A stretch of DNA of 64,000 nucleotides from Psammoneis japonica (taxonomy: Eukaryota). The translations under genes and the position numbers were made by a program. Location of the stretch: assembly GCA_008632985.1 (NCBI GenBank), contig QPGO01000072.1, forward strand, positions 248,001 through 312,000. Reading direction: 5' to 3'. The notes beneath the pieces were generated by a model that made no database searches, was not told where the DNA came from, and saw nothing but the letters and a program-made list of their open reading frames with translations. Positions 1 to 64,000 of the stretch are shown here, one piece after another (the stretch's first letter is position 1; each line of letters opens with the position of its first letter).

Positions 1-390
1 TCAAACGGCAACCTCGATGGCATGAGCCAAGTCCCCAGAAAAAACATGAGGGAAAAGGGAATGTCCGAAACGCCAATGGCAAACATGAGACGATTCTGAG
101 TCTTCCTGAGTTTGAATTGTGAAGACTTGAGAATCATGTGCACAATGAGGCAGGATCCAACGAGAGACAGAGCACCAGTGACTCGAGGCATGTTGTGCAG
201 GGCTCGTCGCTGTGCTTGTGTGAATCTGGGTCCACGAGGTCCGAGAAACTGCGGCGGCCCTCCTGCACCTCTCGGCGGCCCTCCTGTTGTTGCATTCATG
301 GTTTGTTCTTCACTTTCAAACCCAGTTGTGTTTTGATGCAGTTTGTCTCTTCATCAGCTGGCAACTTGAAACTGTGTCAACCCTTTGTCC
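1..390. other. Tail of a TpA-depleted domain (probably a degenerate repeat continuing left of the window)
   Basis: No TA seen until ~393, then TA-rich sequence (540-960). Confidence 0.55.
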
Positions 391-1021
391 TTTAGATTTT
401 ATGTTGGGTTAGGGAAACTACAGCTAGACTGGTGTCAGTGTCGGGGGTTGGGGACGTTGGATTTTTGTCCGCGAAGAGAGGAGGAGTTTTACCGCTACAG
501 TGTATTAGCATGTCTGAAACTACCGTAGAGTAGCGGCTATTATGAAGAGGAAAGTGGGTAAATTATAATTTTTATCTTGAGTAGATGTTATTTATCATCT
601 ATTTTTTAAAGAATGTCTATTGTACATTTCCCCTACGTACATATTAGTACTGTAATATGATGTATACAAACTTTTTCATTGCACTTTATGTACACTTATG
701 TTGTAATGTACTGTGATCTATCGTTATTTATGGTAAAAGAGTCTTTATAGATTTGTCTTTTCAATGCGAAATTGTTATACTGTAGAAAGCTACGTGAGAC
801 AAAGCGACGACATCGAGAGGTAGGTTCACGCAAGAAAACTGTAGAGTTTCCCAGTGCTGCTAGTAGCTACGTAGAGGCCATGATGATGATCAGAATTGTT
901 CGCGTTAGTCTTGCTTTTGTAATGCTCTCTACTAGTAGTGATATGGATGGATCAAGAATTTGAATTTCGAAGAAATGTACTCTATCATAATGCTGATTCT
1001 ATTCAAAACTGGCGCTAGACG

Positions 1022-4020
1022 TTAAACATCGCTATCATCATCAGATGCGTGGGATGTCACGGCAATGTCTTTTTCACCGGATAAAGTAGTGCCGGAGCGA
1101 GGCTCACGGATGCAGTCTTTTGTACCAATGATAGACAACACGACTGGGAGGAGCATAAGGCCGTGGCTAATACCAAGCAGTACCAGAGCCATGAAGGTCA
1201 GGAAAATCGTACTGAAGATCTCGCTCGTGCTGAATGCAAGTGGAATCACACCAAGAAATGTCGACATGCCCCCAATTAGGATCGAGCTGCCCATTGTCTG
1301 AAGCATATCCTTTGTCTTTTCGAAACGTTCCCCAGGCGCTTCGTAGTACCGAAGCAGTGCGTGCATAATGAAATCAACAAGGAGCCCAATTGCCATGACG
1401 AGGGATATGTAGCTCACTGCGTTGATGTGTACTCCCCAGAATTGAAGCAAGCCTGCGAAATGGAGAAACACGTAGATTGCATTAGTTGGAAAGAGATGGA
1501 CGATACGACGAATCTTGTGTATGTTTCTTCGCTGATGTACTTACCAAGAAGATCAACGTATAGTATGGCTATCATTGGAGCAACAAACAACACTGCTGAC
1601 CAATGCGGAATAAAGAAAAAGCCAAGGGCGCTGACTGCCACCACACCAAGAATAGTGGTAAGAATAAGCTCGTCGGCCGCAACAGAATAAAATTCCCAAA
1701 TATAATACGTCGACTGGAACGTGAAGAAGGGCCAGTCCTTCTTGTCCTTGTTGATGGGTTGAGCTCGAGTTACTTTGCGTTGGTTTTCAAGAGCATTTAT
1801 CTGGTCTTGAACATCTTCTTGATCAACGTTGTCCATGGTGAAATGACAAGATGAAGCGATAATCGATCCATCGTCACCGCGCCAGATATGATCTTCGTAT
1901 AAATCTCTGTAAACCGGGTCTTGCAAAAAGAGGTCGACCTGTTCATTGAATGTCAAGCTGCCGGTAGCATTCTCGGATCCAACAAAGTTGTAAAAGTCAC
2001 GAAGCCAAAAGAACTTGGGTTGGTTGGGAACCTCTTCAAGCAGCTCAACAATGTCGTTGATGTAGTCCTCCATTTGCTGTTGAATACTGGGGTCAGACTG
2101 GTTCACAAATCGAAAGTAAGCGTTTGGTGCAACGCCGCCTCGTGTGGAAAAGTCGTCAAATGCTTTCCAAAAGTCGGTCACGTAGGATCCCTTGGGGACC
2201 ACATCTGTAAAATCAAACTCTTGAGTCAACTGAGTTGCGCTCCAGAGAAAGATGCCAAACAGAGCCGTGAAGATTACAATCACCACCGCCTTAACCCACG
2301 GATGTAGAAGGAAATCAGCATAACGCCCCATGAACTTGTCGGTGAACTGAACGGTTTGTTTTCGGGTCTCCTCCTGACGATCTTCTTCTTCTTGGTCCTC
2401 TTCTTCATCACGAGTGACGCTAACCCAGACGCAGCAATCACGGCGATTCTCCTTAACGCGATTCTCATCAATGACAATGAGGGCCACGAAAAACGTAATC
2501 TGGTAGAGATATACGAGCAAAATTGTGGGGAATGCGTAGAGACAGAGCCAGTAGACGGCAGGAATGCTCGAGATACACCCCAAACCAAAGGCCAGTGATG
2601 AGGTGAGGGTAGTGAGGGTAATACTCATTCCTACGTCCTCAATAGTTTCTCGCATGCGAGAGGGAATGGGAGACGAAACTGACGTGCGAAACCAAGAGCT
2701 TGAGATGATGTAGCTGTCATCCAAGCCCACGCCAAAGATTACGAAGGGCAGAATCTGCGACATGGAAGTAAAGGGCACTCCTATAGAACGGCGTTCACAA
2801 GAAGTGAAGCCAACGGGTAAGTTAGGAAGGAATGGCATACCACATTTGAAACGTCGCTAATCCACGTACCGCAGATAAAGAGCAATCCGTATCCTGTCAT
2901 CAACGACAGTAGCACCGAAACGACGGCTCCAAATCCCAAAAGAGTTCGCGACTGGACCTTATCCTTCCTGAAGAAGACAAAGCATGTGAAGATACTCATG
3001 ACTACAAAAACAATCGGAACGAGAGGAATATCGTTCACAATGGCACGGGTAAATTCGTCCGAAAAGGAACGCTCGGCAAAAACTTCGACGCGAAAGTCCG
3101 TGTTGCGATCCGCTTCCCAAGCATCCTTGAGGTCCAACAGGCGATCAATCGCAATTTCTTCAAAGCTTTCTGCTTCTTCAGTTTCAGGAAGATCGACTTG
3201 AACCATGTAGCTCTGAGCGACCGTCAAGGTACCGTTCTCATCTTCCGCGTTCCCCAAAATGGCCAGCCTGTCAACGGGAGTGCCGTCTGGGTACTTCTGT
3301 TGAGACATGGCGTCAATGGCATCTTGATCAGAAGAAACTTGTTCTTTAAAAATAGTCGTGGTGTGGTTCCAGAACCTGGTGACTCCCGTGATCCTGCAGA
3401 ATGGCATACCCTCCTCGTCCAACGTGTGAGAGTCGGCACAAACGTCGCTGTATCCTGGTGTAGAACGCAGCTCATCCAAGGCCACAAAGACTCGACGGAC
3501 GCCCTCCTGACCCAAAACGTTTTGTCCATTGGTGTGGACTACCAAGTTAAAAGGCCGAGGCTTGGTGGGAAAGCCAGATTCATTATCGATCCACTTGCCG
3601 TGCGACAAGGGTCGACTGTTTCTCGGGGTCCACAGCACGTCTTCGTCCACGTCGACATTAAAGTTTGTCAGTAGACCAACGACCAGGACAGAAACAGAAA
3701 AACCAATGATGCCGATAACATAACTCTTGGGATGAGTAGCGGCGTGACTAGTAACTTTAAGGAGGACCCGATTGATGGGCTGCCGGATCTTTTCAATAGT
3801 GCGTGACCACTTGGCGGAAAAGGTGTCGTTCTTACTAGATTCATCTGAGGAAAGACAAATCAACGTTTTTGTTCAGCAATCATTTGCAATCAATATTTTG
3901 CACTATTCAGTCTAGTTCACAAATTTTATGGGCAGAAAATTGAGACTCACCTTGACGACGATCCCCCTGAACTCCTTCGTCAAGTTCAACGTCTTCGAGT
4001 TGAGGAGCAGATGATGACAT
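1022..4020 (-). CDS. Patched/NPC1-like sterol-sensing-domain RND membrane protein (multi-exon)
   Basis: ORFs 2781-3863, 1414-2838 and 1022-1471 join through GT-AG introns. Motifs ILPFVIFGVGLDD, MAIGLLVDF..H and GxxHGLMLLPV. Probable start MSSSAPQ at 4020. Confidence 0.88.
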
Positions 4021-4803
4021 CGTGACGACAGCAAACAAAAAATGAGACCTGTCTGAGAGATTGCTTGGGCGTAAAAATTGCTCCGGACTGCACACTTACA
4101 CCAGAATTGTTCCAGAGGAACAATTTCTCGTGTGTTCCTCTGGAAAAGTGTGAGCAAAATCTTGTCACGGCGCTTCATCCGCGTTCGTGATCGCGGATCA
4201 CGATAACAACCGGGAAATGATGTCACTGTTTCTCTTGCTCGCGCCTACTTGTGGGTTTCATAAAGGGATTAACTCGACTAACCTGGCTCTTGACGCCAAA
4301 GCACGACAAAACAACACGTGAATTCTTTGCCGTCGTTCATTTGTCAACCACGAAGAATTACCAAGCCAATGAGACATATATGATCCGCATGTGCCTCATT
4401 GATATAGCTGTACCCAAATGGCTTGGTAACTATTCCGGGTGGGCCCGAACTCGTCCGACAGAACGTGTCATCGTGGTGTGGTGTCGCGAGCGAAAAAGCG
4501 GTGGTTGTCAATTCGTAATGATATATTAATGACTAAATAAATAGTTATATTTGTCTGTGTTTGTTTGTCTTTTTCTGTCAATCTTGTTTCGGACAAACAG
4601 AAAAATGTCAAATTTGAGATGACCAGATGATTCAAAATTGAAAATGACCACGGTGTTTGACGCTTCTCGTCAAAGCTGAAAAGTGACACGACGACACGAC
4701 TGTTCCCAGTTCCCATGCCAGTAGAACTACGAAGCTGGCGTTGTGATTCGCATTTTACGATCTTTGTCTCATAAGCAATAATAACAAAGCAGGATCAATT
4801 CAA

Positions 4804-7000
4804 ATGGCGACTGAAGAAACGGAAGCGGTTGTTACGGATGCGGAAGCTCCGCTGGAGCGAACGGAGGCGGCTTTGGAAACGGAGTCTGAACGCTCCATGG
4901 GATACGCTCTTTTGCAGAGTGTCACGTCGAAAAAGGGGGCGATGCTTTTGCACCCCATGAAGATTGATTTCCCAGAATGCTCTGTCATTGCAATCCTCGG
5001 GCCTAGCGGTTCTGGCAAAACGACTCTGATGAATGTTGTGACAGACAGCATTCCTACCAATCTAGTAGCCACGGGTCACGTAGAGCTCCCTGGACAGAAC
5101 GCGTTTATTCCACAAGATGATCGTCTGCATGGGTTCTTCACGTGCAAGAGTTACCTACGTCACTATGCACGGCTCTCTGGATTAGACCTAAAAGATCCAG
5201 CGACACAGGCATCCATGGATGAGTTGCTGGCTTCGCTGGGCTTGGAAGGGCAAGCTGGTACGATTGTGGGTGACATATTTCTCAAAGGTCTAAGTGGAGG
5301 ACAGAAACGGAGGCTTAGTATTGCTTTAGAAGCTCTGACTCAGCCCAAAAACTTCTTTCTGGACGAGCCAACGAGTGGTTTAGGTAAGTTTTCTTAGACT
5401 ACGAGTATATACAGTATGCTACAATCGGACGACCTTTGAGCACTGACAGTTTGCTCCACCACCTTTATGCCCAACAGATGCCGAGAGCGCTCTGGTAAGT
5501 GAAACGTGTGTGTATACCTAGACATCACATAATATGCAATCACTCACTGCTTCGTCTCTCTACTACACATATCTCCTTTCCTTAAACAGCAAGTCATGCT
5601 CTTTCTCAAGAAATACGCTCGCGCTTCCAGAGGCCGCAGAGTCATCCTTACCATTCACCAACCCAGTTCTTTCATTTGGCAACTGATTGACCACACTGTG
5701 CTTCTCTCTCGAGGAAAGCTCATGTACCAAGGACCGCGTGCGAGTATGGAATGCTTTTTTGAAAGTGCCGGATATCCCACCCCCCCTCAGTACAACCCTG
5801 CCGATCACTACGTTACGGCGGTCAACTCTGACTTTCAAAACCATGAGCTGGAAGTTGATGAGTGGGCAGAGAAATTTGAAGAGTACAAGTCATCCCAGAC
5901 AGCCTTGGCGAGTTGCAGATCGGAGCGCAAGGCATCCATGACGCAATCGCTCATGTCCACCACCGACATGGACACGCATCGTACCAATTGGTTCCGCGCG
6001 ACTCTGGAATTGACGAGGCGCTACTTTTTGAATCTATGGTTTAATCCTGGCATCTTGGGGACACGCATTGCCATGTATGTCATGCTGGCACTCATTGTCG
6101 GTCTGCTCTTTGTCGATCTGGGCAGAGAGACCGACTACAATTCCATTGTCAGTCGCGCTGCGGTGCTCTTTTATTGCGTTTCCTTTTTTGTCTTTATGAG
6201 TGTGGCCGTTCTCCCCTTTACGGTGATTGAGCGAGCCATTGTTGACAAGGAAGTCCGCAATTCCTACTACCACCCATCGGCCTACCAAATGGCTCAAGCC
6301 ATTTCGACCATTCCCGGCGCGGCCGTCTTGGCCTTTTTGGTGACGCTCATTGTCGTGTCTCTCACCAAATTCCGGGACCCACTGTGGTACTTTTTGGACA
6401 TGTTCTTGGCCCTCCTGTGTGCGGAATCCTTGGCGCAGCTGGTGTCCCACGTAGTTCCTCATTTCGTAATTGGAATGGCCATTATTGCGGGAGTAAGTTT
6501 GTAACATGCGGTTTGGTGAGAATCAAGAGACGCAACATTGACTCACGTAAACGTTTCTCTTTTTGCTGTAAAGCTGTACGGCTTCTTCATGCTCTTTTTA
6601 GGCTTTATGATTGTCCCTAGCGACTTTCCCTCGTGGTTGCGCTGGACATATAACGTTGCCTTTCACACCTATTCCTGGCGAACCTTTATGTATTCTGAAT
6701 TTTGCTGTGAGGACCAAGTGTTTGATTCGGAAATCTTTCCCACCGGCCAAGCTGTGTTGGAAGCGTACGAAATTGAAGACGTCAATCGCGGTAATGATGT
6801 ATGTCTTTTTGTGACATTGTGTGAGCGACTTTTTGTTTTTGCTAAACCGTGGGTGCGCTTTTTCTCATTTTGTACAGATGGTGGTCCTGGCATGCTACGG
6901 AATCATTATACACTTGATTAGCTTTGTCGTCCTCCATCTCAAGTACACCAAATTCAAGGGAAGCCTTATTGAAGCCCATGATGACAAGAAGGACGAGTAA
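4804..7000 (+). CDS. ABCG (White-family) half transporter, multi-exon
   Basis: Walker A GPSGSGKTT, signature LSGGQKRR, Walker B FFLDEPTSGLD, H-loop TIHQP, C-terminal ABC2 membrane domain. 17-nt micro-exon at 5478-5494. Stop TAA at 6998-7000. Confidence 0.92.
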
Positions 7001-7259
7001 GACTGTGCTATCACCGTTGAACACTACATTAGAAGGATAAGTACGACTGCATGTGCTGGATGTATGCGTGCTTCGATATTTTTGGAGGATCAAGGCAAGT
7101 ATTACGAATGCCCGTCTCCGACTGCACCAGACTAGACGGATGAGTAGAATGCATGTAGTGCTGCACATTGTATATATTATGATAGACTCCTTTCCGGAAA
7201 TAACATACCTCTAGAGAGAGTTTGTAGTTGGAGCGAGTTGAGAGGAGCAAACATAACGG

Positions 7260-10200
7260 AGTGGTGGTCTTGGCTCTGAGTTGTTTTGTTTCGTGATCCG
7301 CCTCCCGACCGCCATGCCTAACGTGGGGACATCAATCCCCAGGCAGACGCTGGACTGCCACTGACCTGCCCAGGTCCCAACAGAATTCTTCGTGAGTGCT
7401 GCCGCCTGGAGGACCCTGACTTCAGACTGTCTCTCTGCCCCTCTGCAAAGATCCAGGATGGTCAAGTGGGTGTGATGTCCATGAGTGCACTCTGCCAGAC
7501 AATGACACAGTGTTTGATTGAGTGCATTCTCACCATCGCTGGGGCCTCCTCCTCTGTCAGCGGGTGCACCCAACAATGATCCTCTTGTCAAAGGGAGGAG
7601 AATGGCTGTTTGCCAGTGAGCCAGCAAGCCACACCATGATGAAAGCTCCCAGTGCATTGAGTTCCTGGGAAGTGACTCTGCCAATGTCTCTGACCCACAA
7701 AGCAGTGCTGGCTGCACTGTGCAGCCATGCAAAACATGTCCCTGCAGCACACAGATCTGTGCCCCTTTTTTCTCTTGTCAAAATGCCAGAGACCACACCC
7801 CAGCACTTTTGTGCTTTGGCTGGGTTCTGGCATGCTGTTGGCCACATGTCATCTCTGTGGATGACACTGGCTGCCCAAGATGATGCGCTGGAAGGTGTGG
7901 GCCTGTTTGAGGGGAGTGCTGCCATGCGCACTGAGAAAACCAGCAATTTCTCAGAGACTCAGAGTGCTGCCTTGAGCACCCTGCACTGCTGCAGCCAGCT
8001 GGTCTTTTGCCTGTTTTGGGGTGTGAACAATTGAGAAAGCAGCCTGAGGCACACACATCTCTCACATGACTCACACCAAGGAAATGGTGGTGAGTGCAAG
8101 CATCCTTCTTCAACAAGGTGGTGTGCAGACTGGCAAGCTGTTGAAGCGCAGTTCCAAAAGTTCTTGACAAGTCAATTGCTCTGATGTGATGTGGACAGCC
8201 CCCTCAATCAACAGGACATGAAAGCCTGGAGGATGTGTGCAAAAAATTTACCCAGCACTCAGCAAGTTGTCTCCCAGCTTGCAAACCTCTCCTGGCCAGA
8301 TGCTCTGCCACCACTCTGTGGAGCTGAGTGGGCCATGTGTTGGGTCCAGGGAGATGGGCTTGTTGCACCACAATGTGTGCACATGCAACAAGCCTTTTCC
8401 CACACCCTCTGTTGGAATGTTGGGGTGAGAAAGCCTGTTCGCGTGTGACAGACTCATGACATTGCAACAAAAGACACCACACTGATGATTGTGGATGATG
8501 TGGTGCATTTGCACTCATGACTTGGGTTGAGTTGTGGGTTTTGTGCTCACTTTTTGGCTTTTGCACTCAGTTGGCATGGCAACAGTGGCTGACAGTCAGT
8601 TTTGAAAATGTGTTTGGAAGCCATGTGGCAAGTTTGGGGTTGGTGATGCCAAACATGCGCCAGCAAACAAGCCATGAAACTCTGATGCAGAAGGCAAAAA
8701 GTCTTGGCATGACACTCAAAGGAGTGGTGTCAGTCAGAGACAGGCTGGGAAGCCATCAGGAATCCAAACGCATCACAGGCTGGAAAGTCATCAGAAATGG
8801 TGCAAAGGCACGCCTTGTGTCAGTGTGTCATGTGGCAAAAAAGCCAGCTGGATGAGGGCAAAGAAACAATCTCTGGAGGGTCTTGCTGTGAGGTGTGAGG
8901 AAGCTGTCAAGGTTCTGCTGTGAAAGAGAGTGCAGCAAGGCTGTGTTAAACCAGGATGATGTGGGCAAGGGTGTGCAACTGAGCGCGGAAGCACAAAGGA
9001 TTTGAACAAGTGGGTGTGTGATGCGCCATTGCCAAGTTGGGATGACAGTCAGGAAGTTGCACAGAAACCACAAGAAAGATCAGCAAGCATGTCGGAAGAA
9101 TGTTTGGCCCAGAGATGCAGGCACTGGTGTGTTTGAGCCAGGAGAGCATGTGCCAAAAGAGCCACAGAACCTGTTGGAAGACACCACATCAGAGAAGGAC
9201 GACAAGGCAGCCTGGGGCAAGCAATGCGGTCACTGTGTGAAATGGAGAGTGCAGTTTACAAGATGCAGAAGGCAAAGGCTTTCAACACAGTTTTGGGACA
9301 GTGCACAAAGGCCATCCATCACAAGGTTGAAGGAGTGATGAAGTTTGTGACAGTCACAAAGGAGTGAGACATGGCAGCACTCTTGGAAATTTTCAAGTTG
9401 ATCTTCTTGTTCAATGCAAAACACTTGCACATCCAGGCAGTCAAGGCTTGGAAGCAGTTGGCACTTGTTCATCAAGATGAAGGAGATGTGCAACTTCAAG
9501 ATTGTTGCAATCAATTCATGAGCATTGTTGAGATCACAGCAAAAACATCCTGTGCAGCCAGATCTTCCTGGAAGAGATTTCTAAGAAAGAAGATGGGTTC
9601 AGCAAGGGTGCTGATGACATCCAGAACAAAAACCAAAATGAGCAGTCAATGGCATGGCTGATGGAAGGCACCAAGGAGAATGTTGACACATTTTGAAAGA
9701 CTTGCATGGGCAGCTCAAACTGGGGGTTGGCAATTGGCCCATTTTGGCTGAGAAGGCACTGCAGGTGTTGGGCACATGTGGGTCCAACAAGAACAAGCCT
9801 GGGGGTGCAAGTTTTGTGCAAAACAAGAAGAAACTGATTGAGTGCCAGAAATGTCACAAGGCTGGGCATGTGAAAAAGGATTGTCCTCCATTGCTCAACG
9901 ACGACACCAACGACTGTTGTCAGCAGAGCCAACCACGATGATGCAGGCTGCAGGAAACAGTGGAGAGCAGCCAAGTTGGTGTTGGATGGCATGGCTTCCA
10001 AGTGCAGTCCTCCTGTGCTTGATGTGTGCAAGGCACCAGTCAGTTGATGGCTTGTGCTGCGAAGAAGTGTGTTGGAAAGTTGGGATGAGAGAGGCAGCTT
10101 TCACTGGACAAACAGACAAAACATTCTTGCAGTGAAAGATGCAGCCACTGATGATTGTGGATGATGTGGCACATTCATGTTTGCAGCTCAAGTTGAGCTG

Positions 10201-10520
10201 CAGGTCTTGTGCTCACTTTTTGGCTTTTGCACCCGGTTGATGCAGCAACAGCAATTGACAGCACTGGGAGAGGGGCGTGTGTGTGTGTTTGCACAAGCCT
10301 TGCTGTGACGAGGGAGTTGGGGGTTCTTGGTGGTGAGACTGAATGCATGCCAGTCGGCAAGCCGTGAAACTCCAACAACCCTCCCCCTCTGGCGTCAGCA
10401 TGCTGGAGAGGTCACCCGATCACTGTTGCACCCGAAGACGTGCAAGTGTTATGAATCGTGTGAAAGGACAGTGGTCGCGGAATCAGTTGTTTGTTTGTTT
10501 GTCTTTTTCTGACACCCGAG
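7260..10520. other. TpA- and CpG-depleted domain of nested degenerate repeats
   Basis: Only ~6 TA in >3 kb by eye, very few CG, strong TG/CA excess, sharp edges. Confidence 0.85.
8410..10250 (+). mobile_element. Degenerate, internally deleted Ty1/Copia-type LTR element
   Basis: Diverged ~175-180 bp direct repeats TGTTGG...CAACA at 8410-8584 and 10070-10250. Gag-like zinc knuckle CQKCHKAGHVKKDC (~9844-9885). Pre-integrase-like segment at ~8670-8730. No clean TSD. Confidence 0.55.
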
Positions 10521-10754
10521 TTTGACACGCATGGATCGACGCGTCATGTTGGGTGGGAGTGACACCCGTAGAATCCTACATGATTTCAGTACCGAAAGAG
10601 CGATCAAGCAAAAGTTCCGACTTGCCTCCGACCCGCAATTGTTTTTTGATCGGGCGTGTCACTGCACATCTGCCTTGTTAGTTGTTGCTTCTCAAACCAT
10701 TCATCGCAAGAGAGAGCAAAGTAACAATTGTTCCATAACAAAGAGAGAAAAGCA

Positions 10755-13598
10755 ATGTCGAATCCAATAATCGATAATGTGGATATCGAGCTGTTGAAGC
10801 AGGTTCTCGATGAGTAAGTTGATTTTTTTTTGTAACGATTTAATTCATATCCCAGAGCTCCCATCCATGGTTGTTGTGGATTGTTGGGACAAGCAGGCGT
10901 GACTAAGTTTTTTATATAGGCGGCGGCCTACATGTGCCGCGTAATTTTTAGGATTGAATTGATCTCAATTGAAACTAACACCAATTTTTGCTGTTCTTCT
11001 TCTTTTTTTTTTTCAGTGCCATCAAATTGCTGCTTTCTCATTTACCGGCCGCCAAGGAGATTTCCATGCAAGTGATTGAAACGGTGTTTGTCCCAAAAAC
11101 AGTTGCCAAACAACTCGCACTTGCCATGGCACTCGAGACGGCTGTGATATCCATGGATCAATTGTTGGCACTGTTGCACACACTCTTGACGGTGTTTTCG
11201 TCCAAGGAACGTTTGATTCGATCTTTGAAGAACGATCAAATGCACGCGGAAACACAAGACGAATGGATGGATTTAGCGGAACGGATTGATCATATTCAGG
11301 GCAACGATGTGTGGCGATCGCAGCCCGATTGTTTGCTGTATGAGCGAGAGCGGATATCGGCACGTATTGATGAATTTATTCATTTGATGCGACGACGAGA
11401 CTTGTTTGATTTAATGTTTACACTGCGAGGGGGGATTGGACGAAACAAATTTGGACTGTTGCATGAGGGACTCTTTTCCAAGGCCATGGCGGGCAGCAAG
11501 GTGTTGGTGGAGACCTATCACAATGTCGTTTGTGCGGCTCTGGATTATTGCTGCGATGCGCCCGTGTTGGGACATGAAGATCCCATTCCGACCGAAGCGC
11601 GATTGGCGTTTTTCAACGAAGCGAGGCATTCCTATGGACGCACAGCCTTGCTCTTGTCGGGAGGTGCGGCTCTGGGATTTTATCATGTCGGGGTCGTCAA
11701 GACACTCATGGAGAATCAATTGTTACCCCGCGTTATTGGTGGATCGTCTGCGGGTAGTATCCTGTGTGCCATGATTGGAACCAGGACGGATGCTGAGTGT
11801 CACGATGATTTGTTCGAAGTGCAAGGCACGAGTGCGCCAGGACATTCGGGAGAGCTTCGCCTCAACTTTTTCAGGCCGCTCTTTGAAGACGAACAAGAAA
11901 AAAGTCGGAACGACTTGTCCGAGGTCTATCACAACACCGCGGGCGCCTTTCATGATTTCAAGAGAACCTTTCAAGTCTTTGTTCCGATTGGATTGCGCAA
12001 TGCTACCTCTGTCATTTATGACATTTTGACGGGCAAGCGCAGGTCCAACGAGGTCTTTATGCACGACACCAATCACTTTCGTCAATGCGTCCGTGCCAAT
12101 GTCGGGAACTTTACCTTTCAAGAAGCCTTTGATCGGACGGGGCGGATCCTGAACATTACCGTGACTCCCAAGAACGCGAGCGACCCACCGCGATTGCTCA
12201 ATTACTTGACGGCTCCACACGTGCTGGTATGGAGTGCCGCCGTGGCTTCCTCCTCCTTGCCGGGAGTCTTTGAGGCCAACAAGCTCATGGTCAAGGACGC
12301 GGATGGGACGGAGCGCTACGAGAGTGCGGCGGCGCAAGACTTTTCCGACGGAAGCATGGAAGCCGATTTACCCATGCAGCAGTTATCAGAGATGTTCAAC
12401 ATCAACCATTTCATCATTGTAAGTGCTTTGCAAATTTTGGATTCTCGCCAAAGAAAATGCTCATATCGTGTTGCTGTCTTTCCGTCTATTGTTGCAGTCT
12501 CAAGCCAACCCACACGCCGTGTTGTTTGCCGGATACAATGTCAATCGGAGTGTCTGGAGCCATCCCATTTTGGGATTTGCGCACGGTATTTTGGTCTTTC
12601 TCAAGGATCAAGTCCGCTCCTGGTTAACTCATGCGGTGGAACTTGTGGGTGGGCGAAGGATTGCGCCTCTCTTTCATACCTCTCGTGGTATGGGCAGTAC
12701 CTTCTTCACCCAAGAGTACGAAGGACGCAATTGCGACATTTCCCTCACTCCTTGGCTTCATCATCGCAGTCTCATGAGTGCGCTCTTGCATTGCATCTAC
12801 AATCCAAGTGAAGCTGAATTCAGAGACTGGATCATGGCGGCCCAGCGTGAAACGTGGACTCATATTCCGGCCATTAAGAGCCACTGTGCCGAAGAAATGA
12901 CATTGGATCGTTGTGTTCAGAGATTGAGGAAACGCCTCGTGACGGAATCGTGGGAGAAGCGAAGGGTCGATTCCACCTCGGAGAAAATGGGAGACCGTGT
13001 GCCATCCTTTTTCCAGAGTCCCAGCTTGGTCAATCTGGGCGGCTTGGGAATTACCGATCATGTCCAACTGGAAGTGGATGGAAACGACGCTGCTGCGCCG
13101 CTTCGTCGTGACGCTGAGAATTCTCCCCGCGCGACTTCTGCTGGTGCGCCGCCTGTGGAGATTAACCAGGGATGGGGCGGCATGGGATTGCGCGGTAACT
13201 ACTCGTTGAACAGTTTGGAGCGCAACGAATCTCAAAATTCGGGTTTGTATTTGGAAGATGACGATGACGTGCAGCAGCAACAGGTTCCTGGAGAGCTCAC
13301 CACGACGTCCGTGCAGAGTCGATCAAGTTCCTTTGGAAGATTATCTTCAGACGGTGACAACAACAGTTACATCAAGACTACGAGCATGGCTAGCTTCTAC
13401 TACCGAAACAGCTACAGCTATGACCAACTTTCATCACTCAAGTCCAAGAGTCACAATGAAATCGTTAAACCGACGGCTCCGGAGGATGAGTATACTGCTC
13501 CGACTCCCCGTACCACTGCTTCACTGAAAAAGACGTCCAAGAGCACCACCGATTTGGACATGCATCGGGATGAAGGGTGCTTGGAACCACTCAAATAG
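10755..13598 (+). CDS. Patatin-domain triacylglycerol lipase (SDP1/TGL4-like), multi-exon
   Basis: GRTALLLSGGAALG, GSSAG nucleophile elbow, TFQEAFDRTGRILNI, LLNYLTAPHV, DGS, MFNINHFI..SQANPH. Intron ~12419-12497. Start inferred. Confidence 0.9.
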
Positions 13599-13847
13599 GA
13601 AAACTGTGCGTTTTGGTGAAGTGTTGGACGTTTCTCGTCAAGGCACGCTTCTAAGAGCTGTTAGCTAATTTGTACATATAGGATCAACCTTTTGTGACTC
13701 TGTCGTTCATTGATGTACAGATGTAGAGTATGACAGTAGACGTAGTGTAAATATGCAATGCGAATCCTATGTAAAATGAATTGAAACTACCAGTACAGCC
13801 AACTGCCCAAAAGCGCAATCGCTGACGACATGCCCTTGCCCCGCTAA

Positions 13848-16023
13848 TTACAAACTCCTATCTGACATTGATACTGTCCGCACTTGACGAACAACAATTG
13901 CTTTTGTTGGTGGAGAGGGAGACACATCTTCTTCACCTTCTTCCATCACAGACACAAAGCTGTCATCATCCGACTCATCGTCATCCATCGCCCCCTCTTC
14001 CATGTCCTCCTCCATGTCTTCAATTCCGTCATGGGCAGACATCTCATCATCGTCATCCTCTAGGTCGTCATCACCGCGCAACTCATTTCTGTCACTGAGA
14101 GGAAGGAGCATGATCTCGACACCAAATGCAGCTAAGATTTCGGATCCGCGCACGGTTGAACTAGCCAAGATGCGGTCTGCTTCACTGTCAGATGCACCGA
14201 CTCGGCTCGGTACTTCACCTTGTTGATTCACGACAGCATCGAGACGTGACCTCCAACGGCGTGCCAAAAGACAAAAAGCATCTCTCTCACGCTCCAGCAT
14301 TTGGCATCGGGCCTCGGCTTCCATACGCGCCTCATGAGCCTTGCGGGCATTTGCCTGTTCTTCTAACAGCCGCTTGCGAAGCAACGCACAGTCCTCTTGG
14401 GGAGGTTCGAACCCTGTAAACGTGTGTCACAAGTGAGATCATGATTGGTCGCATGGAACACTCCAAACACAAAAGAAAACTTACAGTTGCGATTTGTAAA
14501 GGAGAGAATTTCCATCCAAAGTGCTGGAGGCAACATGGCTGCCAAATTGGTGCGGTCTTGTGGCTTCTTTACCTTGGGCGGTGGCTGTGTATACTTGGAG
14601 CTCGCGCAAAGCAACAGTGCCTTGCTGGACTCTCGAAAGGAGTCTGGATAGTCATTGTGAGACTCTGGAGCCCATACCTTGGACGGAATGAGCGTCTTTA
14701 TAACGGGCAAGGTCAATAGAGGCGCGAAACGCACTCCGGAGAGGACTTGTTGCGTAAAGTTGATGGGATCCGTATGGGTTTGAGAGTTCTTGCTCGCAGC
14801 ATCGCCTTCAACCGGGCCTATCCGTACAACTTTGACTAGCTCGTCATCAACTGTGTTGCACAACAACAAGAGCAATCAATACAGTTAGATTTGTATGATT
14901 TGCAGCAAGAAGAGAGAGAGGCTGCAAGTGCGTGTACCTGGTCCAACAAGAATTCCTCCCGGGCGCAGCAGCCGAGAAAACTTGTCGAGGCTGTTGCGAG
15001 TCACCGCAGCGCCAACATAAATCCGATCGAAACCCACAATGGATTCTCCTTCGTCTTCCGAGAGATGAAGCGCGTTTCCATGAATCACCTCAATGGCGGG
15101 CAGTTTCGTGCTGGAACTATCCCTCGATTGTACCCATTTCTGGATACAGTTCTCACTGTGTTCGACAGCATCACTGTGGATCTCGATTCCGTGGTTCAAG
15201 CTTCTCTGGCCGAGAATTTCACTAACGATACATGATAAGTAACCAGTGCCGCTCCCGATATTAGAAAGGATAGTGATGAGTCTTGTACAAGCTCTAATGC
15301 TTCGAGAGCAGAGGCATAAATGTGTGGTGCAGATATATGAATGTTTCCTTCCTTGAGGGGCTGGTCGGTATGAGCAATGTCTTCGTGTTCCTTGAGGACA
15401 AAGTACTGTCGGTCAACTCTGCGGAATCCATACTCGACCGTATCGGATTGAATGACACCAAACCCTGTTTTGATTCGTACAACAAACAAAAGTGAGTCAT
15501 TGATCGGCGACAAAAAAATCAACAGAGGTGAAACGCGTGACGTTTGCTACTTTTTTCGACGCATGGAACTGACGCACTTCTCTCGAAAAACCGAAGAAGA
15601 ACAAAGACATGCAAGTCGCTACGATCCGCAGCAAACAACATCAAGAACGATAACGTCAAGCAACGGCGCTTTCTCTTTGGTGCCTCGGCCGTGGGCAAAA
15701 CACAATAGGCGATAAAAGAAAATTTCCCAGGTTTGTTATTCACGTCAAACCCGCAAACATACTTTTGATTCATAACGTACAAGAAAGCAGAATGAGCAAA
15801 CCAAACGTTACAGGAATGCATCACATAGGAAGGATTCAGATTAGGGAGAAAACAAGTTCACAACAAGAGAATTCTCCATGTTGTCAGACAACCGATCACG
15901 AGTCAGTCGGCAGAACAAATATGAGACAAATCAGAATTCGTCCGGGAATCAAACTCGATCCTTCTTACGTTTGAGGTTGTCCACCATTTCATCGTTCGTT
16001 GTACCGCTACTACGCCACGCCAT
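13848..16023 (-). CDS. Protein-L-isoaspartate O-methyltransferase-like protein with acidic/coiled-coil tail (multi-exon; apparent 1-nt frameshift ~15262)
   Basis: MAWRSSGTTNDEMVDNLKR, HISAPHIY, SFL(N)IGSGTG, FDRIYVGA, LRPGGILVGP. Confidence 0.75.
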
Positions 16024-16414
16024 GATTGACCAGAGAGGGTAAAGGGTGGAAGTAAAGCAAAACAGAACAACGGTCCGCTCACCCAGGCCAATCAGACGAG
16101 ATGAATGCGAAATTTTTTTTGTTCTGCCTCCGAAAAAAGGTGATGGCAAAACGAAACGTGGCTCAAGATTCTTTTCTACGTAGGTTACGTACGAGACTTC
16201 AAGCAATACGTAGAATCTACGTCAAGTTGTCAGCTACCGAAGGCCAAATAAATAATACCAAGTTTACATATACTTTCTCGTAGAAAAGACATGTGGGAGA
16301 GAAATGTTCGATTAAAGTAGTATTAATATTTGTATATTCATAAAGAATTCTGCCTCACGTCTGCCGTCGCACGTAACTCTTCATGAACGCAATCCACGCA
16401 CTTTCGAGGTACTC

Positions 16415-16620
16415 GCTACTACTCTCTACTAGAGTAGCTAGTAGCTCTAGAGCTACTCTAGAGAGTAGTAGCTACTACTAGCTAGAGTAGCTAGTTAGTA
16501 GAGTAGCTAGCTACTACTCTAGAGTAGAGCAAAGGCCTTGAATGAGCTCTTCTTTCTCTGTAGAGGCCCTACCGGTATTACTAGAACTCTTAGCTACGAG
16601 TAGAGAGAGTAGAGAGAGCA
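16415..16620. repeat. Low-complexity CTA/TAG/GAG intergenic tract
   Basis: ctactctagagtagctagtagctctagagctactctagagagtagtagct... Confidence 0.7.
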
Positions 16621-16895
16621 AAGATTGTACTGTACCGTACATAGAGAGAGCCAATCGAAAGCTCTCACTTCCCTCCCTCAACTCACTTCCCTGAAGTAGT
16701 GCAGTAGGTACTTGTCCCGGCTTCTCAGAAAAGATAGTCTGTGTAGTGCCATATGTTTAGTGAGTTCTTTATTCACAGTAAGGTAATATTCTAACTCTAG
16801 CTGAGATGCTCATCTATTTATCTTGTAGCCGTCGTTTCCGTTCTTTCTGGTAGCTTGCATGTGTATTACCGGTATATACTTTCTGATTGGGGTTC

Positions 16896-18311
16896 CTATT
16901 CATTGGTTTTGCCAAATAGCTGGAAGACAGAGTCAACCACTTCGTCAAACTCCTTTGCATGATCAGGGGCCACTTCTAGGTCATATTTTGCCGTCACCCA
17001 TGGCTTGTTCAGATTGAGAGTATGACCCAAGTCGCTGGGAGTGCCAAGAACCACGCAATCGCAATCAACACTGTTGATTGTATCTTCTAGGTCCTTGGTC
17101 ATCTTCTCGCCGTAACCCATCGCTGGAAGGACGTTCTTTAAATGCCCAAACTTCGCAAAGGTGCCCACGAGGTCCCCTTTGGCAAATGGGCGCGGATCCA
17201 CTATCTCGCGGCACCCAGCTTCTTTGCCAAGGCATAGCCGGCACCAAACGACATTCCTCCGTGGGTCAAGGTAGGTCCGTCGTCAACCACCAAGACACGC
17301 CTGCCTGCTACCATGGCAGCAGCCTCATCTTGAGGAAGCAGGTCGCCACTTTTCTCATTCATCGCTTCGGGGGTCACCACGGAATAACCAAAGAGAACCG
17401 GACAGTCGGGCACGAGCAGAGTCTCCTTGAGACGTTCAGCTTGTTTCCTTGCAAGGTCGATGTCATCCAACGCATTTACCTTGTTGATCAACACAAGATC
17501 AGCCATACGAACGTTCGTTTCACCTGGATAAAACTGCTCCTCGTGAGAAGGACGGAGGGCGTCTACAACGCATATCTGAAGATCGGGTTTGTAAAAGGAG
17601 CAATCGTTGTTTCCGCCGTCCCAAATAACAACATCGGCATCCTTCTCGGCCTCTCGGAGAATCATCTCGTAGTCGACTCCAGCAAAGAGAAGATTACCCT
17701 CCTCGATATGAAGCTGATATTCTTCGCGCTCTTCGATGGTACAGTCATACTTGTCCATATCTCAACAACCTCGTAGCGCTGGCATCGCTGCCGGAGGAGT
17801 TCCACGTCATACGGCATGGGGTGACGCACGACTGCAACTTTTATCCCGTTCTTCTTGAGGTGTCGCAAATGTACCGCGTGGTTTGCGACTTGCCTGTTCC
17901 TGTGCGGCTTGCGCACACTGCAATAAGTGGCTTGGTAGAGGGAAGCATGGTAGTCCGGGGGGAGAGCTGCACAAAGGCGCATCCTGCCGCATTTGCTCGT
18001 GCGGCGAGGGACTGGAGAGTGTTGTAGTTCACGTCAGAATACGCCATGGCGCAGGTCGTCACACCGAACCTCTCGATGAGCTCTTCAAGCTGAGCCTCCG
18101 GATAAATGGGTACGCCGTTCGGGTAGAGGTTGCCGTTCTTATCATTGTTGCACATCTCGGCCGGAAAGTGTCGATTCTCGATGCCTGGAATTTGGGTTCC
18201 AGTGAAGCACTTGACAACCGTACCTGGCTTTGTAGACCAGTAAACCTGGAAATCATGAAAATCTCGCCCAGCGGCACCCAAGATGATTACGTTCTCATTG
18301 TTGTTACTCAT
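16896..18311 (-). CDS. Cyclic 2,3-diphosphoglycerate synthetase-family / arginine synthetase-like P-loop ligase; intronless, three apparent frameshifts
   Basis: GAAGRDFHDF, TQIPGI, AYSD, RTGTGKSQTTR, VRHPMPY, CTIEEREEY, AGVDY, WDGGNND, YPGETNVRMAD, DGPTLTHG, VDPRP, LPAMGY spread over four frames (shifts ~17865, ~17760, ~17205). Confidence 0.8.
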
Positions 18312-18457
18312 GATGTTGATATTTTTCGTTTTCGTTCTTTGTGAGAATAGGAGAAAGCGAATCCCTTCGCCCATCAATAAAATTAGTCGTGATTCGCGGT
18401 CGTGAGTCGTGACAGCTCAATCCCGAAAAGCGAACTCCCGTGTCAATGCGAATGACG

Positions 18458-19601
18458 TCATCGGCATCGCCTCGCCACAAATTGAATCAATGTTCGACCA
18501 TGATCACCATCGGAGCTTAGTTCATCATATAAGATCTCCCATTCACCGCCATGATCAAATATGTCATGCAGCTCGTTTCGCTCCAATACATGGTGTTCCT
18601 GCCGAAGGCAATGGAGCGACGCAACCGAATGAGAGACCAATCGAGAAGATGAGACAGATTGACGCTGCATTCTAGCACCTTACCTTTGGGTGGTCAAACT
18701 CCCATTTAGCGCCCAAGTGCGTTTTGCAAAAATGGCTAATCGCAAATAAAGTCCCCGGGCGCAAACTTGCGTTGTTGGAGAGCCGCTGGACGAGTTTGCG
18801 ATTCCAAAATCGAACAGCATACAAGCAAACGATGGACCGCTTCTCCAATTCGTCTTCCACCTGATCCAGCTTTTTGAGATTTAGCAGCCTAGAATCAGTG
18901 ATATCATCTACACCTCGACGAGTCCAAAAGGGCCTACATCGTTGACCACTCGCCTTGTGATTATCAATACCAACAAAGTTCAGGGGACATGGCGATTGGA
19001 AACTCTTGATTTCTTCCGCCAAAAAACAAATATCACGCCCCGCACCACTACCCAAGTCCCAAACCTCATGTTTCTCAGAAGAGTCCACAGCGACTGCAAC
19101 TTGCTTCAATAACGGCAACAGTATCGTTTCAATCATTGAGTCCGGCTCCCACAATCTCGGAAGAGGCGTGTACGAATCCTTTGAACAGCACGTCGGTTTC
19201 CCTCGTTGAACTATCGAATACTTCGACGCTTCCTCCCACAAGCCCGGTGTATCAATTATAATCTGTCTTACAAGCCACGGCTGGCGTGACTGTTGGGTAG
19301 CTCTGCTCTGGGTTGCACCAAAAAACTGATTAACTAGTTCCAAGCTGCTCGACTCTTTTTCAGACATCAGGATTGAAAACTCCACATGACGAGGAGGAAG
19401 CTCACTTGATCTCTGTCCAGATAAAAGATCATCCAAGGGCAAATGTACCACTACTGCCGTTTCGTCGTTTTTGATGCGGCAATTCTCGTACTCGTCGCTG
19501 CTTCTCACATCAATCAGAGGCAGCCGCCGCCTCTGCTGGTTCTCGTCTCCCTCCCACCACTCGTTGAACGAGACAACCTGAAATAACTCAGGTTTTTCCA
19601 T
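18458..19601 (-). CDS. Rhodanese-like + SAM-dependent methyltransferase protein (2 exons)
   Basis: LIDVRSSDEY at the N-terminus, PRLW, DLGSGAGRD motif I. Intron ~18599-18683. Last exon EHHVLERNEL...ARRCR*. Confidence 0.7.
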
Positions 19602-20899
19602 ACAAAGACGTCCTTCTTCTTATACAAATGATGCCCGTCAAACGTTCACAAGATGCAAAGCACCACTCACATTCACGGTGAATGAACTTCGTCGCGGCGT
19701 GTGGCGGTGCTGTGTCGAGTGCCTCGACACGGGATTTTTTCTGTTTTAGGCGTTAACGCTCCCACGCGCGCTCAACCGCGGGCCGCGCGGCAGTTTCGTG
19801 CTAGATTTTAGATTTTGAATTTCAAGATTTTGGATTTCTAAACTATGATGCATGCCGTAGTTTCCAGAGAGATCAAGATGATTCTCCCGACGGCGAAAGA
19901 GTAGACACCATACCATACACCTTTGAACCTGAGCACCATCTGCCGTCAGATTTTTCACATCAAACTGAACACTTGAGAGTTTTGACATCTCGTGCAGTGC
20001 AGTGGCACACATGAGGACACAAATGTAGAATGATGCTGCAAAGATGGTGAATGAAAAAGCACAGAAAAATGCACAAAACAAAATGACGGGAGAGTTAAAA
20101 TGGTGTGACACACAATTGTGGCTTTTCACGACAATCGACGGCTGAGCCCAGATCCGACGTTCCACACACGCAGCAGTGGCTGGAGAACACATGTTTTGGG
20201 ATTCGCTCACATGACAAGGTTGCAGCTGACTGGCTGATGTAACAAGGCACTGCAGGACTTCATTTCTGTTGGGGGCAGTTGCAAGCCGCAGCTGATGCTC
20301 CAGTGTCGAGATGTGCCACCGCACTGTGCTCCCCAGCAATCTCTGCATTGCTTGGAAGCGTTTTGAAAATGAGAAGGCGATCTCCTGCACCAAAAGTCTT
20401 TTCTGGAACGAGTGCCATTGCAAGCGCATTGTGGGAGGACATGATGAATCACCAACAATGGCAAAGGCGATTCTTGGGGAAATGAGTTGCGCAGCACCAG
20501 TGAGCGCCGCTGACTTCGTGTGCAACCATGTCTGCTGGCAGGTCTGCAAACGAAGCGAGGAAAACAACTCGAATGAATGCAGTTGGCAGTGACAAGACGA
20601 TCAAATTCGAGTTGTTCTGCCAGTGAATTTGTGCGCATGGCAGCGGTCAAACAGCCTTGACAGATGATGCTGTGCTCCATCTGCACGTTGTGCCAGCATG
20701 ACATGGCAGGTGCATGTGTCATTTCAATCGTTTGTTGCCATCTGCTCCACCTCTGGCAGACATCATTTCTTCTGATTTCCTTTTCTTTTTGACAAGCAAT
20801 GGACAACAAAACATGCATCACACGTGCCAAATGTGGGCAAACACGCCAAATGCAGGGCAGTCGTGCGCACCTTTGCGACCCTGTCACCATTTGAAATGT

Positions 20900-22543
20900 G
20901 GGCATGCAGCAGCTTCTCAAGTCTTCATCGGCACAGCCGTGTGATCCCATCCTGTGCCCAAATGCAATGGGTGCAGGTTCCATTTGCAACACCAGCGCCA
21001 TCTGCATCATTGCGCTGATTCCCAGGCACTGCAACATTTGAACATTTGATGCAGCAAGCTTCGCAGTTGCAGCTGTTTGGTCCAATGGTGGATCCAACCT
21101 GCAACACACAGCTGCCAATGAGAGTTGGTGCATCACGGCGACGTGTTACAGCCTTTAAATGTCACAAAGGGCGTGACAAAAACAACCTTTTGTCTGCATG
21201 CATGCTGCGTTGTGAATTCATGGCGGAGTGGCTCATCGCAACCATCAGGCAGGAGGCCAGGGGTTCGAAACCCTGAGTGGGAGTTGTCTGCAGCAACGTT
21301 GATCACTGTCGAACGTGCAAAACTCTGTGCAGTTCTGCACGTTCCTTCGCACGCACCCACACTGTTCCACCAAAACCTTGCAGTGTCAGTGCACGTCAGT
21401 GAAGAGCCACATGGACACGTGACACATGGGGAGGAGTGCAACACACAGCCACTGATGAGAGCCAATGCATCACGGCGACGTGTCACAGCCTTTAAATGTC
21501 ACAAAGGGCATGACAAAAATGACCTTTTGTCTGCATGCATGCTGCAAACCAACCCGATGCAGGCTCTCTCACCATTGCACGATTGACTCTTGATCTCTGA
21601 GTCTTGTTGAAATCTGCAAGCCACTTCTGCACTGCAGCTGTTGTGACAGATTGCACCATTTTGAATGAACGAGCAAGCACAATGATGGTTGCAAGCACCA
21701 GCGCCAACTCTTGTCCGCCGTTGACCTTTGCATGAAGCACCCCAATTGCAGCTGTGGGTGCAAACTGTGATGTGGGAGACTTGTTGACAGGATCCTCTTT
21801 GCAGCAACTGTCAGGTCCAACAACAGCATTGTCAATTTCATCGCACAAACCTTTTGCATGGCATGACTCGTTTTCTGCAAGTGACAGGAATGGTGTCAAC
21901 AGGCGTTGTTGTCGACACAGCTGTCGCTTTTGACAATTCCATCGAAAATTTCCTCACAAGCTGTGCTGCCAATGCAGGAGCCATCATTTGCCTTTGTTGA
22001 AGAGAGATCCATGCAAGTGCCTGAACCAATGCAGCCATTTTTGCCAGTTGTCACCCAGCGCATCCTTTCACAGGACCCACAGCCAATGAAAGAACCTGAG
22101 TCAATGGTCGAGTGCTCAATCAAACCACAGCCATCTTCAGCTTTGCAGGAGCCCCTTCCAATCATCGTCTCAAAAAGCCATTGACATGAGCACTCGCAGT
22201 TGCAAGAGCTGGCCTTTGTGATGGAGTGTCCCACATTGGCACAAGCAGCAGGATGTTTGCAAGATTGACTTTCCACCACGGAATTGTTTGGGTTTGAGCA
22301 AGCCTGTTTGCCTTTGCAGGTCCTGTCATTTGCAATCATGTTGGATGCCGAATTGCAAGCAAGCACGCCAGTGCATGAATTGCTTCCTGCTGTTGTGTTT
22401 TTGGCATCAAGGCATGCTGTGGAGGAGCTGCAGCTGCCCACTCTGAAGATCAAGTCATCACCACTTGGGAGTTGACCCGTGCTCGACGGAAAAACCAAGA
22501 GAAGCATCAAGAAGCAGGGCAAACAATGAATCACCATCATCAC
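20900..22543 (-). pseudogene. Secreted cysteine-rich repeat protein (IGxxSCxGxxAC-type repeats), interrupted by a TRIM and frameshifted
   Basis: Signal-peptide-like MMVIHCLPCFLMLLLVFPSSTG, then ~17-aa repeats (GSNSCTGVLAC, GRGSCKAEDGC, DGSCIGSTAC). Frame is restored across the TRIM (…ACIGLV|GSTIGPNSC…). 3' end uncertain. Confidence 0.65.
21100..21546 (+). mobile_element. TRIM (miniature non-autonomous LTR retrotransposon), 447 bp
   Basis: 110-bp direct repeats at 21100-21209 and 21437-21546 (outer ends TG...CA), PPT GGGGAGGAG just before the 3' repeat, 4-bp TSD AACC (21096-21099 / 21547-21550). Confidence 0.85.
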
Positions 22544-23760
22544 CACAAATGTGTGTCTGTCGAAACCATTTGCAGCGAGAAATGATGACAAATCCCCCCG
22601 AACATTTCTTTTCTGTGCAATTGCATTGTGTTTCAATCGAGTCACACAAGGGTTTGTGATCGCGAGTTACGTCAGAGTTCTCATTTTTCCTTTTTTTGGA
22701 AGCAGACAAATGACGTCAGCATGGTGCATTGCTTGCTTGCTCTTTGCTGCAACAAGAAAAGGCACAATGTGCGCCATTGTGGGACATGCCAAACAATGAA
22801 TTGGAATTGACAAGAAATGCAGAAAGAGCACCGCATTGCCACGATCCAAACAAATCCTGCTGCACTCACCACATCTAAGAGCAGTGGCTGAGATGAGCTG
22901 GAGTGCACCCCACACCACCTCTCTGTCTGTTTGCACCTGGATTTGCTCCACAAAATGGTGCTGACCATCTGCAGACACTTCATCACACACCCAAGCTGGG
23001 AGTGCATGACACGTGAAAAACTCCCCTGTGGGGGATGAAAACCTCAAAGGGGCCCAGAGGCCAAGCAACCACCCAAGTGGTGGCTGGCCTGGTGGACCCA
23101 CCATCGTGAAGGTGGCGTGAGCTTTGGGCACCTCATCCTGGCACTCGGGCACTGCAAAAAACATGTTTTTGCACAGACTGCAGTGCTCTGCTTGCCTGTC
23201 AAAATCTTGGCAAAAGGGTTGCTCAAAAGCTCATCATGCTGCCCTCCATTGCCACCACCAGGCACGAGCATTTTTCCAGAGCTGTGGCCACTTTGTGCAT
23301 GACATCATGGCGGTCATTGGCTGCACTGTGGTTGCACCTCTTGTGCAAAACAGATCTGAGGATGGATGCATTTTTCACAATGCACACTTCACAGTTGCAT
23401 GGTGCACAACACAGCGGTGGAGTTGCTCTGTGGGACTTTGGATTTTCAACCTGTTTTGGGTGTTCTCACACTTGGGAGTGACAACTCCACTGCACAGTGG
23501 CGCTGTGTGCAGTGAGCCACACTTTTCTCACCAACTGTGGCTCTCACAGGTGCCAAAGCCTTCATGTTCCATTTCCACTGCCTTGTGGCTCACCTCATCC
23601 CCAACCTGCAAACTGGCCACAGCAACACACCCATTGTTTGGATGGGCGGGAGCGAACAATGTTGTGCCACAGCTTTGTCACTTGCTGCTGCTCCTGCATC
23701 ATTGCCAAGCACACTGCTGTCACAGGAGCTGGTGTCCTTCACCAACTCTGTTGCTCTCCA

Positions 23761-24038
23761 TGCAATGAAGGTGGTCTTCAATGCTGCCAACATCACAAGT
23801 GCAATTTTGATCTCTGTGCAGCAGTGAAAGAGCAGCATGGTTGTTCCTTGTGCCTGTGCCAACTCTGCTCTGTCTTGCAGACAGTCCACAAGAGGCTCCA
23901 CTTGCAATGAAGATCTCCAGCGTTGCCAACATCACAAGTGAAATTTTGATCTGTGCAGCAGTGACAGAGCATGGTCATTCTTTGTGCCTGTGCCAACTCT
24001 GCTCTGTCTCACAGACTGTCCACAAGAGACTCCACTTG
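23761..24038. repeat. Diverged tandem duplication, ~140-bp unit
   Basis: tgcaatgaag...tgccaacatcacaagtg...tgtgcctgtgccaactctgctctgtct...ctccacttg occurs at 23761-23902 and 23903-24038. Confidence 0.8.
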
Positions 24039-24299
24039 ACAGAGGATGGCTCAATGACAACAACAATGGAGGTGGGCACCTGAGCTGGAAAACAGCCAAA
24101 ATCAAAAGCCACATGGGTTCCACTGCAACATCTGTGTGGGCTTTCTGCTGCCTCACAATGTTTGACAGCACACCCAGCAACTCTCATCTAAAAAAGCAAA
24201 GCTCCAGCCCCGCAGCGCTGCAAGCCAAAATCAAGGAGTCAGCCAACAAGACCTGTCAGCACACTGTCTCTTGTTTTGTTGATTCTACCCAAACAGCTC

Positions 24300-27200
24300 A
24301 ATGACCTGACACAAAGGCGCTGAGCCATTGCTTCTTGATTGCCCCTTGTCACGCAACAGCAGCAATGACAAACCTCCTCAATGAGTGCAAAAATAAAGAG
24401 CAAGAAAGTTCCCCAACTCAAACTGTTGCTTGTCAACAACCCAAAGACAAACAAGCTTGTGTCTCCTTCCTCAAGAAAGAAGAGGGAGCAGGCAAAGATT
24501 GACAACAGCAAGAAAGTGTCCCAGCCACTTGTCTCTGCAATGTGCTTGAGGACAACAGCAAAAAAGCAACAATTGCAGCCTTTCTAATTGACTCCACTGA
24601 AAATTTTGATGGCACCAAGTGCTGCGCAACATTTCAAAATGAGCAAAGAACTTGAGGAAATCTTGACCGGGATCTGGCGACAAGACTTTCTGTTGCTCTT
24701 TGGGACTTTGCTGGCATTGTTGTGCAATTGAAAGCCCAAAAGCGCAGAGCATTGCCTTTCCAGCACATCACAGTCACAGAGTGTAAAATGTGGACAACTT
24801 TTGTTGCTTTTGCCATGGGATTCCTGCCTTTCAAATGCTGCCAGGTGTGTGTCTCTCATTTTTTCATCCAGCTGCACAGAATCCCCTCCTCCCAGCAGCC
24901 AAGCTTCTTCCCTCATGTTGCAATGACTTTCCATTGCTCCCATCCATTTTGTTTGGCCAACTCAGAAATTTGTCACATTGACTTTTGGGTTCACGTGGCT
25001 CAATGGTGGGAGGTGTCTGCAAGGAAATGCACAGTGCTCTGGGTGCCATTGACTGTTTGATTGGCAATGCACACATCACATGGGTTGACCTTGAACCCGA
25101 TTTTTTCTCCAAGTCCTTGCAAAATCACTTGCACCACAGCAGAGCTGTGACCAACATGCTGCAAACAGCTCCAGCAACTTCAACACACAGAGGACTCTTT
25201 TCCCCTTCTCCATGACCACATGGAGCCCACACAGGAGGCAGGTGGGGATCAATGCTTGCCAGTGCGGCAACCAACACACTCCTGCAATTTTCATCATGAT
25301 CTGGTCTTTGCCTTCCTGAGGCTCCAAAGTCAATGTCTGCACAAATGTGTTTGGCACATTGGCACTCATTGTGTTGTGCCCTTCCATGGCATCAATGATG
25401 GCTGTCTTTGTTGGTGTTCCTTCCAATGGTGCCATCAGGCCAGCTGATCATCCTTGTCCAGTCATTTTGCAGCTGGTTTTCAGCTGCAAACTGCGGCCCT
25501 TTTGTGCAGCTATCTTGCTTCTCCATCAGGAGCATCAAGGCAATCACAGCCTTGGTCCTCTGAGTCAGAGTCATGTCTTCAACTGACATTGGTGCAAAGC
25601 ACACCCTGTCATGGAGTTGTCCAACCTCCTTCTCTGAGATGTCATGCCCCCTCTGGACAAATGCTTTTGGGTCTTTGTGCAGCAAATGCTGCTGGACAAA
25701 GGAGGTGCTCTTTCCTGATTGGAGTCAGCTGTCAATCTTGCACATGATGAGTTGTGCACACCAGCACCATTGCTGCATCTGCGCTGCACTTGATGTCATC
25801 CTCTGGATTGGGCTCACATTCAGCTGCTTGCAAGTGGGCAACAGCACTCAAGTCTGTTCTGCTTGGGCTTTTCTTTTGTGTTGTCTGCCGCTCCTGAAAA
25901 TCAAACTTTCTTTTCTCTGTGTTCATGTGATTTGATATTGAATGATTTGCCAGTCCTGGTCACTCTGTGTGGGACATGAATTGTCCTCTGACTCTTTGTC
26001 ATCTCCATCTTCTTCTTTGACTTCTTGGCTCTTGTGCTGCTCATTGGAGCTGAGCCTTTCATCAGCAAGGACTTCATTTGTTTCTTCATGCTCATTGTCT
26101 GAGTTTGCTTCACAATCACAGTCTTCATCTTCTGACTTGGTCAGGCAGTTGGCACTGCTGGTGTGTTTGTTTTTGTTTTTGTTTTTTTTTTTCTTCACTT
26201 TTTTATTTGCTGTCACTTTCATCATTGTCCACTCTCCTGCAGTCCAGTCAGCACAATGCAGGTTGTCTCCACATTTGCCTGCAACTTAAATCTTTGACAC
26301 CTTGTGCTGTGGCCATCTTCTTGATTCTTGACTGCTCACATGTGTCAGTCAGGGGCATGGCAGTGCACTTGTGGAGATTGAGAAGCTTGCCCATGTTGTG
26401 CAGGTTCACAGCACAGGGGCCACCCTTGGGAATGTCAAAGCATGGTTGCAGATGCATGCTGTCAATGCTGTGCATGTCAATGGTGGTTGTTGGGTTGTTC
26501 TCAACATGAGACAGGACAAATTCACCAAATGCAAGCTCAAAGTGCGCTTGTTGTCACAGTCAAGGTTTTTTCATTGCACAACAGTGTGTGGACTGCACAT
26601 GTTGAAAATTCCTTCTTGGTGTGGTGCATGTTTGACATGACAACATTCTTTGTCATGGAATGCTCACACATCAACTTGGGCATCATCTTGCATGGCAGGT
26701 GGTGTGCAGTGTCTTGAGTTTGCTCTTTGATTGTCTCAATGCTCTTTTCAACTTCAGGAACATGGTTGCCAGTGTTTGCAGGCATCAGCTCTAAGTTCAT
26801 GCCATCGGCAACTTCTGCCAGCATGTCCTCAAACTTGGGGTCACACTTGACAAAGTCAATCTTGAATGAAGCCATGCTGAACTGATTGTTGGGGGGTTGT
26901 GTCTAGTGCATTGCATGCATTGACATGCTTTTTGGACCTCAGTCTCACACTCTCAATTGGCACTGAATCATCTTGTCTGTTGTGTGCAGTGTCCCAACTC
27001 TGCATGCTTCCACAACATCAATGCAGAGGATTGTGCCTTCTCTCTGCTTCTTGTGTGTGTGTGTGTCCGATGGGACAGCCACAATGTTGCTCCTCTCATG
27101 GGAGCAATGTGCACATTTGGTCTTGCCCTTCAGCAAGTCTGTTGGTTGGCCCCAAAATGCAACCATCCTGTCCACATCTTTGGGCACAATTGACAAGTTT

Positions 27201-28650
27201 TTAACCTGGTTTGAGGTGAAAACAGCTTGAAATTCCTCACACTGGGAACTCCAGCTTTGCAGCACAGTCTGAGTGCTCACCAAGTGCTTGCTGCCTTCCT
27301 CTTGGTGTGGCTTGTGGAACTCTGCTCCACTGTCAGAACCACAGCTCTGGATGCACTCCTGTGCTTCTTGTTGCTCTTCTTCTTTCATTTGCCAGCTGCA
27401 GCCCATGCCATGCAACACTCCTGCTTCAGCCACAGTGGGCCAATTGGTTGGATCTGGTGGTGCATTGATGCCAGTGTTGTCACCAACCACTGTCAAGTGG
27501 TCTCATTCCTGACTCACATCTGCCACATGCAGTGTCTTGTTGATGCTTGCAGTCTGGAGGCATGTGGCTCAGTTTGCTGCAACACAGTGACACACCACAG
27601 CATTGCTCTGGTCACTCTTGTGGGCATGGCTCTGGCTCTTTGTGTTGTTGTCGGACCAGTTGCTGCTGTTGTCATTGTTGCCACCACTGCCATTCTTGCC
27701 ATCTCTTTGCTCATCATTTTTCCTCCTGTGCCAGTTGCAAAGAGTGTCACCAAAAAAGAATCCTGCTGGACTTTCTGTGCTGCTCACTGCACTTGCCTTG
27801 GCAGTCTGTGATGGCTGTGGGTTGCCAAAGGTGTCAATGTAAACTGCAAACTTGTGCAATGACAGGTGCCTGCCAATGCTGAATGATGAATCATGCAAAC
27901 CAAATGATTCACTCCAAAGAGTGAAATGAAAAACAAAGGTGAGAGATTGACAATGGCAAAACTGGTGCAGCAATGAATCACCCAATGAGCCACCTTGTGA
28001 GTCATGAGTTGTGTGTCTCTGTTCTTCAACCCATCCGGGTTTTTCATGATCTCTGTTTGTGCTCTGGCTCCAACAGAATGACAACAAAATCAATGCTCAA
28101 CAAGCAGTCTGGATCATCCAGCACAGCAGCAACAGCAGCCAAGCCTTTTTACAAAACTGTGCCAGCAAGCAATGGGTTCACGAACCTTGCCATTTAATTT
28201 GGAAGATTGGAAAGTCGCTGGCTGTCTTTCCTTGCATGGAATTGCTGTCAAGCAGTCTTCAAGAACATTCCCTTTTGTCCTTTGGGGCAACATTGACAAA
28301 AACTGGCTGTCCAGCAAGGAGAATAGGAAATCTGTGAGCATTTGTTTTTCACTTTTCAATTTCCTTAACAGGCAATCAGCAAGACCTGGGCACCTTTCCA
28401 CCAATCAATGACAACCACCACTGGCACACCAAAAGAAGGCATCGAGATCAACTTCATTGGACAACACCACGTCCGCGCTGAACCACTGTCGGGACAACAC
28501 GGAGTGGAGCACAAACATGTGCTCTGTCTTGATCTTGTCTGCAGCATTCATGAGCCACAATGTCCAGGACCCCATTGCATCCTCGGCCAAAAAGACTTGT
28601 GTGGATTGTCAGATCGGCTCATGCGGGTTGTCTCCAGAAAAGAAACGTTT
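24300..28650 (-). mobile_element. Degenerate Ty1/Copia (diatom CoDi-like) retrotransposon
   Basis: Integrase-like ANTGNHVPEVEKSIETIKE (~26730-26790). RT-like KEVGQLHDR..F.P, LMLLMEKQD, AIIDAMEG..SANVPNTFVQT, GKRVLCV, PCDVCIAN. Gag-like segment at 27.5-28.3 kb. Many frameshifts; LTRs not resolved. Confidence 0.75.
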
Positions 28651-28928
28651 GTCAAATCCTTCACGTCCACACCTGGGACAGCGAGTGAGGGGTTCAAGCT
28701 TTAGAGCTCAAGCTGCACTTTCTAGTTTTTAGAAGCTTCACCTCTACTTTTGGTGCTGTACAAGCATTCGGTAAAGCTCAAGGTACACTCCTTGGAGATT
28801 AGTAAGCTGAGGGGCTACCATGCTATTTCTTATCCCACAAAAATTATGGCTCATTGCTTTCGCTATTGTGCCAGGTCAAGCTTTCACCAACAACAGTCAA
28901 AAATACTGTCCCAATCACTGCATCAGAT

Positions 28929-29624
28929 TTACTTCAAAATTTCCAACAGTTCCACACGAAAGTCAAGATCGGCATTTGGTGGAATGACATTACCAGCCCC
29001 GCCAGCCCCGTAGCCATAATCGGAGGTAATATGAAGAATAGCTTCCTCTCCAACGCTCATTTGCATAACGCCCTCATCCCACCCTCGAATAACTTGACCT
29101 ATCGAAGAACCGGTGGCAAACATTCATTATGGAAATATAAGCTCACGTCATATTCAAGCTTCGGATGCGCCAGAAACGAAACTTACCGATACCAATGGTA
29201 AACACAAATGGACGCCCACGGTCTGCGTAAAGGAAAAGAGAAAAGGGGAGATGCGCAGGTGAGTATTTACAGACAGACCATCCTTTCTGGGGTACAGACG
29301 GTAGAATTTGCGGGTTGCTTCTTACCGCGGCTCGCGTCAAATTTTTGACCATTCGAAGCCAACGTGCCACTGTCGAAAAAAGAAAGATAGAAGAGATTAG
29401 ACAAAGATTTGAATATGAAAGGTGCGTTCAAGTTGATTTCATATAGAAAAACTTACTGATAATGCATGGAGAGCTTATCGCCTCGCTTGGGAAATGTCTT
29501 CCCGTCTCCTGGTTTAATAACTTCCTAACAATACACGAATGAGTAGGTAAGTGTTCACTGAGGTCAACGCAGTGCAACAAACGATAGAAAACGAGCGGGC
29601 AGATAATACCTTGGTGACTCCCAT
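28929..29624 (-). CDS. FKBP12-type peptidyl-prolyl isomerase (multi-exon)
   Basis: [61 protein letters not shown]. Confidence 0.92.
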
Positions 29625-29876
29625 GATGAGTTAGTGTTTCAGTTTGGCGTTTTTCGATCGCCTTTATTCTCATTCCGCGTTCGTCGTGTCGCGACTGAAA
29701 GATCGGCTTAGTAGTCAACTCTGTAGGAACCTACGTAACGCGAGAATATCTAATATCTTTGGAAGAGAAAGATCCACGTGGATCCTCATCGCGCTTTTAG
29801 CATTGGAGGCACTCTCCATCGTCGATCGACTCACGATGGAGAGTGCATCGGAGGTTCTGACTGAGACTAGTATGTA

Positions 29877-30805
29877 TTAACTTAGTAAAAGCGCTACATT
29901 AAACTTGGAAATCCCTGATTCGTACGGTACCAGACAGTCATCCGGAACATTCAATCCATCACACACAAAATTCTGATTACTGGTATAAACACCATCAAAT
30001 TGTGTCTCTCCAGCACGGTAATCGCCTCCTCGGATGCCAACGTCCAGCTCGCCATTGTTGTTCCGAGGCCTCACACCGTTCCCATAAAGAGTCGATACAC
30101 AATCGAGTTGTTTGAGTAATGGGCAGTAGCAACCTGACAACCACACATTCTTTCCCACGTGTACCATGTCAATCAACTGCAAGCTTGGCGACCTGAGGCA
30201 AAGCTGCTGGTTATAGAAATGGTCACGCTGAGAATTGCTCAAACGGAGGGTTTCAAGGAAGGGAAGGGATTCAACGAGCTCTGTGAATGCCAGAGTATCT
30301 TCTCTCAGCTCTGTAAAAGACAGAGTATCTCTTTGGATTTCACGCCAATCAAAGCTTGTGGTGATGACAAGATGTAATCCGCGAATCTTCATTTGCCCCC
30401 AAGTAGATCTTTCGACTTTGAAGTCATCTCGACCGAACGCGAGCGTAGTCTTGAGATTTACAAGACTTGGACAGATTTCTGCAACCGACCGGTAAAAAGA
30501 ATCGATCGAGGACACTCTCGGCAAAGATCTAGGAAGGCCTAGCTGATCTAAAATGTCGCCAGAAGAGAGAGGCCTAGGCGGTCGCGTTAAATCAAACACA
30601 TCTCGGCCTTGCGCAGTAGTGACTCCTAGCAGCCAAGCACGTTTTGCTATCAGCCCACTCCCCTGTTCATTCCACATCCGCTCGTCATATGTAGCGACGA
30701 GTGTCGTTAGCTTGGATACATCACACATTCGAAGTATGTGTAAGAAAAGTCCCAAGTCGGCAAGTGAGGAGAGTTTCGTGAATTTCAAGCTACGCAATTG
30801 TAGCT
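29877..30805 (-). pseudogene. 3' part of an F-box/LRR-like gene split by the Gypsy insertion
   Basis: LRR-like segments (CPSLVNL, LPFLETLRL, SPSLQLIDM, CPLLKQL). Joins 37420+ in frame once one AGCT TSD copy is removed (…WVTTRKL|QLRSLKF…). Confidence 0.75.
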
Positions 30806-31391
30806 TGTCACGTCGTGCTCATGACCCGACACTTCGAGACGTCATAAAGAACAATAGAGAACTACGGACAGAACCTACACACATCTACGTGAACATACAT
30901 CAAGAGACACATGCATACTACATGAACAATTATCCAACATCTTCCTCCTAAGTAAACAACCGGACACATGCGGAAAGCGATAGTAAACAACTGGACACGT
31001 GTATCACTTCCTAAGTAAATCGAGAAGACATTTCTTAGCCGAACTTCAAGTTCCTTTTCAGCCAATCCGATTCTCACAAGAAAACGGTCGAAACGATGAA
31101 GAGCGAATCGGATCTCTCGATTTTTCCCGTGATACCTTCGGACACCATACGTGACCTCCTCAGAAGTCCCAAGACGTTCCCTTAGACGATATACACTTAA
31201 AGAAGAACCCAGGAACGTTCCTACATAACAAGAACAGAATTTCTCTGGAAAAGAAAGAATCGAAAGAACATTCCGCGAGATCACCGCTCCAGAAATTCAC
31301 TTCATAATTTTACACTTTTATAGTCTCACTTTTCATGAACGACTCTTAAAATCACCACAATCACCCACAATAGGCCTTGTGCCACATGACA
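30806..31391 (+). repeat. Gypsy 5' LTR (TpA-intact)
   Basis: Direct repeat of 36834-37419. Confidence 0.97.
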
Positions 31392-31423
31392 TTTTGATCA
31401 AACAGTGGCGTATCATTATAATA

Positions 31424-33085
31424 ATGCCGCCTCTCAGCATAGTACTGAGCATTCTACTTAAGGCGAAGAAAGCCTACGTACGTAGCCCCCAGTTCGACGG
31501 AACTGAAGAATAGTACTTTAGAGCGTTACCTCAAGATAATACTTATACAGTACAGGAGGACATGACTAGTCAAGCGATTGTGAAGTTATACAAGTCGTAC
31601 CCCCAAGTAGCGGACGACGTTGCGAGCCTAATCAAGTACAAGGTTGCGCCAGACCCGGGAGAACCGGAAGACACGGTGGCATTCTATATCCATCAGTGTG
31701 ATACCTCCATCAAGGAGAAGTACCTAGTCTTTTTAAAAGACTTTAATGAGCTAAGAACGGTCAAGCACTGGACAACAGGACCAGTACTTCATTGCCAGAT
31801 GTTATGCCTAACCAGAGGCTCCATCAAGGACCGATATCAGAGAGCGGTAAGAGCTCTAGTTGAAAATCCAGAAGAACTTACCCCTGAACAGTTTGATACA
31901 GCAGTAGAGACAGCCACTGCTGGACTGCTTCCTCGAGACTCAGCGGCAGTGCAGAAGCAGTACTTGCGCTCCATACGCAAGCCAAGAGAAACTACCTTCA
32001 TTGAATTCACCTCCAGAATTTCGGAAATCAATGAGCTAGTACCCTACATGAGAGGCTCTGCAGAAGAGAGAGCCCCTCTCACGGACCAAGAGTTAACTTA
32101 TGCAACAGAGCATGCTGTGCCGGATGATTGGCGAGAGAGATTCCAACTATCCGTCGGACACAGAGGTGAGTATGGTATGGCAGACTTGGAGACATACTAT
32201 TCCACCATTGAATCCTTCCTACAGAAGAAGAAGGCCCAACAAGAGAGAAGGTTGTCAAATAACCAACGGCGATTCCAGAGACGTATCCCCACTCACGGCT
32301 ACCGAACCGCATACGGACATGGAGGCGACCGAGCGACACGACCGAGCAATAATAACAATGACAACGCCGGAGCTCCTCCCAACCAACCACATAGATATCC
32401 CACTCGATACCAAGCCAACTTACAGCGTGATAGGAACCGTCCTCAAGGCTATGGTCAACGGAGAGGACGTACCCGAACGAATCGGCAAGAAATACGTGCC
32501 GTACACGAGCCAGAAGAAGCTCTACCAGTCCAGAACCCGGACAACAGTATAGACTCAGCCCCAGCTGAACAACTGGAACAACTCAGCATAAGAGATGATT
32601 CTGAACCTGAATCTTATGAACAAGAAGACGGACTTGAGATACCAGAAGACGATACGAGCTACTCTTATGAAGAATCAGACGGAGAATATGATACTTACGT
32701 GGAAGAGAACTATTGCGTTCTGTTGCCAGAAGACTTTGAGCTGCAACAGAGACAGAGACCTCCCATGGACCCAGCAGAAACAACTGATGCATCCAGCATG
32801 CCGGAATTTGTGCCGCACAGCGGATCAACATCGTCAGACAGCGATGATTTGTGGAGTACCGCTAGTAGTATGTCAACAGTATCGTCGACAACCTTGTCTA
32901 TGGACGAGCTGTCATCTTTTGGAGAAGATGCCGATGACGAGTATGAGGCTACAGCAGACAGCGCGGATGAGTGCGCATCTCTGACATCATCAATTTTCGA
33001 GCATGACAACAGCACGGACGCCCAGGAGTTGATAGAAGCATTATATCCAGATGGAATGGACGATTGCGACTACGTAGGGCCCTAG
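31424..33085 (+). CDS. Gypsy gag with acidic C-terminal region (in-frame TAG at 31511)
   Basis: ORF 31562-33085 with QKQYLRSIRKPR..FTSRISEINELVPY..AVPDDWRERF. The upstream in-frame ATG at 31424 is followed by a premature stop. Confidence 0.75.
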
Positions 33086-36000
33086 TGTTCCCTCATGGGG
33101 GCATATATCCTACGAGAAGGAACTTATGTGTTCCAGGTGACCCAGACGAATTCGAAGAAGAAGAAGGACATTCGAAAACGTCCGAAGACACCGAACCCTA
33201 CATATATGAGCAATGTCGCTCACTTTCTCATCGAGCAACTGCCTCGAAGACGAAGCGAGCTGTATCGGCAGACGAACTCATGAATAGCGAGTCCGATAAG
33301 AAAATGTCACCGGCTCCAGAGTCCGATACCGATGAAGAGAGTATCTATATGACGAATGAACTTATGCCAGCCGTGGCGCCTGAGCCACAACCAGCAGCAC
33401 GAATGCCTGAACCAGACCCTCAGAGTGATGGTTACGAGCATTTGAGTGCATCCAGTGATCATGATTTCTTTTACTGTGAACCTGGCACAGTGCACCTAGA
33501 TGATGAAGAGCATCGTACTTGGTTCCACCAAGAAGAAGAAGTCTTTGGAGATGGCATGTCTGACCATCTCAGAGAACAAGAAGAGGAGCAAAGCAACAAC
33601 AAGAAGCCGAGAAGACACGCAGCACGAAAGCCTCAAAAATGTGAGTGGAAGAACCCCGGATGCATCGTGCGACTTCAACTACTCGATCCAGTTGATGGGA
33701 CTCAAGACAAAAGCAACAATGTTCTGCTCGCCTTGCTCGACAGCGGTGGCAGTCGAACAATGACAAAGAGAGATGTGCTCTCAAAAGAAGCACTGGATGA
33801 GGCTGCCTTGGCACCAACAAGATGGGAGACCTTGTTTGCGCAGACCCATCAGACAACTCATGTCGCACTCACTCGTTGTTGATTCCTTGACACATCCTCA
33901 CACAGACAATTCGATTTATGCTTTTACATTTCATCATTGCAAGGAATCTATGATGCTGTTGTAGGACGAGATGTTCTGTTCAAGCTTGGAATGAAGCTTG
34001 ATTTCCAGGAAAAAGTCATTGCTTGGGATGACTTGTCCTTTCCGATGAGACATCCCGAGGATTTTTGGCACCGACCGACGACGCAAGAAGAGCTCATGGC
34101 GGCTCGTAAGGCCAAAGCCATTCGCCCAAATGACTGTAGTCCCACAGAGGACTTGCAAGAGTGTGTGCCCGAGCACTCATCGAGAGAGCAAGGTGAAGCT
34201 CTTGTTGCTTTGCCAGAAGACTTCTCCAGTCTCACGCAAGGAGAGCTCGGACAATGTGCCAAGCAACCACCGGTCAACATTGAGCTTAAGCCCGGCACCG
34301 AGCCCATTGTGTGCCGACCTTGCAGCATGCCCCAGATCAACTGCAACATGGCAAAAGGAGAAGCAGAGAGATTGTGCCGAGCAGGAGTTCTGAGAAGGAT
34401 CTCAGACTCAGCTTGGGGATTTCCCTCAATGTTCACACCGAAGAAAGGTGGTGATTGCCGATTTGTCACCGACTTTCGGCTGTTAAATCAACGCATGCAA
34501 CGACGCCCATGGCCTCCACCTTTGACACCAACCATGCTCTGAAAGCTGCATGGCTGTGCTTGTGTTGCAGCGATCGATTTGAATGTGGGATTTTTTACGA
34601 TGCGGATCAGCCAGAAGAGTCAGCAGTGTCTGACTGCTGTGCTGCCGTTCGGCAAACATGCTTGTTGCATGTTGCCAATGGGACTTGCACCAGCCCCAGA
34701 TGTGTTCCAAGAAGTCATGACTGACTTGCTGGGACACTTGGAATTCGTTCTGATTTTTATCGACGACTTGTTGATCATTGGCAAGGGATCCTTTGATGAT
34801 CACCTCGCCCAATTGCGCGAAGCATTTGTGCTTTTGAATGATGCAGGCTTTAGAGCAAACTTGCGAAAAACTTTCTTTTGCGCTCTAGAAACGGAGCACC
34901 TGGGGTTTGTCATTGCTAGAAACGGAATCAAACCGCAACCCAAGAAAGTCAATGCGATTGTGAATTTAGTTTCGCCCAAAACAAAGAAAGAACTCAGAGG
35001 TTTCATTGGAATGATGAACTTCTGTCGCGAGATGTGGCGACTTCGTGCCCATCTGTTGGCACCTCTTTCCAGTGTGACCTCGAAAGCGGTCAAGTTCGAG
35101 TGGAAACCCGAACACGAGCAAGCGTTTCAAGAAATTAAGAGACGGATCTCTACCGAGACGCTTCTTGCCTGCCCTGATTTCAATGAGATGTTCTACATCT
35201 ACACCGATGCTTCGAAATGCCAGCTGGGAAGCGTTGTCATTCAAGACAAGTGCCCGACAGCATTCCACTCCCGCAAACTCTCCGACACGCAAAAAAGACA
35301 TCCAGTTGTCGAACAAGAACCACTGTCGACAGTTATGACGCTACGAGAGTGTCGTGACATCCCATTGGGTCATAGGATCACGATCTGTGCGGATCACAAG
35401 AATCTGACCTTTGCAAATTTCAAGTCAGACCGCGTGTGTCGTTGGCGACTGATCGTTGAGGAATTTGGTCCCACGATTCTTTACCTGCCGGGAGCAAAAA
35501 ATGTGCTCGCGGATTTCTTATCACGTGCCGCGACCACGACTAGCGACCCAGAGACACCAGCTGCAGATCCAACGCTGGAAGAGTGTTTCGCCTTTGAATG
35601 CGACGATGACACTCATTGTCCTATCTCGTTTGACACGATTGTTGAAGCACAGCAAGATGATGCTACGTGCAAAAAAGCATTGCAACTTGCTCGAACCGAC
35701 CCGAGTCGGAAAGAATTGTCTGACTACAGTTGCATGGTGCAGGATGGACACCTGCGCCTGGTCCTTTTTAAGGACAAGATTGTTGTCCCTACAACTTTAC
35801 AAGCACCTCCATTGAACTGGTGTCATGTCAATTTACGCCATCCAGGTATCCAACGAATGGAAAAGACCCTCAGGCAGTGCTGTTGTTGGCAAGGTTTGAC
35901 CCGAGACGTCAAGACCAAGGCAGACCAATGCCAGACCTGTCTACAGTCAAAAGAGAACCGCAGAGTGTATGGAAAAACACCTCTTAAGGACATGCGAGCC

Positions 36001-36810
36001 CTTGAGATCGACCCCTGGTTGCAGGCAGCAGTCGACACTGTCGGACCGATTACCTTTGCTGCTGGCACCGGCATCAACCAACGAAGTTTGACGTTAACCG
36101 CCCTCACGATGGCAGATCTAGCTACTCATCATTTTGGCATGGAGCAGATCTCCACAGTCTCAGCTCTGGAAGCTGCCAGAGCATTTGACCAAGCGTGGTC
36201 ATGCAAATTTCCGCGCCCAGTCTGTTGCACACACGACAACGGTGCGGAATTTACAGGTGTTGAATTTCAAGAACTGCCAGTTTCTTATGGGATTAAGTCT
36301 AAACCTGTGACAGTGCGGAACCCACAGGCGAATTCACTGCTTGAACGGACCCACGATGTTTCATGGAGCTGCATGCGGGCCCAACAAGTCGATGATCCCG
36401 ATGCATTTAATCAACCGAATCCATGGAATACGACAACAGCCTCAGCAACTTGGGCGATAAATTCGACGGCACATGCCATCATGCAAGCCTCTGCCGGCCA
36501 ACTAGCTTTTGGAAGAGATGTGATCCTTCCCTTGCAATGCAACGTCCACTGGCCGACCATTTGTGCTCGCCGCCGACAACAAGCGCAAGCAGATGACGTG
36601 CGTAAAAACTCTCGGCGACTCGACCATGACTTCAAAGTGGGAGACCTTGTTTCTCTCCGAAACGACAACCCTCGTCGATCCAAACTCGCCTTACGCCGAC
36701 TTGGCCCATGCGAGACACATGAAGTGAAGTCCAATGGCACCGTCATCATCCAAAAAGGAAATTACCTTGAGACCGTCAATGCGCGGCATCTCGTTCCTTT
36801 CTCTCCCTGA
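33064..36810 (+). pseudogene. Gypsy pol (protease, RT, RNase H, integrase); frameshifted and Tyr->Cys/His mutated
   Basis: ALLDSGGS, WGFP..PKKGG..RFVTDFR, LPMG, FIDD, TDAS, SRKL, DHKNL, NVLADFLSR, H-PG..C..C, HDNGAEF, NPQANSLLE. Confidence 0.93.
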
Positions 36811-36833
36811 TGCGATTCATTGGAGGAGGCGCG

Positions 36834-37419
36834 TGTCACGTCGTGCTCATGACCTGACACTTCGAGACGTCACAAAGAACAACAGAGAACTGCGGACAGA
36901 ACCTGCACACATCTACGTGAACATGCATCAAGAGACACATGCACACCACATGAACAATTGTCCAACATCTTCCTCCTAAGTAAACAACCGGACACATGCG
37001 GAAAGCGACAGCAAACAACTGGACACGTGTGTCACTTCCCAAGTAAATCGAGAAGACATTTCTTAGCCGAACTTCAAGTTCCTTTTCAGCCAATCCGATT
37101 CTCACAAGAAAACGGTCGAAACGATGAAGAGCGAATCGGATCTCTCGATTTTTCCCGTGATGCCTTCGGACACCATACGTGACCTCCTCAGAAGTCCCAA
37201 GACGTTCCCTCAGACGACACACACTTAAAGAAGAACCCAGGAACGTTCCTACATGACGAGAACAGAATTTCTCTGGAAAAGAAAGAATCGAAAGAACATT
37301 CCGCGAGATCACCGCTCCAGAAATTCACTTCATAATTTTACACTTTTATGGTCTCACTTTTCATGAACGACTCTTAAAATCACCACAATCACCCACAACA
37401 GGCCTTGTGCCACATGACA
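36834..37419 (+). repeat. Gypsy 3' LTR (TpA-eroded)
   Basis: Direct repeat of 30806-31391 with 21 substitutions (manual count). Confidence 0.97.
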
Positions 37420-37949
37420 AGCTTGCGTGTTGTGACCCATGGCACACACTTCAACCAATCAAAAAGAACAAAATCAGCATCAAGATGACCAAGAATGGCT
37501 GGCAGGCAACTTTTGCACAACTTGTTGAATCGCTTGCAGACGAGTGCAATGGTGCAGTGAAGGCTTTCTGCTTCAGGAAGAGTCAGGAGTGCATCAACAG
37601 AATCTGGGCTGCGGATTTTCACGCCTAAACCATCACTCTCTTCTGAAGGAGCAGACACTGTGGGCTCACCAGCACCAAGAAACGACAGAGTGTGAACCAA
37701 ACAGCAATCTTTAAGGTCCGAAATTGACAGCTTTTGTGGAGTTGCGATTTGCCTCCACGCATTGTTGCGCCACTTTACTTTCTCTTCTGAGTCGTCCTCT
37801 CCTCCAACTGCTGCAGTTGCCCAGCCTCCATGATTCACCCGTTTGCTTGCAACATGGGCAATCTGTTCATTGTAAACCCGCTTCTTGCCTTTGCCCCGTA
37901 AGAGAATCACGGGCGCCGATTTCTGAGAATGCGAGCTGTGCACCTTCAT
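37420..37949 (-). pseudogene. 5' part of the F-box/LRR-like gene (F-box motif), TpA-depleted
   Basis: LSISDLKDCCLVHTLSFLG...IALVCKRFNKLC. Continues in frame into 30805. Start codon uncertain. Confidence 0.7.
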
Positions 37950-38120
37950 CACATTCTCTTTGACGCGCCCACCTGTTCTTCTGTGCTTTTGTTTTTGAGC
38001 TTCTCTGGCCAATCCAGACCTTTCACAACATGTGTGGAGCCGCGCTTGAACAGATGAGAGAGTGTTCGAGAGGATGACAGCCAACAATCGGTGTCAACAC
38101 AGCCTCCGCTCTCCGCTGCG

Positions 38121-41100
38121 AGTTGACGTCTGTCAATCCACCTGTCGACTGCGCGCAATCACGCGCATCTGTTTTCAAATTCCGCCATCAAAACTCTGCT
38201 CGATGTTGCAGTCATAATTTTCAGTCAACGACTTTTGCAACAACAACAGCTGCTAGTTTACAACCTTGAGCATCAGCTCTTTCGACATCTGCAGTCAGTC
38301 ATCTCAAGCCGTCGATCGTCCATTTCAAATGGAATCGCCGTTCATCGATTCGACAGACCTCTCCAGTCTGTCGACGATGACACCACGTGCAGCTGAGCCT
38401 CCCTCCTTTGTCGACAGGCTCGTACGCATTTTCCCGCCACTGGAACCAATCCATGGAGCTGGAATCATCATCGTCAAGCGTCGTCATTTTCGGCCGTTGC
38501 GACACCAAACCCGGGCTGAGTCGTTTCGAACTCTCCAAGTCCATGCCAAGTCAAGACCTGCCTCTCACGCTGTTCGACGACGACACTCTCGTTGCCGATT
38601 GATTGTTGAGCTTCTGTGGCAGTCTCCCAATGATGCTGCATCGAGAGCTTCATTTTGCCGTTTGTGCCCCAAACTCCGCGCAGCTTCAGCACCAAGTTCT
38701 GCGCATTGACTCAAATCCACCATGGCCGGAACGCCGTCAAAGACTCCGTCCAAGACCCCCAAGGGCACCAAGACTCTGCAACAGAGGAGTCAGACTCCTC
38801 AACCTTCTCGAACCAGCAATGGGACACCTGCTGCTCCCGCTGGCAAGAACAGCAGTTCCACCACAGGAGCCAATCAACCTCCGCCTCCTCCAAGGTGTGG
38901 AGGGATCCATCCAGAATGTGGGTGATGCATGGGTGGTTCTCCGTTGGATGACGACTGCAAGCCCAAGCCACCTCGTTCCTGCCGCTCAACCAACCAGTCT
39001 CACGACAAGAAGATTCTGCTGCACATCGAACGTGCTCTTCACGAAGCTTGAGACGGAACACTCGTCGTCAAGCTTGACGGAAACCTCGAGCTCACTGACA
39101 TGACCTCCAACGAGCTCGACCAATCCCACTTCGTTCAAGCTATCCGCACCCTTGTCAAGGAGCATGGCTTGGAGAACTTCTTCGCTGTGAAGCTCGAGAA
39201 GAAGGTTGTGTCACCATTCGACCATCTCCACTCTTTTGCGGTCGACGAGGTGATTGCCGAGTGCCTTCATCACGCCAACGTCGCCAAGGACTTCACTGCC
39301 TGTGACGATTGCGAGCACAACGATGTCGCCCTCTCCCGATTGGTTGTTGAGTCTAGAATCTCACACCGATTCCACGAGAAGATCAAGGTCCAATTCGGAC
39401 ATGACGATCTCTTTGAGTGCCACCCCGGTCAAGTCTGTTTGATGATGGCTTTGGATGCTTGCAATGCATCTGCCGTGCATGACGTTGCCCAAGCCACCGA
39501 GGACCTCGATGCTCCATTGCTTGCATCCCACCCGGGTGAGGACGTGACTGAGTTCGCTGCCGAAGCTCTCCGTCTCACCAAGCTGCTCCAAGCCGGGTGT
39601 GCATCACCTGTCGACCTCGGGTCGAGCATTCTCAAGAAGTGCCAAAAGACCTCATGTGAGGCACTCAATCGCAAGATTTACACCAAGTTGGACAAGGTGT
39701 CGACCATGGAACACAAGCATCACCTTGGCGATCCCAAGGCGATCACCGCGGACTCCGACTGTGATGAACTCGGGCCCACAGCGTGCACCTCCTTTTTGCA
39801 GAAGGAGCATCGCTTCTGCGTCACCGACAAGGATTGGCCCAGACTTTCCACCAAGCTCCCTCAGAGCAACAACGCTTCCAAGACCAGAAAAGGGGCCTGC
39901 AATGCATGTGGTGCTCCGGACCACTGGGCCAACGATCCCAAGTGTCCCAAGTGTGCCGAACATCAGAAGCACAAGAAAGAGAAACGTGAGCAGCGTCGAC
40001 AGAACAGTCGCAAGGACAACCCAACGGCACCACCTGCCACTGCACCGCCTCCTGCGTCTTCCGTTACGGTCGACACTGTCCCTGCTGACAAACAAGCCAA
40101 ACTCAAGGAGTTGCTCACCAACGAGCCCCATCGTCACACCCGTCCGGCGGCCCTGTCCAAACCCGTCGTGAACAAGTGCGGTTCGACCACGCATTTTTGT
40201 GGAAAGTGCACTTGCAAGCACACCGGCATTCGGGGGATGTACACGAATCACAAGGAGTCAGATCATGTTCGCAAACCACCGAAACAAGAACCACCTGCGG
40301 CCAATCTTACCTCCATTGACGACCCAGATTCGGGCGTCCCACCTGGGCCACCCGCTCAGACTGCTGCAGACCCAACCAATGCGCCCGAGCCCTCTCCTGA
40401 TGAGGATGAGCTTGTTTGGACTGGATTCCATTGTTGTGTGGTCAAGGACTCGTCTCCTCCCACCCCGTCTGTCGCACGAGTCTCCTGCAAACCCGCTTCC
40501 GCGTCTCAGAGGGAGCGCCTGCCGGTTGCAGTCGAGACCGTCGAACCTGAAGATGCTGACGACTTCAGCGATCACTTCGATGCATGTGACGATCTCTCTT
40601 GGGACGATTCCATTGTTGTGTTTCCACCCACGACTGCTCCTTCATCCAGTGTCCCTGCTTCGGGCACTCCGGCTCCTGCGGCAGAGTTCTTCTTCGATGC
40701 CGAGTCCGGACCCGAACCCGTGCCGGATCCACCGGTTCCCCAAGCTCACCATCTGTTGCTGTGGGATCTCCTCAAGCTCCCGCTCTTTTGGATCTCTGCA
40801 ATGCTTTGGGAAGGTCTCCTGTGGCTCGTCTGCTCCCAGGATGATCCCCCCCCTCCTCCCCGCCGTGAACGTCGCCTCAAGCACCGCCCTGCGCTGTGTC
40901 GCTGCCCCTGTCGTTGGGGCGTGATTGCGTGCGCTGTTGCGCTTTGGCATTTTGTGTGCGGCGGCGCTGTCCCTCCCCACCCCTTTCAATCATTGGACCG
41001 CCTCTCTTCTCAAACATATGAAGTTGTCTCTGCTCTCGATGAGCGCGTCGATCTGTCGCCCGGTGCGTTCGTCCAGTGCCATGCTGTCAAGGTCAGACAA

Positions 41101-44100
41101 TTCAAATGTGAGTTGGCGCGCTCAGAGGGAGACAAGCAAGACAAAAGCCACTCTGCCTTTTGAACTTTCTGAGTTGATTGACAGGAGTGACAATGACGAT
41201 TTCTTTGATGCGTGCACGGAGCTCCCCGTCCATGCGGAGCACTTCTTCGATGCTGATGCCTTCTGCGAGTCTGACTGCTCGAGCCCGGATGTCTTCGGCA
41301 TTGCTGACTTGTGTCACGCCCGCCACTTTGTCGACTGTGCCAATGCTCCGGAGCTCGCTACGGAGGATCCATCGGCTTCACCAGCTTTGCCGACCTCCGC
41401 TGCACTTCGTGCCATTTCCGGGGAGACCCAACTTTCGCGTCTCGCCGCTGATCCCCAGGCCCTCTTCCACATCAGACCAAGTGATCTCCAGGTTGTTTTT
41501 GACACTGGTGCCTCGCAGGCCATCACTCCTGACAAGAAAGATTTTGATGGTCCGATCAAGTGCTGCCGGACCCCGCTCCGCCTCGGCAGCATGGCTGAAG
41601 GCATGTGCATCACTGGTGAGGGCACCGTCACGTGGACCTTTCAAGCCAGAGAGGGTCACGAAATTGCTGTCCAGCTCCGCACCTTTCTCGTCCCGTCCTC
41701 CAAGGTTCGCCCACTTTCTCCACAACGTCTCTTCCATGCAGACGGTGTCAAAGGACATTTTTGGGGTGACAGTGAGATTTTCAAGGTTTGTTTTGCAGAC
41801 ACGCCGGAGTCAACGCTCGAGTGCGACGAGCGCTCCCACTCACCGGTTGGCTGCACGACTCTCGGTTCCATCCATGCAACACAAGTCAATTTGAGCGCCA
41901 TCAGCGACCCGGATGACCTCAATCTGTCTGCTGGACAGAAGCTTCTCAATGAATGGCATCATGCGCGCTTTGGGCACTTAAATTTTCCCAATATCCAAGC
42001 TCCACTCTGCGGCCATCCGTTCGAGGCCATGAAATTCAAGGCAGCATCCAAATGCGACATTCCAAAATGCGGTGCATGCGAACATGCCAAGGCTCATCGC
42101 CGTTCTTTGAAGTCTGCCATTCACAAATCCGACCCCAAGCACGATGGAGCGTTGAAGGCTGACCATCTCAATCCCGGCCAGTCCGTCAGCGTCGACCATT
42201 TCGAATCGCGTCTCAAGGGCCGTGCCTGTGATTCATGCGGCAAACCGTCCTCCCAGCAGCATGTTGGCGGCTGCATCTTTGTCGACCACTCCTCTGGTCA
42301 CATCCACGTTGAACACCAAGTCGGTTTCTCCGCTGTCGAGACTGTTCAAGCGAAACAGGCATGTGAGACCATGGCAATGGGACACGGCGTGATCGTCCAA
42401 ACTTGCCTCACCGACGGTGGCGCTTTCAAGGCCAACCAGTTCGTTTCCCACATCCATGACTCCCAGCAACGCATGCACTTTTGTGGCACCAACACTCATC
42501 ATCAAAATGGTGTTGCCGAACGCTCCATTTGGTCCACATCCAATGTGGCTCGCACCATGATCCTCCATGCTTCGATTCACTGGTGTGGCGGCATCGACAG
42601 CTCTCTGTGGCCCATGGCAGTGCACTGTGCTGCCCACATCTACAACGCCACTCCCGGCACTCATGGTCTGTGTCCCGCCAACATCTTTGCTGGCTCCACC
42701 GTCCCACGCCACTGCCTCCGCAATCTCCATGTTTGGGGTTGTCCCGTCTGCGTCTTGGATCCCAAATTACAGGAGGGCAAGAAACTTCCCCATTGGCAGC
42801 CGCGTTCTCGGCGTGGTGTCTTTCTTGGACTCAGCAACATTCATGCCAGTGAGGTGCCGTTGGTCCTCAATCTCAATGCTGGCTCCATCACTCCCCAGTG
42901 CCACATCATGTTTGACAATCTCTTCACCACGGTTGCTTCGATCGCGAGGGAGAGCGAACCGCCAGATCACTGGGAAGAATTGTGGTTGGAGAACACCACT
43001 CAAATTCCCTTGGACTTGACCGATGGACCGTTGTTCCTTCAAGACGACTGGCTCACTCCTGCTGAACTTGAACAGAAACGACGACATGAGACTGGGAAAC
43101 GCAATGTTCGCGCTGCACGTCAACAGCAGCAGAACTTGCCAAAACCCACTGAGAAACCAAAACCCACAGGGGATCCTTTGCCATCTCCAAATCCACCACC
43201 GTCTGCACCATCGACACCAACAACTGCAGTTGATCCATCACCGACACCACCGCCACAAACACTGTCGCTTCAAAACCCATCATCGCCGACGCCTCCAGTT
43301 GACGATCCTCCACCTTCAGTCGCACGTCCACCGTCTGCTGCTGGCAATGGTCCGGGCACGTCAGTCCCATCCACGACTGCTCCAGTCCCACCTGAACCCT
43401 CATCCACGACTGAGACACCAGGGGTGCGCCGATCCCAACGGTCGAACAAGGGTACGCGCACAACTGCTCGTTTCGCCGACGAAGTGCACCTGGCTTCTGT
43501 TGTCCCTGACGATGTTGGAGGACAACAGGCTCAGCTTGCCCATTTGGCTGAGATCCAGACTGACTGTGATTTGGGTGTTTTGGATGTTCAGGCCCGCGGA
43601 TCTACGCCGCCAAGGTCAAACGCGATGCGGATGATCCGAACATTCGCGAGGCTCTCTCGGGTGATTTTGCCAAGCAACACATTGAAGCCATGAAGACGGA
43701 GGCATCTGCTCTTGTCCATCGTAAAACGTGGCAATTTGTGAAACAGGAGAAGTCAATGAATGTGCTCAAGTCCATGTGGGCATTCAAGTTGAAACGATTG
43801 CTGGATGGCACGCCGCTCAAGTTCAAAGCGCGATTTTGTGTCCGAGGAGATCTGCAAAAAGAGGGAGTTGACTGCTTCGAGACCTGCGCTCCAGTGGTCC
43901 AATGGTCGACCATCTGTCTCGCATTGAGTGCTGTCCTGCAAGAAGGATGGACCACCCATCAGGTCGATTGCACCAACGCTTTTGCGCAGGCCGAGATGAC
44001 GGAAGACGTTTGTGTCGAACCACCCAAGTGTTTCGCTCCCAGTTCAGGATCCAATGTTGTCTTGAAGCTGCTCAAGAGTCTCTGCAGTCTCAAGCAAGCT

Positions 44101-45470
44101 CCCAAGTGCTTCTTTGATGAGCTGCGTGAAGGATCATTGGAACGAGGATGGACCCAGTCGCAAGTCGACCCGTGCCCATTTTTCAAGGACGGTGTGATTT
44201 GTGTGGTCTGTGTTGATGACACCATCCTCGCTGGCAAGAATGGAGCCGCTCTAGAAAGTGAGATCAAGGCTCCAGGCATCCAAGACGATGAACAACGCCA
44301 TGCATTCGAGTTGCGAAACAAGGGAGAAGTTGGCGACTTCCTCGGTGTCAAGATTTTGCAAAACCGGACCCAAGGAATTCTTCCTTGCCCAGCCTGGACT
44401 TGTTGACAAGGCCCTCAAGACAGCTGGCATGGAAGATCGCCGCTCTTCTCCCACTCCCAGTGCTGCCTCTCCATGTCATGCGGATGAAGAGGGAGCCGAA
44501 TTCGACGAGAACTGGGACTGCCGTTCCGTCATCAGCATGTTGATGTGTCTGTCATCATCCAACTCCCGACCTGATGTCTGCTGTGCCACGCATCAAGCCG
44601 CCCGCTTCTCACATGCTCCCAAGCATTCTCGTGCGATTGCGGTGAAGCGCATTCTACGATGCTTGCAAGGCACCAAGGACAAGGGACTCTGTCTGTGCCC
44701 TGGCGACAACGAACGTGTTGATTGTTTCGTTGACGCCGACTTCGCCGGCCTCTGCGGTCACGAAGACACTCAAGATCCGGTCAGCGTCAAGTCCCGCACC
44801 GGACATGTCATCTTGTGTCGTGATTGTCCCATTTTATGGGTTTCCAAGCTACAGACGCAAGTGGCACTCTCCACTGTGGAGGCCGAGTGCCTTGCTCTGT
44901 CGGCTGCGATGTGCGACCTGACTCCGATTCGTGAAATTTTGAAGGAATTCAAGTGCCATGTTTTCGGTCTCATGGATTACAAGACCCCTGCCACCACCAA
45001 GTCCAAGGCCTTTTCAGATGTAAAGGATGGTGCGATCCCTTCTTCAGCAGTTTATGAAGACAATCAGGCATGCCTCAAGTTTGCGAAAATGGCCAAGTTG
45101 TCTCCACGTGCCAAACACATTGGCGTTCCCTGTCATTGGTTCCGCGCCAAGGTCGAGGCTCTTGAGATCCGGATTGAGCCTGTGGGAACTGATTCCCAGT
45201 TAGCTGATCAATTTGCGAAGGGACTTATTGCTGACAAGTTTGAATCTGGTCGGTTGAGTCTCTCAGGCTGGCAGCTCTACGGTTGAGAGGGAGAGTTGAC
45301 GTCTGTCAATCTACCTGTCGACTGCGCGCAATCGCGCGCTTCAATTTTCAAATTCCGCCATCAAAACTCTGCTCGACATTGCAGTCACAATTTTCAGTCA
45401 ACGACTTTTGCAACAACAACAGCTACTAGTTTACAACCTTGAGCATCAGCTCTTTCGATATCTACAGTTA
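38121..45470 (+). mobile_element. Full-length Ty1/Copia LTR retrotransposon (~7.35 kb)
   Basis: 177-bp LTRs at 38121-38297 and 45294-45470, PPT GAGAGGGAG, domain order gag-PR-IN-RT-RH. TSD not clean (TGCG vs TACA). Confidence 0.95.
38329..45286 (+). pseudogene. Copia gag-pol polyprotein, frameshifted, with Tyr almost entirely replaced by Cys/His
   Basis: CNACGAPDHW zinc knuckle, VFDTGAS, HARFGH..CGACEHAK, SVDHF, HHQNGVAER, KFKARFCVRGDLQ, LKQAP, VVCVDD, FVDADFAG, STVEAEC, YEDN, ADQFAKGL. Confidence 0.93.
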
Positions 45471-45921
45471 TACATCGGCACAACAAGTCTGCGTTCCGTT
45501 TTGTTTCTGCGATCTGGGATCGGCGAGTGTGTGTGAAGTTTTTGTGAGTTTGGAGTTTGAAATTTCGGATTTTCTTTGGTTTTGGCAACTCCAGCGAAAA
45601 AACGAAATTTCACCAAATTTTGTTAAAAGAGCAAAAAAGAGCAGAAAAAAGATGAATAGGATCCCTACGACTGAAACAAGAGCCCGGATATTTCTTTTTA
45701 CTGTAGAGTTGCCAGTTGCCATGCAAACAGTTGCGTACATGTTGTAGAAATCCTTGTGTTGTAGTTTGTTCTTTTCTCTTCAGTTGTTGTATTACATAAT
45801 ACATTATCATCCTACGCAGAAGCTCATATAGGACCAGAGAGCGCGGCTTGGCTCCATCCCACGTTAGCACCAGTAAAAATAACTAGCTAGGAGCACTTTA
45901 TAGAATGGGCCCAGAGTCAAG

Positions 45922-46701
45922 CTATGGTCCTCCGGTGCCGGCGTTTCCACTGCTGCCGGCACTACTGCGTCTCTCGTCAATGAAGTCGACGAATCTATAA
46001 AGGGCAACCATCAACAGAGCCAACTTCTCCGCCTCACCATTCACGCCATCAAGATCAACCACAGCCGTAAATCCCCCATCGGCATTTTCAGCCTTGATAC
46101 CCATCGCAATGGAATGCAGTGCATGTCCATTCTGATCCGTAACAGGAATCTCCCACCCCGTACGGTCCAGCTTACGAGTTAGACAGCACGGACCGATTCC
46201 CAGCGTGGGGAAGCAAAGGAGCATAATGCAGCAGCAGAAGGCGTATTCGTTCATCCAGCCAAAGGCTCTTCTTGGTCCAAGCTGGAAGTTCGTGCTGGAG
46301 TTTCCGACTACGTCAATACTCGGCCGGGATCCTTTGTTGCGGATGGACGCAATGGGCTGTCCTCCTGTTGCGGTTGAAACAATGGCAATCTCCTTCTGTC
46401 TGAACTTGTCGCGATGGTACGACACAACAACCGCTTCGGTAGAGGAAGGAGAAGGAGTCGACGTAACGGCAACGTCGAGATCTCCCTTGTAAATATCCTT
46501 GCAGATGATATCGACGGATCCGAGGAGGAGGTTGGCATTGCCATTGGTTGAACCAGCTCCTTCCTTTTGGCAGATCGTGAGAGTACCGCGGAAGCCACCG
46601 CCTCCGAGGAGGCCTCGTCCTTGAGATTTCCAAGTCTCGGGATTGTACGAGATCTCAATTTTGGTGGCATCCCGAGGGATGATCGATAGTTCAGCCGACA
46701 T
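45922..46701 (-). CDS. Hypothetical protein (259 aa) with a Cys-rich hydrophobic segment
   Basis: Single ATG-initiated ORF with normal composition; AFCCCIMLLCFPTLGIGPCC. Confidence 0.65.
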   Translation of the reverse strand: MSAELSIIPRDATKIEISYNPETWKSQGRGLLGGGGFRGTLTICQKEGAGSTNGNANLLLGSVDIICKDIYKGDLDVAVTSTPSPSSTEAVVVSYHRDKFRQKEIAIVSTATGGQPIASIRNKGSRPSIDVVGNSSTNFQLGPRRAFGWMNEYAFCCCIMLLCFPTLGIGPCCLTRKLDRTGWEIPVTDQNGHALHSIAMGIKAENADGGFTAVVDLDGVNGEAEKLALLMVALYRFVDFIDERRSSAGSSGNAGTGGP

Positions 46702-47072
46702 TGTTTACGGCGTAATTTACTACTCTAGGTTTTTTGTGATCACGGTGTCGGATTCAGCGAGGAGCAGGCAGGAGTGGTTGCTTGAAAGATTTTCGAATTG
46801 CCGTTTTCGAGTTGTCTTCCCAACCGTTCCAAAACCCGCCCGGCCGATCCAGATCGCTCGCCTCGCTCGAAAAGCGCAATGACCAGCAGCGCACGCACCC
46901 AGACCGTAAAACCAAAACGAGCCATGATGATGGGCCGCGCACGTCCTCGCACCGAGACAATGCGGAAGTTCAATGTTGTTTTATCCACCAGGATGATTGA
47001 TTCACGAGCTTCTCGACTACTCTCTTTGATCTTATCACGAACTTGTGATCATACTACAGCTTTTTCACAAGC

Positions 47073-48754
47073 ATGCCAAGTGCTAAGAAGAAGAATAATT
47101 CCCAGAATAACAAGGTGGGCGCCAAAAAGGCTCCCCATCAGAAGGACGTTCTCCGTACAGTTCATGCACCTCAGTTCCGCACTCTCTTGCTCAAGGCTCG
47201 TCAGGAGTATGCCAAGGGCCGTGCACACAGTGCCGTATTGTTGCAGCGCGAAGCATTAAAGTTAGGTCAAGAGGTCATGCCGAGATTTGATGATGACTCG
47301 CTCGTCAAGGCTCATGCGCTGGTGGAGCTTGGATTGGCTACATCGGCAGTTGTGACGGACTTTGCGTCAAATCGTGATGAATGGTTAAAGGCAAAGGAGG
47401 AAATGATGGACGCCTTTGATGAAGCATTGACGATATTTCAGAATCGTCAATCTGACAAGTCGCTTACAAAGTTCAGGAAGGAGGAGTGTTGGATGAAAGG
47501 TCAATCATACCAGTCCCCTGTTCCCCATACTGAAAGGCTCGGACCACTCGACTACATGAGCTGTGCTCACTTGGCTACCGCATCTGAGGAGCCAACTAAG
47601 AGGATTATGCATATTTTAAACAACGCCATTCAATTTGGTATTGAGTTTCAAGCAACTAAATGTGTCATTCAGCTGGAGGACGGGGCGCATCTGCAGGGAC
47701 GAATGCCACAGAACATGATTGATCAGCTCCGAACTTCGCAGAAACAGTTCCAGGCGGTGTTGACAGGAGAGAAAAGCACCCAGGAGGCCATGGATGAGCT
47801 CCATGACTTTGAAGATGACCGTCCAGAGGTTCGGCACGCGGGGACAAGGTTGGGCAGAATGAAACTCTCGCACAAGAAACTCGCCAAGGATATTTAGAAA
47901 AAGGGGCTGAAAGGCTGCGGGAATCCCGAGTGTCACAAGGTGGAAAGGCAGCCACGACAGTTTGCCACTTGCTCTCGTTGCAAGTGGGTGGCTTACTGTG
48001 GTAAGCAATGTCAGATTATGATTGGAAGCGTCACAAAAAGGAGTGCGCGACCCAAGCAGCCCAAGAAAGGGTTGAATACAAGGCACAGAACAAGAGCCAG
48101 AGCTCACTCCAGTATGGTCAGTCACAGCAGCTTCTAGTTATTGTACGATACCTTCATCACTACGTAACTATTTCGAACGAAATGCTGTCGACCAAAACAA
48201 TCGATGCAGCGCGAGTCAACGCAATGGTAAGACCCAAGTTCAACGGTGTCGAGCTCGGAGGGCTTCAGCTGGGTATGCAGGAGGTGGGCCTAGTGTGGAA
48301 TGCCCTATGGTCCATGGAGGCAAGTGACCGCAATGTCGTGATTCAGCGTTTTGTGAAGAAAATGGAGGACAATGTGTCGCATGGCTTTCCCTCCAAGGAC
48401 AAGGGCGGGCCGGACTTTGGCGTTGTTGCTGATTGGGGCAGACATGCAATTTCGGGTAATTTTGCCATTGTCGAGTACACGGATAAAGGCGCAATCATGC
48501 TTTTCGACCATAGCGGCGACATCAAGGCCTACCTCGTCGTTGGCATTACGCAATCTATTGAATCGCTTCTGGCGGCTCTCGACTCGCCGCTCCCTATTCG
48601 TATCTGTACAGCGATTTTTCCTTTCAAGGGATTGATCCTCTGTCAGGGCACACTGATGCCGGCGGAACAAGCTCCAAGTGAGCAGCTGAAGAAAACAATG
48701 AACGCACATGTTCAGGGCACGGCTGAGATAGATGTATTGACGAGCTTGGAATAG
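47073..48754 (+). CDS. MYND zinc-finger protein (two apparent 1-nt frameshifts ~47895 and ~48010)
   Basis: CGNPEC...CSRCKWVAYCGKQCQ..DWKRHKKEC split over three frames between long ORFs 47073-47897 and 48008-48754. Confidence 0.75.
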
Positions 48755-49263
48755 ATACTCATGATTGAAAAAATGATTGAAATAGAGATGGTCGTGACTC
48801 GTGGCACACACACAGTATGCATTGTCTCTAGAGAGATGTTGTACTCAGTACATACCGTAGAGTGATGGAGCATCACTGAACATCCATCCAGCACTGCCAA
48901 CTCAAACTTGAATAGCAAAAATCACATTCACGTCAGCTTTGTTGGCTTTCACCGATTCCAGAGAGCGACGGACTTGTTTTATCAATCCATATTCTAACGC
49001 AGTAACCATATTGATTCTGTAGACGGAGCATATCCAACTGGGCAGAAGTCTTTCCTGCATCTCAAGTTGAAACGAATTTGCTGCAGGAATCTAAACCCCC
49101 GCGGATTCGTCTTTCTCATGTACTAGATCTTAGGATCCCTCCGCAGATCCCTCATCCATACTGAAACTCAACTCAAAGAAACTACATGTCAAGCGGCTAC
49201 AACTCGGTGACTCCTTCCCGTCCCAATGGAACAACACGATAATCTATGGTGTCCGACAACAAA

Positions 49264-50412
49264 TCAGGCTGTCCCGTCGGTTCCAGCAGAGACAATTGAG
49301 CAATCCTCCCCGTCACTTTTCTTACTATTTTGAAGAATATCCATTGCGACTTGAAGGGGCGTCACTCGGACTTCGCACCGCTTGGCATTGAGAAGATCCA
49401 CGAACCGATCGTACAGACGTTCGTATTCTGGTCTGAGTACATTGTCTGGATCGTCTACGGCAGAGCCAACGTGTTGTGTTATTGCCATGCCGTCTTTTGC
49501 CATTGATATCATTCTTGCACCACCATCGTGCAGCTCCATTCGACGCCCATCCGACAATTCAAATGCAATCTTCCAAATATCTTGCTCCTTGTGATCCCAA
49601 CCGAACTCGGCTACAATATCAACCGCATCCATCGAGTCGCCGCAAGCGATAGCAGTGGCCTTATCATCGATGCCACTACGAGCGTTCTGTGCCCTTTTCG
49701 GTACAGAGAGGACAGAAGTACCAGAAAGAGGACCGTTCCAATTTCCTGGAATCACAAGGCTGGACTTGGTGCTGTCCAGCTCACACTCTTGCATCGGGAC
49801 GCATGAACCCAAGATTTCTTCCAACATTGATATTGGATTGAAGAGGATATCCAAGACACCAAATATGCTGTCTTTGATCCACAATTGTCCCGGATGCCAT
49901 TTGTTTACAGATTCTTTCCACTCGACATGGATAGTATTTAGCTGCAGCACGCTGCTTTGGACCCAAGCTTTAGCATTCTCCATTTGCGGACACGCTGTCG
50001 AATGATATCCCGTGTACAAGGTCAAGTTCTTGGAACGAGCAATACGTTCCAGCTCTTCAAGTTCGTGGCAGTCAAACCCAGGTGGCTTTTCCATAAACAC
50101 GGATAGTCCATAGTCATTCAATGCCTCCCTCGCGTATGCTTGTGCGAATTGTGGTGGGCACGAAACAATCACAGCATGAATTTTTGTTCCACGTCGTTGC
50201 TGCATCTGAGAAACAGCTTCACCGAGCCTTGCGTAAATCGGAGCTGGTGCGTGACTAGTGTCCTTTTTGCAAGCTAAAGGCGGATCAACAACGGCACAAA
50301 GATCAAAACATGCTGAACGACGCGACATGAGAATTGGTGCGTGTTGGTTGCGAGCGATTTCTCCGTATCCGACAATCACGACATTGTTTCTCCGACAATG
50401 AGCCATGTGCAT
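49264..50412 (-). CDS. Gfo/Idh/MocA oxidoreductase, D-galactose/L-arabinose 1-dehydrogenase-like; intronless
   Basis: IVGYGEIARNQH, FMEKPPG, WKESVNKWHPGQLWI, FGVLDILFNPIS, EYERLYDRF. Confidence 0.82.
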   Translation of the reverse strand: MHMAHCRRNNVVIVGYGEIARNQHAPILMSRRSACFDLCAVVDPPLACKKDTSHAPAPIYARLGEAVSQMQQRRGTKIHAVIVSCPPQFAQAYAREALNDYGLSVFMEKPPGFDCHELEELERIARSKNLTLYTGYHSTACPQMENAKAWVQSSVLQLNTIHVEWKESVNKWHPGQLWIKDSIFGVLDILFNPISMLEEILGSCVPMQECELDSTKSSLVIPGNWNGPLSGTSVLSVPKRAQNARSGIDDKATAIACGDSMDAVDIVAEFGWDHKEQDIWKIAFELSDGRRMELHDGGARMISMAKDGMAITQHVGSAVDDPDNVLRPEYERLYDRFVDLLNAKRCEVRVTPLQVAMDILQNSKKSDGEDCSIVSAGTDGTA

Positions 50413-50814
50413 CAAATTTTACTTTTCATGAATCATACCCTGATCAGGCAGGCAGTGATAAAAACAGACATGTAAGCAACCGACGCACCGCCATTGCCAT
50501 CTCAGCGAAAAAAAAAACTGAGCGAAAAGAAAAAACCGTAAACCGTTGCGCGCGATCGATCGCGATGAGATGAGGCGCATTTCAGCTCCAGTCTGACCGC
50601 GTCAACCGCTATGGCTACTACGGTAGCTACATAGTCCGCAAAGACCGCAAGGACCAAGTCCTTTTCCTCTCCAAACCAGCCGAAACAGCTACAACTTGCA
50701 CACGTTGAATGTAATCCTTAAAAAGCTTTTTAATAACATGTAGTTCTTTCAGTAGCTACAATCGGGACCGATTGCTTCGAAGCTTAGCTTATCCTGTGCA
50801 AGTCACGACAACTC

Positions 50815-52337
50815 CTACTCTTTCGAATTGTAGTGTTCCCTCACCCAGTCGCAAACAAAGTCCATGGATTGCTGTCCTTCTGGAATAAATGTGGACAAGA
50901 AGCAAAAGACATGACACATGTACTTCCACAAACCTACAGTGACAGGGACACCCGCAGCACGAGCTTTGTCGACAAGAAGGATTGCTTGATCATAAATCGC
51001 TTCGTGCTCGGATACCACAACGCAGAGGGGTGGCAAGTCCTCAAAGCTACGATAGACAGGTGACGTGCGACGGCGATTTTCCATGGATCCCAGTTTAATC
51101 TCAAAGTATGGGATTCCCACCTCAATGACAGACTGCAAAATACGAGGGAGGCGACGTTAGCAAGCAGTCGCTAACTTCTTCAAGAGCCTAAAGTGTCATT
51201 TCTTACCTGATTGACAATCAAATCGTGTGCAGGATACTCTTTGAAACTTCCCTCTGGGTTAGTATAATCAACAAAGGGGCCAATGAGAACTGCCCCGGAC
51301 GGCATGAGGTTGGGTTTCGCCTTTTGACATTGAATGAGCAGACTTTGAATTGACGAGCACTCGAAATCTTCCTTCCGAATGACAATTTCCGCAATGGCCT
51401 GCAAACACCTCGTCACTAGACCACCGCCCGACGAGATTCCCAGAAAGGTAACGTCCTCGGGATTTACGTTTTTGATCATGACAAGATGCATGTAGCTCAA
51501 CAACACGTCCCATAGAATCTCGTTGTAGTCCAGCTCGGGCATGAGGCCAAAGTCTGGCAAAAAGACATCGACATTACACGCCTGTGCTACAGTCTCTGCG
51601 ATAGTAGAGTTCCCCTTGGCATCGCCAGCTAAATATGCCCCACCGTACAGCCAAAACATGACTTTCCTTGACCCGCCGCTACCCTCTTTGTGAACAACAT
51701 TGTAACCAGATACTGTGGTGTTCAAGTTCTTGTCATATTCGACCTTGTGCTCCTCCAAGAATTCCGCCATATCAAATGCCTCTGCACACAGGATATCCGT
51801 GCCAGCATCAAGATTCTTCCTTGGATGACAAACATACATTTGCGAAAGCATAAACCTCATTCGCTCAATCGATACAGGAAACAATCTGCCCCACCAAGTT
51901 ACCGTCGTCAAGGCGTGATATTCTTCAGAAGCATCGGGATGAATGCCGGTACTTCGCCCAAACAGAAACTTGTGAAGGGGCAACCACAGCTTCCAAGCCC
52001 AAAATGTGAGCCTTTGTCGAAAGGCAAGAGGAACGGCCTTGTCCCAAAACAAGAAAAAGTATTTTTCCCACCACATGAGAAGGAATTGATTGATCCATCG
52101 GATGATGGACCGAATGACTTTGTTGTCGGGATTCATCTTTGTTCCCAAATTGAGATTGAGGCCTTCGTTAATTTCCTTAGCTGATTTTTCGGTTGGCCTG
52201 GCAAAGGCCTCGGTCGAATCGCAACGAAGGTATGGGATGAGCCTCTTGTCGGGTTGGAGGTAGACTCTCTTGTCAGCGGAATCGCCACCATCGCTGCTAC
52301 TCGCACCTGAAGAGCTCTTCGAAGAACATGGCGTCAT
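50815..52337 (-). CDS. Alpha/beta hydrolase (hormone-sensitive lipase-like), 2 exons
   Basis: WLYGGAY oxyanion motif, GISSGGG nucleophile, SP..LPPL..SEHE, MCHVF. Intron ~51136-51205. Confidence 0.85.
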
Positions 52338-52789
52338 GGTTGTATAATTCAGAATTTCGAATGGGTGGTCACGTCGCTCATGGTTGACTGGAGACTGGGA
52401 GAGCGGAAGAGCGAGAGATGATGTCGGCAACTGGTCACGTAGAAATCTACGAAGTTACAATACTGTGTTTTGGCGGGAAACAACGACAACATGTCACTGA
52501 GTCAGCCGCGAGGTCGTGGGAGCTCTATTACTTGCCTCATCACAGCATCAGATTTTCAATTTACCGCACAGAGGGGAATACATAGTCTGGTTCTATGGAG
52601 GGCTAGAGTAGAGGCTAATGTTACAGTCTGTAATAGCGAGCCACACAATTGTGAAACGACTACTCAATGCCACCGATCTTAATGAGATCTGAGTTCTCAC
52701 GTAAATCATCAAAACTCTGATTTTGGGAGGTTCAGGCGTGTTACTCGCAGCAAAACAACAAGACGCCAGCGTTTGCTGGTATCGGTTCC

Positions 52790-53908
52790 TTAACTGACAA
52801 AGGCATGCTTCAACAACTCCCTTGCTGATGGCCTCTTATAAGGATCCTCCATGAGCATTTGCGAAGCCATGTCAAGCGCCAACCACAAGCGCTCATTTGC
52901 TTTTGTTCTGGGCGGAACATCCTTGCATTTTCCTCGTTCGCACAGCAGCATGCTGAGCATTTGGCCAGTGGTAAAAATATCAAACGATGATACGGTAGCA
53001 TGCATCAAGCGCCATCCTGTTTTGGAATCCTCGGGAGTAGGCGAATGTAGGTGTGGACTTCTCGTTGTCGCATTTGGGACGAAAATTCGAGATTGATCCC
53101 AGTCAAAGAGGTGCGCAATGCCAGTCCTATTATCATACCGCACGTTCCTCCGACGAATGTCACCATTAATGACATTTCGCGAATGTGCAAAATCAAGAGC
53201 TTGCAACACCGATCGCATAAACGGTGAAATCTCCGAGAGACCTTCGGGTTGCACCATGTAAGGAATAAACGAAAGAATCTGTACACTAATCGCCTTTTGT
53301 TTGAACAGCCAATGACGTTGCTCTTTGGATACACCACTTCTATTCAAACCAACGTCAAGGATCTCATCATCCCACGTCCTAAAGGGATTGTCTGATATTT
53401 AGAAGAAAAATGAGACCGACTGTCAATGCTAATGACTGTGAACTGGGTGATCAAACACATTGCACTCACTCATAACTTCGCAGCTCCACAACAATTTAGG
53501 GATACTAGGTGTACTAGGTTGCTCATTTAAAATTCGAAACGCCTTCATCTCGTTTGCCGTGTAATAGAGAAAGTCCTGGGAGCCAATCTTCATCACATAC
53601 GACTCGTCCCCTAGTTTCGGTATCTTGACTTCAAAGCCCAAATTTACATATCCATTCCCCAGAACAGATACTAGCTCAATGTCATAAACTAGGTCAAGAT
53701 GCAATTGATCGTTGGAGTTTCCGTTTGTTGTTGTTGCGACATCATGCCTGTTTTCATACATCTGCTCACTCGGAGGACACCGGAATGCTGGAACTAGAGC
53801 AAAATGCCAGAGTGCAATCAGCCAGAACGCAATCAGCACAAAGACAAGGTGCGACCATTTGAAAACTCGGTGCTGCTGTTTCTTGGACAATCGAGTTCGT
53901 CTCTTCAT
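52790..53908 (-). CDS. Membrane-anchored protein kinase-like protein, 2 exons
   Basis: N-terminal TM, LGNGYV, VMKI, LDFAHSRNVINGDI..RNV, LFDWD, DIFTTG, DPYKRPSARELLKH. Confidence 0.7.
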
Positions 53909-56900
53909 CGCCAACGTGTGGTTGAAATCAACACGGCTTGTCCTCGTGGTCGCTGGTCGCTGCGAGACCAACAACAATGTTTTTTCAACAAAACAATGAC
54001 AAATTTGTCTTTGCCAAGACTGTACGGTACAGTACAGTATTTTAAATACAGAGCACCGTTCCTCGGACTTAGTTTTCAATGCTGGATGTTTTTATGTACA
54101 TGCAACGGAAATTAGAATTTTCAACTAATAGATCAACCGTTATTTCTACATGTGTGTCAGTTTTCATGATTTCCGTTGTCGTATTTTGGTTTTTCTTTTT
54201 ACCTCCATCTTGTTGCGCTCTGGCTTTTGATCATGTCAACAAAACAGTGGATGGTCTTTGTGGCATTTTTCAACACACTGCTTGCGCTTTGATGCCATCC
54301 AGCAACAACAACCCATTTTGTTGTGTTGTGCAGCTTGAGAAATCTGTCCTTGCACTCTCACCCAGCACTCGCGTGTGTGTGGATGCAGCCATTCTCCAAC
54401 ATGCTCATTTCATGGTCTGCTCTAAATGACGAAATGCATCCCAACAGCCTGGCTTCGGTGCTCTCTTTCCAGGTGAGTGTCTGTGCTTGTGTCTTGTGCA
54501 CTGCATCTGAGTCCCGCAGTGACACATCATCTTCTCAGCTCTTGCTTTCTCCTGCTTGTGTGGCCATTGTTGCACTCAAGCCCCCCCTTTCACTCTCTTG
54601 CTTTTCTGCCATTGCTGCTCCACTCCCATCATGAAAACTGAAGATGTGAGAATGAAGAAGACAGGTGCGTCTTCACAAATGCCCCCCACACTTTGCAGTG
54701 AGAAATGCGTTTCGTGTGGCAATTCGATCTTGGTGTTTTGTTGTTGATGTGCGCGCGCACATCGCTGTGTGCACAAATGCGATTGATGCCGGCACAGTGC
54801 AAAGAAAGCAAGAGGCAACTGCTGCCAGATCTGGAGCCAGAGAGCAGCAAGAAGCAAGAGGCATCTTGCTGACATTTGAGATTTGTGAACAAGCTGGCTG
54901 CGAGAGCTGTTCAAGCTCTTTGGCTTGCGACCAGTTTGCAAACAAGTTTGCAACCACTTGAGACCCTTGACATTCAACAAACAATTTTTGTGAACAGATT
55001 GCAAACAGAGTCCAGCAGTTTGCAAGCTCTTGCTGGCAAGCTGCAAGGAAGGGCCAGTTTCCAAAAGTGTGCAACAAACCCGGGCATGTGTTTTTGGAAA
55101 TTGAGAGAATGGCGCTGCCTTTGACCTTGCGCAACTCATGCAAGAACAGCAACAAGTCAATTCTCTCAACTGAAGCATTCAGTTCAGTCTGCAGCATGAA
55201 AGTTGCTTCCACCTGTTGCACTGTGATGGGCCATTTTTTCATTTGAGTTGCACCAACACAGCTGGTGATTTTTGCCAATGTTGTTGAAAGTTCAGGTGGC
55301 CAACAATGCTGTTTGGAGGTTGGCACAAAACATTTCTGCGCACATTCTGCAGCAGTGGTCTGCTCGCATGAAAGTCTCTCTGCAATGTGAGTGCTGACAA
55401 AGAGCCAGAATTGTTTCCAAAGAAAAATCCTGTGAACATCATGTGTCCCATGAAGACTTGAACACTGATGAAAAAATCTTTTAAATGTTCATGCTCCACA
55501 AACGAACATGAAAGCCAGAGTGCATGAGTGTTTTTGATGAACAGACAAAAGTGCACAAAGCTCACAAAAATTGTGTTCAAAAGGAGGTGTCATTGGAAAT
55601 GTTATTTTGTGTGTCACCTGGGGCTGGAAGAACACATCTGAAACTTGTGCAATGTTTTGTTTTGGACAAGGCATTGAAAAATGTGTTGGAACACCATGGT
55701 GGCCTCACAACCTCCAGAAAACAAAAAGGGAAGCACAAGGAACAGGTGACACAACATTGCACTCTGATTGGACAAGATGTGGTTGCATTGGGGCAAGCAG
55801 AATTGTGCACAGTGATGCCATTCCTGCTTTCGTCTGTGTGGCAAGGGAGTGGGGGGGGGGGGGGGGGGGCAAGCTTTTGAGACAAAATCGAAGCTGACCT
55901 CAATTTTGATTTTGATCATGCATTTTTTTGCTGGCAACACTGCTGGTTTGCAATCAATTTTAATTGTCAATCAAAACATTGGGCACATCTTGAACTTGAA
56001 AATGTTTGCAGACACACCCACACTCATGCTCATGACTCAGTGGTGTCCAACAATTTTTGACTTCTGCTTTCTTTTGATGAGCCATTAACTCGACTGCTTT
56101 AATTTTGTCAGAAACACAGCAGATGACCATCGTCATTTGCTTGACATTTTCCATTCAGTTTGCAAGAATGTCAATTCACACCTTCAGCAATCCAGGCGGT
56201 GCTGCTTGCATTGACACGTGCTTTTCGACACACACCCTCTCTGTGACACACACTGAAAATCTGGCTCTGTGATGTGACTGGTTTGAGGCAATGAAGGCTC
56301 ATTGAGGCTGCACTTGCAACAACTCCAAACACCCTTGATGGCCATTGTTTGCCTCCAAAAAGCAGTCCTGGGCTTCTTTGTTGCAGGACCAAAGAACCAA
56401 CAAAGGGAGGGGCTCTTTTTTGAGTTTTGTCGAGTTTGTGCTCATGAAGCTGTGATGCAATGTGTGCGCATTGTGAGAAATTGAAAATGATGGGAAAAAA
56501 CAACATTGTGAGGGAGAAGTGCAAGATTTGAACTGTGCAAAACTTGGCACCTTTTCTGCATGTGTGACAAACATGTGCATTTTTGCAACAGGAAGAGATG
56601 CCATGTGCCCTCTCTGTGACATGTGCTGAAATTCCACATGCGCCCCCAGTGTGTGTCAATGTGAGCAGTCTGTGTGCCAAGCACAAGGTGAGGAGGATGC
56701 CTTGGGGGTGGCCATGCTCTTGGAGGAGTCACTGGGCAGTGGTGACATGCAGCAGCAGGTGGATGGACAGATGTGTGGAGACAACAATGAGAGGCCACAC
56801 CCCAACTCTCTTCTCATTGTTCTTGGCAGACAAGCAGTGGCAATGGAGCTGGCTGTGGTGACCCAACATGGGTCAACAACACTCAAAAATTCCTTTCTGT

Positions 56901-57449
56901 TGACTGGCAGCCATGTTTTGTGCAGTTGCCCACACATTGGACATGGCGCCAATTGTCTCTGTGGTTTGGCTTTGATTGGCTGATCTGGCCACCACATTTT
57001 TGTCTCTCAACCACACACTGTGCTGTGGATCCAGAGAGTCTCCACAAGCCAGTGATTGTGCATTGTGCATGATGCCTGCATTGTCTCATTGACTCTGACA
57101 CACATCCTCATTGGAGCCCAAGCATTGCAGCCAGGTTGTTCTGTTGGTTTTTGGACTGGGGTGATTGTCCTGCCACCTCAGAAGCATCTTTGATCACATG
57201 GAACCTGGATTCATTGCACAAGTCCACCAATTCTGGAGGCTGCAGCTTTGGTCTTGTCTCATTGTTTCTGATCTCTTGCATCAGAACACAAGCCCAGCCA
57301 CCATCTGTGTGGCCTGCTGGCATTCCTCCTCTTGCTCTGTGCCTGTCATCAAAATCGGCCCCAGCACTGTGTCTTCATTTTGCCCATGATTGCAGTTGCC
57401 ACATTTTGCACTCACATTGAGCACATGTTTGTGATTGCATCTCCTCTTT

Positions 57450-58750
57450 TGACCATTGCAATGGTCTTGCTTCTGTTGTTTTTGCCACATCCAATGATTT
57501 GCAAAAAAAGGTCTTTTTCAGTGTTCAGAAGACACAACTCCTTTTTGCATTTTGAACAAAATGTTGTGCACATTTTTTGACATTGGTGTTTTGGGAGCAT
57601 TTTTCCAATCTTTCCACTTGTCATCTGGGAGCTTTCACAAGTGTTCAATCTCAGATGGAATTGGGGGTGTGTCTGCATGGCCTGCATTTGCCTGTAAAAA
57701 AATTGTGATCACAGCTCTGCGAGTTTTCAAACTCTTGGGACGGGACCACTTTTCCCTTTTTTTCTTTCTGTTTGTCAAAATTTTGGCCTGCTCCACCTGA
57801 CATTCAGTCTTGCAGACCTGCTCTCAGCACACAATGGCACTCTGGTCATGCACAAGTTCACAGCAAAGCTCTCATCCAAAAGACTTGTTCTCTCTCACAA
57901 CACCCCAGTTTTGCCTTTTTGCGCTCATCTTTCTTGTCTGCCTTCCAGTTCCATCCTGCCACAGCCACTGATGTCCTTGCCACAATTGAGCATGACAAAA
58001 CTTCCCCCGCTGAGTGCTTCTTGCAGTTGGGCTCCAAGGCTGAGCTTTCACTCAACCAAACAAAGCTTGTTCTCCATCACAACACCAGTTCTGACATTGC
58101 TGATTTCATGTGTGGTCAATTTGACCAGCTCCTCTTGTTTCATGAAAGTCACATCATTGCAGTTGTGAAACCCAGCTCCCTTTTGTGAATGGCAGCAATG
58201 AAGTCAAGCACTTGTGCAGCTTCTCTGACACTGCCGGTGCAGTTGCTCCCATGTTGGGAACTTGCCAATGGTTTGAGGGACACTTTGTGTCTTTGGTGTC
58301 CCAAGATGATGCAGTGATGTCTGGCTTGCCTCATGTTGAGACTCCTCCAGATGATGTTGAGAGACCTCCACTTGCTGACAGTGCCAATCATCCAGCATCT
58401 CTTCAACACCTCAATTTGGGAATCCTGCCAGGGCTGAAGAACAAGCAGTCATTGTTGCTCTCCCCATGGCCTTTCCTCTCCCTCCAGGTTGCTCCTGTCC
58501 CTTGGAATTCACTCCTGACAGTTGTCTTCAGTGCCAGACATGTTGTGGAAGGCTGTTGGTTGCATCCAACAGCATGTGTGGGTTTTGTTCTCTCAATCAA
58601 GAAAAACCTTCTTTTGAGCAAGCCACCAACAGCCTGCGAGTTGTCAATGATTTCATCAGTCTCAACATTTGCAACTTTTTGATGATGATTTTCAGGTGGT
58701 GGCACCCTTTTTGGACAATCATGCAAGTGTCCAAACCACCATCAGGACAT
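57450..58750 (-). mobile_element. Possible piggyBac-like transposase relic
   Basis: Colinear loose motifs VETDE..GGL..FFLIERTKP, ..DCLFFS, WMIGTV, GAGQIDH, and C-terminal CQKMCTTFCSKCKKELCL. Confidence 0.35.
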
Positions 58751-59099
58751 CCTCTGCTTTGACCTGGCAGCATTTTGGGGGGGCATGGTTCAAGGCCCAA
58801 CCACCAACAAGACATTGCAAATGGAGCTCAGGCAGAAAGAGTTGTTGCCCCTCAAGGACCCACTGCACTGTCAATGTCAGAGCCCGCTGACATCCATTCT
58901 TGGCACTCTTTGTTCTTTTGCCACACAAGGTGGTGGGTTCTGATGCTGTCACTTTGGGTGCACTCAAGCCAGTTTTTGTCAATGCTCTCCAACAATCAAG
59001 CAAGACTGGGTGGGCTTGGCTGCTGCATCTGTGAGGTTGCTGTCATGGCACTCAGCAGCAGCAGGAGGTCAATGAATGTCTTTGATCAAGTTTTTGCCT

Positions 59100-62000
59100 T
59101 TCATGCTGCTTGTGCAAATGAGGCTTTTGCAGATGGCATTGTCTGTTTCTTTTGTCCCTTGCTTTGCTGACCAGCCTCCCAGTGCTTGGGTCATGACACA
59201 CGTGCAGCCAACATCAACATTGTGAACTTTCTTGGTCCTTGTGTGGACAGCCACACTGAGAATTGTTCCCAGAAGGTCAAAGAAGGCCAACAAATTTCTG
59301 GGCACTCTGTCATGATGGACTCCAACAATGCATTTGCTGAATCAATCAAGAGTTGTGCTCTTTACAACACAGGTCAAGCTCATGATTTCTCAGACATTGT
59401 TTTGGCTCTTGGCAACTTCAGGCTCATCTTCAATGCCCTTGTTGATGACTTTGATGATGAGGCTCTCTGGCAACAGCTTCTCCATTGCTGCCATGATGCT
59501 TTTGGCAAGAGTGGCAAGCAGCAGATTGCAAGCAATGGCAACACTTGCAAAATTGCTGCCAATGTGCTCAACGGCATTCAAAATGTCATTTGCACCTTCT
59601 CCCAACTTGGCAGCATCCCAGATTGCCATGAGACTGTCTGCAACTCACAGCACATCAGCACCCAGGCTCTGGACATCTCCAAGCACTTGACAAACCAGTC
59701 AATTCAGGATTTTGAAACCAGTGTCAGTTGTGCCCCCCCCCTGGAACCTTTGGAAGCAAGTGCTTGCTCTCTCAGCTTGCTTTGGAGTCAAACTCTGCTT
59801 TGAGTGCTGGCAAGCATTCAGTCAATTCTCTTCTGGCAGCAGTGTCTCCATCCAAGAAAGCAAAGTCTCCCTTGTTGGCATCTGACCTTGAATTGAGCAA
59901 GAAGATGGGGCTCCTCCTGGTCATTTCTGGAAACCCTTGTCAGCCTTCTGTTGTCCCAGTTGTGGCAAAGAAATGTGTCAATTTGAGAACTGAAGAGCAT
60001 GTGCACCCTCATTTGGTGATGTGTGAGTTCTGTTGCAGCCGTCCCAAGTGCAGCAAGCCCCACATTGCAAATTTGTGCAACCTTCCTCAGGCCAAACACA
60101 GCTGGCTGCTGATCAAATTTGTCAATGATTTTGACAACCTGTCCTTTGCCAAGGGAAAAGGCCCCAGCAGTGCAGCTGCATGGTTTCATCTTGTGACAAA
60201 CCAGCGAATCTGTTTTTCCAAATGCCATCTGTCACCTCCATTTTTGTTTCAGTTTTTGTCAACCTTGTGCTTTGCCAGCTTGCATTGTTGACTTGGTTGC
60301 TGCAATTTTGGATGACAAAATGGATGTGATCTGAGCTGCAGAAGCTGAAGCACTCACAGAGATCAAGAAATTCTTTCCAGCGCCATCCCTCCCTGCAAAC
60401 TTGTTGGGTGCTGGTGCTCCTGCACCCACCTCAATGATTGATGACTCTTTTAAGAAATTTGAATGAGAAAAGTTCATCAGAGTGAACTTTTCTGATCAAG
60501 GAGGGTCCCACTTGGACCAACCTTTTGGCAATGACAATGTCAGTCAAAAGCTCACCTCTGTGGCTGCTTTTTCTCATGTTTTGCTGCCCCTTTGGAAGTC
60601 TGGCTTTTTGCAGGATGACACTGGCAAACAGAGTTTTCTCTTGTTTCCACTGATTTTGTCAGCAACTGGGATGACCTGTGTTGTGTTGCACCAGGTGCCT
60701 GGTGTGCCTCCATGTTCTTCTTCAGGAGCATGGCAACATTGACTTTAATGCCCTTCAAGGATGCCCTGGAGATTGGGAGAGTGAAGAAGACCTCAACAAG
60801 GATTGAACCCAAAAAACTGCATCTGCTCTTCTCCATTTTGATGAGGACATGGCATTGTCAGTGCAGCAGGTCAGAGGCCCACATGTTGCTGTGCACAGAA
60901 AGAAGGTTGACAAGATCATCTCATCATTTTTGGATGGCAAAGTGGTCCCTTCTGTCATTTCAACTGTCCATCAAGACAGATCCAGGAACAAAATTTAAGG
61001 TGCTTGCAAGGAACTCCAAGCATGGCTTTGTCCCAACCTTTGATTGGCAAATCACTCCTTTTGCATTGAATTGTCACTTTTTGCCTCAGAATCTGGTTGA
61101 CATCAACAAATTGTTCAAGAGCCCTTGTCCAGTCATCTTGGATTTGGCCACTTTGATCATCTGTGGCCGTCAAAGGTTTTTTGTCACTGGAGGTTGAGTC
61201 TCCTCAACTGATGCCACTGCTTGGATGGACTTTGTGTGTTGGGTTTACAATGCCCACATTTCACACCCAACACAGGACATCCACCCAATTGACAATGATG
61301 TGATGGGAGCACACTGCATGATGAAATGCAATCTGAGCTTGGCTGGCATGCATGCACCAGTCCTGTGTGGATTTGGTGTCACACAGACTGGGCGCAATTT
61401 TGCAGACATGCCCAACCCATGCTGCAACAGAGACCAGGACATTAAAAAAATGGGCGAAAGTGCACTGAGTGCATGAAAAATCAAAAAATGGTGCATGTCA
61501 AACATCAGAAGATGCACGACATCAAGGAGTCATGAGAAAGTCAGCTGACAACATTGTCAAAGACAATGAGATCAAAACAACTCCTGCACCGCCAGTGTAA
61601 AGAAGCAGTCATTGATGTCAAACAATTGTGTGAGACAGGCTTGTGCATGAAATTGGCCTGGAACCCAAAGGTGAGCCACATGTCACATCATGCTTTTTCC
61701 ATGTTGGTGCTCGAGTTCACCTTGATGCCACACTTGATGTGTCCAGACAACTTCAAGACACATGAAGCATGTTCATTGCAAGACATGTGTGCTGCCACTG
61801 ATGACAATTGGGTTGCTTCTGCATGTTTTGAATTTCCCTTCATTCCAAGAAAATGTGGGTGCACAAAGTGCTGGGTGCTGGGGGATGACTGGAGAGAGCC
61901 ACCAACATTCCTCCCACCAAGGCCAATCTCAGGAAATGAAGAAGTCCCAGCGCCACTTGCCAAGCACACACACAAAAAGGAATCCTGAAATGAAGAGAAA

Positions 62001-63000
62001 GGTGTCGACTGCAAACCTTGGCAAAACAGCAGCGGCCCCTCTCCACCACGCACCATCACTCTGTGTGCCGCAGTGCCACAAAACAGTGTGCATGGGTTGT
62101 CAAATGACATTTGAATCTTCTCAAAAAGGTGGCAGCCACACAGGTGATTGGCAGCCTTGTGCCCATGGTGAACAAAACGGGGGTCTGACATGCCACACAG
62201 ACACAACAATGCAGGCCACCAGGATGAGATGGGTGATGCAACAAACTGAGGGCCATTGCAAGGCATGCCAACCTGCAGTGCAGTGCAGTGCAGTGCAACA
62301 AGTGCGCACAATTGAACGGTTGATTTTTGAATCAGAGCCAGTGAATTTTGTGTGCGTGCACACAGCCATCCATTTTTCAAATGTTCTGGTGTCCATTGGG
62401 GTGGTGGTGGCTGGCCCCAATGTCATCAGCAGCTTGCACAATGTGCTTCCACATCCCACCAGATGTTGTGGAGATCATGCAACCTTTTTTGCCAGTGCTT
62501 GAATTTCCACCAGCTCCAACAGCTTCAGCGGTCACTTTGTTTGCTCAAGCACTCCTGGGCTCTTTCAACCTGGGGGTGCTGAATGATGGTCGTGGGTGTG
62601 GTCATCCACCAGCATGTGCAAGCATGGTCACATCAACGACAACGTGCACACCAATGTTCAGGAGTTTTTGGAGCATGCTGTTTGTGCAAGTGGCTGCACC
62701 TGTGCTTCATGTGATGCAAGGTTTTCTGCACAAGGAGTTTCCCAGTGCTTTGAGCTTTGAAAAGCTCAATCTTCTTCTTTCTGCCTTTTTTCAGCAATTT
62801 TTTGGATGAAAGTGCAACACAAGGGCCGTTGCAGTTGGCTCAATGGACCACAAGTTGCATGAGCTGCTCTTGATCATCCTTCACAAGTGGCTCCAATTGC
62901 TGAAGCACCCGTTGTTGGACATGTCTTCTTCACTTGGTTTGTTGGCGTTCCATGCATGCTGCTGCCCCCACGCATGTTGTGATGGCTCTTTCTTCTCTGG
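59100..63000 (+). mobile_element. Degenerate DIRS/Ngaro-like retroelement (ORF1 + RT)
   Basis: ORF1-like 59186-60180 with a Cys/His cluster. RT-like KHGFVPTFD..TPFALNCHFLPQNLVD, HISHPTQDIHPIDNDVMGA, and HI(N/D)DNVH at 62629-62649. No recombinase seen. Confidence 0.45.
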
Positions 63001-63187
63001 AAAATTTTCTGGGCAGATTTGATTGCCCATCACCACATTGCACAGTGGATGCTTCTTGAGCAATGAGGGTGGAAGAAACAAACACATTGGACCAACTTTC
63101 TCAGAAGCTGTGTCATGGTGTGTTTTCCAGTGTTTTTTTTGGGGGGAAAAGCCCAATTTGTCTGCTGTTGTGAGACCCAGGCCTTAA

Positions 63188-63677
63188 GGTGGTACGGGTA
63201 CAAAAGTGGGCCAGATTCTACGCACGTAGAGCTTAGTATGTTTTCTACACAAATCGCCAAAGTCGGCTCGCCAACTTGAACCCTCTCCAGGACGATGGAA
63301 ACTTGGACATTTCACATAACAAAGTGTTTCGACTATTTAATTACACTCTCCTCGACTTGTTTAGGGAGAGAAGTTACAAGTTTTCATAGGTTTCTGAGGA
63401 TATATAACGAATCTAATCAGAAAGGTGCCGAAATCGCGACGTTCGAGTTTTAAAGAGCTATACAAAACGAGAAACCCATGGAAACTTGTAACTTCTCTTC
63501 ATAAACAAGTCGAGGGGAGTGTAATTAAGTAGTCCAAACACTTTGTTATGTGAAATGTCCCAGTTTCCATCGTCCTGGAGAGGGTTCAAGTTGGCGAGCC
63601 GACTTTGGCGATTTGTGTAGAAAACATACTAAGCTCTACGTGCGTAGAATCTGGCCCACTTTTGTACCCGTACCACC
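63188..63677. mobile_element. MITE/foldback DNA transposon, 490 bp, TTAA target site (Kolobok-like GG...CC ends)
   Basis: 208-bp terminal inverted repeats (63188-63395 / 63470-63677; first ~116 bp perfect, ~8 mismatches overall), 74-bp spacer, TTAA at 63184-63187 and 63678-63681. Confidence 0.9.
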
Positions 63678-64000
63678 TTAAGTAACTTCAAACTGGCATG
63701 GCCGGCGCGCTCCGGATGAGCGTACAGACCATCCCCGTGGTGACAACACGGAGGAATTGTCAAAAACCCGCCGGAGCCGACGATGACATTGACGCGGTAG
63801 AAAAGGTGTCTAAACATTCGTCGTTTTTTGGACCATTACAACAGAAGCTCTATTAGACCCTCATCGATATACCATTGTAATCATCCATTCGGAGACGTAC
63901 AGTTTGGCGAGAAATATTGAAACATACCGTTTCGCTTTGTCGTGACGCCATGTTGCATGCAGACGACGCATCAACTCACCATTTGCCGGATTTTCGGAAC

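Follow-up and report, generated by a model that had tools for sequence, protein, structure and literature searches.

RIP, described in ascomycete fungi, changes CpA to TpA (C to T); TA and AT content go up and stop codons arise. Sequence duplication sets it off, both copies are mutated, and it can leak into neighbours. APOBEC3 changes C to U on minus-strand cDNA before integration, and therefore leaves strand-asymmetric G to A changes that are identical in both LTRs. ADAR acts on double-stranded RNA and favours G after the edited A. TadA/ADAT naturally acts on A34, which follows the invariant U33.

In the chlorarachniophyte Bigelowiella natans (Rhizaria), integrated viral DNA undergoes A>G/T>C changes on TpA only (Mettrop et al., bioRxiv 10.64898/2026.01.13.699255; all statements on this preprint refer to the available part of its text). 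In mutation-accumulation lines, two viral regions gained 231 de novo mutations, of which 230 are A>G/T>C, all on TpA. The same preprint reports 124 TpA-depleted clusters and an enrichment of reverse transcriptase and DDE endonuclease domains in TpA-poor coding sequences; it proposes an ADAT2-like DNA adenine deaminase and cites only a few cases of adenine deaminases that act on chromosomal DNA in vivo. Nowhere does that text use the words diatom, stramenopile, CpG or heterochromatin. The first-pass annotation of the diatom DNA analysed here knew of no described system with this signature, a statement overturned by this precedent, which makes the diatom a second, unrelated lineage with the signature. 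As far as these sources go, such targeted mutation is rare and has so far been reported only once, in this unrelated alga.

TA-poor islands in the diatom window

The window is the whole stretch of DNA that was analysed (64,000 nt). Relatives of its host-gene patatin lipase (70-76% identity) are proteins named Nitzschia, Cylindrotheca, Seminavis and Amphora; the named relatives of the host gene are diatoms in every case. Four TA-poor islands, D1 to D4, were delimited by a sliding 1-kb scan and a list of TA-free gaps; expected TA counts were taken from the window's own background ratio (0.59). D1 (7320-10450) holds 4 TA for 111 expected, D2 (20097-28702) 23 for 329, D3 (~37400-45200; start also given as ~37375) 26 for 208, and D4 (54201-63185) 14 for 365; D1, D2 and D4 have no strand assigned. 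The deficits have Poisson p values of 6e-42 to 4e-134. TpA observed/expected (o/e) is 0.02-0.07 in the islands versus 0.59 in the rest of the window, so that the four near-TA-free domains noticed at first pass are borne out. The longest TA-free stretches measure 1668, 1595 and 1587 bases, and TA o/e is at most 0.10 in 25 of 64 non-overlapping 1-kb windows. The edges of D1, D2 and D4 are sharp; D3 has a partly TA-depleted left shoulder that reaches back to ~33500.

TG and CA are in excess in all islands (o/e 1.81-1.90 in D1, D2 and D4, with 1.85-1.89 in D1; 1.35-1.44 in D3). Both are raised equally (TG:CA ratio per island, 0.89-1.15), and runs tests show the two outcomes randomly mixed along the sequence (z 0.36 and 0.61). 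The sum of TA, CG, TG and CA per base is 0.237-0.251 in each island versus 0.240 in the background; since this pyrimidine-purine total is constant, TA (and CG) became TG/CA and nothing else shifted. AA/TT o/e is 1.0-1.4 inside the islands. No TG/CA microsatellite was found in them, and Tandem Repeats Finder returned only two short arrays, one of 254 and one of 38 bases, each within D2; the TG/CA excess thus does not come from simple repeats.

CpG, which the first-pass annotation had not mentioned as lost, is poor in D1, D2 and D4 (CG o/e 0.17, 0.26 and 0.14) versus kept in D3 (0.85). In D2 it declines from left to right, starting at ~0.6 and reaching 0.03-0.08. The deficit of these three islands is matched by a TpG/CpA excess, the pyrimidine-purine total being unchanged, so part of the TG/CA excess is ordinary CG decay. 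This loss would be a separate, slower and ordinary process, the deamination of methylated cytosine. In the diatom Phaeodactylum, LTR retrotransposons are cytosine-methylated; for one element, preliminary bisulfite data assign the methylation to CpG context (PMC2806351, as far as its available text goes). In D1, D2 and D4, 5mC decay would account for the CpG loss and for some of the TG/CA excess, but it is unable to remove TA. It had been held insufficient at first pass, rightly: TA loss is well ahead of CpG loss in D3 and in the Gypsy LTR described below.

The islands had all been called transposon domains. This stands for D3, a Copia element, and for the neighbouring Gypsy element; D1, D2 and D4 carry no transposon Pfam domain. 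D1 is unclassified repeat-like DNA whose sole Pfam match, zf-CCHC at 9687-9938, is sub-threshold (17.7 bits, cut-off 20.8). Its direct repeat (8410-8596 / 10070-10262) has a base identity of 73.5% and a purine/pyrimidine identity of 91.7%, with 12 adjacent TG<->CA double differences. D2 is a composite island. It contains an internal repeat (21100-21208 / 21437-21545; 100% purine/pyrimidine identity, 4 TG<->CA doubles) and, on the minus strand at 21502-22666, a decayed gene for a DUF7640-repeat protein (Pfam DUF7640, E 4e-15 and 2e-8). Each of these doubles, in D1 as in D2, goes back to a single ancestral site that was changed on one strand in one copy and on the other strand in the other. The DUF7640 gene has 31 relatives at E<=0.001, in which tyrosine makes up 3.4% of residues versus 0% in the D2 remnant. 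All 10 relatives that were scanned carry DUF7640 repeats only (one with a PT repeat too) and no transposon domain. The remnant is a cellular-type gene, not a transposon protein.

D4 is a multi-copy repeat of unassigned class: its word depth in a public run (X1) is 120-440 versus ~58 on adjoining single-copy genes. X1 is possibly the data from which the window was assembled, and its agreement with the window is not proven independent. Of the 31-letter words sampled in D4, 59% are present in X1; of 867 public-run contigs, 247 are 99% alike or more. No ORF among the 116 scanned in D4 exceeds a curated Pfam cut-off. The right edge of D4 is formed by a foldback element (63183-63682, no strand; arms 63183-63395 and 63470-63682, 213 nt each, 96% complementary). 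The foldback has a normal TA o/e (0.86), and X1 word depth is ~2369 in the bin 62844-63500, ~40x the single-copy level.

Retrotransposons, direction and timing of the change

The Gypsy-type LTR retrotransposon (30803-37419, plus strand; RVT_1, RT_RNaseH, Integrase_H2C2, rve) adjoins D3. Its TA o/e is normal at 30803-33500 (0.83) versus partly depleted at 33501-37419 (0.26). Its LTRs (30803-31391 and 36831-37419, 589 nt each) are 96.3% identical. At 19 of the 22 differing positions, the TA of the 5′ LTR is replaced in the 3′ LTR by CA (11) or TG (8); the opposite is never seen. The changed LTR is the 3′ one, adjoining D3; the 5′ LTR is the far one. Of the TA sites, 0/31 are changed in the 5′ LTR, which holds 31, versus 19/31 in the 3′ LTR, which holds 12. 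Transitions make up 21 of the 22 differences; read from the TA-bearing copy, 19 of them are A>G or T>C. All 19 AT-to-GC differences lie at TA; no AA-to-AG change occurs among the 22, and 2 of ~32 CG sites are changed versus the 19/31 TA sites. In purine/pyrimidine letters, the two LTR pairs of the window are 100% and 98.9% identical. The spacer between the two elements (37420-38119, no strand) holds 5 TA (o/e 0.11); the island is therefore not delimited by element ends.

The Copia-type LTR retrotransposon (38120-45476, plus strand; LTRs 38120-38303 and 45293-45476; RVT_2, SH3_retrovirus) constitutes D3. Its TA is erased up to ~45200 (TA o/e 0.07; CG o/e kept; GC 55%), so that depletion ends ~280 bp inside the element; 3 TA are left in the 5′ LTR and 8 in the 3′ LTR. 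Its relatives are 50-58% identical (one named Fragilaria crotonensis). Tyrosine makes up 0.1% of the pol ORF versus 3.0% in 40 relatives: in the 12 conserved-tyrosine columns, a single tyrosine remains and 11 have been replaced, 4 by C and 3 by H. In 3 of the 11 the change is Y to F, which is outside the reach of a TA to TG/CA process. Among 73 differences at conserved columns, 17 are reverted by a single TG/CA-to-TA step and 13 by TG/CA-to-CG, so that CG to TG/CA accounts for the latter; four control changes revert 0-2 each (AA, GA and CA controls, 0-2; A>G after A, 0). Across 80 metagenomic loci from this Copia lineage, TA o/e is 0.35 at the lowest and 0.59 at the median. With search patterns that may miss mutated copies, no tyrosine-poor protein turned up among 120 Copia relatives and no TA-free locus among these 80; the process is thus not seen elsewhere by this route. 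The first-pass reading, a regional change of TA to TG or CA on both strands, is upheld by the Gypsy LTRs, the Copia tyrosines and the TG:CA balance.

The right flank of the Copia element (45737-46646, no strand) has normal TA in the window; X1 contigs hold a TA-depleted version. In 21 of the 25 listed differences between the versions, TA is changed to CA/TG. At 45737-46139, 13 of 23 TA sites differ in the X1 version versus 3 of 357 other positions; at position 46244, an RNA-like contig of a further data set (X2) has the window's letter. The two versions come from material of one sample and suggest, indirectly, that the activity is recent or ongoing. The Gypsy LTRs, the flank versions and the repeat doubles of D1 and D2 show that the change happened in place, after integration. 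The unequal LTRs, the depleted spacer and the stop inside the Copia element show that the process tracks position and not sequence homology.

The hit rate depends on the base following the target adenine (108 targets): T-A-A 2/26, T-A-T 16/31, T-A-C 10/25, T-A-G 5/26 (Fisher p 0.003, n=33 events only). The base preceding T has no effect. Surviving TA is enriched in TTAA (16/67 versus 44/1159, p 2e-8). The sparing of T-A-A, the random choice of strand and the spread into flanks would, as far as known, be new details.

Proposed mechanism and rival explanations

The preferred explanation is that the letters are real DNA and record a regional, strand-symmetric TpA to TpG/CpA hypermutation in place, for which a deaminase-type agent is proposed. 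The hypermutation itself is considered highly probable; the whole explanation is considered probable. On both strands alike, an A that follows T would turn into G, at a rate ~100-fold over background and also faster than CpG decay. The process would run near to completion; it would never create a stop codon, would destroy every tyrosine codon and would creep into neighbouring DNA. The agent may be an adenine deaminase acting on DNA in the context 5′-T-A-(T/C)-3′; this step, the leading candidate on the sequence pattern, is advanced tentatively and given somewhat less than an even chance. The likeliest source of the enzyme would be the tRNA adenosine deaminase (TadA/ADAT) fold, and the enzyme would be brought to silenced chromatin. 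Guidance by chromatin and a role in defence are what we infer.

Strand symmetry makes A>G after T and T>C before A indistinguishable, and the context effect is equally readable as a purine preference before T. The primary lesion might accordingly be sought in thymine: a TET/JBP-like hydroxylase or other activity would mark T in (A/G)-T-A in silent chromatin, and mispairing with G or mis-repair would turn T to C. Hydroxymethyluracil of dinoflagellates is indeed concentrated in TpA and TpC, but its pair with A is only weakly mutagenic. No observation in the window directly opposes this reading, which is judged unlikely. More doubtful still is a passive by-product of silent chromatin, with no dedicated system, produced for example by an error-prone polymerase of the eta type (WA to WG) or by a local repair defect; it would suit changes that are limited to seemingly silent, repeat-rich domains and spread to flanks. 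Polymerase eta, a candidate of the first-pass annotation, should however strike AA too, and is disfavoured because AA is untouched (AA/TT o/e as given above; 0/22 LTR and 0/73 protein differences). From a repair defect, an excess of ~100-fold at TA that goes near to completion is hard to obtain.

The sharp edges of D1, D2 and D4 and the multi-copy state of D4 would fit elements inserted already TA-free, after ADAR-like or APOBEC-like editing of RNA or cDNA. Editing of a single strand should give TG only or CA only, whereas both are found, equal and interspersed. Within one element the LTRs differ from each other, a state that arises only after integration; depletion also reaches the spacer and a gene remnant that is not from a transposon; the two flank versions differ, and internal repeats have TG<->CA doubles. 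These observations contradict editing before integration for D3, the Gypsy element, D1 and D2, and it is held very improbable overall. As D4 is sharp-edged and multi-copy, an already TA-free copy could have been duplicated there; change in place is shown elsewhere, not in D4. Slightly less credible again is an artefact, a modified base being misread by sequencer or polisher where the true letters are TA. Misreading per strand should leave reads all-TG or all-CA according to strand, not a fixed random mixture; the same words occur in X1 contigs, with a word depth of ~58 on single-copy DNA, and LTR pairs and internal repeats have different fixed outcomes. The B. natans signature, moreover, was found as de novo mutations in Illumina data (bioRxiv 10.64898/2026.01.13.699255, available text). 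An LTR pair alone gives no direction, so the polarity might be reversed, the TA-free state being original and the TA-bearing copies mutated from CA/TG to TA as in RIP. The TA-bearing LTR and flank are nevertheless at background TA (0.59-0.83) without excess, relatives have normal tyrosine and normal TA, and 1 of the 73 protein differences fits the RIP direction versus 17 the opposite one; reversed polarity is contradicted and has a negligible probability.

Comparison with described systems

The proposed hypermutation and RIP are alike in being regional and transition-only, in following a dinucleotide rule, in wrecking transposons and in leaking into neighbouring DNA. In the diatom, unlike RIP, TA is removed, GC is higher (55% in D3) and no stop codon is possible. 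The rise in TpA and fall in CpA/TpG of RIP are not found (TA o/e 0.02-0.07, TG/CA o/e 1.35-1.90, 1/73 protein differences), nor is a duplication trigger: the Gypsy 5′ LTR has 0/31 sites changed versus 19/31 in the 3′ LTR, and the high-copy foldback element keeps TA at 0.86. The opposite direction and the unequal treatment of identical LTRs agree with the first-pass view that this is not RIP. APOBEC3 resembles the proposed process as a deaminase-driven inactivation of retroelements with dinucleotide context; the diatom change differs in being A to G, strand-symmetric and post-integration. The A to G chemistry of TadA/ADAT2-3, ADAR and TadA-derived adenine base editors matches the diatom change, and the U before the edited A of the natural tRNA substrate parallels the T-A rule. 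Unlike ADAR, the diatom process favours T and C after A and avoids A.

With B. natans (available text of the preprint), the diatom shares a change on both strands, on TpA only and limited to regions of foreign or repeat DNA, which are TpA-poor and CpA/TpG-rich. The host is a diatom (Stramenopila) versus a chlorarachniophyte (Rhizaria), and the process strikes LTR retrotransposons, unclassified repeats and a cellular-type gene remnant versus integrated viruses. Erasure is near total in the diatom (o/e 0.02-0.07) versus 0.45 in the giant-virus region of B. natans. CpG loss, spread into flanks, unequal LTRs, T-A-A sparing and two versions of one locus belong to the diatom and are not described for B. 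natans in that text. The evidence is de novo laboratory mutation in B. natans and comparative alone in the diatom.

Diatoms might then possess an active, chromatin-coupled DNA-editing defence that is recruited to silenced islands, changes A to G at 5′-T-A-(T/C) in their double-stranded chromosomal DNA, erases every TA there, advances into neighbouring genes and leaves allelic or clonal differences in one culture; this possibility is not the favoured side of the balance. As the hosts belong to different supergroup branches (Stramenopila, Rhizaria), the system would, if true, be either old and SAR-wide or repeatedly evolved. It would be a counterpart of RIP outside fungi and a natural DNA adenine editor. 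Under the window thresholds of the preprint (TA <=0.43, CA+TG >=1.52; bioRxiv 10.64898/2026.01.13.699255, available text), 21 of the 64 1-kb windows qualify, in runs of 3, 8 and 9; D3 passes for TA and mostly not for CA+TG.

Composition of the TA-depleted islands and direction of change

The four multi-kilobase islands nearly without TA reported in the first-pass annotation are confirmed by a 1-kb sliding scan and by a list of TA-to-TA gaps. They are D1 (7320-10450; 4 TA found, 111 expected), D2 (20097-28702; 23 found, 329 expected), D3 (~37375-45200, with a partly depleted shoulder back to ~33500; 26 found, 208 expected) and D4 (54201-63185; 14 found, 365 expected). Expected numbers are given according to the window's own background (observed/expected ratio, o/e, of 0.59 over 28,604 bases outside islands and elements). 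The deficits correspond to Poisson p values of 6e-42 to 4e-134, and TA o/e is at most 0.10 in 25 of the 64 non-overlapping 1-kb windows. TG and CA are about equally enriched in the islands (ratio 0.89-1.15). The sum of TA, CG, TG and CA per base is 0.237-0.251 across all islands (background, 0.240). Transitions within these steps are thus the sole change, and the order of purines and pyrimidines is preserved. Simple repeats were rejected as the source of the TG/CA excess: Tandem Repeats Finder detected two short arrays within the islands and no TG/CA microsatellite.

CpG, which the first-pass annotation did not mention, is also depleted in D1, D2 and D4 (o/e 0.17, 0.26 and 0.14, respectively). 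D3 retains CpG (o/e 0.85) and its GC content is raised to 55%, which is the composition expected for TA->TG/CA acting alone. D2 has a composite structure, its CpG o/e dropping from ~0.6 (20-21.5 kb) to 0.03-0.08 (25-28 kb) with TA gone throughout. This gradient suggests parts differing in age or in methylation history.

D3 corresponds to the body of a Copia-type LTR retrotransposon (38120-45476, plus strand; LTRs of 184 nt, 92% identical), directly to the left of which lies a Gypsy-type element (30803-37419, plus strand; LTRs of 589 nt, 96.3% identical). The Copia pol ORF (40925-43693) encodes 0.1% tyrosine, versus 3.0% in 40 relatives. At least 70% of relatives have tyrosine at 12 alignment columns, 1 of which is kept and 11 altered here (4 C, 3 H, 3 F, 1 L). 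Among 73 differences at conserved columns, a single TG/CA-to-TA step reverts 17 and a single TG/CA-to-CG step 13; each of four control changes, the RIP direction among them, reverts 0-2. Same-lineage Copia elements at 80 metagenomic loci have a median TA o/e of 0.59 (minimum 0.35). A decayed gene within D2 (21502-22666, minus strand), identified by Pfam as encoding a DUF7640-repeat protein, has 0% tyrosine versus 3.4% in its relatives. Tyrosine loss, reversion counts and the normal TA content of relatives together indicate that the TA-free state is derived, and the TA->TG/CA direction proposed initially stands. No tyrosine-poor protein was found among 120 Copia relatives (minimum 1.7%) and no TA-free locus among the 80 metagenomic ones (lowest whole locus 0.35, lowest 1-kb window 0.18), the peptide patterns used being liable to miss mutated copies. 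The spread of the signature among diatoms is not extended by either set.

A TA->TG/CA change cannot create an in-frame stop codon, TGA arising solely from TAA. For this reason, long open frames persist on both island strands, and Copia frames of 687 and 922 codons are still open although their tyrosines are lost. Coding capacity is destroyed without stops: every tyrosine codon is affected, as are many of the codons for Ile, Leu, Asn, Lys and Thr. The complete disappearance of tyrosine codons will mislead repeat finders and gene callers.

Mutation in place and by position

The two LTRs of one element are identical at insertion. Those of Gypsy now differ at 22 of 589 positions, 19 of which are TA in the 5' LTR and CA (11) or TG (8) in the 3' LTR; the reverse was found at 0 positions. 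The 5' LTR has 31 TA and the 3' LTR 12, all 12 common to both, and the pair is 100% identical in purine/pyrimidine letters. The mutated LTR is the one adjoining the Copia island. From left to right, TA o/e is 0.83 (30.8-33.5 kb), 0.26 (33.5-37.4 kb), 0.11 (700-bp spacer) and 0.07 (Copia). The right end of D3 lies ~280 bp inside Copia, whose LTRs keep 8 TA (3') and 3 TA (5'). D3 thus extends beyond its element on the left and stops short of the element's end on the right; together with the unequal fates of identical LTRs, this argues for targeting by a putative positional, chromatin-like domain and against a RIP-like homology trigger.

The Gypsy LTRs show 19 changes at 31 TA sites and 3 at all other positions of the pair, from which the excess in TA rate is estimated at roughly a hundred-fold. 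TA is also well ahead of CpG, 2 of ~32 CpG sites having changed there. These data are consistent with a two-speed picture: D3 is without TA and keeps CpG; D1, D2 and D4 have lost both. Adjacent TG<->CA double differences occur in D1 repeats (12), D2 repeats (4) and Copia LTRs (one). Each is the trace of a single ancestral site whose copies were hit on different strands, hence D1 and D2 were also mutated where they stand. The in-place conclusion covers D1, D2 and the D3/Gypsy region. The process is a fast, TA-specific, strand-symmetric and positional mutation that follows integration, with slower CpG decay alongside.

A single public sample was found to contain the stretch, and two of its sequencing runs, X1 and X2, were compared with the window. 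X1, whose library type is undocumented, may be the window's own source data. X1 contains 59% of 1026 sampled 31-letter words from 53501-63500. Of 867 X1 contigs on 43501-63500, 247 are at least 99% alike; a 6.4-kb contig (word depth 57.7) spans host genes. The match of words and contigs to the TA-free text indicates that this text is present in reads and not in the assembly alone. In total, X1 and the window show 476 differences (352 transitions, 111 transversions), 436 of them known through these totals only. Inside the islands (43501-45500 and 54200-63500), 15 differences between the window and the other copies in X1 are listed; in 9 of these, CG in the X1 copy corresponds to TG/CA in the window. 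Divergence among paralogous copies is therefore mainly a matter of the extent of CpG decay.

To the right of Copia (45737-46646), 25 differences are listed, and in 21 of them the window has TA where X1 has CA or TG. Within 45737-46139, which is covered completely, differences affect 13 of 23 TA sites versus 3 of 357 other positions; two of these three are adjacent (45871 and 45872) and make up a CA<->TG double. At one informative site (46244), a spliced, RNA-like X2 contig from the same sample has the window's letter. Since the X1 flank differs and the X2 contig matches the window, two versions of the locus with unequal TA erasure coexist in one sample's material. They may be alleles or subclones and are the best sign of a recent or still-running process. 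Two stretches in which the process looks unfinished, 33.5-37.4 kb and 45.2-46.7 kb, are places to catch new events. An ORF of 259 codons without Pfam match (45922-46701, minus strand) lies in this flank, TA-depleted in the X1 version and intact in the window version; if it is a real gene, a spreading process damages one version of the locus.

Footprint, candidate agents and precedent

Sequence context was analysed for 54 TA sites with known fate (31 in the Gypsy LTR, 23 in the flank), i.e. 108 target adenines, 33 of which changed. The 3' neighbour of the target adenine matters: changes affect 2/26 adenines in T-A-A, 5/26 in T-A-G, 10/25 in T-A-C and 16/31 in T-A-T (A versus rest, Fisher p 0.003, on 33 events only). 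The base 5' of the T has no effect (p 0.63). TTAA, which is T-A-A on both strands, accounts for 16 of the 67 TA left in the islands versus 44 of 1159 background TA (odds ratio 8, p 2e-8), consistent with T-A-A sparing. A testable preference is thereby supplied: T-A-T/C changed, T-A-A spared. Whether a site becomes TG or CA (choice of strand) varies randomly along the sequence; processive single-strand deaminases, by contrast, leave strand-coordinated runs. Polymerase eta (WA->WG), one of the agents suggested initially, is disfavoured, AA being untouched.

It is quite possible, if somewhat short of probable, that the agent is an adenine deaminase recruited to silenced chromatin. Such an enzyme would deaminate adenine, then read as G, in 5'-T-A-(T/C) of chromosomal DNA. 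The tRNA adenosine deaminase fold is attractive as its source because the natural target, A34, is always preceded by U33. If the responsible enzyme is a DNA adenine deaminase, it would be a natural base editor. A thymine-modifying route would leave the same signature on paper as the adenine route and is considered rather improbable. An artefact from misreading of a modified base is unlikely: it predicts all-TG or all-CA reads by strand, and a fixed random mixture was observed (runs z 0.36 and 0.61). Likewise unlikely are editing before integration, beside the unequal LTRs of a single Gypsy copy, passive repair defects, beside the untouched AA and the roughly hundred-fold TA excess, and a reversed polarity, beside the tyrosine loss in Copia. 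The role in 'defence' is an interpretation. Neighbouring DNA is damaged too, namely a cellular-type gene remnant in D2 and, in one locus version, the flank ORF at 45922-46701.

Textbook cases of targeted mutation of invading DNA (RIP in fungi, APOBECs in vertebrates) are both cytosine-directed. For an adenine- or thymine-directed counterpart on chromosomal DNA, there is one earlier report, a 2026 preprint on one alga, Bigelowiella natans (bioRxiv 10.64898/2026.01.13.699255); the first-pass annotation, which knew of no system with this signature, is superseded on this point. According to that text, two integrated viral regions accounted for 231 of 302 nuclear point mutations in mutation-accumulation lines; 230 of these 231 were A>G or T>C, all 230 on TpA, at a rate ~1000x that of the background and with only some of the lines affected. 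It also reports 124 genomic clusters poor in TpA and rich in CpA+TpG, and proposes an ADAT2 homologue as agent; diatoms, stramenopiles, CpG and heterochromatin are not mentioned in the text available (bioRxiv 10.64898/2026.01.13.699255). No report of TpA-specific hypermutation in diatoms was found in the literature searched; retrieved passages of a classic diatom retrotransposon paper (PMC2806351) describe cytosine methylation of LTR elements and mention no such mutation.

The thresholds in the available preprint text are passed by 21 of the 64 1-kb windows, and the window shows all the testable features by which the B. natans phenomenon is defined there; the defining features of RIP and of polymerase-eta mutagenesis are not. 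On these sequence features, the case is filed as a probable member of the same very recently described kind. It differs from what that text describes by an unrelated lineage, retrotransposon targets and a far more complete erasure. It adds positional spreading, unequal LTR fates, a preference set by the 3' neighbour and the coexistence of two versions of a locus. The diatom case indicates that the phenomenon is no single-species curiosity and links it both to retrotransposons and to a rule of position, not of homology.

Contents of the islands and adjoining genes

The description of the islands as TE domains is proven for one island out of four, D3 (Copia). No transposon Pfam domain above cut-off was found in 205 stop-free ORFs of the D1, D2 and D4 regions. 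DUF7640 was the sole Pfam match in the 112 of at least 90 aa, and the 93 of 50-89 aa from D1 and D4 (70 short D2 ORFs left out) gave only sub-threshold zf-CCHC (17.7 bits), DUF4741 and Acyl_transf_3. The Gypsy and Copia proteins encoded in the window matched only their own loci in tblastn, with no match in D1, D2 or D4; with 10 of the 120 Copia relatives, 30 of 30 matches were inside 38000-45500. Comparison of D1, D2 and D4 with one another in purine/pyrimidine letters detected no mutual similarity. The DUF7640 remnant has 31 relatives (23-38% identical); the 10 scanned have 2-5 DUF7640 repeats, one of them also a PT repeat, and none has a transposon domain. D1 carries a direct repeat (8410-8596 and 10070-10262), 73.5% identical in bases and 91.7% in purine/pyrimidine letters, possibly the two LTRs of a small element now decayed. 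Between the copies lies a gag-like zinc knuckle (9687-9938), sub-threshold in score.

A patatin-type lipase gene (10988-12811) encodes a protein 70-76% identical to those of Nitzschia inconspicua, Cylindrotheca closterium, Bacillariaceae sp., Seminavis robusta and Amphora coffeiformis, all diatoms. The genera named are mostly raphid pennate diatoms. One Copia relative is named Fragilaria crotonensis. X2 contigs omit 48686-48855, 51133-51206 and ~53391-53468 (170, 74 and 78 bases), the first two with GT-AG ends on the minus strand. Despite its 'DNA?' label, X2 behaves like RNA, and the omitted stretches mark introns of host genes at 47-54 kb; among runs listed as RNA, none was found to contain the stretch. 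X2 coverage of TA-free bins is essentially nil, a result given no weight as a sign of silence.

D4 is multi-copy in X1 (word depth 120-440 versus ~58 on adjoining single-copy genes). At its exact right edge lies a foldback element (63183-63682; two 213-nt arms, 96% complementary, 74 nt apart), whose bin has an X1 word depth of ~2369, ~40x the single-copy level. Its TA content is normal (o/e 0.86), and the element is either younger than the TA erasure or beyond its reach.

Follow-up and report, generated by a model that had tools for sequence, protein, structure and literature searches.

The closest described counterpart of the mutation considered here is known from Bigelowiella natans, where integrated DNA of giant viruses and virophages undergoes TpA hypermutation (Mettrop et al., bioRxiv 10.64898/2026.01.13.699255). 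In that preprint nearly all changes are A:T to G:C at TpA, and one target is a single-copy, transcriptionally silent viral insert hit at about 1000x background, which means that the process can do without repeat pairing; the TpA-depleted genes are also enriched in reverse transcriptase and transposase domains. A term search of its text returned no mention of flanks, boundaries or heterochromatin. Among the fungal systems, work on Neurospora crassa describes heterochromatin-related RIP as a DIM-5/HP1/DIM-2 pathway that mutates the single-copy linker lying between repeats (Gladyshev and Kleckner, bioRxiv 10.1101/115501), and in Leptosphaeria maculans RIP 'leakage' into single-copy effector genes beside repeats has been reported (Van de Wouw et al. 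2010, PMC2973834). Literature searches for targeted A:T to G:C mutation at TpA, in diatoms or elsewhere, returned only the B. natans preprint of 2026, and the literature searched held no explanation of how targets are chosen.

The locus described here comes from Psammoneis japonica and lies in a window of 64,000 nucleotides (the whole stretch of DNA that was analysed, to which all coordinates refer). It contains a host gene broken by a Gypsy retrotransposon, whose 5' part, caught between this element and a Copia, has lost most of its TA dinucleotides. The locus resembles B. natans in that nearly all changes go from A:T to G:C at TpA, fall on both strands, are gathered in discrete regions and far exceed the background. 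It differs in the organism and in the targets, which are LTR retrotransposons and a piece of a host gene; in the depth of the depletion, with TA observed/expected ratios of 0.03-0.11 against 0.45 for the viral insert; and in the kind of evidence, which is comparative here and came from mutation-accumulation lines there. With Neurospora RIP it shares the mutation of unique DNA between repeats and the reach into nearby non-repetitive DNA; RIP is linked to silent chromatin, which in our case we infer. The chemistry is another one, C to T there and A:T to G:C at TpA here, and, unlike in Neurospora, the flanking repeats are mutually unrelated and one of two identical LTRs escapes fully. Leptosphaeria offers a single-copy gene hit in proportion to its nearness to mutated repeats, and mutated and unmutated alleles that coexist, as in our locus; the change there is CpA to TpA, fungal and premeiotic, whereas the gene studied here had already been broken by an insertion.

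The interrupted host gene

When the Gypsy and one AGCT copy are taken out, the reverse complements of 37420-38093 and 29877-30801 join into an open frame of 533 codons whose sole stop is the terminal one, with WVTTRKL directly followed by QLRSLKF at the junction, exactly as the preliminary description of this DNA had claimed. The gene lies on the minus strand. Its 3' part (29877..30801, stop codon at 29877-29879), F-box-like/LRR-like in type, is TA-normal, stands outside the mutated domain and aligns with the C-terminal two thirds of a family of proteins of 450-500 aa. The 5' coding part (37420..37949), for which the start was placed at the ATG 37947-37949 by the family alignment, is strongly TA-depleted, and the upstream region between this ATG and the Copia (37950..38119) has zero TA.

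The 'F-box' label given to the gene at first proved weak, as the Pfam F-box model PF00646 matches the window protein at E 0.032 and 14.6 bits, below the curated cut-off of 20.5 bits. Nine of the 12 aligned family members also match this model below threshold, at E <= 1 (best E 4.8e-4), a Pfam search of either gene part gave no match at E <= 0.01, and a protein Atlas search with the gene produced weak LRR-type leads only. The relatives found are proteins with no more than 28-49% identity; a family-alignment search of metagenome contigs matched 110 pattern stretches and yielded zero relatives. A homologous-protein search returned no match for the 3' part (near lengths) or the 5' part (longer lengths), which indicates that the protein of the unbroken allele is absent from the collection searched.

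The Gypsy and Copia elements

The interrupting element is bounded by an AGCT target-site duplication (left 30802..30805, right 37420-37423). On the plus strand it comprises a 5' LTR at 30806..31391 (586 bp, 31 TA, unmutated), a gag-like ORF at 31514..33085 (523 aa, TA-normal, zero Pfam matches), a pol frame at 33007..36810 (1267 codons) and a 3' LTR at 36834..37419 (586 bp, partly mutated, 12 TA remaining). The pol frame is crossed by internal TGA stops at 33880-33882 and 34540-34542, with RT, RNase H and integrase in 34543-36810; its Pfam order is RVT_1, RT_RNaseH_2, Integrase_H2C2 and rve, and a search for a protease domain in the element found none, even at E <= 5. The LTR pair, the target-site duplication and the RT-RNase H-integrase order identify it as Ty3/Gypsy. 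Contigs of two sequencing runs from a public sample (X1 and X2) were compared with the window; all ten X1 contigs over position 33880 have C there, so that CGA became TGA in the window's copy of the element.

The LTRs of one element are identical at insertion. Those of the Gypsy now differ at 21 of 586 sites, at 19 of which the 5' LTR has TA and the 3' LTR has CA (11 sites) or TG (8 sites), both strands having been hit, with no site in the reverse direction; the two remaining differences are both at CpG. The changes therefore arose in place, after insertion, and equal repeats met unequal fates, the right LTR having lost 19 of its 31 TA (61%) and the left none. Tyr stands at 0.9% in pol against 5.3% in the unmutated gag, and the TA loss in the element does not taper evenly away from the Copia, the TA density being 0.9 per 100 bp at 33.5-35.1 kb and 2.1 at 35.1-37.4 kb.

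The Copia-type LTR retrotransposon on the other side of the gene (38120..45476, plus strand; LTRs of 184 bp at 38120-38303 and 45293-45476) is nearly TA-free, with 29 TA in 38120-45290 (observed/expected 0.08). Its RVT_2 match at 43570-44406 is downstream of an integrase SH3-like match; a target-site duplication was looked for and none was recognised. Its Tyr content is 0.1-0.4%, and the RT motif, usually YVDD, reads CVDD. Its two LTRs show 14 differences over their 184 bp, the 3' LTR carrying TA at five sites with CA or TG in the 5' LTR and the reverse being found at one. Differences that are neither TA- nor CpG-type number about 3-5 in 184 bp in the Copia and 0 in 586 in the Gypsy, which makes the Copia the older of the two; the Gypsy is a very young, still polymorphic insertion.

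TA loss in the gene and its signature

The two gene parts had been credited with about 40 and about 5 TA, and the counts bear this out: 42 in 29877-30805 (929 bp; observed/expected 0.64, with CA at 1.18, TG at 1.02 and CG at 0.95) and 5 in 37420-38120 (701 bp; 0.11, with CA at 1.49, TG at 1.54 and CG at 0.62; Fisher P = 1.6e-6), all five within the coding part 37420-37949. The ratio of 0.11 is below the minimum of 0.255 among 513 overlapping segments of 700 bp drawn from TA-normal parts of the 64-kb window, and TA at 0.03-0.11 with CA/TG at 1.5-2 is the abnormal one of the two states. In bins of 200 bp there are 10 TA in 30601-30800 and 0 in 37401-37600; the break in the gene's TA content falls within about 100 bp of the Gypsy insertion site.

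The change runs almost only from A:T to G:C at TpA, as in 19 of the 21 Gypsy LTR differences, and it is localized, with 19 of 31 TA altered against two other changes in 586 bp of LTR; in the mutated elements Tyr codons have turned into Cys/His codons. The surviving TA also have a pattern. Four of the five in the gene's 5' part stand in TTAA or GTAA/TTAC, contexts that hold 16.5% of the TA of unmutated DNA (binomial P = 0.003), and in the Gypsy LTR pair these contexts account for 5 of 12 retained and 1 of 19 mutated sites (P = 0.02). They are the slow-mutating contexts and mark the survivors in the transposons of the domain too, whereas ATAT and ATAC mutate fast. When set against the family columns, TA-type deviations at conserved positions come to 4/25 in the 5' part and 1/37 in the 3' part, a weak comparison; those of the 5' part include three V to A replacements (GTA to GCA) and a change from Y to C, in columns conserved in 8-10 of 10-11 relatives. 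CpG was followed in 40 of the 1044 rows of difference between window and contigs, none of them in 37420-38120. Among the differences listed, the window has TG/CA where all contigs have CG in 14 of 22 rows inside the domain, with 0 in reverse, while in the left part of the Gypsy the window keeps CG in 4 of 16 rows, with the reverse in 1; this may hint at cytosine methylation in the mutated domain.

A domain with edges inside the transposons

TA loss occupies a single domain of ~12 kb, from about 33.4 to 45.4 kb. The Gypsy contributes its right 4 kb, the host gene its 5' part, and the Copia is covered whole. Counted in bins of 200 bp, TA drop at 33400 from about 10 per bin to 1-4, and they recover at 45400. 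The left edge, near 33400-33520, lies inside the continuous pol frame and is about 150 bp wide, and the right edge lies inside the Copia 3' LTR; the right flank of the Copia is unaffected, with 12-15 TA per 200 bp from 45600 on. Along the domain the loss amounts to about 95% in the Copia, about 83% in the host 5' part and 61% in the Gypsy 3' LTR. The gene half between the transposons has thus lost its TA as first described, but the loss does not start at the gene/Gypsy junction, the tract beginning inside the Gypsy. Because the domain holds only the right 4 kb of this element and stops at the right flank of the Copia, gene/transposon junctions as such are not the cause of the gene half's mutation.

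An edge in the middle of a continuous frame could also be a breakpoint, left by a crossover or conversion near 33.4 kb that fused the unmutated left and the mutated right of two Gypsy-bearing alleles. The sharpness of the step, about 150 bp, would agree with this, as would the near identity of the left side, 30070-30801 included, with the other allele (1/732); in B. natans, moreover, lines vary in whether hypermutation is active, so that differently mutated alleles could coexist. However, the other domain edges in the window, six of six, are equally sharp at 500-bp resolution and no special event is needed to produce such a step. Recombination would in addition require an unmutated Gypsy-bearing allele despite the very young insertion (two non-TA differences in 586 bp of LTR), and unique host DNA would still have been mutated. 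We regard this origin of the edge as quite unlikely.

The empty-site allele and the copy number of the gene segment

An unbroken allele is present in the sample. One contig in each of X1 and X2 joins 30801 to 37420, skipping 6618 positions, with six letters that fit both sides of the joint and a single AGCT copy retained. The comparison with an uninterrupted allele that had been proposed for this gene can thus be made for the number of differences, and the 5' part is indeed the more divergent one: 25 of 490 bases differ from the window there (5.1%; X2 contig, 37420-37911), against 1/732 (X1) and 5/732 (X2) in the 3' part at 30070-30801, i.e. 0.14-0.7% (P = 1.3e-6). We predict that these differences set TA in the allele against TG/CA in the window; the TA level of the 3' part leads one to expect about 17-24 lost TA in the 5' part. 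One X1 contig has AT in place of 60 bp at 37969-38030. Another X2 contig, at 29891-30099, abuts the allele contig at 30070 and shows 15 differences and 5 gaps (7% divergent); it may be a paralogue, or else the alleles diverge in patches, in which case the contrast between the allele's two parts would be weaker. X2, labelled 'DNA?', is probably RNA, judging by its skips of 87-103 bp at 29096-29457, three in number and of the CT..AC type. X2 lacks contigs over 32969-36937, and over the gene 5' part its one contig is that of the allele with the 25 differences; such missing cover is not equivalent to silence.

Were the 25 differences ordinary polymorphism, the 5' part could already have been poor in TA when the Gypsy inserted, as its native state or after earlier spreading from the Copia on both alleles, and the Gypsy would have landed at, or been targeted to, the edge of an existing tract. 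The greater age of the Copia agrees with this order of events, as do the 7% divergence of the possibly allelic contig at 29891-30099 and the lack of any joint that skips the Copia among 15 of the 16 contig joints listed. The 5' part also looks more depleted than the LTR end it adjoins, having zero TA in its first 206 bp where the last 200 bp of the LTR retained 6 of 10, so that part of the loss may predate the Gypsy. Nevertheless, the gene's TA step falls at the insertion site within about 100 bp, the 25 allelic differences match the expected count of lost TA, and the 5' part shows both the survivor-context signature and the V to A and Y to C replacements at conserved columns. We consider it very improbable that the 25 differences are unrelated to the loss and the tract older than the Gypsy.

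The summed word depth in X1, which is not a copy number, is 75 in the 5' part, 55-63 in the 3' part and 52.6 in the single-copy flank, and 370-1362 in the Gypsy and Copia bins; 75 against 55 is compatible with a second copy of the block. No second copy of the host gene segment was found in the 64-kb window, and, judged from these depths, the segment is not a high-copy repeat. The host DNA had been called apparently unique, which agrees with a depth like that of the flank and with the lack of a duplicate in the window, although a block present in two copies would be compatible with the depth as well.

Such a duplication matters for homology-directed targeting as in fungal RIP, under which the block at 33.4-45.4 kb would be duplicated, or the repeated pol and Copia sequences would pair with other copies, and the linker would be hit by leakage. 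The mutated linker of Neurospora and the leakage of Leptosphaeria provide precedents; a duplicated block would produce sharp edges that ignore the ends of the transposons, the depths of 75 and 55 in the two gene parts point the same way, and the X1 depth peak (1024-1362) at 33536-35236 falls where the Gypsy is most TA-depleted. Against this, the 5' LTR and gag reach depths (535-894) comparable to those in the right part of the element (631-1362) and yet show no TA loss, the identical LTRs differ 19 to 0, and the loss varies along the block (about 95%, 83% and 61%). The hypermutated insert of B. natans is single-copy according to the preprint, and neither a joint nor a loose end of a second copy was seen among those listed (128 loose ends and 1 joint lie beyond the list). 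RIP itself turns C into T, mainly CpA into TpA, and hits both copies of a repeat over their shared homology; here TA is lost, not gained, one LTR of a pair is spared and the edge lies inside an element. Targeting by homology therefore appears improbable to us.

A proposed role for a cis-acting mutator and silent chromatin

Mutation by position had been proposed together with spreading along a chromatin domain. The first of these is supported by the fates of the LTRs, the edge inside pol, the single-copy-like depth, the divergence of the allele and the contexts of the survivors, all of which favour chromosomal position over repeat identity alone as the guide of the mutation; the spreading is what we infer from it. 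Taken as a whole, the locus seems best explained by a cis-acting TpA mutator working on a domain of ~12 kb with the gene's 5' part as a passenger, a reading that we think fairly probable. The uneven TA density within the Gypsy, the unaffected right flank of the Copia and the weak family comparison speak against it. Such a process would turn TpA into TpG or CpA (A:T to G:C, on either strand) in one contiguous domain, about 33.4-45.4 kb, of the transposon-bearing haplotype, and the 5' part of the gene would be carried along within it. The 3' part would have escaped since the Gypsy insertion displaced it by 6.6 kb, past the domain's left edge. The domain itself may be silent, probably cytosine-methylated chromatin that recruits or admits the mutator, and the chemistry may be the adenine deamination proposed for B. 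natans. Loss of gene activity, or the place between two transposons, might have let the domain close over the gene. We suggest more tentatively, as something a little less likely to be right than wrong, that chromatin state, rather than sequence or copy number, directs the mutator, that in a diploid nucleus it would act on one allele only, at least two orders of magnitude above background, and that it would engulf unique host DNA when a gene has been silenced or has come to lie between transposons.

Implications for transposon-bearing loci

Within 16 kb the locus offers three internal controls, namely a pair of identical LTRs with unequal fates, an element with a sharp internal edge, and a half-mutated gene with its unbroken allele in the same sample, and in combination these point to position, not repeat identity, as what decides which DNA is mutated. 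Allele-resolved maps of methylation and histones could thereby answer how the domain is defined. TpA erasure can also harm host genes beside transposons without creating stop codons, and, as none are created, standard ORF-based checks would miss the damage. If targeting by chromatin is true, the locus, heterozygous for an expressed, unbroken allele and a hypermutated, broken one, would be a natural experiment for the recruitment of a DNA adenine mutator.

Composition of the window and structure of the host gene

The window DNA is eukaryotic and alternates between two kinds of DNA. The first carries ordinary genes, with Patched/sterol-sensing, ABC transporter, patatin, oxidoreductase and kinase ORFs as examples; the second consists of kilobase-scale tracts with nearly no TA and with CA and TG doubled, which dinucleotide counts place at 7.5-10.5, 20-28.6, 33.4-45.4 and 54.4-63 kb, the older ones being also nearly devoid of CG. 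Throughout the older tract at 20000-28600, which contains an ORF with DUF7640 (21899-22666), TA is near zero while the observed/expected ratio (o/e) of CG, about 0.6 at 20-21.5 kb, decreases progressively until it reaches 0.03 at 27-28 kb; TA loss thus appears to precede CpG loss.

The host gene, on the minus strand, is split by a Gypsy LTR retrotransposon (30806-37419), and its 5' part is bordered on the other side by a Copia LTR retrotransposon (38120-45476). As the preliminary description had claimed, removal of the Gypsy and one AGCT (30802-37419) rejoins the gene in frame, giving 533 codons with a terminal stop only (junction ...WVTTRKL/QLRSLKF...). Alignment shows the product to be a full-length member of a protein family 450-500 aa in length, with 15 matches at E <= 1e-3 among 1.84 billion representatives (best 46-49% identical), and places the start at the ATG 37947-37949; 37950-38119 is thus upstream DNA. 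The F-box label is weak: PF00646 matches the window protein at E 0.032, and in 9 of 12 family members its score stays under the threshold.

The two halves differ in composition as had been described. The 3' part (29877-30805) has 42 TA in 929 bp (o/e 0.64) and the 5' part (37420-38120) 5 in 701 bp (o/e 0.11, with CA at 1.49 and TG at 1.54; Fisher P = 1.6e-6). None of 513 control windows (700 bp, TA-normal DNA) has a ratio as low as 0.11, their minimum being 0.255. The protein-family comparison agrees weakly with TA loss in the 5' part: 25 of 84 conserved columns deviate there, four of them explicable by TA loss (three V to A via GTA to GCA, one Y to C), and in the 3' part 37 of 118 deviate, one of them so explicable. 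The genetic code implies that a change of TA to TG or CA never converts a sense codon to a stop, and this would account for the long ORFs found in every mutated tract; an open frame is accordingly of little evidential value here.

TA loss in the retrotransposons and extent of the domain

LTRs of one element are identical when inserted. The Gypsy LTRs (586 bp; 30806-31391 and 36834-37419, flanked by the AGCT duplication) now differ at 21 sites, of which 19 have TA in the 5' LTR and CA (11) or TG (8) in the 3' LTR, with no reverse case, the other two being at CpG; the TA counts are 31 and 12. TA was thus removed in place, after insertion. Tyrosine accounts for 5.3% of the unmutated gag, 0.9% of the Gypsy pol and 0.1-0.4% of Copia, and this too points to TA loss as the direction of change. 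Only two internal stops, both TGA (33880-33882 and 34540-34542), interrupt the single pol frame (33007-36810, 1267 codons). In X1, one of two sequencing runs of a public sample whose contigs were aligned to the window, position 33880 is C in all 10 contigs, which indicates CGA to TGA at a CpG in the window's copy. A contig of the other run, X2 (386 letters, depth 6.1), lies on the gag region 31685-32070 with 2 differences, and the window's Gypsy copy, or a near-identical sibling, may be transcribed.

TA counts per 200-bp bin fall from about 10 to 1-4 at 33400, stay at 0-6 across the right Gypsy part, the gene's 5' part and Copia, and recover at 45400-45600; the final densely spaced TA is at 33363, four further ones follow up to 33516, and they are sparse beyond. 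The tract at 33.4-45.4 kb is one domain whose edges differ from the transposon edges: the left edge falls inside the pol frame. Within Gypsy, TA o/e drops from 0.85 in the left part to 0.26 in the right one, and Copia has 0.08. The remaining domain edges of the window are likewise sharp at 500-bp resolution. A recombinant haplotype with its breakpoint at 33.4 kb is a possible explanation of the left edge. At the right edge, the Copia 3' LTR keeps TA at five sites with CA or TG in the 5' LTR (the reverse holds at one site), and the flank beyond is unaffected. At another site one Copia LTR has TG and the other CA, as expected from independent changes of one ancestral TA, and the element's RT motif reads CVDD where YVDD is usual. 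About 3-5 differences per 184 bp between the Copia LTRs (38120-38303 and 45293-45476) are neither TA- nor CpG-type, against 0 per 586 bp for Gypsy, which indicates that Copia is the older.

The mutator is biased by flanking bases. Among the TA surviving in 33550-45290, TTAA is over-represented 3.4-fold and GTAA/TTAC 2-fold; ATAT, ATAC/GTAT and ATAG are under-represented (about 0.25-0.44-fold). The Gypsy LTR pair, where the resistant class of contexts makes up 5 of 12 retained and 1 of 19 mutated TA (P = 0.02), confirms this bias. Of the 5 TA remaining in the gene's 5' part, 4 belong to the resistant class, whose share in unmutated DNA is 16.5% (P = 0.003), the class having been defined on a range of 97 TA that includes these five; in the 3' part the figure is 12 of 42.

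The uninterrupted allele

Position 30801 is joined directly to 37420 in one X1 and one X2 contig, and six letters at the joint are assignable to either side, which AGCT plus TG would predict. X1 contigs continue through introns at 29.1-29.5 kb, so that X1 looks like DNA. X2, labelled 'DNA?', has one contig over 29000-29670, at word depth 610, that skips three stretches of 87-103 bp bounded by CT..AC (29096-29185, 29222-29326 and 29369-29457). These resemble introns, in a gene immediately left of the host gene that would be highly expressed from the minus strand; X2 is therefore probably an RNA run. The empty-site allele, that is, the host gene without the Gypsy, exists, and it seems to be expressed.

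Against the window, the X2 contig differs at 25 of 490 bases in 37420-37911, all substitution kinds counted, and at 5 of 732 in 30070-30801, where the X1 contig differs at one, not TA-type (5' versus 3' part, P = 1.3e-6). The 25 differences fit the 17-24 TA losses expected had the 5' part once been as rich in TA as the 3' part. Of the expectation that the intact allele would differ by TA to TG or CA in the 5' part, the concentration of divergence was borne out, and the kind of change is a prediction for these 25 sites. As a caveat, another X2 contig (29891-30099, 204 letters) borders on the empty-site contig at 30070 and matches the conserved stretch that codes for the C-terminal end of the host protein, with 15 differences and 5 gaps; it may derive from the transcript of a paralogue or from a divergent allele, in which case allelic divergence would be patchy. 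In an X1 contig (depth 35.9), 60 bp at 37969-38030, just upstream of the ATG, are replaced by AT, which may be an indel polymorphism between alleles.

Position, repetition and possible mechanism

The only sequences repeated within the window are the two LTR pairs and two short, old repeats. Summed word depth of X1 contigs, which is not copy number, comes to 535-1362 over Gypsy and 370-1020 over Copia; the left flank has 52.6, and the host gene 55-63 (3' part) and 75 (5' part). These figures show no more than that the 5' part, described earlier as apparently unique, is not highly repeated; it may exist in two copies. A possible alternative is a RIP-like, homology-directed process leaking into the linker, or acting on the whole block in a second copy. 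The linker precedent is real: unique DNA beside or between repeats is mutated in the DIM-5/DIM-2 branch of RIP (bioRxiv 10.1101/115501), and unique DNA beside repeats in RIP leakage (PMC2973834), both as in the window, although with the opposite base change. Against such a process, repetition is equally high in the mutated part and in the untouched Gypsy 5' LTR and gag, which supports the earlier proposal that mutation depends on position.

Spreading along chromatin is plausible; we infer the chromatin state, enzyme and trigger. On the reading judged most likely, a silent domain would have been seeded at Copia and would now extend 4.7 kb leftward, over the gene's 5' part and into Gypsy, leaving the gene's 3' part outside its edge. 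Among the 40 of 1044 differences listed, a biased sample, the window has TG or CA against CG in every contig in 14 of 22 within the domain (reverse 0), and keeps CG in 4 of 16 in the left Gypsy part (reverse 1), a hint that the domain may be cytosine-methylated. Simple spreading fits poorly with the non-monotonic TA loss within Gypsy, with the lack of spread right of Copia, and with the gene's first 206 bp, apparently more depleted than the adjoining LTR end. From this last contrast, part of the gene's TA loss may be older than Gypsy. That the 5' part was already TA-poor before the insertion is a less likely alternative; Gypsy would then have to have inserted no more than about 100 bp from the edge.

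The Gypsy is young enough for its empty site still to segregate, yet 61% of the 3' LTR TA are gone, from which TA loss would be at least two orders of magnitude faster than background. This would be in line with Bigelowiella natans, where a preprint reports TpA hypermutation roughly 1000-fold above background, targeting a single-copy silent viral insert, with the same chemistry and confinement as the process in the window (bioRxiv 10.64898/2026.01.13.699255). A term search of its main text returned no mention of flanks, boundaries or heterochromatin, and a full-text literature search gave no further description of TpA-directed hypermutation. The present locus adds a set of internal controls and an unbroken allele.

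Follow-up and report, generated by a model that had tools for sequence, protein, structure and literature searches.

The two LTRs of a Ty3/gypsy retrotransposon in the diatom Psammoneis japonica show that a fast local mutation process rewrites TA dinucleotides in transposon DNA. All coordinates are positions in the window, the whole 64,000-nt stretch of contig QPGO01000072.1 that was analysed. The first-pass annotation described two 586-bp LTRs with 21 substitutions and no indels, and MAFFT alignment with a base-by-base count gave the same result (586 columns, 0 gaps and 21 differences) for the 5′ LTR at 30806–31391 and the 3′ LTR at 36834–37419, both on the + strand. All 21 differences are transitions. 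At 19 of them the 5′ LTR has TA and the 3′ LTR has CA (11 sites, T/C before A) or TG (8 sites, A/G after T). The chance that a random difference is of this TA type is 0.071, and the probability of at least 19 of 21 is 2.7e-20. The remaining two are CpG-type, as had been proposed: LTR position 22 is CG in the 5′ copy and TG in the 3′ copy, and position 425 is CA in the 5′ copy and CG in the 3′ copy. The 5′ LTR, which is in the unmutated state, contains 31 TA, of which 19 (61%) are gone from the 3′ LTR, close to the earlier estimate of about 60%. The 12 TA of the 3′ LTR are all (12/12) present in the 5′ LTR, and the number of TA private to the 3′ LTR is 0. The CA:TG split of 11:8 has no strand runs (11 runs vs 10.3 expected), in agreement with the claim that both strands are affected. 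Change at 61% of TA sites compared with 2/524 other bases is a difference of roughly 160-fold, and the empty-site allele of this locus still exists.

All 19 TA losses lie in one LTR (two-sided p = 3.8e-6). The count behind this earlier claim holds, but the bias is not a property of the LTR itself; only the 3′ LTR is affected because a TA-poor domain has its sharp left edge inside the Gypsy element. Change-point analysis bounded this 12-kb domain at approximately 33366–45200. It consists of the 3′ part of the Gypsy element, a 0.7-kb linker and a Ty1/copia element, so that apart from the linker it is foreign or repeat DNA. The best point for the left edge is 33365 (support interval 33348–33395, unstranded; log-likelihood gain 47.5), where TA/(TA+CA+TG) falls from 0.307 to 0.089. 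The sequence around 33365 contains no obvious signal that accounts for this sharp internal edge. The right edge lies between 44797 and 45424 (unstranded), with the best point at 45201. The core of the domain is the copia neighbour (38120–45476, +; 184-bp LTRs at 38120–38303 and 45293–45476), which has 37 TA vs 1258 CA+TG, corresponding to a loss of about 97% of TA, and a normal CpG content. The 3′ part of the Gypsy element (33366–37419, +) is partly mutated, with 67 TA vs 688 CA+TG and about 71% of TA lost. The TA odds ratio is 0.4–0.8 in gene regions of the window and 0.00–0.08 in heavily erased blocks. The mutated tract also bears private CpG→TpG/CpA changes, and CpG is also lost in older blocks.

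Loss of TA depended on the flanking bases, in the order RTAY > mixed > YTAR. Survival of TA in these three contexts was 0.09, 0.43 and 0.74 in the partly mutated tract; for the heavy blocks the corresponding values were 0.015, 0.054 and 0.128. In the LTR pair, 6/7 RTAY, 11/17 mixed and 2/6 YTAR sites were lost, a trend that is not significant for the pair alone (p = 0.10–0.15). Because the partial tract, the heavy blocks and the LTR pair have the same context order, one process probably acted throughout.

The carrier has the features of a Ty3/gypsy LTR retrotransposon, namely TG...CA LTRs, a 4-bp target-site duplication (AGCT at 30802–30805 and 37420–37423, unstranded) and the pol order RT–RNase H–integrase. 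The pol frame (33007–36810, +) contains the Pfam domains RVT_1, RT_RNaseH_2, Integrase_H2C2 and rve in that order, and its relatives are at 34–40% identity. It has in-frame TGA at 33880 and 34540, and the former is CGA in 11/11 contigs of other copies compared. A gag-like ORF of 507 codons (31562–33085, +) is open and TA-rich. A Pfam search of gag, the first two pol pieces and both host-gene flanks gave 0 matches. A blastn search found no further copies of the Gypsy family in the window, the gag protein had 281 pattern matches and 0 confirmed matches among metagenome contigs, and a 26-letter LTR pattern had 0 matches among viral and metagenome contigs.

Read evidence was taken from Logan contigs, which are assembled sequences and not raw reads, of two runs (X1 and X2) of one sample. 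Of the words sampled from the window, a fraction of only 0.58 occurs in these contigs, and some positions have no contig with the window's own letter; the Logan sample may therefore differ from the assembled isolate. The 40 of 883 variant positions that were compared all lie outside the 19 LTR sites and outside 37420–37911. Contigs in both runs join 30801 straight to 37420 and skip 6618 bases, that is, the element and one AGCT. The depth of the empty-site contig was 55 in X1 and 13.1 in X2. These empty-site contigs support the view that the Gypsy insertion is young and arose in one event. The insertion interrupts a host gene on the – strand, and the two halves share one reading frame across the empty site. 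The 3′ part of the gene (29877–30805, –) is not depleted, with 41 TA vs 129 CA+TG. The 5′ part (37420–37949, –), which is single copy and probably starts near 37949, where relatives begin, has 5 TA vs 101 CA+TG. The TA fraction is 0.047 at 37420–37949 vs 0.241 left of the insertion (p = 1.1e-5). Comparison of the empty-site contig with the window showed differences at 25/490 bases in the right flank vs 5/732 in the left flank (p = 1.3e-6). The 25 differences in the right flank are close in number to the approximately 19 TA losses estimated there, their TA character being predicted only. One well-conserved Tyr column of the host flank (Y in 8/9 relatives) is Cys in the window, too few columns to count. 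The first-pass annotation held that the changes arose after insertion, and the sister LTRs, the target-site duplication, the empty-site allele and the TA-depleted single-copy right flank all agree with this. Our data support a process that acts in place on DNA.

We consider it very probable that, chemistry aside, a post-insertion, in-place and domain-restricted process converts TpA to CpA or TpG. On this reading the Ty3/gypsy element inserted recently into a coding exon of the host gene, 0.7 kb from the older copia element. A DNA-level process then turned A:T to G:C only at 5′-TpA-3′, the strand that was hit deciding between TA→TG and TA→CA. It acted in place over a sharply bounded domain made up of copia, the intervening stretch of the host gene and the last 4 kb of the Gypsy element with its 3′ LTR; in this Gypsy part TA loss is 61–71%. 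The 5′ LTR and gag lie outside the domain and keep their original sequence, and because of this the LTR pair records the mutation spectrum cleanly. The analysis shows the spectrum and its direction, the timing, the strand symmetry, the domain edges, the spread into unique host DNA and the context order, whereas the chemistry and the targeting are inferred. As for targeting, we favour a repeat-seeded, silenced, cytosine-methylated chromatin domain that would include the linker between neighbouring elements.

The most likely chemistry may be that an enzyme deaminates adenine to hypoxanthine at TpA sites in DNA, although we place this a little short of an even chance. A different chemistry is rather unlikely but is the strongest competitor. 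In this alternative the thymine of TpA would be modified, for example to 5-hydroxymethyluracil by a JBP/TET-type enzyme, and mispairing or misrepair would give T→C. TpA is self-complementary, so T→C on one strand is A→G on the other, and the sequence fits both chemistries equally. Against thymine modification stands the one study to have described this spectrum, which names an ADAT2-like adenine deaminase, itself put forward as a hypothesis in the available text of that preprint (10.64898/2026.01.13.699255).

Both LTRs stem from a single insertion. The G at 31262 and the A at 31283 are common to both LTRs and absent from the other compared contigs, which read A (5/5) and G (3/3) at these positions; the 5′ LTR has been overwritten neither by the family majority nor by a generic donor. 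This bears on the explanation that the element is a mosaic, in which an assembly or polishing error or ectopic gene conversion joined an unmutated and a hypermutated copy and the LTRs are not strict sisters. Such a mosaic could produce the very sharp edge at 33365. The family is multi-copy (contig depth 10–25 times that of the flanks), its copies differ in the contigs by indels near 33071–33247, and among the listed contigs none spans the whole stretch. Nevertheless, the target-site duplication and the empty site place the left and right junctions at the same locus, the depletion runs on into unique flank DNA, and the LTRs differ at only 2/586 positions beyond the TA sites, so we regard a mosaic as very improbable. 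That an intact copy converted the 5′ part is likewise unlikely, given the private variants shared by the LTRs, but such conversion is possible for gag.

The direction of change claimed earlier, TA→CA/TG and not a RIP-like gain of TA, is supported by pol and gag; given that direction, the 19 TA-site differences between the LTRs are A:T→G:C changes. The reverse explanation is that the CA/TG state of the 3′ LTR is ancestral and that TA in gag and the 5′ LTR was made by C→T at CpA (G→A at TpG). Judged from the LTR pair by itself, the two directions are equally possible, since 19/93 CA/TG sites could have changed as well as 19/31 TA sites. In pol, predicted TA-loss replacements with the predicted codons are found in 27/162 conserved Y/V/I/L columns vs 2/150 for the reverse set (p = 8.9e-7). 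Among 30 columns with conserved Tyr, the element retains Y in 4 and shows C in 8 and H in 3, and Y/(Y+H+C) is 0.60 in gag vs 0.12 in pol right of 33400. The gag frame is free of stops although 32 of its codons are CAA, CAG or TGG, an outcome with a probability of 6.7e-4 if 20% of CA/TG had turned to TA. The 5′ state has the TA content normal for genes, and the 3′ state grades into the blocks of heaviest erasure, which gain of TA could not produce. The first 2.6 kb of the Gypsy element has a contig depth of 366–1391 vs 55–72 in the flanks, and its internal state is common to high-depth contigs. Among the listed contigs, three of the 5′ part at 4–6 times flank depth differ from the window by 1, 5 and 1 letters, the third also carrying a 9-base insertion; the TA-rich 5′ state is therefore common to several copies. 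One dinucleotide of the copia LTRs reads TG in one copy and CA in its sister, the pattern that two hits on a TA ancestor would leave. Two internal repeats of the Gypsy LTR, one an 11-mer and one a 10-mer, survive in the 5′ copy and are disrupted in the 3′ copy (sites 207 and 179), but 1382/20000 reverse-direction simulations gave as many repeated words (p = 0.069) and polarisation from these repeats is weak. The host, which the analysis placed among the raphid pennate diatoms, is also not a fungus. Taken with the pol and gag evidence, we judge the RIP-like direction to be extremely improbable.

RIP is the classic repeat-directed transition mutator, and it also mutates the linker between neighbouring repeats. 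Fungal RIP, as in Neurospora, is similar to the process described here in that a dinucleotide-tied transition mutator destroys repeated DNA in place. It differs in that RIP creates TpA from CpA together with stop codons, whereas the process here removes TpA; the C→T changes at CpA that make TpA and stops run in the opposite direction to those we observed. The mutated tract also does not match the duplicated length: the 5′ 2.6 kb is repeated yet unmutated, and the unique 0.7-kb flank is mutated. Simple recognition of homology is disfavoured because the repeated element is not hit along its whole length.

Editing before integration, by an ADAR-like enzyme on RNA or a deaminase on single-stranded cDNA during reverse transcription, could yield step-like gradients such as the step-like profile along this element and in principle unequal LTRs, but it is hardly tenable: the unique host DNA at 37420–38119 is also depleted and differs from the empty-site allele, the strands are hit without runs although cDNA editing is strand-specific, and copia, linker and the 3′ part of the Gypsy element form a single continuous domain. 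APOBEC3 and ADAR resemble the present process in making clustered deaminase-type transitions in retroelements, and a further likeness is the preference of ADAR for a 5′ U that the Bigelowiella preprint text mentions (10.64898/2026.01.13.699255). Their substrates, however, are RNA or single-stranded cDNA prior to integration, and their edits are strand-specific and end with the element. In contrast, both strands, the host flank and only one of two sister LTRs are affected here.

The closest known case to in-place TpA loss, from the text available of a 2026 preprint, comes from Bigelowiella natans, where giant-virus and virophage DNA integrated in the genome is hypermutated at TpA. In mutation-accumulation lines of B. 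natans, de novo TpA→TpG/CpA changes are confined to integrated viral DNA and occur at a rate approximately 1000-fold above background (Mettrop et al., bioRxiv 10.64898/2026.01.13.699255). As far as that text describes them, the changes share several features with ours: nearly all are A→G and T→C, every one falls at TpA and yields TpG/CpA; they are restricted to regions of foreign DNA; and long-term, clustered TpA depletion is accompanied by CpA+TpG enrichment. In B. natans the rate in those regions is orders of magnitude over background. TpA-depleted coding sequences of B. natans are also reported there to be enriched for reverse transcriptase and DDE domains (10.64898/2026.01.13.699255). On the same source, the differences are that B. 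natans is a chlorarachniophyte (rhizarian) and the host here is a diatom (stramenopile), and that the targets here are LTR retrotransposons. Erasure is near-complete here, with TA odds ratios down to zero vs 0.45 reported for the B. natans giant-virus region. The edge that is sharp within 50 bp inside an element, the spill into a host gene, the RTAY preference and the CpG loss in older blocks distinguish our case from B. natans as described in that preprint, in which the process was seen as new mutations, whereas here it is deduced from sequence. Full-text literature searches turned up no account of TpA being erased in a diatom genome, the one apparent mention, in PMC4504042, being the word 'Tpase'. 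It is possible, although we propose it only tentatively, that diatoms have a genome-defence mutator whose target is the adenine of TpA, RTAY being its best context, in double-stranded chromosomal DNA within sharp silenced domains seeded by transposons, that it erases 60–70% of TA while an insertion is still polymorphic and harms host genes between elements, and that together with Bigelowiella it represents a 'reverse RIP' that is old and widespread in the SAR supergroup.

In the LTR pair, nature has preserved the states before and after mutation, and with them the spectrum, direction, post-insertion timing and strand symmetry of a mutator that we otherwise found reported only in one 2026 preprint, the available text of which concerns an unrelated alga. 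The new points are that edges sharp within 50 bp are possible inside an element, that there is a tetranucleotide preference for RTAY and that a host gene suffers collateral damage. RIP makes LTR dating overestimate age (PMC4981457, in the part of that article available), and the same had been claimed for this element. Our counts agree, with a 10.5-fold inflation (21/586 vs 2/586), and LTR dating in the P. japonica genome will be approximately ten-fold wrong if TA, CA, TG and CpG sites are left unmasked. No sense codon can become a stop through this process, only TAA→TGA being possible, and because it cannot create stops, dead transposons retain ORFs of 700–900 codons, which gene finders will call. 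The sharp edges and the heterozygous insertion provide concrete loci for studying the enzyme and its targeting.

The two long terminal repeats (LTRs) of the Gypsy element, a Ty3/gypsy retrotransposon at 30806..37419, form a gap-free alignment of 586 columns with 21 differences (30806-31391 versus 36834-37419). Eleven of these pair a 5′-LTR T with a 3′-LTR C before an A, and eight pair A with G, in the same order, after a T. The other two are CpG-type: CG (5′) versus TG (3′) at position 22, and CA (5′) versus CG (3′) at position 425. There are 31 TA dinucleotides in the 5′ LTR and 12 in the 3′ LTR, all 12 common to both; 19 of 31 sites (61%) were converted and none was gained. A random substitution would be TA-type with a chance of 0.071 (P(≥19 of 21) = 2.7e-20), and the placement of all 19 TA-type differences in the same LTR has a two-sided p of 3.8e-6. 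The first-pass annotation had claimed an indel-free alignment with 11 CA, 8 TG and 2 CpG-type substitutions, TA always on the 5′ side, and a loss of about 60% of TA sites with almost no other divergence; our alignment reproduced each point. LTR divergence is 0.036 with TA sites and 0.0034 without them, and LTR dating would, as had been warned, overestimate the age of the element, here 10.5-fold.

The element is flanked by AGCT at 30802-30805 and 37420-37423. Contigs from two runs of one public sample (depths 55 and 13.1) connect 30801 directly with 37420; the 6618 bases that they omit equal exactly the element plus one AGCT. The locus therefore also has an empty-site allele, and the insertion is recent enough to be still polymorphic or heterozygous. 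At LTR position 457 (31262) both LTRs have G and all 5 contigs covering the site have A; at position 478 (31283) both LTRs have A and all 3 covering contigs have G. These shared variants speak against replacement of the 5′ LTR sequence through polishing or through conversion by a generic copy. The AGCT flanks, the empty-site contigs and the two variants private to both LTRs establish that the LTRs are sisters of a single insertion, as had been assumed. The order of Pfam domains (RVT_1, RT_RNaseH_2, Integrase_H2C2, rve) is that of Ty3/gypsy, and seven relatives have 34-40% identity.

Further copies of the family were found neither in the 64-kb window nor in public sequence scans. Alignment of pol with the seven relatives gave 558 conserved columns, all within 33556-36799. 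Replacements of the TA->CA/TG type (Y->H, Y->C, V->A (GCA), I->T (ACA), I->M, L->P (CCA), L->S (TCA)) occupy 27 of 162 conserved Y/V/I/L columns, each with the predicted codon, whereas the mirror set (CA/TG->TA) occupies 2 of 150 (p = 8.9e-7). The 30 conserved Tyr columns hold 4 Y, 8 C, 3 H, 10 F and 5 other residues in the element. The TA process does not account for Phe (TTT/TTC) at ten of these columns (34591-36799), which may reflect common Y/F exchange or a lineage that had shed TA codons. The ratio Y/(Y+H+C) is 0.60 in gag versus 0.12 in pol right of 33400. The gag ORF (507 codons, 32 of them CAA/CAG/TGG) is open, which has P = 6.7e-4 if 20% of CA/TG sites had become TA. Three contigs among those listed, at depth 231-324 (flanks 55-72), match the 5′ internal part at all but 1, 5 and 1 letters; the third has a 9-base insertion as well. 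The TA-rich state is therefore that of several family copies. Repeats internal to the LTR gave weak support for the same direction (p = 0.069). These indirect tests on the element agree on TA->CA/TG, the direction originally proposed. Contigs of family copies also have deletions of 7, 8 and ~175 bases at 33071-33247 and, at 32895, an insertion of 9 bases. The gag-pol junction is thus variable in length within the family.

The annotation had stated that both strands are affected, and our counts bear this out: 11 CA versus 8 TG changes (p = 0.65), without grouping by strand (11 runs versus 10.3 expected). This symmetric, ungrouped pattern counts against processive one-strand editing of single-stranded DNA. 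Survival of TA, measured relative to the unmutated DNA of the window, depended on flanking bases. It was lowest in RTAY (0.09 in the partial tract, the Gypsy 3′ part; 0.015 in the heavy, near-TA-free blocks), intermediate in mixed contexts (0.43 and 0.054) and highest in YTAR (0.74 and 0.128), with p = 0.002 in either region. The LTR pair lost 6/7, 11/17 and 2/6 sites in these classes, a trend that is not significant when taken alone. TTAA or GTAA/TTAC made up 37 of 68 surviving TA in the heavy blocks. An intergenic low-complexity stretch at 16410-16530, rich in TA and in CTAG/TAGC (1-kb bin TA odds ratio 1.17), is untouched by the process and holds many TA in YTAR, the refractory context.

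The 3′ LTR alone is altered because it falls inside a TA-poor domain whose left edge cuts the Gypsy element. A 300-bp profile and a change-point fit on TA versus CA/TG sites placed a step at 33365 (support interval 33348-33395; log-likelihood gain 47.5), where TA/(TA+CA+TG) is 0.307 on the left (476 sites) versus 0.089 on the right (756 sites), a loss of ~71%. A second drop, to 0.025, lies at ~37381-38607, and the fit sets the right edge at 45201 (support 44797-45424). From left to right, the domain (~33366-45200) thus comprises the 3′ 4 kb of the Gypsy element, 0.7 kb of single-copy DNA (depth 69 at 37582-37869), and a Ty1/copia element at 38120-45476 (RVT_2, E = 1.4e-29; 184-bp LTRs). The copia element has 37 TA versus 1258 CA+TG, with normal CpG. 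The sequence at 33365 was inspected and has no obvious signal. RIP-like recognition of homology alone does not explain this edge, since the 5′ and 3′ parts of the element are equally repeated by contig depth.

Near-TA-free blocks, with TA odds ratios of 0.00-0.08 and an excess of CA and TG, recur in the window, and one adjoins the Gypsy element. Three more (8001-10000, 20001-28700 and 54500-63000; TA odds ratio 0.00-0.07) have, unlike the copia block, a CpG odds ratio of only 0.03-0.6, and look like older stretches in which TA and CG have both decayed to CA/TG. One block edge, at 28702, is sharp, with a support interval of 28668-28723. The copia LTRs (38120-38303 and 45293-45476; 184 bp, 14 differences) are a second sister pair. 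Five sites are TA in the edge-lying 3′ LTR versus CA/TG in the 5′ LTR, and one is the reverse. At one dinucleotide TG faces CA, which is what independent changes of a TA ancestor in both LTRs would leave; the remainder are one CpG-type difference and five others.

Under the genetic code, TA->CA/TG turns no sense codon into a stop, and only TAA->TGA is possible. Since TAA and TAG are erased and TGA alone is left, dead transposons retain long open frames: the heavily mutated copia element has stop-to-stop ORFs of 703 codons (39052-41163) and 922 codons (40925-43693). Gene finders may call such frames. Gypsy pol has only two in-frame stops, both TGA (33880 and 34540). The codon at 33880 is CGA in 11 of 11 contigs of other family copies, which makes it a private CpG->TpG change. 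The element was thus broken by CpG decay rather than by the TA process, which is unable to make stops. Among the 40 variants listed of 883, the window has TG/CA versus CG in all other contigs at 33880, 34179, 34265 and 36638. These sites, at least four, hint that CpG decay accompanies the TA process.

A minus-strand ORF crosses the insertion site in one frame (6618 = 3 × 2206). Relatives of this host gene, 460-500 residues long and with 45-49% identity to the fragment, can be aligned on both sides of the site, which places the Gypsy element in a coding exon. The 5′ part of the gene, at 37420-37949 between the two elements, has 5 TA versus 101 CA+TG, and the 3′ part (29880-30805) has 41 versus 129 (p = 1.1e-5). 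Between the empty-site contig and the window there are 25 differences over 490 bases of right flank, against 5 over 732 bases of left flank (p = 1.3e-6). Some 19 TA losses are estimated for the right-flank stretch, and we predict that the right-flank differences are TA in the empty-site allele. The host gene has thus suffered collateral damage from the TA process. The best named relatives of another host gene, a patatin-like gene at 11066-12808, come from raphid pennate diatoms (Nitzschia inconspicua, 74%; Cylindrotheca closterium; Seminavis robusta; others).

Our data support the first-pass interpretation, and the LTR differences are real. Full-text literature searches turned up no account of TpA erasure in diatoms; its nearest known counterpart is TpA hypermutation in Bigelowiella natans (Mettrop et al., bioRxiv 10.64898/2026.01.13.699255). 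That preprint reports 231 of 302 new nuclear mutations within two integrated viral regions. With one exception these are A->G or T->C, and every GC-biased one lies at TpA. It gives rates of ~6e-7 there versus 3.5e-10 elsewhere, and proposes an ADAT2-like deaminase. We infer the chemistry of the diatom process (adenine deamination versus thymine modification) and its targeting signal. Judged from sequence, it may be filed as a diatom case of TpA-directed A:T->G:C hypermutation, known from one preprint. Beyond that case, the window offers a clock in the form of the still-polymorphic insertion, an RTAY preference, an edge within an element sharp to ≤50 bp and spill-over into a host gene.

Follow-up and report, generated by a model that had tools for sequence, protein, structure and literature searches.

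Defence against mobile DNA by context-specific C>T hypermutation is well known, the standard cases being fungal RIP and animal APOBEC. RIP of ascomycetes is duplication-dependent and turns C into T at CpA, creating TpA and stop codons. ADAR and APOBEC act on RNA or cDNA before integration, with one strand outcome, and leave the LTRs of an element alike. CpG decay, the deamination of methylated cytosine in silenced repeats, leaves TpA untouched. For hypermutation at TpA only, we found a single match in print, a 2026 preprint on Bigelowiella natans (Mettrop et al., bioRxiv 10.64898/2026.01.13.699255). According to the accessible text of that preprint, 231 of the 302 new mutations in mutation-accumulation lines (Illumina data) fell in two regions of integrated viral DNA. 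With a single exception these were A>G or T>C, every such change lying at TpA, and the rate was ~1000 times background. TpA-poor, CpA- and TpG-rich clusters are enriched there for reverse-transcriptase and DDE domains. The same text proposes an ADAT2-like adenine deaminase, the enzyme being unproven.

The window analysed here, 64,000 nucleotides of the diatom Psammoneis japonica, holds four sharp TpA-poor blocks (Table 1). A patatin ORF in it is 69-79% identical to diatom proteins, its named best matches being Nitzschia, Cylindrotheca and Seminavis; by this evidence the host is a raphid pennate diatom. Judging from sequence, we consider it likely that a nuclear, DNA-level process in this diatom turns TpA into TpG or CpA (A:T to G:C), at a rate that exceeds background by orders of magnitude. 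It would act on integrated DNA, and its unit would be a chromosomal domain with borders instead of a single element.

Table 1. Position of the features discussed in the text, in window coordinates. "Tyr in" gives the number of aligned relatives with tyrosine at that codon.
Feature	Position	Strand	Details
Block A	7501-10500		Almost no TpA or CpG; o/e of TG and CA ~1.8-2.0
Block B	20001-28200		TpA nearly absent; CpG per 500 bp declines across the block, from ~20 to 1
DUF7640 ORF in block B	21899-22666	-	Without Tyr
Gypsy-type LTR retrotransposon	30806-37419	+	LTR pair; Pfam RVT_1, RT_RNaseH, Integrase_H2C2, rve
Gypsy LTRs	30806-31391 and 36834-37419		586 bp each
Gypsy 5' part	30806-33499		Outside mutated domain; TpA o/e 0.83
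Gypsy gag-like ORF	31514-33085
Gypsy pol frame	33007-36810		In-frame TGA at 33880 and 34540
Block C, TpA-depleted domain	33500-45000		From 500-bp bins and o/e values; depletion near-complete 38500 to 44500; CpG near normal
Gypsy 3' part	33500-37419		Inside domain, conversion partial; TpA o/e 0.26, CpG o/e 0.87
Gypsy CAT	34657		Tyr in 90/107
Gypsy TGT	34663		Tyr in 104/107
Gypsy TGT	35023		Tyr in 114/119
Gypsy TGC	35170		Weaker case; Tyr in 82/119
Gypsy CAC	35266		Weaker case; Tyr in 97/119
Gypsy CAT	35299		Tyr in 120/120
Gypsy, Cys of DASKCQLG			Weaker case; Tyr in only 32/119
Gypsy, Cys of ICADHKNL			Weaker case; His 56, Tyr 44 of 120
Spacer between Gypsy and Copia	37420-38119		700 bp; 5 TA, TpA o/e 0.11
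Copia-type LTR retrotransposon	38120-45476	+	LTR pair; Pfam RVT_2, SH3_retrovirus
Copia LTRs	38120-38303 and 45293-45476
Copia gag	38842-41097
Copia pol, three frames	41126-43588, 43594-44358, 44360-45283		Two frameshifts; tblastn with five relatives
Copia TGC	43873		Weaker case; Tyr 50, Phe 45 of 96
Copia TGC	43885		Tyr in 95/96
Copia TGC	44083		Tyr in 96/96
Copia TGT, YVDD Tyr	44209		Tyr in 95/95
Copia TGC	44888		Tyr in 87/87
Block D	54500-63000		TpA and CpG both nearly absent

Block C takes in all of Copia together with the spacer, but of Gypsy no more than the 3' 4 kb, and so crosses element borders; its own borders are sharp at 500-bp resolution. TpA o/e is 0.07 in Copia (over 38120-45000) and 0.53-0.62 in the flanks. 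The total of pyrimidine-purine steps stays about constant, at ~118-130 per 500 bp (three bins summed by hand), as expected if only transitions took place. With a CpG o/e of 0.86 in this block, TpA loss is separate from CpG decay and much faster. The span of 34579-45286 named by the earlier note is too narrow, since the domain runs from ~33500 to 45000 and three more blocks occur. Surviving TA depends on its flanks: TTAA is kept at 0.48 of host density, GTAA/TTAC at 0.18, and ATAC, ATAT, GTAC and ATAG at 0-0.05. This preference is a property that any candidate enzyme must reproduce.

In Gypsy, an LTR pair encloses the domains in the Ty3/Gypsy order: RT, then RNase H, then integrase. Copia has an LTR pair with integrase ahead of RT (RVT_2) and RNase H, as in Ty1/Copia; its integrase region is 44-49% identical to full-length relatives. 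All Gypsy and Copia motifs quoted in the earlier note, from which it had proposed that normally-Tyr positions carry Cys or His, were found in place. We compared 96 Copia and 120 Gypsy relatives and defined Tyr columns as positions conserved as Tyr in at least 70% of them, with a stricter set at 90% or above. At the 70% columns, Copia pol keeps Tyr at 1/17 (10 Cys, 3 His, 2 Phe, 1 Ala) and Gypsy pol at 4/22 (5 Cys, 4 His, 8 Phe, 1 Ile); at the stricter ones, the counts are 0/10 (9 Cys, 1 His) and 0/11, respectively. Conserved residues other than Tyr are retained at 319/371 positions in Copia and 252/343 in Gypsy (Fisher p = 2e-12 and 3e-7 against Tyr). A host gene of the same window, taken as control, keeps eight of ten conserved Tyr and shows no Cys or His. 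In the relatives, Cys or His occupies 0-2 of the 17 Copia columns and 0-4 of the 22 Gypsy ones, so that they do not provide the counter-example that the earlier note had asked for. Its claim holds for the listed sites at 84-100% Tyr columns; it is weaker at 35266, 35170, 43873, DASKCQLG and ICADHKNL, and wrong for the second Cys of GKHACC, which sits off any Tyr column.

The damage is functional, as had been suggested. The catalytic YVDD Tyr of Copia is Cys, and single TpA steps make up 26 of the 68 mismatches at conserved columns in Copia and 28 of 109 in Gypsy. Among single transitions, they account for 26/42 in Copia, with the CpG type next (11), and 28/41 in Gypsy, where multi-step mismatches form the largest class (40) and transversions (28) equal the TpA steps. 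Changes from Leu to Pro or Ser, Ile to Thr or Val, Thr to Ala and Val to Ala, explicable by one TA>TG/CA step, are also present. By the genetic code, no new stops result: TAA can only become TGA or CAA, and TAG only TGG or CAG. On the sense strand, A>G and T>C steps stand at 20:6 in Copia and 16:12 in Gypsy. The direction, from TA to TG or CA, is supported by the Tyr columns, by the LTR pair described below and by a score test. Replacing every Cys by Tyr, a blunt test, raises the profile score in three of the four window segments tested and lowers it by 7.6 in the remaining one (segA); the same replacement lowers the score in all 216 relatives.

It is barely credible that no directed loss of TA took place, the elements belonging to naturally TA-poor lineages that use Cys and His, or their TA-rich parts having gained TA by RIP-like C>T at CpA. 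Such a gain would recall fungal RIP, which yields TA versus CA/TG differences between repeats, and diatoms reportedly possess DNMT4, a relative of the RIP enzyme. However, the relatives have Tyr at the affected columns. The TA-bearing parts have host-like TpA (0.83, versus 0.42-0.86 in 78 related Copia loci) and long open frames, and thus were not hit by RIP. Copia, having lost its catalytic Tyr and acquired two frameshifts, is a dead copy, so its composition is not selected. Both the Tyr-column and the LTR tests contradict the absence of directed loss. The 78 related loci come from metagenomes and many are CpG-poor (0.03-0.6). None of them is TpA-depleted, which suggests that the signature is not general in diatoms, in a set biased against mutated copies by the Tyr contained in one of its two search patterns.

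The two LTRs of Gypsy differ at 21 sites. At 19 of these, the 5' LTR has TA where the 3' LTR has CA (11) or TG (8), and none is reversed; the other two are CpG-type and no further class occurs. TA is counted 31 times in the 5' LTR and 12 times in the 3' LTR. This corresponds to ~0.95 hits per TpA site against ~0.002 per other site, a ratio of ~250-500 fold that is estimated indirectly, from a background of two differences only. In the Copia pair, with 15 differences, seven are TA in the edge LTR only, one is the reverse and one is TG versus CA. Because 19 TpA sites distinguish the LTRs of one Gypsy, all in the same direction, the change occurred after integration and in DNA; such pairs are an internal proof of action on integrated DNA.

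This timing bears on an origin before integration, either by an ADAR-like or other deaminase acting on RNA or cDNA, or by a Gypsy 3' part gained through gene conversion or recombination from a mutated copy. We regard both as very improbable. ADAR prefers a 5' U, a point also made in the Discussion of the B. natans preprint, and both families have many diverged copies (1872 contigs, with transitions at 896 places and transversions at 122). Yet LTRs are copied from one template, the spacer, which belongs to no element, is depleted, and TpA specificity is far tighter here than in ADAR hyper-editing. Both strand outcomes are seen within one element, as the earlier note had argued against RNA editing; unlike LTRs in one element and the depleted unique spacer make a stronger case than these outcomes do. 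RNA editing before integration is largely refuted. As for gene conversion or recombination, an empty-site allele speaks against it: in a public sequencing run, one contig passes directly from 30801 to 37420, the joint sharing 6 letters, as fits a simple insertion. This contig differs from the window at 25/490 letters in the spacer and 5/732 left of Gypsy. We infer that Gypsy is the younger of the two elements and still polymorphic.

Modified motifs cause systematic long-read consensus errors, and the blocks resemble silenced DNA. A basecaller or polisher could have written TG or CA for modified TA in heavily modified blocks, and for methylated CG in older ones; such a sequencing or assembly artefact is in our view quite improbable. 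Among the 40 best-supported sites where every contig departs from the window, 15 have TG or CA in the window and CG in the contigs, which fits private CpG decay of this copy and would also fit miscalled methylated CpG. Furthermore, the letters of the window are comparable to the public run only as contigs, which lose rare variants. Against an artefact, mixed outcomes, including CG and unchanged TA, would be expected of a symmetric modification when both strands are read, whereas conversion exceeds 90% and CG appears at none of the 39 Tyr columns of both pols (no Arg, CGY) and none of the 21 Gypsy LTR differences. This lack of a CG product is as expected of a one-hit process whose target is gone once it has been hit. 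In the Copia block, TpA is gone while CpG is near-normal. The Gypsy 5' half is equally repetitive (summed contig depth 530-920, versus ~57 for a single copy in the public run) yet untouched, so that repeat status alone does not explain the targeting. The contigs of the public run, whose single-copy depth is ~57, contain 48% of the 31-letter words sampled from 36501-46500; by a rough estimate, the ceiling would be ~37% if every true copy carried host-density TA. Lastly, the accessible preprint text reports the same signature arising de novo in Illumina data from another alga.

In block A, an internal direct repeat (8480-8596 and 10146-10262) matches over that span in the purine/pyrimidine alphabet, with 79% base identity over 70 nt. 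No Pfam match was found for the nine ORFs of block A or the 29 ORFs of block D. CpG was probably removed from blocks A, B and D by decay of methylated cytosine. Blocks that lack both TpA and CpG may be older targets, in which TpA disappeared fast and CpG then more slowly, the latter most likely via deamination of methylated cytosine.

Block C might be a silenced chromatin island around Copia, from which the process would have spread into the younger Gypsy. Its chemistry could be the one put forward for B. natans, in which an enzyme deaminates the adenine of TpA to inosine on either strand. It is unlikely, although less so than the readings weighed above, that an equally real and domain-limited process uses another chemistry, in which the thymine of TpA undergoes enzymatic modification or oxidation (5-hydroxymethyl-/5-formyluracil type) and mispairs with G at replication, so that T>C arises on either strand with no deamination of adenine. 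Enzymes that modify thymine are known from other protists, and oxidised thymine mispairs. The Tyr-column, mismatch and LTR data all fit T>C as well as A>G: TpA being palindromic, the two chemistries are indistinguishable by sequence. What tells against thymine is that the accessible text of the preprint proposes adenine deamination, likewise without proof. The process may have a role in genome defence, killing mobile elements although it makes no stop codons.

If the proposed process is real, TpA-restricted A:T>G:C change extends beyond one species and reaches saturation in diatom retrotransposons. It appears to track domain borders and not repeat identity. As such blocks contain no TAA or TAG stops, gene finders would predict long but spurious ORFs in every one of the six frames; decayed elements would escape repeat finders and domain searches, and in genomes of this kind the ages of LTR elements estimated from divergence would be off by orders of magnitude. 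A natural editor of duplex DNA from A:T to G:C would be of interest to genome engineers. We also put forward, at somewhat less than even chances, a dedicated diatom defence guided by chromatin domains. Its enzyme would read duplex TpA (TTAA and TTAC/GTAA being resistant) and change A:T to G:C on either strand in silenced islands, at hundreds of times background, erasing every Tyr codon and TAA/TAG stop of the mobile elements that reside there. It would be an ancient, so far unrecognised counterpart of RIP across SAR and a natural double-strand-DNA A-to-G editor; an ancient SAR-wide system would follow from the same signature in a rhizarian alga.

Among known systems, CpG decay likewise turns a palindromic pyrimidine-purine step of silent repeats into TG/CA, but in block C it is TpA that is lost, with CpG largely kept. 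ADAR and APOBEC editing also inactivates retroelements by deaminase-type transitions, and ADAR favours A after U. In contrast to their single strand outcome and identical LTRs, both outcomes occur here, the LTRs differ at TpA and non-element DNA is included. RIP is a genome defence, as the present process may be: it too loads mobile elements with context-specific transitions once they have entered the genome, and it can spill into adjacent DNA. Its chemistry and direction are opposite, though: instead of C>T at CpA with a rise in TpA, TpA is destroyed down to 0.07 and no stops arise. The 5' half of Gypsy is repeated and escapes mutation, and the spacer is mutated (its bin depth is 147 versus 57, with copy number uncertain).

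The system of B. natans is different in its host, a chlorarachniophyte (Rhizaria) as opposed to a diatom (stramenopile), and in its targets, viral inserts there and LTR retrotransposons with adjacent unique DNA here. From the accessible preprint text, o/e is 0.45 for a giant-virus insert, versus near saturation here, and the mutation data were collected in real time, while our rate is inferred from one LTR pair. LTR pairs in turn provide the post-integration timing, and CpG, which that text does not mention, is also lost in the older blocks here. As far as the same text goes, the two systems are alike in targeting TpA alone, by A:T>G:C with both TpG and CpA as products, in discrete regions of foreign or mobile DNA and at hundreds to a thousand times background. 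They also share the long-term footprint, TpA-poor and CpA- and TpG-rich clusters with reverse-transcriptase domains. By this analogy, we read the diatom process as a second lineage with TpA-only hypermutation of the B. natans type.

The DNA in the window comes from the nucleus of a raphid pennate diatom. A patatin-type open reading frame (ORF) at 10979-12811 matches diatom proteins at 69-79% identity, the named top matches being from Nitzschia inconspicua, Cylindrotheca closterium and Seminavis robusta, and the ORFs next to it encode ordinary host proteins. A dinoflagellate host is rejected, as a motif search of the window for the spliced leader returned 0 matches and the host proteins indicate a diatom. 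Two LTR retrotransposons, one Gypsy and one Copia, are arranged head to tail, the Copia pol being distributed over three frames by two frameshifts.

Features of the window, with observed/expected TpA (TpA o/e) where determined
Feature	Coordinates	Strand	TpA o/e	Remarks
Block A	7501-10500			TpA-depleted
Block B	20001-28200			TpA-depleted
DUF7640 ORF	21899-22666	minus		in block B; Cys-rich diatom domain, 4e-15
Gypsy LTR retrotransposon	30806-37419			LTRs 30806-31391 and 36834-37419; Pfam RVT_1, RT_RNaseH, Integrase_H2C2, rve
Gypsy, 5' part	30806-33499		0.83	
Gypsy, 3' part	33500-37419		0.26	
Spacer between Gypsy and Copia	37420-38119		0.11	700 bp
Copia LTR retrotransposon	38120-45476			LTRs 38120-38303 and 45293-45476; Pfam RVT_2
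Copia	38120-45000		0.07	
Copia, final 476 bp			0.40	
Flanks			0.53-0.62	
Block D	54500-63000			TpA-depleted

The loss of TpA is a property of the DNA and not of its codons. It defines a domain (block C, about 33500-45000) that begins inside the Gypsy element with an abrupt fall from 24 to 6 TA per 500-bp bin and runs through the spacer into Copia. CpG o/e is 0.82-0.93 over both elements and their flanks, and 0.60 in the spacer. The sum of the four pyrimidine-purine steps, added by hand in three bins, is about equal inside and outside the blocks, as expected if TA and CG were lost by transitions alone. Conversion of TA to TG or CA cannot yield a stop in any frame, as the earlier note had argued, and it removes TAA and TAG, hence the many long ORFs: the 14 kb between 33000 and 47000 hold 81 of at least 80 codons, long and overlapping in six frames, and gene finders would over-call there. 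Elsewhere, TA is locally abundant in short stretches (501-1000; 16001-17000), which have 45-58 TA per 500 bp where host DNA has about 20.

The process appears to track this chromosomal domain and neither the borders of the elements nor the identity of repeats, since the 5' half of Gypsy is equally repeated yet spared, and the spacer is affected. In contigs assembled from a public run on this species, the summed depth over that 5' half is 530-920, compared with about 57 for single-copy DNA.

Because a single template gives rise to both LTRs of an element at integration, the differences between them arose later. The Gypsy LTRs (586 bp) differ at 21 sites: at 19, the 5' LTR, outside the domain, has TA where the 3' LTR, inside it, has CA (11) or TG (8); the other two are CpG-type, and there is no further kind. 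The TA count is 31 in the 5' LTR and 12 in the 3' LTR. This corresponds to about 0.95 changes per TpA site versus about 0.002 per other site, a 250-500 fold ratio that, with only two background differences, indicates an order of magnitude at most. The Copia LTRs show 15 differences over 186 columns; in 7, TA is present only in the domain-edge LTR, in 1 the reverse holds, and one site has TG in one copy and CA in the other. No converted site has turned into CG: Arg occurs at 0 of 39 conserved Tyr columns, and TA>CG at 0 of 21 Gypsy LTR differences, which fits a one-hit process that destroys its own target. TG and CA are not clustered along the Gypsy LTR (11 runs by hand count, about 10.3 expected), and their order gives no sign of processive action on one strand.

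In coding sequence, sense A>G and T>C changes stand at 20:6 in Copia and 16:12 in Gypsy, the Copia excess being partly expected because third-position T>C changes are mostly silent and under-counted by a protein-based test. The LTR pair and the Tyr columns support the direction, TA to TG or CA, proposed in the earlier note, and these ratios its claim that both strand outcomes occur. Together, the LTR differences and the two strand outcomes rule out that the changes stem mainly from editing of an RNA or cDNA intermediate, and bear out the note's argument against ADAR-type editing. A RIP-like gain of TA is ruled out by the direction of the LTR and Tyr-column changes.

The effect on proteins was followed in alignments of pol with 120 Gypsy relatives (32-47% identity) and 96 Copia relatives (50-63%), a Tyr column being one with Tyr in at least 70% of relatives. 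Copia keeps Tyr at 1 of 17 such columns, the rest being 10 Cys, 3 His, 2 Phe and 1 Ala, against 319 of 371 other conserved residues kept (Fisher p = 2e-12). Gypsy keeps 4 of 22, with 5 Cys, 4 His, 8 Phe and 1 Ile in their place, against 252 of 343 (p = 3e-7). At columns with at least 90% Tyr, none is kept (0/10 in Copia, 0/11 in Gypsy). The YVDD tyrosine of Copia, present in 95 of 95 relatives, is TGT at 44209. In a host gene within the window, used as a control, 8 of 10 conserved Tyr are retained and none has become Cys or His.

The relatives themselves carry Cys or His at few of these columns: at 0, 1 or 2 of 17 in 69, 24 and 3 Copia sequences, and at 0 to 4 of 22 in 69, 44, 5, 1 and 1 Gypsy sequences, respectively. 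The relatives therefore do not refute the earlier note by the test that it had set. Its observation that conserved tyrosines had become Cys or His is real, and its interpretation is supported. All eleven motifs that it quoted are present where it placed them; three of their cysteines lie on weak or non-Tyr columns. Phe (TTY) stands at eight of the 22 Gypsy columns (34591, 34594, 34756, 34906, 35020, 36208, 36631 and 36799). A change from Tyr to Phe requires an A>T transversion, of which the LTR pair has none, and Phe is a minority residue in relatives at 7 of the 8; it may be a trait of the lineage, or it may hint at a family shedding its TA targets.

The reversion proposed in the earlier note was carried out bluntly, changing every Cys to Tyr, with no oracle, and comparing profile scores. 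The score rises by 9.8 for Copia RT, by 20.0 for Copia RNase H and by 28.9 for Gypsy pol, and falls by 7.6 for the Copia integrase part. In the relatives it drops without exception (96 of 96 Copia, 120 of 120 Gypsy), by 24.8 and 21.2 in the best cases. The 68 Copia mismatches at conserved columns comprise 26 single TpA>TpG/CpA steps, 11 single CpG>TpG steps, 5 other transitions, 13 transversions and 13 multiple changes; of the 109 in Gypsy, 28 are TpA steps and 13 are other transitions, with transversions accounting for 28 and multiple changes for 40.

None of the 216 protein relatives bears the signature. Likewise, among 78 related metagenomic Copia loci, none is TpA-poor (TpA o/e 0.42-0.86; lowest 1-kb window 0.26), in a search biased against mutated copies by the Tyr in one of its two patterns; many of these loci are CpG-poor (0.03-0.6).

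The affected regions form an age series. Gypsy is young and only partly converted, with two non-TpA LTR differences and an empty-site allele: contigs join 30801 to 37420 with 6 shared letters, so that the element is an insertion polymorphism. Between this allele and the window, 25 of 490 letters differ in the spacer and 5 of 732 to the left of Gypsy. An in-frame TGA in Gypsy, at 33880, reflects CpG decay, as all 11 contigs of other copies have CGA. Copia is older, with about 2% non-TpA LTR divergence and its two frameshifts; its TpA is about 93% depleted, and little CpG has been lost. The frameshifts (43592 and 44354-44356, the second within a run of four T) are private to the window copy, because other copies in the public run have an extra A or one T fewer there.

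Blocks A, B and D are sharp-edged, with 0-3 TA per 500 bp and CpG almost absent; TG and CA each reach about 1.8-2.0 times the expected frequency. CpG declines along block B, from about 20 per 500 bp to 1, while TpA stays flat near 0. The series from Gypsy through Copia to these blocks indicates that TpA is lost fast and CpG slowly. In a test for similarity to the two elements, a tblastn search with 12 relatives found no match outside 31000-45400, hence none in the three blocks, and a search in a purine/pyrimidine alphabet gave only within-block repeats. Only 1 of their 66 ORFs has a Pfam match, to DUF7640; its 31 relatives have a mean Tyr content of 3.4%, yet none of its own 256 residues is Tyr, so a host-type gene copy may have been struck by the process too. 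Just beyond block D lies an inverted repeat (63183-63682) with arms of 213 nt, 96% complementary and 74 nt apart.

The surviving TA are biased in their flanks. Counted in blocks A-D and 33500-38119, and relative to host density, TTAA survives at 0.48, GTAA/TTAC at 0.18, and ATAC, ATAT, GTAC and ATAG at 0-0.05, with the same rank order in the partly converted part of Gypsy. In its LTR pair, TTA or TAA is found at 9 of 12 unconverted and 6 of 19 converted sites (hand count). This bias is a flank preference of the process.

It is very improbable that the TG and CA letters are an artefact of sequencing or assembly. Sampled words of the window were present in a single public sample, whose three entries contained 48%, 2% and 0% of them, and no RNA data were among the listed sources of these words. 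The sample consists of contigs, with rare variants dropped, from which the window's own variants may be missing; the contigs, which served only to estimate copy number, to define the empty-site joint and to show the transition excess, neither confirm nor refute the window's letters. Both families have many diverged copies there, with transitions at 896 places versus transversions at 122. Of the 40 best-supported places, 15 have TG or CA in the window and CG in all contigs, which could be private CpG decay of the window copy or a miscall. Several features speak against an artefact: the outcomes are clean, with TG or CA and no CG; conversion is above 90%; the Gypsy half that is equally repeated is untouched; and CpG is near normal in block C. 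Moreover, by a rough estimate, the 48% word share is above the 37% or so possible if all true copies had TA at host density.

Domain-targeted, TpA-specific A:T to G:C hypermutation of integrated mobile DNA is the best explanation, and we consider it probable. Its chemical step would most likely be adenine deamination. We found no literature report of TpA-specific mutation in diatoms, in a search covering few subscription journals. The diatom process works as a mirror image of fungal RIP and is not a member of that family, as the tests of direction and context fail.

The only matching phenomenon that we found in the literature is that of Bigelowiella natans, and the kind of process itself has been described only very recently. 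In mutation-accumulation lines of that alga (Illumina), two integrated viral regions received 231 of 302 new mutations, of which all but one were A>G or T>C, all of those at TpA, at a rate about 1000 times background (bioRxiv 10.64898/2026.01.13.699255). The genome has TpA-poor, CpA+TpG-rich clusters enriched in reverse-transcriptase and DDE domains, and an ADAT2-like adenine deaminase is proposed, without proof; the text mentions neither diatoms nor CpG (bioRxiv 10.64898/2026.01.13.699255). The diatom and B. natans share one signature in different SAR lineages. The diatom case adds proof from LTR pairs that the changes follow integration, the domain behaviour and the saturation, and further the flank preference and the later loss of CpG.
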